Assembly: GCA_048213135.1 (NCBI GenBank)
Contig: PS015218.1
Span: 57,131-102,388 of the forward strand
DNA: 45,258 nucleotides
Origin: Reclinomonas americana ATCC 50394
Lineage: Eukaryota
Reading direction: 5' to 3'
Of the stretch, positions 1 to 45,258 are shown piece by piece. How positions within the stretch are numbered: position 1 is the stretch's first letter; every line of letters begins with the position of its first letter. The position numbers and the translations under genes are program-made. The notes below the pieces were generated by a model that was given only the letters and a program-made list of their open reading frames with translations, was not told the DNA's origin and ran no database searches.

Positions 1-49
1 TCTATTCTCTCCATGTATTCCCCTTGTGCTCACTCTCTCGCCCGTGCAG

Positions 50-358
50 CTTCGGCTACTTGACCAAGACGCGCATCAAGCTGGTGGCCATTATGCGCGA
101 CGCCATGTACTCGGAGGCACACATTCAGGAGGTTCTTGAGTGACAATTTCTCTTGCTTATGCGCAGGTGGATCACTGACGTTTTGCGCAGTTCTTTGAGC
201 GGTTGCACGTATGTGTCATGGACGCCGTCTCCAATCCGTTCTATGTGGAGGGCGAACGCATCACATCACGGCGATTCCGGGAGCACTTGCTGGTGCTGAT
301 TAGCAAGATGACGGACACGTTGCGGCACACGAATAGCGCGAGTGGCGGCGGAACATGA
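50..358 (+). CDS. TRAPPC2L: TRAPP complex subunit 2-like (sedlin family), last two exons; 5' part lies outside the window
   Basis: Exons 50-131 and 191-358 (GT-AG intron 132-190 with CTGAC branch point) splice to FGYLTKTRIKLVAIMRDAMYSEAHIQE/FFERLHVCVMDAVSNPFYVEGERITSRRF...*. This matches the sedlin-like C-terminal YGY.T..K.K...LH....D...NPFY..G..I.S..F pattern. Confidence 0.85.
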
Positions 359-432
359 CACAGGCAGGAGAGAGAAAAAATTGTGGCACAGTGAACAAGC
401 AAATGAGAGCAGCCCATGAGGAGCCGTGGAGA

Positions 433-806
433 GCTGCATTCCGAAAGCGTCGTCACCCGATCGAAGTTGAGCTGCATGCGCAGTTGCAACTGATCGGAAT
501 CCGTCCTTCTCCTATCGCATTCACCGTCACCACCTACGGCATTATTCGCGCTAAATGAGCTTTTGCCGCCGCCGCCACCATATGCTCGACATCGGGAGAA
601 TTCTGCAAGCCGGGTGCACCATCATGTCCAATTGCATGTTCGGGTACACACAGTATACCTCTTTGCAGCGAGACAGACGGAGGGACCCGCTTGCAGGCTT
701 GCACAGACCCATTTGCGAAGTAGCAGTAGGAGGTCTGAGAGAAGGCGGGAGCGCCACCGACAAACCGCAACTTTGGGTTGTCGGACAAAAGTTGAGTTGA
801 AGCAGC
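433..806. ncRNA. Candidate structured non-coding RNA; identity and strand unresolved
   Basis: Intergenic and free of microsatellites. Nested complementary segments: 433-441/799-806, 457-475/480-497, 505-511/739-745, 529-537/726-734, 545-549/715-719, 553-557/710-714, 603-615/685-696, 757-763/778-784. Confidence 0.45.
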
Positions 807-913
807 GAGCAACGAGCACGCGTCGTAGGCACCGTTTGTGTGTGGAGAGAAGCGAGTGTGAGTGAGTGAGTGGCGTGTGTGTACGTGAGTGAGCGAGAGT
901 GGCAGGCGCAAGG

Positions 914-2349
914 ATGACGGATCAAGCGGCGCCGATGGTGCCACAAGACGATGGCTTTGACATCCAACGGTTTATTTTGCTGCACTCACACAACACTCAC
1001 CTCTCACAATCTCACATTCCCACCTCGCGCGCGCGTGTTTGTGTCTTTTGTTGCGTAGTCAATTCGTGCTGGCACTGCACTCGTTTGAGCAACAGGTGTG
1101 TGTGTGTGTGTGTAACCGCACTTGAACAAAAAAATACGTTAGTGTGTGTGTGCTCACACATTGTTTGTGTTGCGCTCTCTCCTTCACAGCAAGCCATGCA
1201 GTTGTCGATGAATGCCGGCGAGGTCATTGAGGTGGTGGCCACTGACGAGTCGGGCTGGTGGTGCGTTGCTTTTTTGCTTTTTGTTTGCGTGTAACGAAAT
1301 GGACATCAGCACGCGCGCACTCTCTCTCTCTCCCGTCCTCTCTTCCTCTGTCTCTTCTCTCCTTGTGTTGCTGTCTGTCTGTCTGGTGGCGAGAGGGGTG
1401 CATCATGATGCTGACAGCTGTGCGTCAAAAGGTATGGACAAAACCTGCGTGGCGAGGAGGGCTACTTCCCCTCCAACTTTGTCGCGCCCATCTCGCTCAA
1501 TGAGGAGGGCCCCAGTGGCATGGTTGCGTCTGGGAGAGGAGCGGAGTCAACGAGACACACAGCGCAAAAGATGACTGACTTGCGTGTGCGTGTCTGTGTC
1601 TGTGTGTAGAATGGGTCCACGGCTGGCATGGATGAGTTGGCACACGCACTGGCTCGTGTGAAGCACGTGAACCGTGTGCTGGTCTACAACATGGAGAAGC
1701 GTGGCATCTCTCTTATGAGCTTGGAGACCGATCCGCCAAGTGTACGGGGAGACTCCGATCCAGGTGAGGACAACAACTCTATCCTTGTTCTCTCTCCTCT
1801 TCCTCTCTCTCTGCGCGCGTGTGTGTATGCGTGGTTGTCGTTGGCCACCACAAGTCACTGCTGCTCACACGCTTTGCTTTCGACAGTCGCGCTGGATGAC
1901 GATGTGATGCGGCATTGCCAGCAGATCCTCGACTCGCTCAAGCCGCATGTTGGCTTTGTGGCGGCGGATACGGAGGGCATGGCGCGCAAGGACGCGGAGA
2001 TTCGCCGTCTCCAGGAGCAGTTGGCACGAGCGTTGCGTCCATAACCGCCTTGACGAGTGTGAATTGCGCTGATCCTCACTCACCCTCGTGCTCAGTGAGT
2101 CACGACCAACCACGGACCCGCGCCAGACGGCCGAGCTGGAGGAGATGAAGCGAGAAAAGGCCGACATGGAGGAGATGTTGCAGGAGTCGGAGGCGGAGAA
2201 GGAGAAGCTCAAGAAGCAGCTGGCGCAGTCACGCGATCGCTTCAAGTCACTGAAGGGCGGCATTGGACAGTTGGCGGCCGTCAACGACAAGATCAAGCGC
2301 GTGAAGAAGGACATGGATGAGCTGAAGGCCGCCGTTCAGAGAACAAATG
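914..2349 (+). CDS. SH3-domain plus coiled-coil protein, multi-exon, 3' truncated at an assembly gap
   Basis: Spliced SH3: QFVLALHSFEQQ/QAMQLSMNAGEVIEVVATDESGWW/YGQNLRGEEGYFPSNFVAPI (ALxxF, WW and GYFPSNFV motifs). A coiled coil follows (ELEEMKREKADMEEMLQESEAEKEKLKKQLAQ...). The last visible donor is at 2350 and that intron runs into the N gap. Confidence 0.8.
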
Positions 2350-2864
2350 GTTTGCTGTTGCTGCTTCTTCTTCTATGCTGTGGTCGCCAACAACTTTCGT
2401 GCTGACGGTAANNNNNNNNNNNNNNNNNNNNNNNNNNNNNNNNNNNNNNNNNNNNNNNNNNNNNNNNNCAACAACAACAACAACAACAACACACGCACGG
2501 TAAACAATCCCCCAACGGCAACCACAAGCACAGCCACCCACACCCTTTCTCACATGCCCCTACGCTGTCTCCGTTTCTCTCCTCACTCTCTCCCGCCCGC
2601 CCGCCACACATGCAGTCGGCCTGGCGAAAACTTACACAGGCGCGACAAACACACATGAACGGTGGGAGAAGGAGAACAAGAGTGCACACCCCACAGCCGC
2701 AGTGACACAAAAAAACGAGAAGGGTAAGGGGGGGTAGTATGAAGAAGAACGCACAAGGGGGAGAGAAAAAAAGAGGGAGGATGGAATAGAAAAATGAAGA
2801 AGAAAAAAAAGAGATGCACATATAATGTGAACAGGGTGAAGTGTGCAGGCCACAGTCCGTCTCC

Positions 2865-3235
2865 TCATGAGCTGGAGCCCGCAGCAGAACCGGCCCTGCC
2901 AACATTCTTCTTGGCCTGGCCGAGCTCCACTGTCGCCACCTTGGTGGCGAAGTTGAGCGAGCTGAGAGACTCGGAGAGGTTCTCAATGGCCGGTGATATG
3001 TTGACAATCATGTTCACCTTGGAATTGCCGCCTAGGGGGAGAAGAAGCAATAGTGGGTGAGCAAGCATGAAAAAAGAAGCTGCGCAAGAAGGAGAGGTGC
3101 TCACCAAGCGAATCCTGAAGGATGTACGTGAGCTTGGAGTTGCGGTACGGTACGTGTGCGTTCTTCTGTCCGAGAGCAGACATGACATCACCCAGCGCCA
3201 GCAGCGACTTGTTGATAGCAATGGCCTCGTCGAGA
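2865..3235 (-). CDS. C-terminal exons of a kinesin-14 (C-terminal motor, KIFC-like) protein; fragment between two gaps
   Basis: [86 protein letters not shown]...*. The motor ends about 20 aa before the stop, with the kinesin-14-type 'VELG.AKK' ending. Confidence 0.85.
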
Positions 3236-3681
3236 NNNNNNNNNNNNNNNNNNNNNNNNNNNNNNNNNNNNNNNNNNNNNNNNNNNNNNNNNNNNNNNNN
3301 NNNNNNNNNNNNNNNNNNNNNNNNNNNNNNNNNNNNNNNNNNNNNNNNNNNNNNNNNNNNNNNNNNNNNNNNNNNNNNNNNNNNNNNNNNNNNNNNNNNN
3401 NNNNNNNNNNNNNNNNNNNNNNNNNNNNNNNNNNNNNNTTTTGTCTGAGTGTGGTGTGTGGTGTTGGCGATATCTTTTTTGTATTCAGCAAATCGTGCGC
3501 AGCGAGAAGAGAATTGAGAGAGAAGAAAAAGAGAACAAGAAGAAAGACTCGGGGCGGTGTGATGTGTGTAAGCGGTGGAAAAGAAACAATGTAAAGCAAG
3601 ACTGGTGCATGCACTTCAAGATCGTTCTCGACGACTTGAGTCCTGCGTCCTTCCGCTCATTCTTCACCTTCGCAAACGATC

Positions 3682-4222
3682 ATGGCCGCAGCACCATCGG
3701 CATCCACGCCCACCGACTACATCACACTGGTGTCGAGTGATGGCTTTGAGGTGAGCGCGTGTGTGCGTGCGTGTGTGCGCGAAACACTGTTGTCGTCGTC
3801 GTCAGTTTACTCAACAATCAATCAACGGCCATCACAGTTCGTGTTGCCGCGCAAGGCCGCCTCCATCTCCAAGTACGTGCGCAAGGCAGTCGCTGGCGAA
3901 GCAGGTCTGTGTGTGTGTGTGTGAGAGAGAGAGGGAAACGGGCGACAGTCGCTGACTGAGCGAGTTGACAGGGAGTCCGTTTGAGGAGCGCAATCGCATC
4001 GTGTTGGTGCCGGATGTGAGGGCATCGGTGTTGCAGGAGGTGCGTGATGAGGTGGTGGCACCACTGCTGTGTGTGAGTGCTCATGCGTCGGCGTGACAGG
4101 TGTGTCGGTACTTGATGTACAAGACGCGCTACGATCACGAGCCAGAGACGCGACCCGAGTTCAAGATCGATCCGGCCATGAGCATCGAGCTGATGATGGC
4201 CGCGCACTTCCTTCAGGCCTAA
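3682..4222 (+). CDS. ELOC: Elongin C (Skp1/BTB family), 4 exons
   Basis: Spliced product MAAAPSASTPTDYITLVSSDGFE/FVLPRKAASISKYVRKAVAGEA/GSPFEERNRIVLVPDVRASVLQE/VCRYLMYKTRYDHEPETRPEFKIDPAMSIELMMAAHFLQA*. Confidence 0.9.
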
Positions 4223-4332
4223 AATCCTCCACTCGTACAATGAATCACAACAGCAGCGCATAAGGTTGGCCACACACACACAATCCATTTTCTTCATAAA
4301 AAAAGCGCCCCACCACGTGATTGCTGCTGTCA

Positions 4333-5607
4333 TCAATGATGGGCAGCGTGAGGACCACCGGCCTTGGTCTGCGGGCCCAGCAGCTTGCCATCGTCGGTCA
4401 CGAATGATTCTTGCACCTCGATCGCGAACAGGCAGCGCAGGCCGACCAGCACGAAGAAGGTCAGGAAGAGGAGGATGAGAATGGTGTTGAGAATCGTCGG
4501 CGTAATGTACCTGTGGAAACAAACCATCAGCAGCCGCAACGACGAAGCAGGGAAAGCCACAACTATTAAAGGGACGAAACGAGTTGTGCGGTCCGTACGG
4601 CGCACCGCCCACAGAGCGAATGGCGGCCGTCGAAAGCACCACAGGCGCCCGAGTGCTCACACGCTCCGCCGTGAACACCACAAAGTGCTGGCCCGGCCAC
4701 GACTCCGACAGACGCGCCAGGGTCTCCGCCAACACGCTGCCAGCCTGGCCCGCCAGGAACTCCTCATGCGACACATGCACCACCACCGCATCACCAGCAA
4801 CCAGTGTCTCCGGCGCAAACTCCTTCAGCGACACCACGCGCTTGCCACGCAGACGATCGCTGACTGCGCGCACAGACTCGGCCAGCACGCCCTGCTGTCC
4901 ACGAGTGCTCCACTCCTTCAGCGATACCGAGGCCACATTGTCACTCTTGTCCTCGCTCGACGCAAAGGCACCGGCCACTCGCGCAAACTCGCCCACCTCC
5001 AGCTGTCAAACAAGCAATCAAACGAATTGAGGGTGATGCAGCAAACGTGGTGCGAAATTAACTCTCTCTTCTTCTTCTCTCTCTCTCGTGTGCGTTTGTG
5101 CGTTGCATCAGTTAGTGCACGCACAATGGTGAGATGCATGTCACGCAACACAGCAGTGTGCACAAGTGAGTTGATCAGCAGATGTGCTCGTTCCTTGTCT
5201 CTCTCGTGTGCTCTTTCTCTCTCCTTCACTCTCTCTCTCTTTCTCTGTGAGTGTCGCACGCACCTCGTCCACCAAGAAGGCCACCGAGACACCATCCAGC
5301 TTGCTCGTTGTCTGTGCGCACATGAGAATGCGCGTGTGAGTGTGAAGAGTGCGAGGCATGCCACACAGCGCGCGACAGACTCCGCTGGCACTCACCGCAA
5401 ACGCCAGTGAGACAGCGCCCACAGAGGCTTGTGAGGGGCTGCGCGTGCAGTGGCAGCGCGTGTGAGACACCTGTGTGCGACATGGCACGCAAAACAACAA
5501 AGAGCAGCTCACCGAGCTCCCCAGGTGAGCAGCGGCGAGTCTGCGCGTGCCACAGACACGCACAGCAGCACCACGACAAGTGCAGCAATCACAGAGACCG
5601 AGCGCAT
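4333..5607 (-). CDS. Type I membrane protein resembling V-ATPase accessory subunit S1 (Ac45/VOA1/BIG1-like)
   Basis: Signal peptide MRSVSVIAALVVVLLCVSVARA followed by DSPLLTW, then a luminal domain. The C-terminal YITPTILNTILILLFLTFFVLVGLRCLFAIEVQESF TM segment with a short tail resembles the Ac45/VOA1 TM region. Five exons, all GT-AG. Confidence 0.5.
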
Positions 5608-5694
5608 GGCGCGACAGTGAGAGGAAGGGCGAGATGAAGGGTTACTGCGATTCCAATTGCCAGCTCACCGCAACCCCCAATCAAATCACACACA

Positions 5695-7017
5695 ATGAAA
5701 CGCAGTCGAGAGGAGGTCGAGGCTAACAACGATGCTGCTGGGGATGCTGATGATGATGCAGTGATGGGTGGCGATGTGTCAAGCGGTGACGACGAAAGTT
5801 TCGTGTGTGTGTGTGTTGTTGTTGATGTGAATGTGCACGAGCACGTCACTCACTGTTTTTTCTTCGTTGCGGCAGATCCTGATCGATTGCGTGACGAGAT
5901 GCGCAAGGTGAAGCGGAGAAAGAAGCGTGCGGCCACCACAGACCGCGACTTTTCGCACTTTTCCGAGGCTATGGCCAACATTCAGGCCAGCAAGCAACCC
6001 GGTCCCAAGGTCAGCTTGCTCACTGCTCTCTGCCCTACTCTGCCCTGCTCCGTCTCTGTCTCTGTCTCTGTCTCNNNNNNNNNNNNNNNNNNNNNNNNNN
6101 NNNNNNNNNNNNNNNNNNNNNNNNNNNNNNNNNNNNNNNNNNNNNNNNNNNNNNNNNNNNNNNNNNNNNNNNNNNNNNNNNNNNNNNNNNNNNNNNNNNN
6201 NNNNNNNNNNNNNNNNNNNNNNNNNNNNNNNNNNNNNNNNNNNNNNNNNNNNNNNNNNNNNNNNNNNNNNNNNNNNNNNNNNNNNNNNNNNNNNNNNNNN
6301 NNNNNNNNNNNNNNNNNNNNNNNNNNNNNNNNNNNNNNNNNNNNNNNNNNNNNNNNNNNNNNNNNNNNNNNNNNNTCCCTCCCCTTCTCTCACACTTCGC
6401 ACACACACGGGCAGATTCGTGCCGTGGAGCGCGCCCGCGAACAGGCGACGGCCGAGGAGCGACAGCTCAGGGAGAAGGCGGCGGCGAAGCGTGCGTTGCG
6501 CAAGTCGGGGCACGACTCCATGCCGCGATCCACACGCACGGAGGAGGAGCGCGCGTTGCAGCGTGTCGCCACGCGTGGTGTCGTCAAGCTCTTCAATGCG
6601 GTGCGTGAGGCACAAAAGGACGTCGAGGAGGCCACCAGCGAGAAGAAGTCGCTGCACTCGAAGAAGATCACCCGCATCACCAAGAACAAGTTCCTCAGCA
6701 TGCTCAAGAAGAAGGGCGGCGGTGGAGAGGAGGCGAGCGGCACCAAGGGGACGCCGCCGGTTCTGTCCAAGGCGGCGGCGGCGGCGGCAGAGGGAGATGC
6801 GGCGACGGCGACGGCAGGTGGTAAGTTCAAGAAGGGCAAGGGCAAGGACAAGGCGCACAAGACGCCGTTTGAGCCACACGCAACGTGGAGACTATCACGG
6901 GATGAGTTCTCCGCCGGTGTGGCCACGGGCGATGCGCCAGAGGGAGCGGCGGCGAATGGCAAGTCACGTGGAAAGAAGCAAGCCAAGTGGATGGACGACG
7001 ACTACGCCATGGAATGA
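5695..7017 (+). CDS. RRP15: Ribosomal RNA processing protein 15 (intron 2 spans a gap)
   Basis: Signature EERALQRVATRGVVKLFNAVREAQ and ITKNKFLSMLK; C-terminal W-DDY-M motif. Confidence 0.9.
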   Translation: MKRSREEVEANNDAAGDADDDAVMGGDVSSGDDESFVCVCVVVDVNVHEHVTHCFFFVAADPDRLRDEMRKVKRRKKRAATTDRDFSHFSEAMANIQASKQPGPKVSLLTALCPTLPCSVSVSVSVXXXXXXXXXXXXXXXXXXXXXXXXXXXXXXXXXXXXXXXXXXXXXXXXXXXXXXXXXXXXXXXXXXXXXXXXXXXXXXXXXXXXXXXXXXXXXXXXXXXXXSLPFSHTSHTHGQIRAVERAREQATAEERQLREKAAAKRALRKSGHDSMPRSTRTEEERALQRVATRGVVKLFNAVREAQKDVEEATSEKKSLHSKKITRITKNKFLSMLKKKGGGGEEASGTKGTPPVLSKAAAAAAEGDAATATAGGKFKKGKGKDKAHKTPFEPHATWRLSRDEFSAGVATGDAPEGAAANGKSRGKKQAKWMDDDYAME

Positions 7018-7866
7018 AGGGAGTCGGTCACGTGAGAGGAATCATGTTGGTAATGATCGGCTGTTTGTTGTTACTGTTGTGTTTTTCTAGCCCACAGAGT
7101 CCTCGCATCAAAACGCCTTTTCACTACTGGAGATCTGCAGATTGCAGATCGCGATCAGAAGTCGGCGGCTCGTGTCGGCGAGCCACAAACGGACGGGCGC
7201 CGGCGNNNNNNNNNNNNNNNNNNNNNNNNNNNNNNNNNNNNNNNNNNNNNNNNNNNNNNNNNNNNNNNNNNNNNNNNNNNNNNNNNNNNNNNNNNNNNNN
7301 NNNNNNNNNNNNNNNNNNNNNNNNNNNNNNNNNNNNNNNNNNNNNNNNNNNNNNNNNNNNNNNNNNNNNNNNNNNNNNNNNNNNNNNNNNNNNNNNNNNN
7401 NNNNNNNNNNNNNNNNNNNNNNNNNNNNNNNNNNNNNNNNNNNNNNNNNNNNNNNNNNNNNNNNNNNNNNNNNNNNNNNNNNNNNNNNNNNNNNNNNNNN
7501 NNNNNNNNNNNNNNNNNNNNNNNNNNNNNNNNNNNNNNNNNNNNNNNNNNNNNNNNNNNNNNNNNNNNNNNNNNNNNNNNNNNNNNNNNNNNNNNNNNNN
7601 NNNNNNNNNNNNNNNNNNNNNNNNNNNNNNNNNNNNNNNNNNNNNNNNNNNNNNNNNNNNNNNNNNNNNNNNNNNNNNNNNNNNNNNNNNNNNNNNNNNN
7701 NNNNNNNNNNNNNNNNNNNNNNNNNNNNNNNNNNNNNNNNNNNNNNNNNNNNNNNNNNNNNNNNNNNNNNNNNNNNNNNNNNNNNNNNNNNNNNNNNNNN
7801 NNNNNNNNNNNNNNNNNNNNNNNNNNNNNNNNNNNNNNNNNNNNNNNNNNNNNNNNNNNNNNNNNN

Positions 7867-10800
7867 CTGTTGTCGACTGCCACTCTCGGTCGCACCGACA
7901 TGCGCATTAGCGATTGCGATTGCAGCAGGGTGTGCTGCGTCAGCTGCTCGGTGCCACCACTCAGTGCTTGCCACACACTGGGCGACAGGGGAGCATTCGG
8001 TGCCGGTGACTCTGCTCGATCGGGGCTGTCAGTGCTGCTATTGTGCACGTCGGCCACTCGCTGCTCGTCCAACTGCTGCTGCAGATGGTGCAAAAAGGCC
8101 GATTGCGGCTGCTGCGCACTGTGACCAGCACGTCGCTCCGACAGTCGTCCCTGTGGGCCGAATGCCAGCTGCTCGGCCACACTGCATGCACAGAAATTGA
8201 AGAAGAAGAAGAAGAAGAAGCGAGTCAGCTGGTGTGGCCATATGGAAAAAGGCGAGCGAAGATTGGACGCACAAGTGCTTGGCGCGCGTCACAAAGTCGT
8301 CGGCCTCTTGCAGTGCGGTGTCGGTCCGCACATCCTGCATGTGACTCCGCCAGCGACGATCGAGCGCCGGTTGGTGGCGACCGCCAGGCGGTTCCGGCAG
8401 ACTGGCGTCCTCATCGGCAGTGGTGCGCGGAATCGGCGACATGGACAGCACATCACTGAATGCATGAGAGGCAACGTTAATGCTGCGTCGGCATGCGTGG
8501 TGCAGAGGGAACGCAACGTCCGTGACTGCGGCGGCTGTGGCAGTGGATCACGGCGAGGGGCCGGGATGCGGATCGGCTCTCGTCCACGTGAAGAGGAGGA
8601 GCGCTTCAGCGAAGACTTTGGCACGGCACCGCTTGCATTCGCCGTGCGCGGAAGCGGTGGACGACTTGCTTCCGTCTGCTTGTCGCCGGCAGCGGCAGCC
8701 GCGAGGCGAATGGTAGATGGGCGGTATGACTCGGTGGAGGGGCGAACACGTGCCACAAGATCGAGAGAGACTCCAGTCGGCGAGCGCGAAGTGGCGCGTG
8801 CCAGATCCACGACAATCGCTGGATCGCCACTGCCGACCGGCACAATGAGCGATGGTCGACGCAGTCGTGCCTTTGACGGATTCTTCTTTGGCGAGGTTTC
8901 GTGAGACCTGCGCAATGTGTCAGCTCACATTTAAAAAACGCCCCCCCCCAGGGCCACCTGCGACCACAAACCGTCGTCCGGCACTGTACGAGCGGAGCAC
9001 TGCGTCGTGTGGTCGTTCGCCGAGCGCAGGTGACACGCGGCCGCCACCGCCTACCATCTTGCGAGGCGAGCGTGGGGGTGGGGTGTGTGATCGCGACCGA
9101 CTTGTCTGCGACGAAGGTGGTGGAGTGCGTGCACGCTGCAGAGTCTTGCTGTGATGGTCCTGCTCGTGCCACGCCTCTGCAGTGGAAAGCTGTGTGAGAG
9201 AACGAAAAAAAGATGCAGACTCGCGGAAAACCAACCGAAGCGTGCATCATCTGCCTCCGTTCGCACAGTGCGCTGGAAGGGCGACACACTGCGTGAACGA
9301 GTGGATGCGGACACCACGCCAGTTGTCGGTGGCGATGAGCGGACAGTGAGTTGTCGCCACACTGGCACAGTGGTGCGCGTGATACCATCGTCGCGTGCCG
9401 ACACCATCTGCAGGCTGCGCTGCAGAAGTTGCGGGTGCACTGGTCGCACACTTGCTCCATTGACAATTGTACCTCCGCCGTCACTGCTGCTCGTGTCACT
9501 GCCGTTGTCGGCTGCTGCACGCGCCACCAAACGGGTCGGTGAAACAACACTGCGCCGCCAAGACGGCAGCACGTCGCTCCGCTCCGACTCGGTGGAGCTC
9601 TCCACCGACTGCAACCTCGACAGCACGACATTGCGCGCGTCGAGTGCGTACCGCTTCTCTGCCGCTCTGCGCCACCACGCGTCAGTCACCCACTCGAAAC
9701 ACAAGTTAATATGCAATCAAACCTCTCTTGGTACTTGTGGTGGCCGGCCAGTGAGATTTGTTGTGCCACGTGCAGCCGCCAGTGCCTGCGCCAAAGTGAG
9801 CAGAAGAGTACAAGCTAGTGAGATGAGCAACAGTGAGCAGGGATCGCACCGGAACGCTCGCTCCATGAGGCGCCGAATGAAGAAACGACGAGCCGCCTGC
9901 ACCCTCCGTGCGGTGGAGTCCTTCCACGCAGCAAAGCAGTGCCGCAGCCAGCGCATCCTGCACCACGTCAATCAGCCTTGCGCACTACACACAATACACA
10001 CAGAGAAGCAAGAGACGCAACTTCCACCACAACACAGCCGCCGTCTGCCTGGCTCTCTGCTCCAGCAACTCCGGAATTACCACGCTGCGTACATGCCGTC
10101 GCACTCGCGAACGGTGCATGCGAGCAGCAGCTGCGCGATGACGCCACACCACCAGAGCGTCGACCATCAGGCGCCAGTGCTGACGCCACAGAATCGGTCG
10201 GGCCTGCATCTGCAGGCGCAGCTGTCGCAGCCAGCCGTAAAAGGCCACTGAGCGCAGCCTGAATGCAACACGCGCCACCACCTGCTTGCTGATCGAGCGA
10301 AGGCGTCGCCGTCGCATGCGACTCTTCATGGCCGCAGTGCTCCACGCCCACATGACCGTGGCAATCAGCTGCGCAATGTGTGAACTCGGGATGCCCGCCT
10401 GCTATCTTACAGCAGCCGGAACGCAACTCGCTTCTCGTTCTGTTGCTGCACTTTGTGTGCGAATCGCCGAACGTCGTGGTGCACCACAGCTCGCCGTCGC
10501 CAGTGAGCGAGCGCCTGATGCAACACTGCCAGTCTCCGTGCCGACAACAAATGGCGTTCGACGCGACGCAACAGACGCATCCGTCGGCAGTGCACTCGCC
10601 ATCTGCCAAAACACTGTGTGCGCGTGTGCACGCGGTGAGCACGACATGGAGATAAAGGGAATAGAAGAGCGTGCGTGTGTGTAGATTGGACTGACCTTGC
10701 GCATCGCAGCAACGCGTGACATGCGTTGGCGGTGGGCGGTGATGTGCCACTCGCGGAGAATGTGCTGTTGGAGACGGAGGCGACGCCGTCGACGAAGGCG

Positions 10801-13800
10801 TGTAGCCTTGACGAACAGGTGCCAGCGGTCCCAGGCAAGACGCAACAGTGGATAGAGTGGCGACGATCTACACGGCACTTGACAGTGTGAGTGGAGGAGC
10901 ACTGGGGAAAAAACTCAGGGCACTGCCGCACCGAAACCAATACGGCACACGCTTGACTGATGTAGTTTTGCGATCGCGAGACACGGGGGGCGAGCGCATG
11001 CGCTCTTCGCCCAGCGAGTACGCTCGATGCACTGCAATTACCATCGGTGAGGGCACGCATACACGCTGTGTGGCCTTCCAATCGACTCACCAGCCAAGAG
11101 CACCAGTGGCCGCAGTTCCACGCGCAGTCGCTGGTGAACGGAAAAAGCTCGCTTCCAGTGCAACAGTGCACTCTTGGCGATGCGCACAAAGCGCCGCACC
11201 TGCAAGTCGATGCGTGGTGAGGCTAGCGGAAAAAAACGCAATGGCACTGTGGCAGCGCAACGATAATTGTACGACTTGCCACCCGATCGCGCCGTCGTTG
11301 CGCCACGAATCCGTGTCGCCACCGGCGGAAGGCTCTCCACACCAGACGCCGATGCCGCACCAGTGCACCCGCAGCAACAGCTCGCCGCTCCACTTGTCTC
11401 CACAGGTGTTGCTCTCGCCATCTGCACCGACTCGTCAGAAGAAGAAAGTAGGCGAATCCCACAGTGGATACTGACCTGTTAAGAGCACGTGCCAAGATGG
11501 CGTCGTGGTGCATCGCAAGGCAGCGAATTCCTCGAGCACTGACAGCACGCCGATCGGCCGTGTACTGGCGCCACTCGCGAAGGCATTGCGCAACACGAGA
11601 GCGATCAAACTGATTCAAAACTGTGCAAAGAAAAGAGAGAGAGACAAGTTGAGAAGACTGAGATGAATCACACGCGAGGGAGGAGATCTGCAAGCGCAAC
11701 TGTACACGGCCAGTCCACGCAGTGCCATGCGTCGCTCCGATGTGTCTCTCCACCGCCGGAACACAGTCGACAACAGCGCAGCACGACGATGGCGCGCAGC
11801 TCGCTGCGTGAGACTACAATGTACGCAGTTGCGTTTTGTTAGTTTTTTCTTCTTGACATGTGCTAACATGACTCATCCACTGTGACGCACTGGGTGAGGG
11901 TATCGAGCTCCGCCAGACGCCTATGCCACGTGGCGAACGACGACCGCAGCATGCGCAAGCGGCTCCACAAGACAGCGGCACGCTCGAGCTGTGTGGTACA
12001 CACGCCAAGTAAGCAACACCGACCGCACTCTCCTACTCACGACTGTCATGCGACACACGCTGACCTGCTGGTTGTGGGCGGCGTGTTGTCGTCGCCTCTT
12101 CCACAATCGAAAGGCACTCTCGAGCAGCACCTGCTGATGTCGGTTGCTGATCAGCACCATGCCGACAGCCAGAGTCGCCCGAGTGCGCCACAGCTCAAAG
12201 TGCCTGAACAGCGTGTCGCGGCGACGTTGCATCTCCGCCTGCAGGTCACGTGAGGCGAGTGGCCAGCAACACCAGAATAGTGCGCAGTGTGCAGCAAAAC
12301 GCAACATGACACGCCAGCACTCGCTGCCGATGCCGACGTGACCAGTGACGAAACACGTGCGAGAGCAAGTGCCGCCTCCGCAACTCGAGAGCCTGCCGCT
12401 TGTGGCCTTGTTGCCGATCAGCACTGCCGCCATGGCCACACAGTTTAAATAGGCTGCTCACCATGCCGGCGAGCATGGAAGAGGCGAAAAAACTCACCGA
12501 GACAGCTGGTATCGCCATCGTGCAAACCAACTGCGCAGTCGAATGTGCTCCACTGCGGGTGTGCACAGCGAGTCGATGCGCCGCTGCTCTCGTCGTCGAA
12601 TGCACACATGCATCCAACCGGCAAACACCTGCTGCACGAGGACGGCACGGTGGTGCTGCAGCGCCAGTGTGCGAGCTTTTCGACGACGCCCGGCGACTTC
12701 CGTGGCACGGCAAAAGGCGGCAAACACCTTGCGCAGTCGCACAATGGAAGCTCGGCGTGCACGAGATCGAAATGACACACGACTTCTCCAACTCGCTCGC
12801 ATACGCTCAAACACAAGACGCAGACGACACTTTGTGAAGGCGGTTACCAGCTGCGCACAGCGTTGTCGGTACACCAGTGCACTCTGCCATTGCAAGAGTG
12901 CCCGCGCTTGCCGACTGCATCTCTAGAGTCAGTGTCATCGCGCACTAGCAAAAATCAACAAGCATGCAGTACGCACTGATGCCGCGCCAAAGACTCCACT
13001 TCCCGACTGCGTTCTCGCAACCTCCTGGCTTCCTTCCACAGTGACCACAGTCGGCGTAGTCTCGAAATGACCAGCAAGCGCCCAAAGTCGCGACGATGCA
13101 GTCGTTTGCGCCAACCCTGTGCGTGCACCATTGCCAGTCAGTGGTCGCCACCAACGTTGCGGCACTCGACACACGCACCCAAAAGTACACGGCCAGCTGC
13201 AGAGTGCGTTGCCGGCGGCGCACAATGTATCTGTCCACCATTTCGCGTCTCCACACTCGAAACGATTTCCTGAGCAGTCCGCGTCGCCACTGAAAGAGAC
13301 GAACTCGTTCCTCCAGGTCCGCCGCCGTCGGCGACGGAGCTGTTGGTGGATGGCTGAGGCTGGCAGGATGGACAGATGACAGCGACATGAGCGAGTGCGA
13401 CGACGGCGCGCTGGCCGACGAGGCTGGAGTTGTCGACATGGACAAGGGCGACGGCGTGCGTGCCGCCATTGTTGCCACCGAGCTGCTTGAGGCGGTGGTG
13501 GTCGTGGTCGTAGTGGTGCTGGTGCTGGTGGCAGTAGCAGCAGCAGCGGTAGCAGCAGTGATCTGGGTGCCTCGGGCGAGTAGGTGCGAGTAGGGCGATA
13601 CGTAGTCAAACTTGCGCGGTGCAGCCGCAGTCGATGCCAACAACCGTGATTCGGAGCCAAGCAGAGGTGGCGGCGGCACTGACGGTTGTGCTGCTTCTGG
13701 TGGCGGCAACAGTGGTGGAGGCGATTGCACACCACGCACTGGCGATTCGTGTACCAGCAGGCGACCGGTGAGCGACGACGACGACGACGACAGCAATGCT

Positions 13801-14954
13801 GACGACGATGCCGACGACGCTGCAAAGTTGGATCTCGAGGCCGTCATTTGTGCTTCCAGCAGGCTGAGTTCGTGTTGGATTCGTTGCTCGAGGTTCCGCG
13901 ACAGTGTCGTCGCAGAGTGAGTATCCAAGTGGAACTGTGAGGTCGCCGACAATGGAGTCAGATCGGTGCCGTCGTCGTCGTCGTCGTCCTCTCCAAAGTG
14001 GCCGTCGGCTCTCGCCAGCGAGAAACGCGAAGAGCGCAGTGACTCCACGGTCGGTGGCACACTGCCGTGACTCCCAGAGCCCCCGTCGTCACGCCATCGA
14101 CCACTGCTGCTCCTGCTGCCACTGCTGCTACTCGTGTGGCTGTGATGACCAGTGGTGGACTCCAGACCCGAGGCCAACAACGCAGTGCGTGCCGTGGCAC
14201 CGAGAATTCTCTGCTGTTGACCGCTGCTGGAGACTGTGACGCGAGCGACAAACGTACCGTAAGTAGGAGCGATGCCGGTCTCTCTCTCTCTCTCTCTCTC
14301 TCGCAAGAAAGTGTAACTGTACGAGTCGCGAGAGTATGCCAGCGACATGCTTCTGCCACTGCTGCCAATGTCTCCTGTGGAGTTGAGGGCCGACATACTC
14401 AACGCAAGACTCTGCGTAGTACAGTCAACACCAATGAAAAGACCACATTCAGGAGAGTTGTCGAACCGAGTCTGGCATGATGGAGCCGGGCGGCGTGAAA
14501 GGCGTCGCCTGCAGTCCACCGGCTCGCAGTCGACTGGCGCGCAGGCGCTCTTGAGCATGAGGCGACGGCGTGATGATCACTCTGCGCACAGTGTCGACAC
14601 ACATATCGCATGAGAACAGCAGCAACACAGCGAGGGTGATCGATCACCACGCAACCTCTTCTCTGGCGACATGCTGAACGCAGACGGCGGCGACGCCAAC
14701 AACGATGCTATCGACGATGCCGACTGCGGCGGCGTCCGCACCACACGCACAATGTCCACACGCCGTCGTCGCTGCGGCGACAACGATGATCGCAACGACG
14801 ACAAGGACAAGCTCAGCTCGTCGTCGTCGACAGCAGCGTGATCATCGCCGTAATCGCCATCATCATCATCGTCGTCGTCGTCGTTGTCTCCCTCTGCGTG
14901 CGATTGGTGATGTGGCCGTCGGCGACGCCGCCTGGGATGACGGCGATCCAACAT
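7867..14954 (-). CDS. Large Sfi1-repeat (centrin-binding) protein; many exons, both ends approximate, 3' end runs into a gap
   Basis: Recurrent A-x7-LL-x3-F-x2-W(K/R)-like units across 9700-13300: ALQHHRAVLVQQVFAGW, ALELRRRHLLSHVFRHW, AARHRRAALLSTVFRRW, SNRHQQVLLESAFRLWK, RRGLLRKSFRVWR. Ser/Pro-rich low-complexity regions at both ends. Full exon structure not resolved. Confidence 0.7.
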
Positions 14955-15025
14955 CACCAAAAAACACGATTTTGGCGCCAACGGATGGATGATTGAGCAG
15001 GACGCGCTGTACTTCACCGACCGAC

Positions 15026-18000
15026 ATGCTGCTGCTGCTGCGGTGGTGGCCTCGTCGCAGCGGTCTACCACCAGGCGTACCACTGTCACCCACCACTGCA
15101 TCATCATCATCATGGTTCGCACCAGTGATGCGATCCTTCGCCAGTCGTGGTCGTCGTCGCCAGGCGTCGGCTGTGGCGGAGCAGGCGCCGGTGATGGTGG
15201 AGAAGCGCTTGTCGTCGGCCAATGGTACGTTGTCGTTCTTGACTGCCTGCGTGCGCTGCGGTAGAGAATGACTTTGACAATGCATTGTGCGCAGCTTCCG
15301 AGTTGGATGTGCTGCTTCGGCGCATGGATCGCAGTCGGAAGCTGCGACAGCAAGGTGCGTGTGTGTACGTGCGTATGTGTGGCGCTGAGTGCGTCTGCCG
15401 ACCAATGCGCGTTCTGTTTCCATTGGCAGCGCTGATGCAAGGCGTGGAACCGATCGTGTGGCAACGCAGTTTGCGCATGTTCCGCCAGTCGCTGCTGTCG
15501 CCGGCGACGAGCACCACCACCACAACTACCACAACGACGACTACAACAACGACGACGAATGCAATGACGGCGACGAGCACCCTGTTATCCATGTCGACAA
15601 CTGGCGCGGAAGCACCGTTGGGTGAGGACCGATTGCGTGCTTGTCGGTGTTTTCGTCACTCACCTCGTCATGCACGTGTGTGTCGTAGCGCCGCACGAGC
15701 TGTTTGCCACGTTCATGGAGTTCTCTCGTCGCAAGTTTGGCCGTTCGATCAGCGCATATCGCGCGTTGATGCAACACTCGGACATGCGTTCGCCGCAGGA
15801 TTGGTACGCGGCAGCGCGTCAACGGCGGCGACACTTTACTTTTCACGTTGCGTACGTGTGAACGGAAGGGGGGAGGAGGGTGGGGAGATCGACACTGGCT
15901 GACTCCGCCGGAGGCATCGATGCAGTGTGGTCCGACGAATTCCGGAAAGAGTCATCATGCGGTGGAGGCCATGATGGCGGCGTCCTCTGGTGAGTGAGTG
16001 AGTGATGAATTTTGGAAGGTGAATGATGTGCGCCTCATTCTTGGCGACAGGCGTGTTTCTGGCTCCGCTACGACTGCTGGCATTGGAGATCTATCGACGA
16101 CTGAATGAGCGAGGTGTTCCCTGTTCGCTGCTCACTGGTGAGTTGGTGCAAGTGTTACTCGTGGGCGCACCATGCGGCTTATTTTTTCGATTACCATCAG
16201 GGGAGGAGCGCATCGATGTGGCGGGTGCAAAGCACGTGGCCTGCACGGTGGAAATGGCGAAACTCGAGCAGCCCGTCGAGTTGCGTCGAGAGAGGGATCG
16301 CTGACGCATGGAGAGCTTGTTGCTGATGGTGGGGGTGGGCGATGCAGCTGTGCTGTGCTGGACGAGGTGCAAATGATGGAGGATCCTGAACGTGGCTGGG
16401 CGTGGACGAGAGCCATTCTCGGCTTGAATGCCCCCGAAATACACGTCTGTGGTGAACCGCGAGCGCTGCGTATGTTGCAGCACTTTGTGCGACACACTGG
16501 CGACAAACTGATCACAAAGGAGTACGAGCGGCTGACCTCGCTCGTGCCACAACGACAGAGCCTGGAGGGCGATTTCAAGAATATTCGCGAGGTAATTTGC
16601 TTGCTCTCTCATGTCTTTCGTACGTATGGAGCTAAACATCTTTCACTTTTACAACTCAGGGCGACTGCATTGTGGCGTTCTCGCGCAAGCAAATCTACAA
16701 GATCAAAAAGGCGGTGGAGCGTCTGACACCGTTCCGCTGCGCTGTGGTGTACGGCTCGCTGCCACCGGCCACACGCCGCGCACAGGCCAGTCTGTTCAAC
16801 GACCGCGAAGCGTCACATACCAGTGTGCTGGTGGCCTCCGATGCCATCTCCCACGGCCTCAATCTCAACATTCGCCGTGTGGTGTTCTTCTCGCTGGAAA
16901 AGTACAATGGCACCGAATACGTACCGCTGCCGGCACCTCTCATTCGCCAAATCGGCGGGCGAGCGGGGCGGTTTGGCTCGCGGTACCCGAATGGAGAAGT
17001 GGCGTGGTGCGTGGCGATGAGCAATTACGACGAGTGTGTGCGGTAGTCGCTGAGCTGTCGTGTCTGTGCAGTTTCCATGCCGACGATGTGCCGACCATGC
17101 TGGAGGCGTTTGCCACGCAGCCCGAATCGATTCGTGTGGCTGGCCTGCTACCCGAGTTTGAGCAGCTGTCCATGTTTACCAGCACGATTGACACGCAGAT
17201 GCCGTTCTCCAGAGTGCTGGTTCCGTAATTGATGTGGCAGCTCGTTGGATCCACATAACTACTCACGCACCCGCGCAGGACAAGTTTGCCGAGATGGCGC
17301 AGCTGGATCGCGGGCATTTTGTGTGCGACCTGCGAGATCAGAAGATCATTGCCGACTGCATCGAGCAGATTTCGCTGTCGTTGAACGAGAGGTACACTTT
17401 TTGTGTGGCTCCAGTGGACACGAGGGAGGCTTCGGCCTTGCAGCATCTTGTCAAGGTGCACTTGTGTAAGAGGGAAAGAGACGGCAGCTCGTGTCTTCTC
17501 ACCGTTCCTTTTTGCTGTGCGTTCTGTCAGTTTGCTCGGTATCACTCGCGTCGCGAGTCTGTGCCAGTGCCGACCGTCATGCTGCCGGCGGTCGGTCGGA
17601 CGCAGGAGGACTTGCGAGAGATGGAGTTTCGTGCATGGTGGACGACGTGCCGGCGTGCAGCAACAGCAGGCTGACACTTTTTCTGTGTGCAGACTCTATT
17701 ATCACGCGCTCGACCTGTACTGCTGGCTCAGCTACCGCTTCGAAGAGACCTTTCTCGGTCGCGACTTTGCCGTGGAGAAGCGAGAGGACACTGGCCGGCG
17801 CATTGCGCGCACACTTGACTGCATGACACGGGGCTCTACGCCACTGGAGGAAGACGACGATGAGGGAGACGAAGCCGATTATGACGACAACTATCTGGCG
17901 ACTGAAGATCGGCGCTCTCGTCGCACACGACAGCACGACCGCCGCGGTCGTCAATGGTCGCGTGCGGAGAACAATGACCACGACGAAGACGACGATGATG

Positions 18001-18122
18001 GTTCCATGGACGACGATGCTGACGAAGGCGAGCAAGTGGTGGAGACGCGAGAGCACATCCGCGGCAGCTCGTGGCACGCACCACGTGGTGGCAGCAAACG
18101 ACAGCATCGAGTGATGCGATAA
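15026..18122 (+). CDS. SUV3: Mitochondrial ATP-dependent RNA helicase SUV3 (13 exons)
   Basis: Arg-rich presequence ([13 protein letters not shown]...); [87 protein letters not shown]. Confidence 0.95.
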
Positions 18123-18316
18123 ACAGGCACGAGGANNNNNNNNNNNNNNNNNNNNNNNNNNNNNNNNNNNNNNNNNNNNNNNNNNNNNNNNNNNNNNNNN
18201 NNNNNNNNNNNNNNNNNNNNNNNNNNNNNNNNNNNNNNNNNNNNNNNNNNNNNNNNNNNNNNNNNNNNNNNNNNNNNNNNTGAGTTGTTTTCTGTTGTAT
18301 AATTTGGCACACCAGA

Positions 18317-18322
<6 letters not shown>

Positions 18323-18363
<41 letters not shown>
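18323..18363. repeat. (AG)n microsatellite
   Basis: About 20 uninterrupted AG units between the SUV3 and AP3S 3' ends. Similar (CA)n/(GA)n tracts fill many introns and often border the N gaps. Confidence 0.9.
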
Positions 18364-18367
<4 letters not shown>

Positions 18368-18403
18368 CACACACTCCGCACGCGCATCGCATACAGATAC
18401 GTA

Positions 18404-19504
18404 TTACTTCTTTTGTGCCGGTGGGCCAATCTTGGTGGTCGTCTTGACCGACTGCTGCTCCAGCTTGTTCATCCCATCAATGGCCAGCAAAATCTCCTGC
18501 GTCGACGTCTCCAGCACCATGCCACCCATGATGATCTCATCGAGTACATAGTGCACCTGCCGCCACGCATGCATCTGTGTGTGAACAACCCACACGAGCA
18601 GCACAGCACAGAGAGAGACACACAAACACCACCGACCTTGTCGCTGTGGAAGATCAAGTCCAGCTCGCACACATTCTCAAAGCACCTGTCCAGCGTCTCC
18701 ACAAACACCTGGATGAGATCGAGGATGCCGAGCTCGCTCTCTGTGTCGTCCACCACCACCACAAAGTACAGCGTGGCGTAATGCCTGACGCGCACACAAA
18801 TCGCAATCAGCTCCCTCCCATGTTACACACGANNNNNNNNNNNNNNNNNNNNNNNNNNNNNNNNNNNNNNNNNNNNNNNNNNNNNNNNNNNNNNNNNNNN
18901 NNNNNNNNNNNNNNNNNNNNNNNNNNNNNNNNNNNNNNNNNNNNNNNNNNNNNNNNNNNNNNNNNNNNNNNNNNNNNNNNNNNNNNNNNNNNNNNNNNNN
19001 NNNGAGAGAGAGAGAGAGAGACACTGTGCGCGAACCTGTAAATCACACGCGTGCCCTTGCCCCAGTGGTTGAGTCCCTCGAGGAAGTTGCAGACGCGATC
19101 GGAGCGCTTGCACACGAGGCCGAAGCATTCGCGCAGAATTTCTCGTTGTTGAGTGTGCTGCGCGAGAAGTCGACATGAGTGTGCGACGAGAGGAGAAGGA
19201 GGGCGAGAGGGGCCACGCAACTGGTGTGTTGTCGTAGAACTTGGTCAGACGGGCCTTGCCGTGATTGTTCTGTGATTGAGAGAGTGCTTGCGTGAGAGAA
19301 GGAATGAAGCACAATGCGTGTGTGCATGGAGGAGGCAGACACTCTCGTGTGCACGCGCGATGTGTGAGTGTGTGCGAGGAGTTGTTGAGAGTGCGCAGCG
19401 AGAGGAGGACATGGCGTAAGAATAGCACGCCCTCTTCTCCTTCTCACTCTTTACGTCTTGGCGAGAGTGCTGAACGCAACAAAGATGAGGATGGCGCGGA
19501 TCAT
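18404..19504 (-). CDS. AP3S: AP-3 complex subunit sigma (5 exons)
   Basis: MIRAILIF/NNHGKARLTKFYDNTP/HTQQREILRECFGLVCKRSDRVCNFLEG...VIYR/HYATLYFVVVVDDTESELGILDLIQVFVETLDRCFENVCELDLIFHSDK/VHYVLDEIIMGGMVLET. Confidence 0.95.
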
Positions 19505-19653
19505 GGCGTCGTCGTTGTTCTTCTGTTGTTGTGCGCTGTGGCTGACACGGGACTTTTTTCAATCACCGACGTTGCCTGTCTTCTTATTTAAGTTTCCTTC
19601 TTCCTCCTCCACTTATCACACACACTCCATGTTTTCTTCTCGATTTCTTCCCG

Positions 19654-21193
19654 TCAGCGGCCCCAGAAGAACATCATCACCCATTCGTACGTGACAAAGA
19701 CCATGGCGTGCAGTGGTAATGCTCGCAGCAGGGCCATGCCCAAGCCGCGGTGGAAGGCAGCTGACGATCGACAAAGAGTGAGTACGACTGGGGAGAACAA
19801 ACAACCAGCAGCAACACCCACACAACACTCACCAAAGCCGCCCTCCTGATACAACTGTAAAATAACAACACACCCGAGTTAATTCTCTCACCACACTTAC
19901 TTCCCCCGCCCCCGCTTCGCCCCACTCACATGTCGCGCACAGTCCACGATGCCTGTGAATTGACCGGGAAGAGCATTGCTCATGCGTGTCTTCAGCACAT
20001 CTATGTAGTACATCGGTGGCAGCCACTGGCTCACGCCAGCAATGCCACCGGCCAGTAATGTTCGAGGAACCGACAGGTGCTCCGACGGATCGGCGTCGGC
20101 GGGGCGCAGATAGCGCTTCGCCAGGTCATACGTCGGGTAGTAGAACTGTGACAGGGGAGAGAAGTGAGTGAGACAACTGGCTTGAAGATGCAAATGTGGC
20201 GACGCAACAGCCAACTGCATCGCCTCACGCAGGAATGTGGCCGACATGCCACGGAACAGACCGCCATACACGCCCTCTCTTCTTATGAGATCTAATGCGC
20301 AGGCGCCCGACCAACTGTAGGGCGAGTGACCGCCCGGCAACTCACGCGCTTGCATGACGATCTTGACGCGTTCCAGCACCTGCCGCAGAGGTGCTTGCGC
20401 TATACCTGAGAGAGCACCACAACACAGCAGCTCAGGGACGCTGAGCTGCGTGACATGCTCCGCCTCGGAGACGATGCGCACGGCCCAGCCGTACGACGCG
20501 AAACCCACGGCCTTGATGAGACCGTACCCTGGTGTATCACAACACACAACAGTCAGCTCGTGAGCGGGGACAGGTGGTAAGGAGAGAGTGTGTACGAGAC
20601 CGGCAATGGGTGATAGCAGGCCGCGGTAGAGTGACAGCGGTCCATCGGCACGAATCACACGTGCCAGAGCCTCTCGCTGCGCGTGTGCATGAGGTAAGCA
20701 ACGAGAAGCGAAAGGAGGATCTCCCAAGGGCACACTGACCGCAGCGAGTCCATGCGCGCCCCGATACGTCTGCAGTCGGGTCTTGAGTGCTGCAAGTAAA
20801 ATCGCGTCAGGTTCGGCAGCGTTCGACAGGGACAACAACAACAAAAAACACGCAACTATCAAGCGGATACACCACCGTCACAGCCGCCGCACCAGCTGCC
20901 CACACAGACGAGAGAGAGAAATGAGCACGCGCGCAAATATGAAACAGAGATGCGGTCGTCGCACCAACGCTGCCCGCCAATAGCTCCTCGACGACCTTGC
21001 TCAGCTGGAGATGCGCTGCGACGCCCACGGGTGTGCCAAACGATGGCTTGGGCGTCATGGTCACTGTTGCTGCTGCTGCTTGTGGTGGTGCTTGTGGTGG
21101 TGGTGATTGAGCAGCAGCAGCAGAAGAGGGTGATGATGATGATGTGGATGATGATGACGACGATGACGATGTGGATGACATGGTGAGCGTCAT
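19654..21193 (-). CDS. Mitochondrial carrier (SLC25) paralog 1, amino-acid/carnitine-ornithine carrier-like; 8 exons; Ser/Ala/Pro-rich N-terminal extension
   Basis: Three repeats: YPLDTLKTRLQ...LYRGLLSP; QVLERVKIVMQ...GLFRGMSATFLRE; YYIDVLKTRM...AFHRGLGMALLRALPLHA. Confidence 0.92.
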
Positions 21194-22133
21194 CGCCGTG
21201 CGTGTGTGCGCTACAGGTATTGCACAGCTGCTGCAAGGTGAAGCACAGCAGAGTGCACGTGCGCGCGTGCGTGTGAGGGAAGCAAGGCGATAAAGTCGGA
21301 CGCGCGTGGACAAAATCACGGAATCTTCGCCAGCCGACGGATACGGCAACTAAACTTGGGCAAAGCAGCAGCGCAGCAGCAACACGACGTGAAACAAGCT
21401 GTTGCCTTTGTGCGCACATGCGTTCTTGGAGCATTGCAATTGCAGTTGCCGATCGCTGCAGTATCGAATTCGAAAACAGGAACCAAATCGATCGATATCG
21501 CATGCACGGCGAGGTCGGCAGGTGCACCCTCGACGGCAAGGAGCAGCCAATGTGCGTGGCTATCTCTAGACCTCACCGGAGCCAACGCCGGCGCAAAATT
21601 ACGAACGTGATACAGAAACGGAATTCGAATAAATTCACTCTGTTTCTGAGTATGGAGAATCAGAAGCACCTGCTCGCACTGCGCCCTAGACACATTAAGA
21701 CGCAGCTCCTGTGCGCGATTCTCGCCACTGTATCCGGAGCGCACGGCGCGCATTGCATGCATGCATGTCCCATCGACGTCGCCGATATCACGTCGCCGAC
21801 GAATGCACACGCCTCATCGCACACACCCAGGCACACACACACACACACACACGCACGGAAGATCAGCAAAGAAGATACTCCCCGCGCCCGACAAAGCTTC
21901 CACAAGCGCACAACGAACGGGACAACTCTCCACAACACGAATTTTGCATTTTTCTNNNNNNNNNNNNNNNNNNNNNNATACGCAATAATTCTGCTCACGT
22001 TCAATTAGGGTACTCTCGCACGCCGTTGGGAGAACGGCGGCGAAGCGTGCACAGAAGTCATTTTTTAGAGATGTGACACGAGGATAGAAAGAGAGGAGAA
22101 GAAGAAGAAGAGGAAAGAGAATGAGTGAGCGGC

Positions 22134-23925
22134 TTACAGGCCCTTCTCCTTGATGTACTTGCGGGCCACATCCTCGATGCTGTCGATGACGTGCTCCACA
22201 TCGTGCGCCTGGATGCACAGCGGCGGCTGCAGGCGGAACACGTTGCCAGCTGGAAGAACACGCATGTGAGTGGACAATGAGAGACAGAGAGAGAATCACA
22301 ACACGCACCAGCAGAGCCGCGGCCGACGACGACGCCGTACTCGCGGAGGCGGGCGTGCATCTCGCGAGCGTTGCGGGTGCTGTCGTCAGGGGTCTTGCCG
22401 GCAATCTCCAGGCCCTGGAACAGACCACTGCCACGGACCTCCTTCAGCGCCTGCGGAATCTCTCCGCACAGCTTGCTGAGGCGCGAGGTGAACTGCTTGC
22501 CGCGGGCGGCGCAGTTCTCCAGCAGCTTCTCGTCGTCCATCACCTTGATGACGGCGCGGGCGGCGGCCGACGCCACCGGGTTGGCACCGTACGTGTTGAA
22601 CCACATCTTGTGCGCGAACGCGTCGGCAATGCTGCGGCGGCAGGCCAGAGCACCGATGATGCCCACGCCGTTACCCATGCCCTTGGCCATGGTCACCATG
22701 TCGGGCATCACATTGTTGTGCTTCATCTGGAAGCCCCAGAAGGTCTCGCCGCAGCGGTTGAAGCCAGTCTGCACCTCGTCGGCAATCGTCACACCACCGT
22801 GCTTGTTGGTCAGCTCAAAGGCGCTGCGCAGGTAGCCGTCGTGCAGCGGGAAGATGCCGCCGTAGCCTGAGGGTCGTCGGCATGTGTGAACAACAACAAC
22901 GAATATGCATTGGGAGGTGCGCACAACATAACCTTGCAGACTCTCGGCAATGAAACCGCCAATACGGCCGCCCGTCGCAAAGGTAATGTAGTTCTCGTAC
23001 GCCTTGATGTCGTTGGCCGGCAGGTACGCAATGCCGTTGAACATGTTGGCGTAGGCCGGCTGCGTGGACTTGCCAATGGCGGTAACACCAGCGGCGTAGC
23101 CCTGCAGGCCGTGGTACGCCTTGTGCAGCGAGACGAGCTCGTTGCGGCCGGTGTACACCTTGGCCATCTGAATGGCCAAATCGACGGCATCGGAGCCCGA
23201 GTTCACCAAGTGCACAACCTGCAAAAAATGCAGCGTCAGAGGCGAACGCAAGATAGAACATAGAAAGAGAGTGAACACAGCTCCGCACCCAATCCTCGCC
23301 ATCAGGGCGCTTCGGCAGCTTCTCCACCAGCTCGCGCGCCAGCTCCGCCGACTGTTGTGCAAGTGATGCAGCAGCCGCGCGAAATGCGAGTGAGTATCCT
23401 TTCACGGAATGCATGCATGCATGCAACACACAGAGAGAGAGACACACACACCTGCTCGTGGTAGTACATGGTGGTGCAATGCGCCAGCTCCTTCATCTGC
23501 TCAATGGCAGCGTTGATGACGCGCGGGTGGCAGTGACCCACACTGATGCAGAGATTCTGCCCGAGGAGGTCAATGTACTTTTTGCCCGACGAGTCCCACA
23601 TGTACCTGTGTGTGAGTGAGAGAGACAGTGAGTGTGTGTGAGAGCAAAGAGCGAGGGAGAGAGATGTGCGCTGGGCGCGAAACTGCATGCGGCCACGGGT
23701 GAGCACCAACGGCTTATCGTACGCCTCAAAGGTGAGCAGCGACGGCGACATGTAGTGTCGGCGCAGGTGCACTACACGGTCGTAGTCGACTGCGTGAGGG
23801 GGCGCCTCGTCGCCAAAGCCCGCCGCGAGCGAGTCAGTGGCCTTGGCCGCAAACGCACGCACTGCCGCCGAGGCGCGCAGTCCGCCACGCACGCTGGCGC
23901 TATGTTGCACAGCTCGGTGGATCAT
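22134..23925 (-). CDS. AGXT2: Mitochondrial class-III PLP aminotransferase, alanine-glyoxylate aminotransferase 2-like (6 exons)
   Basis: Presequence MIHRAVQHSASVRGGLRASAAVRAFAA; GRMQ/YMWDSSGKKYIDL, SVGHCHP, VNSGSDAVDLA, AYHG, IADEVQTGFNR, DMVTMAKGMGNG (PLP lysine), FNTYGANP, VRGSGLFQGLE, GNVFRLQPPLCI. Confidence 0.88.
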
Positions 23926-24674
23926 TCTCTCTTGTTGTGATGTGTTCTCTGCGCGCGCACGACGACGACGGGAGAGGTGAGGGAGGNNNNNNNNNNNNNN
24001 NNNNNNNNNNNNNNNNNNNNNNNNNNNNNNNNNNNNNNNNNNNNNNNNNNNNNNNNNNNNNNNNNNNNNNNNNNNNNNNNNNNNNNNNNNNNNNNNNNNN
24101 NNNNNNNNNNNNNNNNNNNNNNNNNNNNNNNNNNNNNNNNNNNNNNNNNNNNNNNNNNNNNNNNNNNNNNNNNNNNNNNNNNNNNNNNNNNNNNNNNNNN
24201 NNNNNNNNNNNNNNNNNNNNNNNNNNNNNNNNNNNNNNNNNNNNNNNNNNNNNNNNNNNNNNNNNNNNNNNNNNNNNNNNNNNNNNNNNNNNNNNNNNNN
24301 NNNNNNNNNNNNNNNNNNNNNNNNNNNNNNNNNNNNNNNNNNNNNNNNNNNNNNNNNNNNNNNNNNNNNNNNNNNNNNNNNNNNNNNNNNNNNNNNNNNN
24401 NNNNNNNNNNNNNNNNNNNNNNNNNNNNNNNNNNNNNNNNNNNNNNNNNNNNNNNNNNNNNNNNNNNNNNNNNNNNNNNNNNNNNNNNNNNNNNNNNNNN
24501 NNNNNNNNNNNNNNNNNNNNNNNNNNNNNNNNNNNNNNNNNNNNNNNNNNNNNNNNNNNNNNNNNNNNNNNNNNNNNNNNNNNNNNNNNNNNNNNNNNNN
24601 NNNNNNNNNNNNNNNNNNNNNNNNNNNNNNNNNNNNNNNNNNNNNNNNNNNNNNNNATACTTTAAAGATGTCTA

Positions 24675-26626
24675 TCATTGTGGCAGTGCTCTGGAGACGG
24701 CCTCGAAGCAGAAAAAGACAAGCTGTTGCACGCACACAATAAGTGAAAAAGTGAGTGGAGAGAGGAGGGAGCAGATGCGGGCACGAAACTGCATGCATGG
24801 GCAGTGCTCGGATGATTGCTGGCACGAGACCGCGGTGAAAGGCAGCAATGCCTCCTTCGTGCCATATCTGTGTGCAGGCACGAGAGAGATGGGTGAAGGG
24901 CTCCACAAAGAGAGATGGACAAGCAAGCAGCACGCACTTCGCGCACACAGTGCATCAAGGCTGCGAGCGCAACCAGTGAGAAAACCATGCAGTATCGATC
25001 CCTGGCGAAAATGGCACGCAACAAGTGTACTGGCCCGGATGAGCGTTGCTCATGCGCGTCTTCACCACATCGATGGGATACAAGGGTGGCATCCTACAGT
25101 TGCGCTGGCGGTGAGCAAGTTGTTGCACACATAGAGTCACCATCGACGTGACATGAACTTACCACTGCAAGACTCCGGCCACCGCACCTGGATCGGCAAT
25201 CACATGTAAGTGCACCAGATCGCTTACCCAGCTGAACAAAAAGGAATGCACGTACCAGCCACGAGACAGCGCTGCAGAGAGAGCTGATCACCCGGCTTGG
25301 CGTCGGCTGGCGTCAGCGCTCGCTTGGTGATGTCGTCTGCAGACCCAGGCATCTCTTGATTCACACAAACACAAACATGTGCAGCATCCACGGAGGAGAC
25401 GCAACACGTGGGATAGTAGACGCCGAACTGGGTGCCCTCACGAATCATGGTGGCCGACAGACCGCGGAAGAGGCCGTGTCGGAATCCTTCTCTCCTCACC
25501 AGGTCGGCGACACACGCACCGGACCAGCGATAGGGCGCCAGACCGCCTGCCCGTTCCCTGCCTGCCGAAAGCAATCACACACCAAACAGAAAGGAGATCA
25601 GAGAAAAGGAGAGAGTGCAGTGGCGACGTAGGAGCACGGAACCTTGCATGACAATCTTCACACGCTCAAACTAATTAATGCATTGGCGATGAGTGTTTCC
25701 GTTGTCAGTGTCCAAGCAAGTGCGGAAACATAACACGAACGACGTGAGCTCACCACCTGCAACACACATACACACGGTAAGAGACTCGTGCAGTGACAGC
25801 GGATGCCGCTGCACGACGCAACATGCCGAACGGGACCCTGCGCGATACCAGCAAAGAAACCGCAGGCGCCCAACTCCCACACCGACAGCTGCTTGTGCGG
25901 ATCGCCGCCCTGCATCGTGCGTCGCGCCCAACCATTGGAACCGAAGCTGAGAGCAAGTCAGGAACAGTGGCGTGGGGCCAGCGAAGAAAGCCACAACTTT
26001 GCACACCTGATGGCGTACATGATGCCGTCTTTCTCATGCAACGACGAAGGTAAGCGACGATCTGACTCGGAAGCGATACACACACACACGCACTGCAGTG
26101 TAACGCAACAGCCTGCACAGCAGAGAGTCAGCAATCGCATCAACACAGAGGCACACGACGAGGTGATCATGACAAACCACTGACAGGGCTCAACAGGCCG
26201 CGATCTGTGCGATGACACTCGTGAGCATGCAGCGGGGGCGGGTGAGCAAGAGAGAGACGCAACAGAGCGCCCGGTAACCGTCGGCACGGATCATGGACTG
26301 CATCGTGGAGTACTGCATGCATGCAAAGCTCAGTGATCACTCGCAACACTGAGAGAGAGACACACACACACACAGACCATGCCAGCACCGCTGGCGCCAC
26401 GGTGCAGCTGCAGTCGCGTCTTGGCAGTGTCAAAGGGCTGTGCACGATCATGGTCAGCGCCGAGGAAGGGGGAATGCAACTCATGTAGTACTCACAAACA
26501 CAGCAGTGATGCCAATCGCTCCCGCTGTGTGCATCGAGTGGAGTGAGAGTGTGGATGTGGAGGAGGACGGCGGTCAGGAAGAAGACCGATGGAGCCGGCA
26601 GCAAGGTCGTGCACCAGTGCTTGCAT
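24675..26626 (-). CDS. Mitochondrial carrier (SLC25) paralog 2; 17 exons including two 3-nt microexons
   Basis: MQALVHDLAAGSI/AGAIGITAVF/PFDTAKTRLQ...YRGLLSPVSGYGIMYAISF...PVRHVFERVKIVMQ...GLFRGLSATMIRE...YPIDVVKTRM...AFHRGLVPAIIRALPMHA/LVFFCFEAVSRALPQ*. Open frame after splicing. Confidence 0.9.
25754..25756 (-). other. 3-nt microexon (GTG, Val) in carrier paralog 2
   Basis: Minus strand ttgcag|GTG|gtgagc. Supplies the V in PVRH-V-FERVK, aligning with QVLERVK of paralog 1. Confidence 0.8.
26110..26112 (-). other. 3-nt microexon (GCT) in carrier paralog 2
   Basis: Minus strand ctgac...gtgcag|GCT|gttgcgt. G+GC and T+AC give Gly-Tyr, restoring the GYG of paralog 1. Confidence 0.8.
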
Positions 26627-26661
26627 GACGCGAACGATGGACGACGATTTGTCCTTTGTTT

Positions 26662-28475
26662 TTATTGTGGCTCGGGAAGTTTGCCGAAGAGCAGTAACAT
26701 GGACGCCTCGTAGCTGAAGAAGACAAGCTGCGTGGAGACCCGGCGAGAGGTCGGTCATCGGAGACAAGGGTCTCGGAAGAATGGAAACGACGTCAACGCA
26801 ACTGCGTGCATCGGAAGTGCTCGTGCCAGTGCTGGGACGAGTCCGCGATGAAAGGCGCCGATGCCGCCCTCGGCGTACAGCTGCAGAACCAGACACACAG
26901 GTCAGTGTGAGAGGATCGAGGCTGTAATGAAAGCGGAGAACGTACCTTGCGAATGCAGTCCCAGACACCTGTACATGTGTTTGTACAAGGGTCTTGGTGA
27001 GCACGTGTGCTGAGTTGCATCGCATCGGACTCGTCGTGCACAAACCAGTGTACTCGCCAGGCAGCGCATTACTCATGCGTGTCTTCACGACGTCGATCGC
27101 GTACAGCGGTGGAAGCCTGCGAAAACAGAGGCAAGGGTGAGCCACCGATGAGACGATCGGTGTGTGCTCGTAGTGCACCATTGCAGCACACCGGCCGCAG
27201 CGCCGGCCACCAGGCACTGCACCAGCGACACGTGGTTGGCGGGCGCATCGGCTGGTCTCAGTGCCTCCTTCACCAGATCGTCTGCCACGCAGCGCAGTGA
27301 ACGAGAGAGTCACGAAGAGAAATCGCTGGGATGCGCCACGCAACAGGCTGGATAGTAGACGGCGAACTGAGCGCATTCGCGAATGGTGGTCGATGTGTTG
27401 CCACGAAAGAGGCCCTGCCTCAAACCCTCTTTCCGAATGAGATCTGCGGCACACGCTCCCGACCAGCGATACGGTGCGTGACCGCCGGCACTTTCACGAG
27501 CTGTCGCACAGTCAGTGAAATGCAAGGAAACTCGACGGCACATGGCGCGTCACCTTGCATCACGATCTTGACACGCTCAAACTGCGCTCCTCCACACACG
27601 AGAATGTTCAAGTGAGAAAAACAACGCCACGGCAATCACCTGGGTGACTGCAAACACGAACCACCTGCGTCGCGGGAGTGAGCCAGCAGCAGCGAGGAGA
27701 AAGACACCACGCTTGCACGCAACATGCGTGGGAGGCGCCTGTGCGAGACCAGCAAAAGCCCCACACAGGGCCAGCTGGTACACCGAGAGTGGCTTGCTGT
27801 CTTCCCCACCCTGCATCGTGCGTCGTGCCCAACCGTATGCTGCAAAACTGCGACATCCGCCCGCGAATGAGATCACAAAGAGGCGAGTTGCCAGCACGCA
27901 GCGTATTCGCACTCACCTGATGGCGTACATGCCACCATCTATTAGCGGCATCGGCGAGGAGAGCACTGCAGTGAGCAAACAACTCCACAGCGACACGGAC
28001 GAGGAGACAACTCACATCCTGCAAGCATGCACCAAAGTGAGGCAACTCGCCACAAGAACGGCTTGCATGCAAGATGCACTCACCGGACACTGGCGACAGC
28101 AGTCCGCGATATAATGAGCGCACACCGTCCTTCCGTACCAGATCGCGCATCGCCGACATCTTTTGCACAAGAAAGGTGATTTCTCCGAGTTTTCGAACAT
28201 GATCACTCACACACACAACACACGGACCATGCCAATGCCGTGTGCGCCGTGATGCACTTGGAGGCGAGTCTTGGCCGTGTCAAACGGCTGCACATGGGTG
28301 AACACAAGAGACGCATGACACGAGAGAGAGAGAGAGAGAGAAAAGGCGACGCACAAAGACAGCCGTGATGCCGATCGATCCAGCTGCGCACTGGTGTCAG
28401 TGGTCGCCACTCACCTCTCTTGTTGCAGCACTCACCGATCGATCCAGCCACCAAGTCCGCGATGAACGCGTCCAT
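26662..28475 (-). CDS. Mitochondrial carrier (SLC25) paralog 3; 15 exons including two 3-nt microexons
   Basis: MDAFIADLVAGSI/AGSIGITAVF/PFDTAKTRLQ...LYRGLLSPVSGYGGMYAISFAAYG...PPTHVFERVKIVMQ...GLFRGNTSTTIRE...YAIDVVKTRM...AFHRGLVPALARALPMHA/LVFFSYEASMLLLFGKLPEPQ*. Confidence 0.9.
27662..27664 (-). other. 3-nt microexon (GTG, Val) in carrier paralog 3
   Basis: Minus strand ctcac...acgcag|GTG|gttcgt; same position as the paralog 2 microexon at 25754-25756. Confidence 0.8.
28016..28018 (-). other. 3-nt microexon (GAT) in carrier paralog 3
   Basis: Minus strand ctcac...ttgcag|GAT|gtgagt. G+GA and T+AT give Gly-Tyr; same position as 26110-26112. Confidence 0.82.
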
Positions 28476-28580
28476 CGCGAAACAAAAGAAGTCCTGCGCA
28501 ACAAGTGTCCTGCCAATCATCATCCCTCGTCCGTCCCTCCCGTGCGCTGGTCATCCACAGCCTTCAATCGCACACACACC

Positions 28581-29823
28581 ATGTCGTCCATGCGCAACCT
28601 CACCAAGCGACGCAACCACAGAGAGGTTGGTCTCCTCTTCATTTCTTTGACTCTCTCTCTGCGTGTCTCTCTGTTGTCACCCACCTCGCCATGGAGTGTG
28701 TGTGATTCCTCCCCTCGCCTTCTTCTTCTTGTTGTTGGGAGAATCGGGGCCTCTTTTTTTGGGGGGCGGTGGTCTGTGCATGTGAATGTGCACTTACACT
28801 CGTTTTCCGCCCAGCGCTCGCAACCCGGCGCCCGCCAACATCGCGGCCTGCTGGAGAAGCACAAGGACTATGTGGAACGCGCTCGTGACTTTCACAAGAA
28901 GGAGGTGAGTCTTCTACTGAGAGTGTGACACACACACACACACACACATCCTCTGGGAGCGGCCTCGTCTCGACCAGCTCACGATGAATGATCACCACGT
29001 AGGATCGTCTGAGGAAACTCACCGAGGCCGCCAGCATGCGCAACCCCGACGAGTTCTACTTCAAGATGATCAACTCGTCCACCAAGAACGGCGTTCACAT
29101 ACAACTGCGACCAGAAGAGGAGCTCGGGAAGCACACGGCTGATGAGCTGCGACTGATGCATACTCAGGACTTGGGCTATCTGCGCATGCGCAAGCAAATG
29201 GAGGAGAAGGTCGGTGTTTGGTGTCGTCTTCTCTCTCTCTCTCACACGCAGTATGTGCGCTGTGCTCACACGTACCACCACCACTGTTGCGCTCGCCAGA
29301 AAATCGAAAAGCTGCAGGGCGAGCTGACCTTTGCGAATGCCGATGGCCCGATCGCCACGGCCTCGCGGCCGACACATCGCGTGTTTGTGTCGTCGGAGGA
29401 GCAAATAGAGGAGTTTGACCCCACCGAGTACTTTGACACGCCGCTGGAGCTGCTGGATGTGAAGCACAACCGGTGAGACCTTCTCGTATTTTCCCCCCGC
29501 TCGCTCTGTCTCGCCCGCGCTCATTTGCCGGCAGACCTCGCACGGCCAAGGTGGCCGAACTGGCGGCCGCCATTGCTGCTGAGGGAGAAAAGGCCGTGGC
29601 TTCCAGGGTGCTGCCGCGGACCACGGAGAAGACACGGAAGCAGCGCAAGCGTTTGTACACGGAGCTTGCCGACCGCATCGATCGTGAGGAGAAGGTCGAT
29701 CGAGTGATTCGCAAGCTGGAGTTGCAGAAGAATCTGATGAACAAGGGCAAGCGACGCAAGGTGGCGCCCGCCAAGGACGGAGAACCGGCGGTGTTCAAGT
29801 GGTCTCGAGAGCGCAAGCGATGA
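28581..29823 (+). CDS. UTP11: U3 snoRNP/SSU processome protein UTP11 (5 exons)
   Basis: MSSMRNLTKRRNHRE/RSQPGARQHRGLLEKHKDYVERARDFHKKE/DRLRKL...RNPDEFYFKMINS...LMHTQDLGYL...FDPTEYFDTPLELL...VFKWSRERKR*. Confidence 0.95.
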
Positions 29824-29877
29824 ACCTCCAATGTTAATTAACCACGAAAGCATGTTTGATGATTGTTTGTTTGTTGT

Positions 29878-32458
29878 TTACTCTCCACCGTCGTGCATAG
29901 AGACCAGCTCCTGGTACCGCCTCTCGAATGTAGCGGGATCCCGCAGACTCTGCGCGGCGCGTTCGTGCACCGCAGCCACGGCGGTGAATTGCTTACTCTC
30001 CCAGTGCGCTTGTGCCAATTGCATCCACACATCTGTGTGTCGGTGCAGCGATCAGTCAACCGAGAAGCGCATTGATTCGAGAGCGACAATGAGACTCACC
30101 AGCATTGACTTCGGCCACACGACCCACGGCCAGCACCGCTTCGAGGACCCGCACGGCCTCGGCCGCCAGCGACTTGTCTTTTCGCTGCAGCAGCATCGCG
30201 GACCACCGAATGGCCAACGAGGAGCGACTGTTCTCCGAGACCAGGCCGCTGAGCTCATTGTACGCCTGTCGTGCCTCGGCCACTCCCGCCAGCTCCGCCG
30301 CAAGTTCCAAGTAGGTCAGGGCCAATCGCGGCGCATCGGCGCATGCGTGTAGGCACTCGCGAAGCACCGGCCGCGCACCCTGGCTCCACCCAAGAGCCGC
30401 GCGATGCTGGTACACGGCCTGCGTCAGGCACGAGGCCATGAGGTGCAGGCGACGAGTCTTGTCGGTCGACAGCAGCGCTTCTCCAGCCAGCGTTTTCGCC
30501 AGCAAGCGAATACCCTCCAGCAACACACGCTCTGCCGACTTGTAGTCGTCATCTGTGCCATTTTTCAGGCCGACAGTGAGCGAGAGAAAATGAGTGCGGC
30601 TACGCCAACGAGACGAAACTCTTGAGGTGTGCCGACGCCGCCATCAGACGCGCCTCGGCCATCAGTGGGAACGCTGTGACATATGCGTTGCCGACACGCA
30701 CCAATTCGGTCGCCGGCTGACCGCTGCTCTCCAACAGCTCGAGGTATCGTTGGAATGTTGATGCCGAGCACTCGCCGGCAGCAATCGCTCTCTCGCACAC
30801 ACCGACCAGCGTCGACAACAAGCCGTACACGTCGGACACTGCCGTTTCCCTCTCGCACGCCACCGACATGCAGTCCTCCAACAGCAACGCGTACAACTCC
30901 CATAACCGTGCACGATCGTCGCCGCTCACCCGTTGTTCGGAGAGCGCCCTCTCAAACACCTCGCAAGCTGCATCCACATTCAGCTGTCGCTGTCGCAGCG
31001 CCTCCCTCTTGGCCTTGCCCGGCAACATCGAGGCCGTGTCGCCGAGTCCACTCGCCGCGCGAGCCAGTGAATCGTACAACAGTGGAGACGACGGATGCAG
31101 ACGGGAGGCCACGCGGGCCATTTGGCGCGCCAGCACCGGATGCAGATCGGCACGCACACACGCCGCAAATCGCGCATGCACATCCTCTGTGTCTCCCAGA
31201 TCTGCGTCGCAACGGTAGCGTTAGCACACACACACACACACACCACTGCGAGGGTACTCGCACAGGCGGTCGCAACTCTTGACGGCATTCTTGTAGATGA
31301 TCAGACACAGAGCACCGGCCAGCACACGCTGAAACGCGGCATCCTCGGGCGACATGTCGGCCGTCACACTCTCCAACCCCTCGCTGGCAACCTCCGCAAA
31401 TACTTGCTCCAAATCCGCACCACCGTCGCCCTTCTCCGCCTTCTCCTCCGTGGCCAGCGACTCGAGCAGTGCACGCGTGTCAATGGCCGAGTCGGCGGTC
31501 GCACCGACTTCATCGTCACGCTTCTCGTCAATGCCCAGAATTTGACGCCGCTGTGAGATGCGCTCCACAAACTCCAGCTCGAATCGGAAGTAGGTCAGCC
31601 ACAGGTCCATCGACCGCGATCTGTAGCGCAGCGCTTGCTGCAGCAGCACTGTGGACAGACATCACTTAAGAACGGAGCACGAAGACTACAAAAAGCTTGC
31701 GTCACGCACCACGTGCGGCCTTGATGTTGCCATTCTCCTGCATCTCCCACTGCGCGGCGCGACGCCACAGCTCGTCGCATCGCGGATGCAACTGCAGCGC
31801 ACTGGCGGGGGAGCAGAAGAAAATCAGCAACACGTAGCCGCAGAGCAAGTGGTGTCGCCCACTCACCGGGGATAGAGTCGAGCGAGCAACTGGCGACTGT
31901 GATGCTTCTCTGCATAGTCCGCATACGTCAGCCACAGCGACACATCGCCGGGCCACTTGCGAGTCGCGCGATCAAACACGCGAATGATGCATCGTGCAGC
32001 GGCGGATCCACTCACGCCTCCCTTCTTGGCGCCTGCCACCAGTGACAGCAGCAACTTGCAAAGTCAGCGCGTCACTCTCACCAATACACACATCTCTCCT
32101 ATCACACACACGCACCCAGTCGCTCGCATCGCTTGAGGCGCAGCTTGTCCAGGGCTTCCTCGTACTCCACATAGCGCAGAAAGTCCTGCTTGGCGGGTCC
32201 CCGACGATGAATGAGATGCTCAAACTTGGTGCGCCGACGCACAATCGTCTTGATCTCCTCCTGCGAGCAGCGATGCGAGCGAGTGAGGCGACGGTCGTGT
32301 TGGTGGTGGTGTAGATGTGAATGTGCACATGGACGCCACACACCCCCCGCGCACACGCAGCGACACACACGAACCGGTGTAAAGATCTCGCGCGCCTGCA
32401 GCTCCTCAAGCTCAGGAATGCTCGCCTCCAGCGCTTTGCGGATCAGCTCTGCGCTCAT
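29878..32458 (-). CDS. UTP6: U3 snoRNA-associated protein 6 (HAT repeats), 8 exons
   Basis: LEASIPELEELQAREIFTP/EEIKTIVRRRTKFEHLIHRR...DFLRYVEYEEALDKLRLKR; IIRVFDRATRKWPGDVSLWLTY; ALQLHP...LW..AAQWE..ENGNIKAAR; LWLTYFRFELEFVERI..RR..LG. Confidence 0.9.
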
Positions 32459-32716
32459 GATGACGACGACGGGTGAACGACGACGTGTCCTGAGGGACAC
32501 TCATCTCCCGCCGGCGTGTGTCACACCGCGACGAGTTGCGTAGCCGCACACCACACACACTCGCACGTCCCCTCCACTGCATCTATCCATCCATGCATCT
32601 TCCTTTCTGCGCCCTCGCTGCGCGCACTCCAGGCCTGACATCTCACACTTGTCATGTCGCGCGCACACACACGCAGCACACTCTCCCCGTGGCTTCGACT
32701 GCGCATACGAGTGCAC

Positions 32717-34798
32717 ATGTCGTCTGCAGCAGACTCTTCGTCCACCGCACCCGCCTCCGCCGCAGCGGCCGCGGGTGCAGTTGCCCCGCCGCTAAGCAGT
32801 ATTCGCGTGGCTGTGCCACTGCCGCTGCGTGTGGCGGTGCGCATGCGACCCTTTCTTGCTCGCGAGCTGCACGGAGAGGGCGGCGTGTTCGCCGTGGAAG
32901 GATGGTCGATCGACGACGAGGATCCCGCGGATGGGAGACACAGGCGACGACTAACGGAGGTGCGCATACCGCCGCCTGCACGTCCGCCCTCTGGTGGCGC
33001 TGGCAGTCCACGCGGTGGTGGTGGTGGTGGCAGTGATGCAGCGTCGTCGTCTTCCCCGCGAGGAGGCGCCAATGACGACAGTCGGCGAGTGTCGTTCACG
33101 TTCGGTATGTCGTGCCCATCATCAGTTTGCTGGTCTGCGCGTCTCACGCCGCGAGGTGTACACAGATCGAGTGTATGGTCCGGCCGATGACACTGTCAGC
33201 GTGTACGAGGGCAGTGTAAAGGACTACGTGCAGGATGTGGCGCTCGGCTTCAATGCCTCGGTGACGGCGTATGGTCATTCGGGCACGGGCAAGGTCTGTG
33301 TCACGCCACTCCTCGTTTCACGGTGTGCTTTTTGTGTCGCTGATCGCTGTTGAGCAGACGTTCACAATGTTGGGTCCGCACAAGAACGATGGCATAATCT
33401 CGCTGGCTGTGCGCGACATTTTCGAGACCATTCGTCATGTGCGTGTGTGTGTGTGTTCGAGAGTGTGCCTGCAGAGCAACAGCTGACGTGCAACTTGGGT
33501 GCAGACGCCGGGCCGCGAGTTTCTTGTCCGCGTTTCGTACTATCAGCTGTACCGTGAGAACATCCTCGACCTGCTGCGAACCAAAAAGGACGACAAGGTG
33601 GTTCCCAGATTACGGGAGTATCCAGAGGTGCGGCGGCGGCTGCACTGCCTCACCACTGTCACTCCGTCCTCGTGCTAATCCCTCGCAAACTGGATGTTAT
33701 TCGTGGCGCAGCGTGGCATTGTCGTTACGGATCTGAAGGAGAAAGTGGTGACCTGTGAGGAAGACGTGCAGCGGCTGCTTGAACGCGGCACTGGTGAGCA
33801 TCCCCGCAGTGCTGCTTTCTCCTCACAAAGCAACAGTGGCACTGACGGGTGGAGCGGTTGTATGACTTTTGTTGCAGAGGCGCTGATCGTTCACAACTAC
33901 TCGATGGATGCCGTCAACCGGTCGCACGCCATCTTTTGTGTGACTGTGGAGAGTCGGTCGCTGCGCGAGCGCAGCGTGGCGCGCGTGTCATCTCTCCAAG
34001 TGATCGACTTGGCCGGCAACGAGCGCGCTCACATGGCCGGTCACCGCTCGACGCGCATGCGAGAAGGCGTCGTGATCAACCAGTCGCTGCTGTCGCTCGG
34101 CACAGTTGTCAGCAAGCTGGCCGATGGCGGCTTTGCGCACATTCCCTATCGCGATTCCAAGCTCACTCGCATTCTCCAACCGAGCCTCGGTGGCAACACC
34201 AAGGCCGTCTTCACCTGCCACGTCTCGCCCTCGGCCGGTTTCTCTGAGGACAGCATGCTCACACTCAAGTTTGGTGCGCGAGCGGCACGCATCACCAACT
34301 CGGTGTACATCAACGAGGTGCTCGACGATCACACCCTCATCAAGCGCTACGAGCGCGAGATTCTGGAGCTGCAGTCGCACCTGCTGCGCATCGCCGACAC
34401 GATTGCTCCGTCGGCACCTGACACGGAACTCAGCAAGGTGACTCGCGTGCATGCTCGCGTGTGTGCATGTGCTAATGTCTGTCACTCACATCTCTTGGGG
34501 CGATTTTGCAGGCCGACGCGCAAATGTTGCACAGATTGACCAGTTTGGAGCGTTCGATTCTTACCGCTCCACCGGATGTGGCGCCAGTCGGCGAGGTTGC
34601 GGGAGCTTCTCCCGTATCGGATGCCGTCTTTGATCCATTCAGCCCGCATGCGAATCGTGCGAGGGGCGCCAACGGTGCCGGCGTGTCGGAGGTGCCGTCG
34701 CACTCGCACCAAGTCGTCGAGCACTCCAATGGTCACGCCAGTAGCGGTGGCTCCAGCAGCTCTAGCAGCAGCAGCAGCNNNNNNNNNNNNNNNNNNNN

Positions 34799-34830
<32 letters not shown>

Positions 34831-37800
34831 TAACAGTGGTAGTGGTGATGGTGGTGGAGGCGACAATGTCGCTCCTGTGCAACGACCGGTTGACCCTGTC
34901 GACGCGTTCACACCCGACGTTGGTGAGTTCCCTGCGGAACACATGCGTCACTCGCTTCTTTTTCTCTCATGTGCGGTGGTGGGATCATAGATGTTGCCGA
35001 AGCCGCTGCACGATTCGGCAATCCCGACCTCAAGCTCCGCATCGAGCGCCTGACCAACGAGAACCGACTGTTGCGACAAGGCAACGATTGCCTCAGCGAA
35101 GAGCTGGCTTCCATGACTCGCGAGAACAATCAGCTGCGATCGGCGCTCGATAACCTCGGGCAAGACAATGCGCAGCTCATGTCCAACGCCGAGGAACTGG
35201 GCCTGCGACTGGCGCAGCTGATGCAACATCGTGGTGATGGCAGTGGTCACGGCGGCAGCGGCACTCGTGGACGACACCACCATCACCGTCACCACCAACA
35301 CGCATCACACGCACACACAGCGGCGACGGCGACGGCGGCGGCGTCCGACAGCCAAGGTGCACGCGCAGAGGACGGTGGTGGCGAGGCGCTGTCGGGAGTC
35401 TCGCCGTTGCTCTCGGTCAACGACGCCAGCATGACGGCGGCCGAGGCCATGGACAAGGTGCGGCGGCTGCGCGACGAAAATCTGCAGCTGCGCGCTCAGC
35501 TCTCGGCATCGTCCTCCATCAACTCCTCGCCCGTCAGCCCGCTTGTGCTCTCCGACGCCGACGAGGACGACGAAGACGAGGCGATCCGAACGCAGGAGGC
35601 AATCACGGCCGCCGCCATGGCTGCGGCTGGCGCCGTCGAGGCGTCGGGCGACTCGGGTCAGTCGATTGCTGCTGCATGGCAGCGGATTTCGGAGCTCGAG
35701 GCGGCGCATGCTGAGCAGGTTACAACACTGGAGCGACAGCTCTTGGAGTCNNNNNNNNNNNNNNNNNNNNNNNNNNNNNNNNNNNNNNNNNNNNNNNNNN
35801 NNNNNNNNNNNNNNNNNNNNNNNNNNNNNNNNNNNNNNNNNNNNNNNNNNNNNNNNNNNNNNNNNNNNNNNNNNNNNNNNNNNNNNNNNNNNNNNNNNNN
35901 NNNNNNNNNNNNNNNNNNNNNNNNNNNNNNNNNNNNNNNNNNNNNNNNNNNNNNNNNNNNNNNNNNNNNNNNNNNNNNNNNNNNNNNNNNNNNNNNNNNN
36001 NNNNNNNNNNNNNNNNNNNNNNNNNNNNNNNNNNNNNNNNNNNNNNNNNNNNNNNNNNNNNNNNNNNNNNNNNNNNNNNNNNNNNNNNNNNNNNNNNNNN
36101 NNNNNNNNNNNNNNNNNNNNNNNNNNNNNNNNNNNNNNNNNNNNNNNNNNNNNNNNNNNNNNNNNNNNNNNNNNNNNNNNNNNNNNNNNNNNNNNNNNNN
36201 NNNNNNNNNNNNNNNNNNNNNNNNNNNNNNNNNNNNNNNNNNNNNNNNNNNNNNNNNNNNNNNNNNNNNNNNNNNNNNNNNNNNNNNNNNNNNNNNNNNN
36301 NNNNNNNNNNNNNNNNNNNNNNNNNNNNNNNNNNNNNNNNNNNNNNNNNNNNNNNNNNNNNNNNNNNNNNNNNNNNNNNNNNNNNNNNNNNNNNNNNNNN
36401 NNNNNNNNNNNNNNNNNNNNNNNNNNNNNNNNNNNNNNNNNNNNNNNNNNNNNNNNNNNNNNNNNNNNNNNNNNNNNNNNNNNNNNNNNNNNNNNNNNNN
36501 NNNNNNNNNNNNNNNNNNNNNNNNNNNNNNNNNNNNNNNNNNNNNNNNNNNNNNNNNNNNNNNNNNNNNNNNNNNNNNNNNNNNNNNNNNNNNNNNNNNN
36601 NNNNNNNNNNNNNNNNNNNNNNNNNNNNNNNNNNNNNNNNNNNNNNNNNNNNNNNNNNNNNNNNNNNNNNNNNNNNNNNNNNNNNNNNNNNNNNNNNNNN
36701 NNNACGGACACGCATCGCGGATCTGGAGGCATCAATGCACGATGCAATTCTGGAACGCGAACGCGCCTGCCAGCAGCACTATCACGTTGCGTGCGGCTAT
36801 TCGTGTGCTGCTTGACCGTCGACTGTGCGACGCGACTGACGTGGGGTCTCTCGTCCTCTCTTTTTGTGTGCAGCACATGCTTATTGAGCTGCAGGAGCGT
36901 CAGTCGGAGACCATGGCCACAGTGGAGCAGAAGCTCCGCGAGGACAAGTCGGCGCTGCAGGCCAAGGACGCTCACATTGCGACGCTGACGGCGCGTATCA
37001 ACAATCTCGAGTCAGAGTTGCTGGTGGCCATGGAGCAGCGCGTGCAGTACGAGCAAGAGATCGCTGCGCTGGTGGGTGAGGTGGAGCGGCTGCGTGAGGT
37101 GTGCGGCGAGAACGAGGCCGACGACGACGACGATGATGGTGATGATGATGATGAGGAGGAGGGTCGCAACAGAAGCAGCGCCGCCAGCCGCCGCGCCGCC
37201 ACCAAGGGTCTGTCGCCCGAGGAACGCGCCGGCTATCGTGACGCCTCGGCTCTCGCTCTCCCTCTGACACCTGGCCGCGGCGAGGGAAGTCCGCGGGCCC
37301 GATTCAAGGCACAAGTCGCACACATCAAGNNNNNNNNNNNNNNNNNNNNCAGGAACATGCGCGGGAGATTGAGCGCCTGAAGGCCGATCACCAAAAGGAG
37401 ATCGATGCGTGGATTGCGTACAAGCGGCAGCGCATGGCCGCCGAATCCGAAGCAGCGGCAGCGGCCGCCGCCGCCGCCGCCGTGTCTGCCGTCAGTGGCG
37501 CCAACTCCTCTGCAGCCTCGCCGCGACGGGAGCGTGTCCTCGCATCTCCTCGTCGTGACCGCGACCTGTCGCCCAGACCAGCACTGTCACCACGACCTTC
37601 GCCGCGCTCCTCTCTGTCGCCGAGACCATCGTCCATGACTTCGCCCCGCTCGCCAAGGCGTGTGCGGCCTCCGCCCTCTGTGCCGTACTTGCAAGTCGAC
37701 CTGGCCACCGCTGCTGNNNNNNNNNNNNNNNNNNNNNNNNNNNNNNNNNNNNNNNNNNNNNNNNNNNNNNNNNNNNNNNNNNNNNNNNNNNNNNNNNNNN

Positions 37801-39242
37801 NNNNNNNNNNNNNNNNNNNNNNNNNNNNNNNNNNNNNNNNNNNNNNNNNNNNNNNNNNNNNNNNNNNNNNNNNNNNNNNNNNNNNNNNNNNNNNNNNNNN
37901 NNNNNNNNNNNNNNNNNNNNNNNNNNNNNNNNNNNNNNNNNNNNNNNNNNNNNNNNNNNNNNNNNNNNNNNNNNNNNNNNNNNNNNNNNNNNNNNNNNNN
38001 NNNNNNNNNNNNNNNNNNNNNNNNNNNNNNNNNNNNNNNNNNNNNNNNNNNNNNNNNNNNNNNNNNNNNNNNNNNNNNNNNNNNNNNNNNNNNNNNNNNN
38101 NNNNNNNNNNNNNNNNNNNNNNNNNNNNNNNNNNNNNNNNNNNNNNNNNNNNNNNNNNNNNNNNNNNNNNNNNNNNNNNNNNNNNNNNNNNNNNNNNNNN
38201 NNNNNNNNNNNNNNNNNNNNNNNNNNNNNNNNNNNNNNNNNNNNNNNNNNNNNNNNNNNNNNNNNNNNNNNNNNNNNNNNNNNNNNNNNNNNNNNNNNNN
38301 NNNNNNNNNNNNNNNNNNNNNNNNCGGCTGCGGCTTCCGCCAACTCCCTCGGCGTGCCCTCCTCCTCGTCGTCCGCTGCCAGCAGCAGTGGGCCATCAGC
38401 TGCCAGTCACCCCACAAGTACCTCCATCCAGGTGCCGCCACTGGCGGCAGTCGGTGGTGGAGCTTCTCCACTTGTGCCCCGACTGCCGCCGATGGTGCAG
38501 GATGCCATCGACGGACCAATTCTGGGTGTGGGGTACGTACGCGCACGCACACACACTTGCCATCATTTACCTCGTGCTCACCGCCGTTGTTGTATCTCTT
38601 GCAGGTCACCGAGGAGAGTCGGACAGTGGCCGTCAGGTGCTGCTGCTGCGTCGCCGCCCTCGGCCCCCTTGTCGGCCGAGCCGTCGACGCTGCTGTCACT
38701 GGTGGCCGCCGGCAACACGTCGAACAAGGTGCTGCTGGCCGGCATCCAGTCATCGTCGTGGGACATGCGTTCGTACACACAAGCCATTCGCGACGAAGGC
38801 AACGCAGCCATGCTCGAGAGTGCCGGCATTGGACATGCCGGCTACTATTCCTTTGACCCTACTGGTTACGTCAGTGCCTCTACGATTGCTTGCAACGTAC
38901 GTTGCCGCGTGCTCACCAATCGCCGCAGCCAAGGCGCACGCGACGCTCTTCCTGTTGTGTCTCCAGTCGGCGGTGAAGACAGAGGCTGTTACGCCGGCTG
39001 AGCCCGACGCGGCCCTCGAAACCATGGCGGTTCTCGTCGTGCGCACGTTGCACTACTACGGCATTCCGTGCAAGGCCCGTTGGTTGGAGACTCGTCGGCA
39101 GCGTGAGAGTGCGGTCATCGACGATGAGGCGGTTCTGGCGGAGACTGGGTTCTTTGTTCGCGGTCAAGCACGGCTACAGCCGTCATTTAAGCTGGCGGGC
39201 GCCGCGTTCCACAATTTCCTTGATCGTATCGAGCGTCGTTAA
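32717..39242 (+). CDS. N-terminal-motor kinesin, kinesin-7/CENP-E-like, with coiled-coil stalk and C-terminal domain; interrupted by four gaps
   Basis: [105 protein letters not shown]. Neck INEVLDDHTLIKRYEREILELQ resembles kinesin-7. Continuity across the gaps is inferred. Confidence 0.82.
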
Positions 39243-39275
39243 GTATAGACGTCGTTAATTTTTCTCCATGTGCTT

Positions 39276-42200
39276 TCACGGCAGTTCCAGCTGCTGTCGC
39301 ATTGCACGCCGTCGACCCTCCAGCATGTCTTGATACATCATTTCGTCGTCGTCCAGGTAATAGAACAAGTGTCGCTCCTTGGTCGGCAGGTTGGTGATCG
39401 GAGGGCCCATCCATTTGAGCAGCTTGGCTTGCACGCGCCGCACGAGATCGGTGTGCGCTGCTCACGAAATGCAATCAATGGAGGCGTGCATGCAAGGTGG
39501 TGGGGCGAGCACGCAACGCTTCGGGACAACGGTGGCCGGGGGCGGGGCCTGGTAGTTGGGCGACATGACACGCAAGTTGCGTGCGCGCAGTTCCTCGATC
39601 TCGCGTACCGCCACCTGCACGTAGTGCTCGTACAGCTCGAACCACACCTTGATATCCAGCGACCAGGCGTCTTCCACGTCACCACCTTTTCGACACGTGT
39701 AAGCCACACAACGTGCAGATCATTTGTATCGTGAAGGGACGGACGTACCGTGCGTGAGGTCGTCGACATCTGCCGGGTGGCGCAGGCGTGCCGTGTACTG
39801 CGACACCTCTCGACGAACCGCATCTTCGGCAGCCTTCTCCGCCACCTTGCCAATGTGCTTGTCGACCAGCTGATCAATGTCCTTTTGCAAGTCAGCGTAC
39901 TGCACCTTGAGCACCGTGCGCACGTACTCGAGCACTTCGCGTCGACTGCAATTCGGCACATGGTCAACAAACGACGCCCCCGTGTGCCAGCAGCGACACG
40001 TGGTGAACGTACGTGTACTGAGTAGCCAGCGCCGTCGGTGAGTAGTCCGGCAAGTACACCGCGGTGGGAAACTTGCCGGCCTGTGCGCGCACAGTACGCA
40101 GCTCCTTGCAGAACCGCCAGAGGAATTCGAACCGTGCAAACTCGCCCTCGCCTAACTCGGCCGCCTCTTCGCTGTCCTGACCTCGACCGCTGTCGCGTGC
40201 CACCAGCTCCATCTACGGACTGCCATGTAAATGGGGAGAGGAGCGGAGGCACGGAGAGAACGAGAGCACCTTCTCCAAGCACCACGCCTCCACCAGGTTG
40301 AGTTGAACATTGCTGGCCCGCTCGGCCAATACCAACAACGCACGTCGCACTGATGGAGGTAGCTGCATAGAATGCGGTTCCTATCCCGTTCAGTGCTTAT
40401 CGTGCGCAATCGCAGAAAGATACCGAGTTGAGCCAACCTTGGAGCTGACAGGAAAGCGCTCGTAGGTCTCCTCCGTGCGCACCCGAGCAGGCTGTCGATC
40501 TGGCGGTTTTTTTGGTCGCCGTCGCCGCTGCTCTGTCACCTCTTCGTCGACGCCTGACAGCGTGCAATGTGCATTTGTTACGCGGTGAGTGCCTGGCCAG
40601 CTGCCACACTCGGGAGACCACCACCAACCATTCAGCAGATCCAACTCGACCTGCCATCGCGCAGGGAATGTACACGACTGCGAGATGATGGCGAGCACGT
40701 CGGGAGGAAAGCTGTCGCTGGCCGACACCGGCGCGACAGCATCCATGTCTTCCACCGCACTGCAGCCGCACAAGTAGCGCCGCGTGTACAAGAGGGCGGC
40801 ACAGGCGGTTCGCATGTGCTTGGTGGCTCTGAAACCTGTGCGCATTAACGCAACGATGAGGATGGCGGAGGACACAAGGTCACGGGCGGGGCCGGTGCAG
40901 GCGCACCTTGGGGATGACTGGCCAAGTGTGCAGCGAGAATGCGAAGAAACTCGGACTCGTTTTTACACACGGCGTCGGCGGAGGACACTTGCAAGTTGAG
41001 GAGGCGCGTCGTTCCGGAGGCCGCCGATGCACCTGCGCCGCCAAACTCCTCAGACGATCCGATCTGAGGCAAGGGAACACGAGGGGGTAAGCATCGTAAG
41101 AAGAACACGCACTTACTCGACCGCACGGCACCCACCCGACGAGAGTCGACCGGCGGCGACGTGTCGGCCACCATGGCTTGCCGGATGACACGCACAGCGT
41201 CGACAATCCCCGGCTGTGACAGGAGCGCTGACAGGCAAGAAGGCATGTCAATGGACGATAAAATACATGGACATGCAGATCACGTCAGACTGAACCTGCG
41301 GCCTGAAGGCGCTGCCGCCGACGTTGGCGGACGGCCACACGAATGCCTCCAACAATCTCTCTTTGCAGCACGGCACCCACTGATTCATCCGCAGCAGGCA
41401 GCGCATCTGCTGCGAGCAGCTGACGAGCCCTGCAAAAACAAAAAACACACGCGAGTGAATTGGGTGCAACGCCGTGAGCTCACTCACAGAGCGCACTCAC
41501 CGTCGCAACACATCCACACGTCGTTGCAAGTCTGCCATTTGTCGAGCAACTTGTTGCATCTTCTTGTTCGGGTCGCGGTACAGTGGAACGCGAACGACAA
41601 ACTCGCCATGTCGCTGGCCAGGCGGAGGGATGGCGGCACGTATTCGCAGCGTCGTACCAATGGTGATGTCTGTAAAACTGTTGTGCACACACGGGAGTGA
41701 GCTACTGCATCCCGAGTCATGCAACGAACACGCAACGGCCAGTCAGGCAATGCAACGTCAAAGTCGGGGCGATCCTGTTGCGCATCAATGCTTTGTTCCG
41801 CGGCGAGCTCTTGTTGTAACCGAGTGCTCAAGTAGTGCACATAGCGGCCGACATCCTCGGCACTGGTGAGATCGATCTGCGGTGCTGGGTTGGCCAACAC
41901 ACCACAGCCGCCATACATCGGCACTTTTGCGCGCACGCAACTCGCTGCGGGAACGACTCTGAAGGGCGCATGGTGGCGAATGCGGACGGCGGCGCCACAA
42001 TCGCAAACTCCTCGTCATCGGCGAATACCACCCGAGGCACCAGTAGCAAGCCGCGAGCGCGCAAGTCTGCCAACGCATACAGCAGGATACGATAGGCTCG
42101 ACGGAGAAGTGTGCGGAGTGCCTCTTGCACCTGCAGCACCGTGCGTGTGGTCAACGACTGGCCTTCTGCGTGTGACTCTCGTTCAGTAAGTGCTCCGCAA

Positions 42201-43683
42201 GTTCATGAAGGTGCTACCAACTGTGCACACACCTTCTGCGTTCGCGGCAGTGGTAGACGCGGCGCCCTGTGCCACGGCGCCCATGATGAGGTGCTTGAGT
42301 CGCGTGGGGGTCACTGAAGACGTCGATGGTGAGAGTGAGGAAGGGGGGTAGGAGTGGGCGGGCGTTGGTGAACGAACCACCGAATGGTCGCAACAGCGTG
42401 GCCACCACTCGCTGCAGCCAGCGCACAGGTGCATTGCGATACTCGATCTCTCGCTGACGGAGGGCCGACAGCAGTGATCGGAGAAACGTGTCGGACGAGT
42501 AGGCGGCCGTCGACAGGACCTGTGTGTGTGTGAGGGAGTGAATGTGTCGGCAAGTATATGGAGGGGGGAAGGAGCGACATGATGACACCCACCGTCCACA
42601 GCAACTCGGGCTCCATGTCCGGCAGCAGCCACGGAAGCATGCGACTCGCGAGCGCAAAGAACTCTTGCTGCAACGTGCGGTGAGAGCGACACGGAGTGCA
42701 GCAGGAGAAGCGCCGACACACAAACCTTCATCATCAGCAACACGTCGTCGCGTACGAGATGCCAGGCATCCTCCAGCACCGTGTTGCCTACGTGGTGCGC
42801 ACAGTCGTGAGTGCACGCAATAGGAGACGCATCCCACGAAAAGGGACGCACCCTCGGCCAGCTCCCGCGACCTCGTGCGCTCCACCTCCTGCTCCCTCCG
42901 CCTGCGCAACACCACGTCCAATCGTCTGCAACAAGCAAGCCACTCGTGAGCCACTCGAGCGCGCGAGCGATGAACCAGTTCTTTCTCCCGACAGACCGCC
43001 GACGCAAGTGCTGGCGCAGCAGCAGCGACACCTCGTTGGTCGTCAGTCCGCGATGTCGCACGAGTCTGACACGCGCAACTCAGCATGCAGAGATATTCTT
43101 CTTAGTGTGTGCGTGCAAGCTCACCTCTCGGCCCAGTCCAGAAGCACCTGACGAGCAGCCGCAGTGCGCACTCGTGCTCCCTCCATCCCATCCCGCGACG
43201 AGCTGTCGATGCTGATGGTGGATTGAGTTGTCTCGCGTCTGTGCATGCATGCACACACACAATCACACAGACCGCAGTCCCTCGGCATCCATGATGGCCT
43301 CCAAGGCGGCCACAGTGCCTACCATCCCCCCACAGTCAGTCAGCGAGTCAGTGTGCAAAGAACACGAGTGCTAGCGCAACGATGTGGCAATGCACGATGC
43401 GGACGAGATCGACGAGCAGGAGCTTGACGACGCTGTTGCCACTCACATGAGACACACACACAGACACACACTTGGGATCGCACACATGCACAGGCAGGCA
43501 GCGGACCTGTCGGAGTGCAACGCGACGCAGCAGTCGCCATTGCCACACCGCTGCGGCCTCGTCTCTCGCGTGCTGCCACATGCTACGAGTGCGCTGCACT
43601 GAGGCCTGCAACATGTGCGTCACTGTGTTGGTGCACGACTCGAGTCGCGCCACCAGCGACGACCGTGCATCGTCCCTGCTCAT
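39276..43683 (-). CDS. Large multi-exon protein of unknown function (possibly two genes; start approximate)
   Basis: Phase-compatible GT-AG exons, e.g. SESFPQR/IDLTSAEDVGRY, LPDWP/FTDITIG, VVPKP/HTDLVRRVQAKLLKWMG...QQLELP*. No family recognised. Confidence 0.6.
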
Positions 43684-43773
43684 TCTCCATTCTATGCACG
43701 ATCAGAGACGGACGGAAGTTCACTCTCACTCCCTGTGCGACTCGCCGTCCCTCTTCTCTACGGTGCTGGTGCA

Positions 43774-45258
43774 TCATCGCTGCTCGTGCAGCGTCAGCTC
43801 CTTTTCGGGTATCGCCGAGAAGTACTTGGCCACTTCGTCGTCGGCGACGTCGGCCAGTGCGGCGGGCTGCCAGTTGCGGGTGCTGCGCTTCTCAATCAGC
43901 TGCGCACGGACGCCCTCGTAGAAGTCCTTGCCGTGCTGCACCGAGCGCAAGGCAAGAGTGCATATGGTGAGAGTGGGGGGAGGGAGGGGAGGGGGAAGGG
44001 GAGGAGGGGAGGGGAGGGGAGGGGAGGGGAGGGGAGGAAGGGAGAGGGGAGAAGGGGAGGNNNNNNNNNNNNNNNNNNNNAGAGAGAGAGAGAGAGGGAC
44101 ACACACACACACACAAACCATCATGTGGTACGCAATGCGGTACTCCATCTTCAGGCAATCGGCGAGCGACAGTGTGGCGCCCTCGCGCAGTTGGCGATAG
44201 GTCACCTTGAGCGACGTTGGCGACACCTTGTGCTGCAGCGTCTCCAGCGTCTTCTTCTGCCACTCCTTCTCGTGCGGTGTGCCACTCTCGGTCTTCAACG
44301 CCTTGACAATCTCCTCCACGCTCGACTTGGAGAAGCAGCGATCGATAATGTCGAAGAACTGCGTCACCGAGTGCCGTTCTTCGCCCTCACCCTCAAACGC
44401 CTCGATCGTGTTCTCGATTGCGTTCACCGCATCCTCCCGACTCAGCACATCCACCGACAGATCCGCCAGTGCCGCCTCCAGCTCATTCAGGCGGTGGCCG
44501 GGCACATAGTGCGTGGCAATACCCGCCTCCCTGCGCGAAGCGAGTGAGTCGAGACTGCAGCGGAGACACCGCTACTCACACAGCAGCACCACGCAACACA
44601 AGCTCCTTNNNNNNNNNNNNNNNNNNNNCCGCCCATCACCAGCCCGTGCATGAATGCAATCGTCGGCTTTTGCAGAGTGCCAATGAGGTAATCCAGACGG
44701 TACTCCTCGCGGAAAAAGTCCAACGCCAGCTTGAAGTTGCCGGCCATTCCCGCCTGCACAATCGCCTTGACGTCGCCACCCTGCGCGACCAACAGCTCAG
44801 TGTGTGCACGCACAACAAAATGCATGCGCAAATGCAACAAGGGTGTTCGCACCGCACACAGCGCACGGTCGTCGCCGCGCAGAAGCACTGCCTTGGTCGT
44901 CTTGCTCTTCTCCCACACCTATGCAACTGCGTGAGGAGAGAGAGAGAGTGCGGAGAGGAGGGAGAGTGGAGAGAGAGCACCTCGTACTGCTTTGTCAGCG
45001 AGCGAATCATGGCGAGATTGATGGCATTGAGCGCCTTTGGTCGGTTCAGTGTCGCCACCTTCAGTCCGCTCGCATCGGTGAACTTGACCTGCACAGCTCT
45101 TGAACGTCAGCACACAGACGCGACATGTCCCACTCTGCTCAAAAAAAAACGCACCTCACTGCTCTGCTCGTGATGATGATGCTGATCGTGGTGGTGGTGC
45201 TGGTGGTGGTGTGATGCCGTGCTGAGCGACCGCACAGTGAAGGCACGCGGAAGCCGCA
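43774..45258 (-). CDS. HIBCH: 3-hydroxyisobutyryl-CoA hydrolase (crotonase family), mitochondrial; 5' end at or just beyond the window edge, internal gap
   Basis: TLNRPKALNAINLAMI, ALCA/GGDVK, FFREEYRLDYLI, KPTIAFMHGLVMG, GIATHYV, SPTSLKVTYRQLREG...CLKMEYR, DFYEGVRAQLI, WQP. Confidence 0.93.
43975..44060 (+). repeat. Purine-only (GGGGA)n-like tract inside a HIBCH intron, bordering a gap
   Basis: GGGGGGAGGGAGGGGAGGGGGAAGGGGAGGAGGGGAGGGGAGGGGA...; many G3-G6 runs. Confidence 0.85.

What the first reader, a model, noticed from the sequence alone, without database searches (positions are those of the whole stretch)
1523..44597. Frequent one-base-shifted 5' splice-site class GTTGCGT/GTYYCGT, used almost only when exon position -1 is not G
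Seen: of roughly 100 introns placed by hand, at least 21 start with exactly GTTGCGT (+ strand 1523, 2032, 15847, 16280, 36786; - strand e.g. 19480, 19221, 26109, 44597; ten are in the three carriers). Eight more start GTTTCGT, GTTCCGT or GTCTCGT (e.g. 5798, 17220, 17626). These coexist with ordinary GTGCGT/GTGAGT/GTACGT donors. The motif equals GTGCGT with one extra pyrimidine, so the conserved GT sits at +6/+7 instead of +5/+6. In 20 of the 21 GTTGCGT donors the last exonic base is not G, whereas donors after exonic G are often degenerate (GTTCTTG, GTTTATT, GTCTTCT). At one homologous intron, paralog 3 uses GTGAGT and paralog 2 uses GTTGCGT, so the classes are interchangeable. Known: U1 and the U6 ACAGAGA box read +3 to +6 with G+5 most conserved; U5 loop 1 reads the exon end; bulged-register recognition is described for a minority of human sites. 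Inference: this spliceosome routinely reads donors in a bulged or shifted register, or has variant U1/U6 snRNAs or dedicated factors. I know of no genome where this is a major class.
Basis: partly seen in the sequence, partly recalled or inferred. Interest (0 to 1): 0.85.

Follow-up and report, generated by a model that had tools for sequence, protein, structure and literature searches.

The report
Offset GTTGCGT splice-donor class
In this intron-dense eukaryotic DNA, about a quarter of intron starts read GTTGCGT, with the usual conserved G-T one base further in than normal, which would make a rare human oddity a routine way of marking introns here.

Summary
GTTGCGT occurs 36 times against 11.6 expected. 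A spliced aligner that requires only GT..AG placed 45 introns in five genes from unrelated homologues. Of these donors, 12 (27%) start GTTGCGT and 6 more start GTYNCG[T/C]. Two further GTTGCGT donors in an AP-3 sigma gene are supported by exact colinearity with a solved structure. In the five genes, all 12 sense-strand copies of the 7-mer lie at donors, with none elsewhere and none antisense. The last exon base is G in 0 of 14 GTTGCGT donors and in 27 of 33 other donors (p=1e-7).

Both classes share intron length, branch-like motif and acceptor, so one spliceosome probably serves both. The introns are not a repeat family. The exon-side preference also moves by one base. This suggests a single 9-mer, W-G-K-T-G-M-G-T-G, cleaved in two registers. 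A canonical U1 5' end is predicted to pair worse with GTTGCGT donors than with decoy GT sites.

No genome, snRNA genes or RNA reads were available, so the mechanism is inferred. I rate it a new variant of known shifted or bulged registers, which are rare in humans.

The parts
15847..15853 (+). GTTGCGT donor, SUV3 helicase gene, 79-nt intron, preceded by cac
   Evidence: 9/10 homologues in motif-blind spliced alignment; 7/8 under both other settings
16280..16286 (+). GTTGCGT donor, SUV3, 68-nt intron, preceded by cga
   Evidence: 10/10 homologues; also called by the donor-blind gene finder
19474..19480 (-). GTTGCGT donor after the 8-codon first exon of the AP-3 sigma gene, 211-nt intron, preceded by ttt
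   Evidence: Exon translations are colinear with PDB 9c5c_S: exon 2 matches chain residues 9-21 (E=1.9 alone, the only hit among 177,635 sequences). The gene finder calls the same 211-nt intron
19215..19221 (-). GTTGCGT donor after the 16-codon second exon of AP-3 sigma, 64-nt intron, preceded by cca
   Evidence: Exon 3 matches chain residues 24-67, E=8.6e-7. Residue numbering is continuous across both introns
20850..20856 (-). GTTGCGT donor, mitochondrial carrier 1, 67-nt intron, preceded by ata
   Evidence: 16/18 homologues
20202..20208 (-). GTTGCGT donor, carrier 1, 63-nt intron, preceded by gct
   Evidence: 17/18 homologues
26257..26263 (-). GTTGCGT donor, carrier 2, 59-nt intron, preceded by tct
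   Evidence: 18/18 homologues
26103..26109 (-). GTTGCGT donor after a putative 3-nt micro-exon, carrier 2, 81-nt intron; weakly supported
   Evidence: 7/18 homologues; the alternative single 149-nt intron gets 3/18; 3/10 strict and 8/10 lenient
25816..25822 (-). GTTGCGT donor, carrier 2, 152-nt intron, preceded by cat
   Evidence: 13/18 homologues. If GC donors are allowed, 8/10 move the junction 3 nt downstream
25399..25405 (-). GTTGCGT donor, carrier 2, 69-nt intron, preceded by cgt
   Evidence: 13/18 homologues. The homologous intron in carrier 3 (27344) keeps the 7-mer while the intron bodies are at random identity
25016..25022 (-). GTTGCGT donor, carrier 2, 62-nt intron, preceded by ctt
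   Evidence: 17/18 homologues. Its homologue in carrier 3 is ctg|GTTTGTG
27717..27723 (-). GTTGCGT donor, carrier 3, 142-nt intron, preceded by cat
   Evidence: 14/18 homologues. With GC donors allowed, 5/10 move 3 nt
27338..27344 (-). GTTGCGT donor, carrier 3, 63-nt intron, preceded by cct
   Evidence: 15/18 homologues
26796..26802 (-). GTTGCGT donor, carrier 3, 75-nt intron, preceded by gca
   Evidence: 16/18 homologues. Its homologue in carrier 2 is gca|GTTTCGT
17220..17226 (+). GTTCCGT donor, SUV3, 59-nt intron, preceded by ctg
   Evidence: 8/10 homologues
17626..17632 (+). GTTTCGT donor, SUV3, 67-nt intron, preceded by gga
   Evidence: 6/10 homologues; 2/8 and 4/8 under other settings
20594..20600 (-). 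GTCTCGT donor, carrier 1, 72-nt intron, preceded by ccg
   Evidence: 16/18 homologues
23677..23683 (-). GTTTCGC donor, class-III aminotransferase (AGXT2-like) gene, 78-nt intron, preceded by gca
   Evidence: 10/10 homologues
24783..24789 (-). GTTTCGT donor, carrier 2, 67-nt intron, preceded by gca
   Evidence: 12/18 homologues
25636..25642 (-). GTTCCGT donor, carrier 2, 81-nt intron, preceded by aag
   Evidence: 13/18 homologues
1523..1529 (+). GTTGCGT, predicted donor in the SH3/coiled-coil gene, 87-nt intron; the one supported case preceded by G
   Evidence: Called in all four donor-blind gene-finder passes; no homologue test
2032..2038 (+). GTTGCGT, predicted donor, same gene, 64-nt intron
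   Evidence: Called in all four donor-blind passes
36786..36792 (+). GTTGCGT, predicted donor, 88-nt intron, unnamed gene
   Evidence: Called in all four donor-blind passes
39511..39517 (-). GTTGCGT, predicted donor, 60- or 90-nt intron, unnamed gene
   Evidence: Called in all four donor-blind passes, with differing acceptors
41935..41941 (-). GTTGCGT, predicted donor, 65-nt intron, unnamed gene
   Evidence: Called in three of four donor-blind passes
44591..44597 (-). GTTGCGT, predicted donor beside an N gap, 67-nt intron
   Evidence: Called in one of four donor-blind passes

Best explanation
GTTGCGT, with the looser relatives GTTTCGT and GTTCCGT, is a genuine, highly specific 5' splice-site class of ordinary GT-AG introns in this organism. 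It is the intron-side-defined class of a two-class donor system.

Donors that follow an exonic G can be degenerate inside the intron. Donors that do not follow G almost always carry this heptamer. Its conserved G-T lies at +6/+7 because the same recognition word, W-G-K-T-G-M-G-T-G, is used in two cleavage registers. In WG|GTGMGTG the GT that starts the intron is at word positions 3-4. In W|GTTGCGTG it is at positions 2-3.

On this reading, the 5'-splice-site-recognising RNA (presumably the U1 5' end) binds the word in one register. The scissile bond is then fixed one base upstream by whatever reads the GU at the catalytic stage.

Shown here: the donors are real, the class is abundant, the -1 rule holds, the exon-side preference shifts by one base, and the 3' signals are shared. 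Inferred: which RNA or protein reads the word, and in which register.
For: Junction placement. Spliced alignment that demands only GT and AG places 45 introns in five genes. 12 start GTTGCGT and 6 start GTYNCG[T/C]. Placement is stable under stricter and laxer penalties. Two more GTTGCGT donors come from AP-3 sigma colinearity.

Specificity. 12 of 12 sense copies in 8,923 nt are donors, with 0 antisense. By contrast GTG[AC]GT has 10 copies at donors, 11 elsewhere on the sense strand and 13 antisense.

The -1 rule. G precedes 0/14 GTTGCGT donors and 27/33 others, p=1.1e-7. It holds without carrier 3 (p=7e-6) and without all carriers (p=0.008). Of the 20 donors lacking -1 G, 17 belong to the offset class and 3 are GTRNGT.

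Shifted flank. A/T at -1 in 14/18 class members (p=0.0012 against an exon background of 0.39). This matches A/T at -2 in 24/27 other donors. Class members have A/T at -2 in only 7/18.

Same machinery. Median intron length is 68.5 against 68 nt. A CTSAC-like branch motif is found in 16/18 against 23/27 introns, at similar distances from the 3' end. C at acceptor -3 occurs in 16/18 against 24/27.

Selection. Homologous introns of the duplicated carriers have bodies at random-level identity (0.56-0.57 against 0.50 +/- 0.10) but keep GTTGCGT. One pair switches to ctg|GTTTGTG together with a T-to-G change at -1.

Precedent. A shifted U1 register and one-base bulges are proven for a minority of human sites (PMC4856993 passages; PMC11162779 passages).
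Against: No RNA evidence exists for any junction, and no snRNA sequence is available.

With a canonical U1 5' end, nearest-neighbour folding gives GTTGCGT donors a mean of -1.0 kcal/mol. That is worse than 626 decoy GT sites (-2.8; AUC 0.22) and far below GTRNGT donors (-7.9). A plain shift on a standard U1 therefore does not by itself explain the class.

C at +5 is invariant (18/18), whereas the equivalent position of other donors is A or C (11 each). A pure register shift does not predict this.

A likelihood comparison cannot separate shift from bulge, because the cost of a bulge is unknown. The 3' flank agreement is weak: G at +8 in 8/18 against G at +7 in 14/27.

The sample is one 45-kb window. 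10 of the 14 validated donors lie in three related carrier genes, and two pairs of those are inherited copies. For 25822 and 27723, a GC donor 3 nt downstream is an alternative.
Confidence: 0.5

Rival explanations
1. Bulged register. U1, and later U6, pair in the normal register with G+1 and U+2. The extra pyrimidine at +3 is flipped out, so GCGT occupies the places of +3 to +6.
For: The motif equals GTGCGT plus one T. One-base bulges at +2/+3 and +3 are experimentally proven in human 5' splice sites (PMC4856993 passages). The PWM score of class members under a +3 deletion is positive, with a summed log-odds of 58.8 before any bulge cost.
Against: A bulge leaves exon-side pairing unchanged, so -1 G should be as favoured as in other donors. 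It is 0/14 against 27/33. Exon positions -2 and -1 score -9.5 and -14.7 under this alignment. Folding that allows bulges gives only -1.0 kcal/mol on a canonical U1 5' end.
Confidence: 0.17
2. Co-evolved or additional recogniser. This lineage has a U1 5' end (or a second U1 paralogue, or a protein factor) with direct complementarity or affinity to UGCGU, so that GUUGCGU is read without any irregular register.
For: A canonical U1 5' end is predicted to discriminate against these donors (AUC 0.22). A hypothetical U1 with G and C at the two pseudouridine positions binds them at -7.3 kcal/mol. C at +5 is invariant, 18/18. The same GCGT core is the donor consensus of Mamiellophyceae, where snRNA change was raised as a possibility and left open (PMC2483917 passages; PMC3879977 passages).
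Against: GTGAGT is the commonest ordinary donor 6-mer, at 8 of the 14 GTRNGT donors. It fits a canonical U1 better than the hypothetical one (-10.0 against -7.8 kcal/mol for an example). The hypothetical guide raises overall discrimination only from AUC 0.65 to 0.71, and that figure is circular because the guide is derived from the motif. No snRNA could be inspected.
Confidence: 0.2
3. A second, minor-spliceosome-like system. GTTGCGT introns are removed by a diverged U12-type or other separate spliceosome, as suggested by their rigid 5' motif and indifference to -1 G.
For: The 5' motif is rigid and extended, and there is no exon-side consensus. Both are hallmarks of U12-type introns (recalled knowledge).
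Against: The 3' halves cannot be told apart from those of other introns: same CTSAC-like branch motif and distances, same CAG acceptor, same length and composition. The motif bears no likeness to the U12-type donor or branch consensus (recalled). Classes also swap at homologous intron positions.
Confidence: 0.05
4. Not a biological class. The pattern comes from misplaced junctions, from copies inherited among paralogues or a mobile intron family, or from TG/CG-rich intron background.
For: 10 of the 14 validated cases are in three related genes. Introns are rich in TG and CG. My gene finder is weak: 21/45 exact without a donor model, and 33/45 with 16 false calls when given one.
Against: Junctions come from alignment to unrelated homologues with no motif term, in six genes of five families. 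There is no copy of the 7-mer inside introns or exons of those genes. Intron bodies are no more alike within the class (0.515) than among other introns (0.538). The window excess is 36 against 11.6, and 0/100 shuffles reach it.
Confidence: 0.04

Closest known systems
Shifted-register recognition of atypical human 5' splice sites by U1 (Roca and Krainer 2009; original not held; known to me through passages of PMC11162779, and PMC4856993)
   Same: The consensus nucleotides sit one position downstream of normal. Cleavage is still at the GU. The base before the GU takes the identity of the usual -2 position.
   Different: In humans this is a rarity; all proven non-canonical registers together are put at 1.5% of 201,541 sites. 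Here it is 12 of 45 unbiased donors, and 17 of the 20 donors lacking -1 G. The core here is GCGU rather than AAGU. U1 pairing is untested here.
One-base bulge registers at +2/+3 or +3 (Roca et al. 2012; Tan et al. 2016, PMC4856993, passages read)
   Same: The donor looks as if one nucleotide had been inserted between +2 and +5.
   Different: Tan et al. list 54-68 human sites for bulge +2/+3 and 36-51 for bulge +3. A bulge predicts normal exon-side preferences, and these are not seen here (0/14 with -1 G).
[quoted passage not shown]
   Same: A strong anti-correlation between exon-side G and intron-side consensus. Degenerate intron starts after G. The classes are interchangeable in evolution.
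   Different: The intron-side class here is //GUUGCGU, with G at +6, not //GURAG with G at +5. Only 3 of the 20 donors lacking -1 G have the usual form.
Strict GTGCGTG donors and (G)ACTGAC(G) branch sites of Mamiellophyceae green algae (Irimia and Roy 2008, PMC2483917; Verhelst et al. 2013, PMC3879977; passages read)
   Same: The same GCGT(G) core and a CTGAC-type branch motif. An atypical C at +4 that a standard U1 pairs with poorly.
   Different: Those genomes are intron-poor, with one register (AG|GTGCGT). No GTTGCGT class is described in the passages I read. This window is extremely intron-dense. Its lineage is unresolved: the best named carrier relatives are the ochrophyte algae Tribonema minus and Chrysoparadoxa australica, and the best named SUV3 relatives are Capsaspora and Lottia.
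Introner elements (repeat introns with fixed donors, e.g. Micromonas; PMC3879977)
   Same: Many introns share an identical extended donor.
   Different: Intron bodies here are unrelated to each other.

Membership tests
Ordinary (U2-type) GT-AG spliceosomal introns | GT start and AG end; removal restores a frame colinear with homologous proteins | tested here: met
   45 introns in five genes placed by 10-18 homologues each. AP-3 sigma residue numbering is continuous across two introns.
Ordinary (U2-type) GT-AG spliceosomal introns | Branch-site-like motif a short distance upstream of a YAG acceptor, shared with the other introns of the genome | tested here: met
   A CTSAC-like motif in 16/18 class members against 23/27 others, mostly 13-24 nt from the 3' end. 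C at acceptor -3 in 16/18 against 24/27.
Ordinary (U2-type) GT-AG spliceosomal introns | Junctions seen in RNA | not testable with these tools
   No RNA run was listed for the window.
Shifted-register 5' splice sites | Conserved intron positions displaced one base downstream | tested here: met
   G at +6 in 18/18 and T at +7 in 17/18, against G at +5 in 22/27 and T at +6 in 20/27 among other donors.
Shifted-register 5' splice sites | Exon-side preference displaced as well (-1 behaves like the usual -2) | tested here: met
   A/T at -1 in 14/18 against A/T at -2 in 24/27 other donors. G at -1 in 3/18.
Shifted-register 5' splice sites | U1 shown to pair in the shifted register (suppressor U1 experiments) | not testable with these tools
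   No U1 gene is available. Predicted pairing with a canonical U1 5' end is poor, -1.0 kcal/mol.
Bulged (+3) register 5' splice sites | One extra nucleotide between +2 and +5, with the rest of the consensus intact | tested here: met
   GTTGCGT against GTGCGT. The PWM of other donors fits after deleting +3.
Bulged (+3) register 5' splice sites | Exon-side consensus unchanged (-1 G still favoured) | tested here: not met
   G at -1 in 0/14 GTTGCGT donors against 27/33 others.
Two-class 5' splice-site system (AG//GUNNN and NN//GURAG) | Anti-correlation of exon-side and intron-side strength | tested here: met
   All 13 donors without GTRNGT or the offset motif follow G. Fisher p=1.1e-7.
Two-class 5' splice-site system (AG//GUNNN and NN//GURAG) | The intron-side class reads //GURAG, with G at +5 | tested here: not met
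   17 of the 20 donors lacking -1 G have G at +6 instead.
U12-type (minor) introns | Own donor and branch consensus, distinct from U2-type introns of the same genome | tested here: not met
   The 3' signals of the two classes cannot be told apart. The U12 consensus itself is recalled, not from a call.
Introner or repeat introns | Intron bodies similar to one another | tested here: not met
   Mean pairwise identity is 0.515 within the class, 0.538 among other introns and 0.528 between the two groups.

The most novel reading that the evidence does not exclude
In this lineage an offset 5' splice site is not an exception but the main intron-defined donor class genome-wide. It is sustained by a changed recogniser: a U1 5' end, or a second U1 paralogue, complementary to UGCGU in place of the near-universal sequence, possibly with matching change near the U6 ACAGAGA box. 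That would be a natural re-wiring of the most conserved RNA-RNA contact in splicing.
Probability: 0.25. Interest if true: 0.85.

Novelty: new variant of a known kind. Interest (0 to 1): 0.68.

Why it matters
How the spliceosome keeps the cleavage site fixed while the 5' splice site passes from U1 to U5 and U6 is an active question. Non-canonical registers have so far been studied only as rare human exceptions.

An organism in which a quarter or more of donors carry the conserved G-U one base further from the scissile bond would be a natural, high-copy system for that question. It could show which RNA sets the register, whether U6 tolerates an extra nucleotide, and whether U1 has co-evolved. 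The class also follows a near-absolute rule tied to the last exon base.

There is a practical consequence too. Gene finders and splice-site scorers trained on G at +5 would misplace or miss these introns. That matters for annotating this poorly sampled, extremely intron-dense lineage.

Tried and rejected
- Whole genome: none is held, so no search for U1, U5 or U6 was possible. Rfam found nothing in the window at gathering scores or at E<=1.
- RNA evidence: no RNA holder was listed for window 8001-18000.
It was replaced by 411 stop-to-stop frames of at least 58 codons.
- First carrier search by word index: found nothing.
- Self-trained gene finder with GT/AG only: it works poorly, with 21/45 exact and 20 false calls in cross-validation, or 33/45 with 16 false calls when given a donor model. 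An EM run with acceptor and length terms ran away to 364 introns and was discarded. Even so, GTTGCGT was the top donor 7-mer in every donor-blind pass: 9/105, then 16/150, 13/124, 11/92 and 8/64.
- Two local tests for single sites (coding score; branch module plus open frames): neither separated true donors from random GT sites. In the second, 32/45 true donors passed against 452/1500 random sites. The 16 remaining GTTGCGT copies therefore stay untested.
- Metagenome scan for relatives with a SUV3 exon: 116 pattern matches, none confirmed.
- Protein atlas for lineage: uninformative.
- Earlier notes of this scan: none on this genome and no look-alike windows.
- Literature: whole-word searches for GTTGCGT, GUUGCGU, GTTGCG and GUUGCG returned 17 papers with 16 listed. 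Searches for GTTTCGT, GTTCCGT, GUUUCGU, GUUCCGU, GTYNCGT and GTTNCGT returned 2 papers. None concerned splice donors. Supplements of papers were not available and might hold donor logos.
- Readings rejected: U12-type, introner and TG/CG-background (see rival explanations).

Full report
What the window is. The window is 45,258 bases with 14 runs of N, 3,871 N in total. It is GC-rich, gene-dense and extremely intron-dense. Pfam scans of 411 stop-to-stop frames of at least 58 codons located the following:
- a Sedlin gene and an SH3/coiled-coil gene;
- an Ac45/VOA1-like gene, a C2CD5-like gene and an Sfi1-like gene;
- a SUV3 helicase gene (+ strand, about 15.4-17.8 kb);
- an adaptor sigma subunit gene;
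- three mitochondrial carrier genes on the - strand (about 19.7-21.1, 24.7-26.4 and 26.7-28.5 kb);
- a class-III aminotransferase gene (- strand, 22.1-23.8 kb);
- Utp11, UTP6, a kinesin gene and an enoyl-CoA hydratase-like gene.

No whole genome is held. No RNA run was listed. No Rfam family matches the window at gathering scores or at E<=1. The lineage is unresolved. The best aminotransferase relative is 69% identical. The best named carrier relatives are from the ochrophyte algae Tribonema minus (52%) and Chrysoparadoxa australica (45%). The best named SUV3 relatives are Capsaspora and Lottia.

Is the motif more than chance? GTTGCGT occurs 36 times on the two strands, against 11.61 +/- 3.07 in 100 dinucleotide-preserving shuffles, and none of the shuffles reached 36. 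The wider pattern GTYNCGT is not enriched beyond that: 75 copies against 62.4 +/- 7.9, with 5 of 100 shuffles reaching 75. The excess therefore belongs to GTTGCGT itself.

Are these copies donors? I wrote a protein-to-DNA spliced aligner that knows only GT at the start and AG at the end of an intron and has no other donor term. I ran it with homologues fetched by three searches: 10 for the aminotransferase, 10 for SUV3 and 18 for the carriers.
- Keeping introns chosen by at least one third of the homologues gave 45 introns in five genes.
- Their donors fall into five groups: GTTGCGT 12, GTYNCG[T/C] 6, GTRNGT 14, GTYNGT 5 and other 8.
- With stricter and laxer gap and intron penalties the same junctions are chosen.
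- There is one caveat. If GC donors are allowed cheaply, the homologous introns at 25822 and 27723 move 3 nt downstream, in 8/10 and 5/10 homologues.
- The donor at 26109 is weak, at 7/18. It depends on a 3-nt micro-exon.

A sixth gene adds two more donors. The first three exons of an AP-3 sigma gene, read from the printed frames, match PDB chain 9c5c_S at residues 9-21. That match has E=1.9 on its own, but it is the only hit among 177,635 sequences. The third exon matches residues 24-67 at E=8.6e-7. Residue numbering is continuous only if the introns starting at 19480 (211 nt) and 19221 (64 nt) are removed. Both start GTTGCGT. I looked at these two because of their motif, so they count towards validation (14 donors) but not towards proportions (12 of 45, 27%).

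Specificity. In the 8,923 nt spanned by the five genes, GTTGCGT occurs 12 times on the sense strand. All 12 copies are at the aligned donors, none lies elsewhere in exons or introns, and none is antisense. For comparison, GTG[AC]GT has 10 copies at donors, 11 elsewhere on the sense strand and 13 antisense.

Of the 22 copies outside these six genes:
- six are called as donors by my donor-blind gene finder (1523, 2032, 36786, 39517, 41941, 44597);
- sixteen could not be tested.

That gene finder is weak. It recovers 21 of 45 introns exactly, with 20 false calls, or 33 of 45 with 16 false calls when given a donor model. Two single-site tests did not separate true donors from random GT sites.

The -1 rule. 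G is the last exon base in 0 of 14 validated GTTGCGT donors and in 27 of 33 other donors (Fisher p=1.1e-7).
- Without carrier 3, a tandem paralogue of carrier 2, the counts are 0/11 against 20/25 (p=7e-6).
- Without any carrier they are 0/4 against 10/12 (p=0.008).
- Seen from the other side, 17 of the 20 donors that lack -1 G belong to the offset class and only 3 are GTRNGT.
- All 13 donors with neither motif follow G.
- Across the whole window, 3 of the 36 copies follow G (listing).

One spliceosome or two? Introns of the offset class (n=18) and the rest (n=27) share their main features.

| Feature | Offset class | Other introns |
|---|---|---|
| Median length | 68.5 nt | 68 nt |
| CTSAC-like branch motif found | 16/18 | 23/27 |
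| C at acceptor -3 | 16/18 | 24/27 |

In both classes the branch-like motif lies mostly 13-24 nt from the 3' end, and base composition and phase spread are similar. Nothing suggests a separate, U12-like system.

Repeat family or inheritance? Intron bodies within the class are no more alike (mean identity 0.515) than those of other introns (0.538). These are not introner-type copies.

Carriers 2 and 3 share intron positions. Their intron bodies have drifted to random-level identity (0.56-0.57 against 0.50 +/- 0.10), yet GTTGCGT is kept at 25822/27723 and 25405/27344. At other shared positions the class changes:
- ctt|GTTGCGT against ctg|GTTTGTG (25022/27045), where the donor relaxes together with a T-to-G change at -1;
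- GTTCCGT against GTGACGC (25642/27553);
- GTTTCGT against GTTGCGT (24789/26802).

This indicates selection on the heptamer and free exchange between classes.

Anatomy and register. Ordinary donors read [A/T] G | G T G [A/C] G T G. A/T occupies -2 in 24/27, G occupies -1 in 24/27, G occupies +5 in 22/27, T occupies +6 in 20/27 and G occupies +7 in 14/27. The offset class reads [A/T] | G T T G C G T (G). A/T occupies -1 in 14/18, C occupies +5 in 18/18, G occupies +6 in 18/18, T occupies +7 in 17/18 and G occupies +8 in 8/18.

Laid side by side, the two are the same 9-mer, W-G-K-T-G-M-G-T-G. They differ at one position (G or T) and in where the intron's GT falls. The A/T excess at -1 of the class is significant against exon composition (p=0.0012). 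A/T at -2 of the class is only 7/18. A bulged +3 base with otherwise normal pairing would predict the usual G at -1, and that is not seen. A likelihood comparison cannot rank shift against bulge outright, because the cost of a bulge is unknown.

What reads it? Using the canonical U1 5' end, typed from recall with pseudouridines treated as U, duplex folding that allows bulges and loops gave these means:

| Site set | Mean duplex energy | AUC against decoys |
|---|---|---|
| GTTGCGT donors | -1.0 kcal/mol | 0.22 |
| GTRNGT donors | -7.9 kcal/mol | 0.88 |
| 626 decoy GT sites in the same genes | -2.8 kcal/mol | n/a |

A hypothetical U1 with G and C at the two pseudouridine positions would bind GTTGCGT donors at -7.3. 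It would bind GTGAGT, the commonest ordinary donor, less well than the canonical end does. So either the recogniser differs from the textbook U1 in this lineage, or other contacts (U6, U5 or proteins) carry this class. This cannot be decided without the snRNA genes.

Comparison with what is known.
- Human 5' splice sites can be read by U1 in a register shifted one base downstream, or with one-base bulges. [quoted passage not shown] Bulge +2/+3 accounts for 54-68 sites (PMC11162779 passages; PMC4856993 passages). The original shifted-register paper is not held.
- The link between -1 G and degenerate intron positions is the published split into AG//GUNNN and NN//GURAG classes (PMC11732430 passages).
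- A GCGT(G) donor core with a CTGAC branch site is the rule in Mamiellophyceae (PMC2483917; PMC3879977; passages read).
- None of the passages I read describes a GTTGCGT class. Whole-word searches for the motif and its relatives found no paper on splicing. Supplements were closed.

Verdict. The offset is real and extends to the exon side. The -1 rule is a known kind of dependency in a new form. The identity of the recogniser is open. I rate this a new variant of a known kind and of high but not top interest. Three things would decide its rank: genome-wide junctions, the U1 and U6 sequences, and the identity of the lineage.

Noticed in passing
window 26110-26112 and 28016-28018 (- strand): At homologous places in carriers 2 and 3, a good acceptor is followed after exactly 3 nt by a strong donor (GTTGCGT; GTGAGT). 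This gives either a 3-nt micro-exon between two introns of ordinary size (65+81 and 65+77 nt) or one unusually long intron. Homologue support is split: 7-8/18 against 3/18 in carrier 2, and 5/18 in carrier 3.
   Followed up: partly
window 25671-25822 and 27582-27723 (- strand): Two homologous introns of 152 and 142 nt are about twice the tight 59-81-nt norm. They might hide another micro-exon. With GC donors allowed, the aligner prefers a GC start 3 nt downstream.
   Followed up: partly
window 24657-28700 (- strand): Two tandem paralogous carnitine/acylcarnitine-type carrier genes carry 13 and 11-13 introns in roughly 300 codons, about one intron per 70 nt of coding sequence. This density is exceptional.
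   Followed up: partly
all ordinary donors, position -2: The base before the exon-final G is T (14/27) more often than A (10/27), giving TG|GT. The usual eukaryotic preference is A at -2 (the usual preference is recalled).
   Followed up: no
window 19005-19540 (- strand) and N run 18833-19003: The adaptor sigma gene is an AP-3 sigma. Its first exons are 8 and 16 codons, and its first intron is 211 nt. The gene is cut by an assembly gap, so a further donor at about 19034 (cag|GTTCGCG) cannot be checked.
   Followed up: partly
window 12948-14576 (- strand): A 543-codon open frame rich in Ser, Thr and Ala runs has no Pfam match. It lies beside the Sfi1-like frame and may be part of the same large gene.
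   Followed up: no
whole window: No protein in the searched collections is closer than 69% (aminotransferase), 53% (SUV3 exon) or 52% (carrier). The organism, or anything near it, therefore seems absent from public protein sets.
   Followed up: partly

Follow-up and report, generated by a model that had tools for sequence, protein, structure and literature searches.

Four probable 3-nt exons, maintained by selection, in two tandem mitochondrial carrier genes of Reclinomonas americana

The window, that is the whole stretch of DNA that was analysed (45,258 nt of Reclinomonas americana contig PS015218.1), holds two complete mitochondrial carrier genes in tandem on the minus strand, the paralogs P3 and P2, and a third carrier gene, P1, on the same strand. 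P3 (28475..26662) runs from an ATG at 28475 to a TAA at 26664-26662 and has 15 exons and 14 GT..AG introns of 52-80 nt, coding for 293 aa. P2 (26626..24675) runs from an ATG at 26626 to a TGA at 24677-24675 and has 17 exons and 16 GT..AG introns of 58-83 nt, coding for 288 aa. P1 (21193..19654) has 8 exons and 7 introns of 63-75 nt, codes for 352 aa and is without a 3-nt exon. The gene models of P2 and P3 were made by reading the sequence and were then verified by script, and their open frames are intact with the 3-nt exons included. Mitochondrial carriers (SLC25) consist of three repeats of about 100 residues and carry the signature P-x-[DE]-x-x-[KR]-x-[RK] on the odd-numbered helices. The three-repeat signature was found in both genes, as PFDTAKTR (repeat 1), VFERVKIV (repeat 2, with Val for Pro) and AIDVVKTR (repeat 3) in P3 and as PFDTAKTR, VFERVKIV and PIDVVKTR in P2. 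With Pfam PF00153 (Mito_carr, cut-off 22.3 bits) P1 exon 5 scored 38.5 bits, P2 exon 11 scored 23.1 bits and P3 exon 10 scored 21.2 bits, which is slightly below the cut-off. When the full spliced models were aligned to a family profile made from 95 outside homologs, none of them from the window, the scores were 324-332 bits (327.8 for P3 and 324.5 for P2). Relatives of homolog P0009 go under the name 'solute carrier family 25 carnitine/acylcarnitine transporter 20/29' in their sources, and P0006 under 'carnitine/acylcarnitine carrier protein'. By these names P2 and P3 would be SLC25A20/29-like carriers, but identity to P1-P3 is only 40-53% and does not allow a substrate to be inferred. An HMMER search gave 529 relatives, the best of which were 41-56% identical, and a word-based search with P1 exon 5 gave a single protein with 59% identity. 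Orthologs from close relatives were not found in the homolog searches, where identity to P1, P2 or P3 did not exceed 53% for any match.

The original prediction had placed four 3-nt exons in P3 and P2, and all four cag/NNN/gt segments were indeed found at those positions on the minus strand. In P3 the first is GAT (28018..28016, cag/GAT/gtgagt), which is in phase 1 on both sides and supplies the end of a Gly codon (G/GA) and the start of a Tyr codon (T/AT), and the second is GTG (27664..27662, cag/GTG/gttcgt), which is in phase 0 and is a whole Val codon. In P2 these are GCT (26112..26110, cag/GCT/gttgcgt), in phase 1 on both sides with G/GC for Gly and T/AC for Tyr, and GTG (25756..25754, cag/GTG/gtgagc), in phase 0 and a whole Val codon as in P3. 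The spliced models bear out that GCT and GAT each complete a Gly-Tyr pair and that each GTG adds a Val, and the difference between GCT and GAT is synonymous (GGC vs GGA), as had been claimed. The description of all four as single-codon exons, however, is right for the two GTG exons and wrong for GCT and GAT, which straddle two codons and hold bases 2-3 of the Gly codon and base 1 of the Tyr codon. The Val encoded by each GTG exon falls in the column where repeat 2 has its signature Pro. The GAT exon is followed in P3 by an exon of 22 nt, itself a microexon (27938..27917, AT GGT GGC ATG TAC GCC ATC AG), and the GCT exon in P2 is followed by one of the same length (26028..26007, AC GGC ATC ATG TAC GCC ATC AG). 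It had also been claimed that P1 has the same residues in continuous exon sequence. This holds for QVLERVK, the Val of which lies inside the continuous 320-nt exon 5, but not for GYG, where the Gly codon is split after its first base by a phase-1 intron (20600..20529) that is in the same place as the intron upstream of the GCT and GAT exons. P1 exon 5 spans five of the P3 intron positions, including three of the four that flank microexons.

The eight introns that flank the four segments are all GT..AG introns of 59-83 nt in which a branch-like motif, YTNAY, lies 14-34 nt before the 3' end, in agreement with the claim that each segment has a branch-like motif and an acceptor of its own. In P3, intron 4 (28083..28019, 65 nt), upstream of GAT, reads GTGAGTGC...CTCAC...TTGCAG with CTCAC 19 nt from the end and has a donor of 7.4 bits and an acceptor of 9.5 bits, and intron 5 (28015..27939, 77 nt), downstream of GAT, reads GTGAGTTG...CTCAC...CTAATAG with the motif 33 nt from the end, a donor of 7.5 bits and an acceptor of 1.8 bits. 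Upstream of the P3 GTG lies intron 7 (27723..27665, 59 nt; GTTGCGTG...CTCAC...ACGCAG, motif 14 nt from the end; donor 5.4, acceptor 6.5 bits) and downstream of it intron 8 (27661..27582, 80 nt; GTTCGTGT...CTCAC...GCGCAG, motif 31 nt from the end; donor 5.1, acceptor 7.9 bits). In P2 the GCT exon is preceded by intron 5 (26177..26113, 65 nt; GTTTGTCA...CTGAC...GTGCAG, motif 15 nt from the end; donor 3.0, acceptor 4.2 bits) and followed by intron 6 (26109..26029, 81 nt; GTTGCGTT...CTTAC...GAGAAAG, motif 22 nt from the end; donor 4.6, acceptor 4.1 bits). The P2 GTG exon is preceded by intron 8 (25822..25757, 66 nt; GTTGCGTC...CTTAC...GTTGCAG, motif 21 nt from the end; donor 5.5, acceptor 5.1 bits) and followed by intron 9 (25753..25671, 83 nt; GTGAGCTC...CTGAC...TTAATTAG, motif 34 nt from the end; donor 5.6 bits), the acceptor of which, at -0.7 bits, is the weakest splice site of the set; that of P3 intron 5 is also weak. 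Splice signals in these genes are low in information, with leave-one-out means of 4.0 bits for donors and 5.7 bits for acceptors, and the inner splice sites of the microexons score inside the range of 29 ordinary introns. A canonical acceptor, a canonical donor and self-complete flanking introns, by which a constitutive microexon is judged, are present at all four exons.

With the microexons used, all 37 introns of P1-P3 are GT..AG introns of 52-83 nt, and skipping them would give introns of 142-152 nt. This uniformity speaks against the explanation that the segments are not exons, that each pair of introns forms a single intron of 142-152 nt, that the protein lacks the residue and that AG-NNN-GT persists by chance or because it aids splicing from within the intron. 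The argument from intron length is weaker than it appears because introns of 189 and 98 nt occur in the gene next door, Utp11. What also speaks against single long introns is that the same exon is found at the same place in both gene copies despite the randomisation of the introns around it. P2 and P3 were aligned over 287 codons with 70.4% amino-acid identity and saturated silent sites (pS 0.67, dS 1.65), and their dN/dS of 0.145 indicates that both are under purifying selection. The 14 homologous pairs of P2 and P3 introns are no more alike than shuffled sequences (z from -1.4 to 2.6, mean 0.04), and the divergence that had been noted for the flanking intron sequence goes all the way down to shuffle level. 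The 8 bases of the inner AG and GT, on the other hand, are identical in P2 and P3, and so are 5 of the 6 microexon bases, the sole change being at a synonymous third position. If these dinucleotides decayed neutrally at d = 1.65, both would survive at a given site with a probability of 0.012. The exons of these two paralogs have been kept in place while the introns diverged, and the claim that they are maintained by selection is supported by the dS of 1.65, the mean intron z of 0.04, the retention of exons and splice dinucleotides and the fit to the family. P2 and P3 are dependent witnesses of the origin of the exons, as a single ancestral event accounts for both copies, and the independent evidence is thus retention in two lineages at two sites and not four events.

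How often such a segment would arise by chance bears on the same alternative. A bare AG-NNN-GT with both halves of at least 50 nt is expected in 8.2% of random 145-nt introns, and it is not enriched across the window, where 5 sites were found with the same thresholds compared to 4.9 expected. Therefore the motif alone proves nothing, and to this extent the single long intron is favoured. However, when splice scores as high as those observed, the presence of a branch motif and a match to both fixed coding letters are required, so that the site also restores the family residue, only 1e-4 of random 145-nt introns are expected to qualify. With this and with the preference of the family profile for inclusion at all four sites, described below, we consider it quite improbable that the four segments are intronic. 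An additional AG-NNN-GT site, TGC (26092..26090), lies within P2 intron 6, and a candidate at 533..531 was rejected, since no clear coding frame is present there and the count is within chance expectation. Rfam gave no match in the window. When the 37 introns were compared all against all by blastn, only matches of 9-14 nt were found (51 of 666 pairs with E <=1, the best 0.006), and as the introns are without mutual similarity the possibility that the microexons are products of copied, introner-like introns was rejected. A 14-nt repeat, GCTGGATCGATCGG, that flanks P3 intron 1 was considered as a target-site duplication and was also rejected, since the protein at this place, AGSIAGSIG, fits the family pattern; that P2 and P1 share the intron without the repeat also disfavours it.

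When inclusion of each segment was compared to skipping with the 95-homolog profile, inclusion was favoured by 10.0 bits for GAT, 7.8 bits for the P3 GTG, 10.2 bits for GCT and 8.0 bits for the P2 GTG, and with a second profile, made from the 5 closest homologs, by 8.8-10.7 bits. No homolog is gapped at the columns that these exons encode (0/126 for Gly, 0/127 for Tyr and 0/144 for Val), and in the Val column 112 of 144 have Pro and 21 have Val. A metagenome scan with a 3-sequence alignment gave three loci from a distant eukaryote of about 40% GC, in which the residues of both sites lie in continuous exons; these loci inform on the residues and not on the exon structure. At each site 339-1178 GT-AG paths were tried, and the 3-nt model came first at all four, among 135 open-frame paths for GAT, 287 for the P3 GTG, 58 for GCT and 291 for the P2 GTG. 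This bears on the explanation that the gene model is wrong, either because splicing follows a different path, for example through an inner exon of 9-12 nt or, in P3, through the upstream acceptor at 27966, or because P2 and P3 are decaying pseudogenes. There are 58-291 open-frame alternatives per site, the runner-up being 1.9-4.8 bits behind (the smallest lead, 1.9 bits, is at the P2 Val site), and the P3 path through the acceptor at 27966 is open and would add 8 residues. That path, however, scores 15.8 bits below the 3-nt model and its counterpart in P2, by reading of the sequence, runs into a stop codon; the runner-up paths are not the same in P2 and P3, and no alternative path is common to both paralogs. 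Pseudogenes are disfavoured by the dN/dS and by the completeness of the two frames (288 and 293 aa). A wrong gene model is therefore, in our view, very improbable.

The same columns bear on whether the 3-nt exons are in only part of the transcripts, that is, on regulated or leaky alternative splicing that would give carriers with and without the residue, either by direct skipping or by re-splicing at the GT of the GTG exons. A look-up of sequencing runs over 24700-28600 listed none of RNA. As had been claimed, the reading frame in the models survives skipping at each of the four sites, with the loss of one residue. Moreover, both Val exons begin with GT immediately after AG, which on paper offers a zero-exon route, and plant coding microexons, in the part of the plant survey drawn on here, can be alternatively spliced though they are usually included (PMC8831610). 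On the other side, the skipped products would lose a residue in columns without gaps in 126-144 homologs and score 7.8-10.2 bits lower, the zero-exon donors score only 1.3 and 0.9 bits compared to 5.6 and 5.1 bits for the donors after the exon, and the zero-exon route is absent at GCT and GAT. Partial inclusion is thus unlikely.

The explanation that we prefer is that the four segments are real 3-nt exons, present in most or all mRNAs of the two tandem, putatively SLC25A20/29-like, carrier genes and selectively maintained, and on the sequence evidence this is probably correct. The microexons would date back at least to the gene from which P2 and P3 both descend, and purifying selection since then would have retained each exon together with the AG that precedes it and the GT that follows it. 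The loss of AG or GT would remove one residue of the carrier core: skipping of GCT or GAT would put Asp in place of the Gly-Tyr with which transmembrane helix 2 starts, and skipping of GTG would remove the Val in the signature-Pro column of helix 3. As for the mechanism, each intron of 52-83 nt may be sufficient in itself, since it has a donor, a branch-like motif and a CAG or TAG of its own, and if so splice sites would pair across introns and exon length would be irrelevant. Splicing by intron definition can reasonably be inferred from introns of this length. Since a 3-nt exon is too short to hold the splice complexes of both sides simultaneously, removal of the two introns is probably sequential. 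The tiny exons would need no function of their own. P2 and P3 have 16-18 introns per kb of coding sequence, which is about three times the human density, and with so many introns 1-2 exons of <=3 nt per gene would be near the number expected from random placement; the geometric expectation is 0.84 such exons for P2 and 0.64 for P3.

Whether this extends beyond the two genes leads to a wider reading that is only tentative, and on which we lean slightly toward doubt: the spliceosome of this protist may be without a practical lower limit of exon size, and 3-nt exons, arising from the packing of introns at this density, may be routine, constitutive and selectively maintained in its housekeeping genes. 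If this is true, the intron-poor P1 would be a fossil of a spliced mRNA that records the ancestral inclusion of the microexons. Exons of 3 nt probe the minimum distance between two usable splice sites, and conserved carrier columns together with two old paralogs permit selection on tiny exons to be tested without RNA. The combination of saturated introns, a kept AG-NNN-GT and a family profile is a logic that can be transferred to the rest of the genome. An annotation that omits these exons would give carriers that are one residue short in helix 2 and again at the signature of helix 3. Gene predictors may miss such exons, as had been claimed, in line with what has been reported on microexons for plants and for the fungus Coprinopsis cinerea (from the parts of PMC8831610 and PMC12230235 used here). 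A limited literature search gave no protist genome described as rich in 3-nt exons, and one may exist in print.

Among known systems, recursive (zero-exon) splice sites are similar in that an acceptor is followed almost immediately by a donor within a would-be long intron. They differ in that here three bases that fit the protein stand between AG and GT, and a functional GT directly after AG was not found at the four sites, the zero-exon donors being weak at the GTG exons and absent at GCT and GAT. The nank genes of Tuber melanosporum have arrays in which the microexons are the size of a codon (Iotti et al. 2012, as cited in the portion of PMC4986451 used) and share with P2 and P3 the exon size of 3 nt and the short introns in between. 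According to the same portion, the nank exons lie in variable regions as extended tandem arrays, and their alternative splicing is believed to make the proteins diverse (PMC4986451), whereas here the exons are isolated, lie in the conserved core of a housekeeping carrier and have introns without mutual similarity. In plants, small microexons that are conserved and mostly unannotated, including 1-nt exons of APC11 and VPS55, have been proven by RT-PCR (Yu et al. 2022, PMC8831610). The exons described here would resemble them as coding exons of a few bases that are constitutive or mostly included, are flanked by two ordinary introns, have a fixed place and are needed for an intact protein, and also in that some gene copies hold the same bases in a larger exon, as P1 does compared to P2 and P3 (PMC8831610, in the part consulted). 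The plant exons were established by RNA-seq and RT-PCR and across species whereas ours come from DNA alone, from two paralogs of one genome, and the intron density here is far above that of the plant cases. Long reads from C. cinerea revealed 27 exons of 3 nt, 57 of 2 nt and 13 of 1 nt (PMC12230235, in part), and this is again a genome of short introns in which a spliceosome working on such introns handles exons of <=3 nt. That paper counts such exons genome-wide and, in the part used, gives no paralog-based test for selection (PMC12230235); the present case is from a protist and not a fungus, and here paralogs were compared. This is no new kind of biology, as plants and a fungus already provide proven cases of microexons of 1-3 nt, in the portions of the two sources cited (PMC8831610, PMC12230235).

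The carrier genes lie on the minus strand of the window (G+C 55-62% outside masking, with 14 masked runs of N), where P3 (28475..26662; 15 exons, 293 aa) and P2 (26626..24675; 17 exons, 288 aa) are arranged head-to-tail and a third, more distant paralog, P1 (8 exons, 352 aa), is found at 21193..19654. The models of P3 and P2 are complete, made by reading and checked by script, and the 37 introns of the three genes are without exception GT..AG and 52-83 nt long. The translated carrier exons matched Pfam Mito_carr, and the nearest relatives bear the name SLC25 carnitine/acylcarnitine transporter 20/29 in their sources. None of the database proteins compared with P1, P2 and P3 was more than 53% identical, and a word search with one exon gave a single match, with 59% identity over that exon. 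The stop codon of P3 (26664-26662) and the start codon of P2 (26626) are 35 bases apart (26627-26661), a gap too short to accommodate a promoter of P2's own as well as the untranslated regions; P2 and P3 may be co-transcribed, or the promoter of P2 may lie inside P3. Divergent to P3 is a Utp11 gene on the plus strand (28581-29200; Pfam PF03998, 72.7 bits), the two start codons being 105 bases apart. At its N terminus P1 has some 60 residues, with much Ser, Ala and Pro, for which P2 and P3 have no counterpart (20965-21193, minus strand), and this region has three in-frame ATGs as candidate starts.

When the sequence was re-read, the four segments from which 3-nt exons had been predicted were found exactly as described; apart from two minor corrections, that observation holds. 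They are, all on the minus strand, cag-GAT-gtgagt (28018..28016) and cag-GTG-gttcgt (27664..27662) in P3 and cag-GCT-gttgcgt (26112..26110) and cag-GTG-gtgagc (25756..25754) in P2. GAT and GCT have a phase-1 intron on either side and supply the last two bases of a Gly codon and the first base of a Tyr codon; their difference is synonymous (GGA versus GGC), as had been stated, and with them the proteins of P3 and P2 read LLSPVSGYG, the P1 counterpart being LLSPIAGYG. Each GTG is a complete Val codon between phase-0 introns, with which P2 and P3 read H-V-FERVKIVMQ, and the P1 counterpart is QVLERVKIVMQ. The residues that the original prediction gave for P1 are thus present, but its GYG is not in continuous exon sequence, because this Gly codon, too, is interrupted by a phase-1 intron (20600..20529). 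The position of this intron is that of the intron upstream of the GAT and GCT exons, which means that the upstream intron is common to all three genes, whereas the downstream one is present in P2 and P3 only.

In all likelihood the four microexons are real and mostly constitutively included, and the claim that they are exons kept by selection is supported, from the DNA, by tests of evolution and of fit to the protein family. When aligned with 151 homologs, P2 and P3 run without gaps through both microexon regions, and among the homologs covering the flanks no gap was found in the Gly (0/126), Tyr (0/127) or Val (0/144) column. The Val column holds the carrier-signature Pro in 112 of 144 homologs and Val in 21, the closest subfamily members of this alignment included. 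P2 and P3 are old duplicates, with 70.4% amino-acid identity, pS of 0.67, dS of 1.65 and dN/dS of 0.145. As had been noted, the flanking intron sequences have diverged, and the similarity of the 14 homologous P2/P3 introns is no higher than in shuffles (mean z 0.04, range -1.4 to 2.6). The inner AG and GT, however, are identical between P2 and P3 at 8/8 bases, and the microexons themselves at 5/6, the remaining base being a silent third position. Under neutrality at the divergence of P2 and P3, the probability that AG and GT are retained at one site is 0.012. Each microexon has a single origin shared by P2 and P3, so that the independent observations are not four events but the persistence of the exons in two lineages. 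For the microexons of this unusual genome, P2 and P3 offer the cleanest test of selection.

Substantial alternative use of the microexons is unlikely, and that they are not used, the flanking exons being joined directly, is quite improbable. With a profile of 95 homologs from which the sequences of the window were excluded, the advantage of inclusion over skipping was 10.0 bits (GAT) and 7.8 bits (GTG) in P3 and 10.2 bits (GCT) and 8.0 bits (GTG) in P2, and with a profile of the five closest homologs it was 8.8-10.7 bits. Another gene model at these sites is more improbable still. Enumeration of all GT-AG paths, both those with a single intron and those in which two introns enclose an exon of 1-30 nt, gave 339-1178 per site, of which 58-291 had an open frame. 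The 3-nt model came out on top at each of the four sites, 1.9-4.8 bits ahead; the runner-up paths were not the same in P2 and P3. The P3 path through an acceptor at 27966 is open and adds eight residues in helix 2, but it scores 15.8 bits lower, and by reading, its P2 counterpart meets a stop codon. Intron 6 of P2 holds a further cag-TGC-gtgtgtgt (26090-26092, minus strand; acceptor 5.5 bits, donor 5.1 bits). TGC in place of GCT gives Val-His and scores 4.3 bits lower, and this site may be either a decoy or an alternative exon of minor use. P0001, the closest relative in the databases, is an automatically predicted protein with two of the three carrier repeats, and at residues ~95-115 it reads IIVDGVYIRHSF where the family shows G-[YF]-G. 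Asp-Gly is what skipping of the GAT or GCT exon produces in P3 or P2, which suggests that in the P0001 gene, too, the Tyr codon may be split in this way and a microexon overlooked. Three metagenome loci (L001-L003; ~40% G+C) from another eukaryote belong to the same carrier subfamily, with 68-72% identity to P3 exon 10, and their frame is interrupted at only one or two places versus 14-16 in P2 and P3.

The splice signals of the carrier genes are weak overall, the leave-one-out means of 29 ordinary introns being 4.0 bits for donors and 5.7 bits for acceptors. The inner sites fall within the range of these introns (acceptors before the microexons 4.2-9.5 bits, donors after them 4.6-7.5 bits). 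The predicted branch-like motif was borne out, YTNAY being present 14-34 nt from the 3' end in 8/8 flanking introns. In both GTG exons the exon's own GT, whose use as donor would skip the exon, scores 1.3 and 0.9 bits, as against 5.6 and 5.1 bits for the donors of the model. Two outer acceptors are poor (TTAATTAG, -0.7 bits; CTAATAG, 1.8 bits) and are required by any model. The carrier genes make the argument from introns of double length look stronger than it is, because Utp11 introns 1 and 2 (189 and 98 nt) both exceed every carrier intron. GTTGCG begins 10 of the 37 carrier introns (27723, 27344, 26802, 26263, 26109, 25822, 25405, 25022, 20856 and 20208, minus strand) and is preceded in 8 cases by T and in 2 by A, but never by G, whereas 22 of the 27 other donors are preceded by G. 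In the window GTTGCGT is present in 36 copies, a number reached by 0/100 shuffles (11.6 +/- 3.1). The introns with GTTGCG appear to have a 5' splice site of a second class.

The AG-NNN-GT motif alone is no more frequent than chance. Its bare form, with both halves at least 50 nt, is found in 8.2% of random 145-nt introns, and with thresholds set from the splice scores of the four sites, the window has 5 such sites versus 4.9 expected. Three of these are claimed exons, a fourth is the TGC of P2 intron 6, and the fifth (533..531) appears to be a chance match; GCT was missed since it lies just below thresholds rounded up from its own scores. If a branch-like motif, splice scores as high and the two letters that the family residue needs are also demanded, the expected fraction of random introns falls to 1e-4. 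The evidence for the microexons rests on place, conservation and coding fit.

P2 has 18.5 introns per kb of coding sequence, P3 15.9 and P1 6.6, and exons of 30 nt or less number 8 in P2 and 6 in P3. A geometric size distribution with an internal exon mean of 52-60 nt predicts 0.84 (P2) and 0.64 (P3) exons of 3 nt or less. Given this expectation and the extreme intron density, the tiny exons look like a by-product of that density, which selection on the encoded residues would then have frozen. Every flanking intron is short and complete in itself. Splice sites would be paired across introns, so that exon size would not be read, and the two flanking introns would probably be excised one after the other because their AG and GT are three bases apart. 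By reading of the models, P1 has four intron positions in common with P2 and P3 and three of its own, and its exon 5 (320 nt) covers five adjacent P3 intron positions, among them three of the four that flank microexons; if P1 lost these introns via cDNA, it records microexon inclusion. An origin of the introns as tandem copies was rejected, as they are not copies of one another. A 14-base repeat, GCTGGATCGATCGG, flanks P3 intron 1 (28435-28448 and 28370-28383, minus strand) and encodes the AGSI-AGSI of helix 1; it is probably not a target-site duplication, since this intron is also present in P2 and P1, where the repeat is missing.

Our literature search found no protist genome described as rich in 3-nt exons. 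Exons of 1-3 nt are already established. Long-read support is reported in Coprinopsis cinerea for 27 exons of 3 nt, 57 of 2 nt and 13 of 1 nt (PMC12230235), a Drosophila survey reports validation of 12/12 novel microexons tested (PMC8042270), and the truffle nank genes are cited as having arrays of codon-sized exons (PMC4986451). The 1-nt exons of APC11 and VPS55 are described as conserved throughout land plants, confirmed by RT-PCR and absent from annotations; the same study argues from its own cases for sequential intron removal at plant microexons, and reports that some copies of these genes have the microexon and other copies are intronless (PMC8831610).
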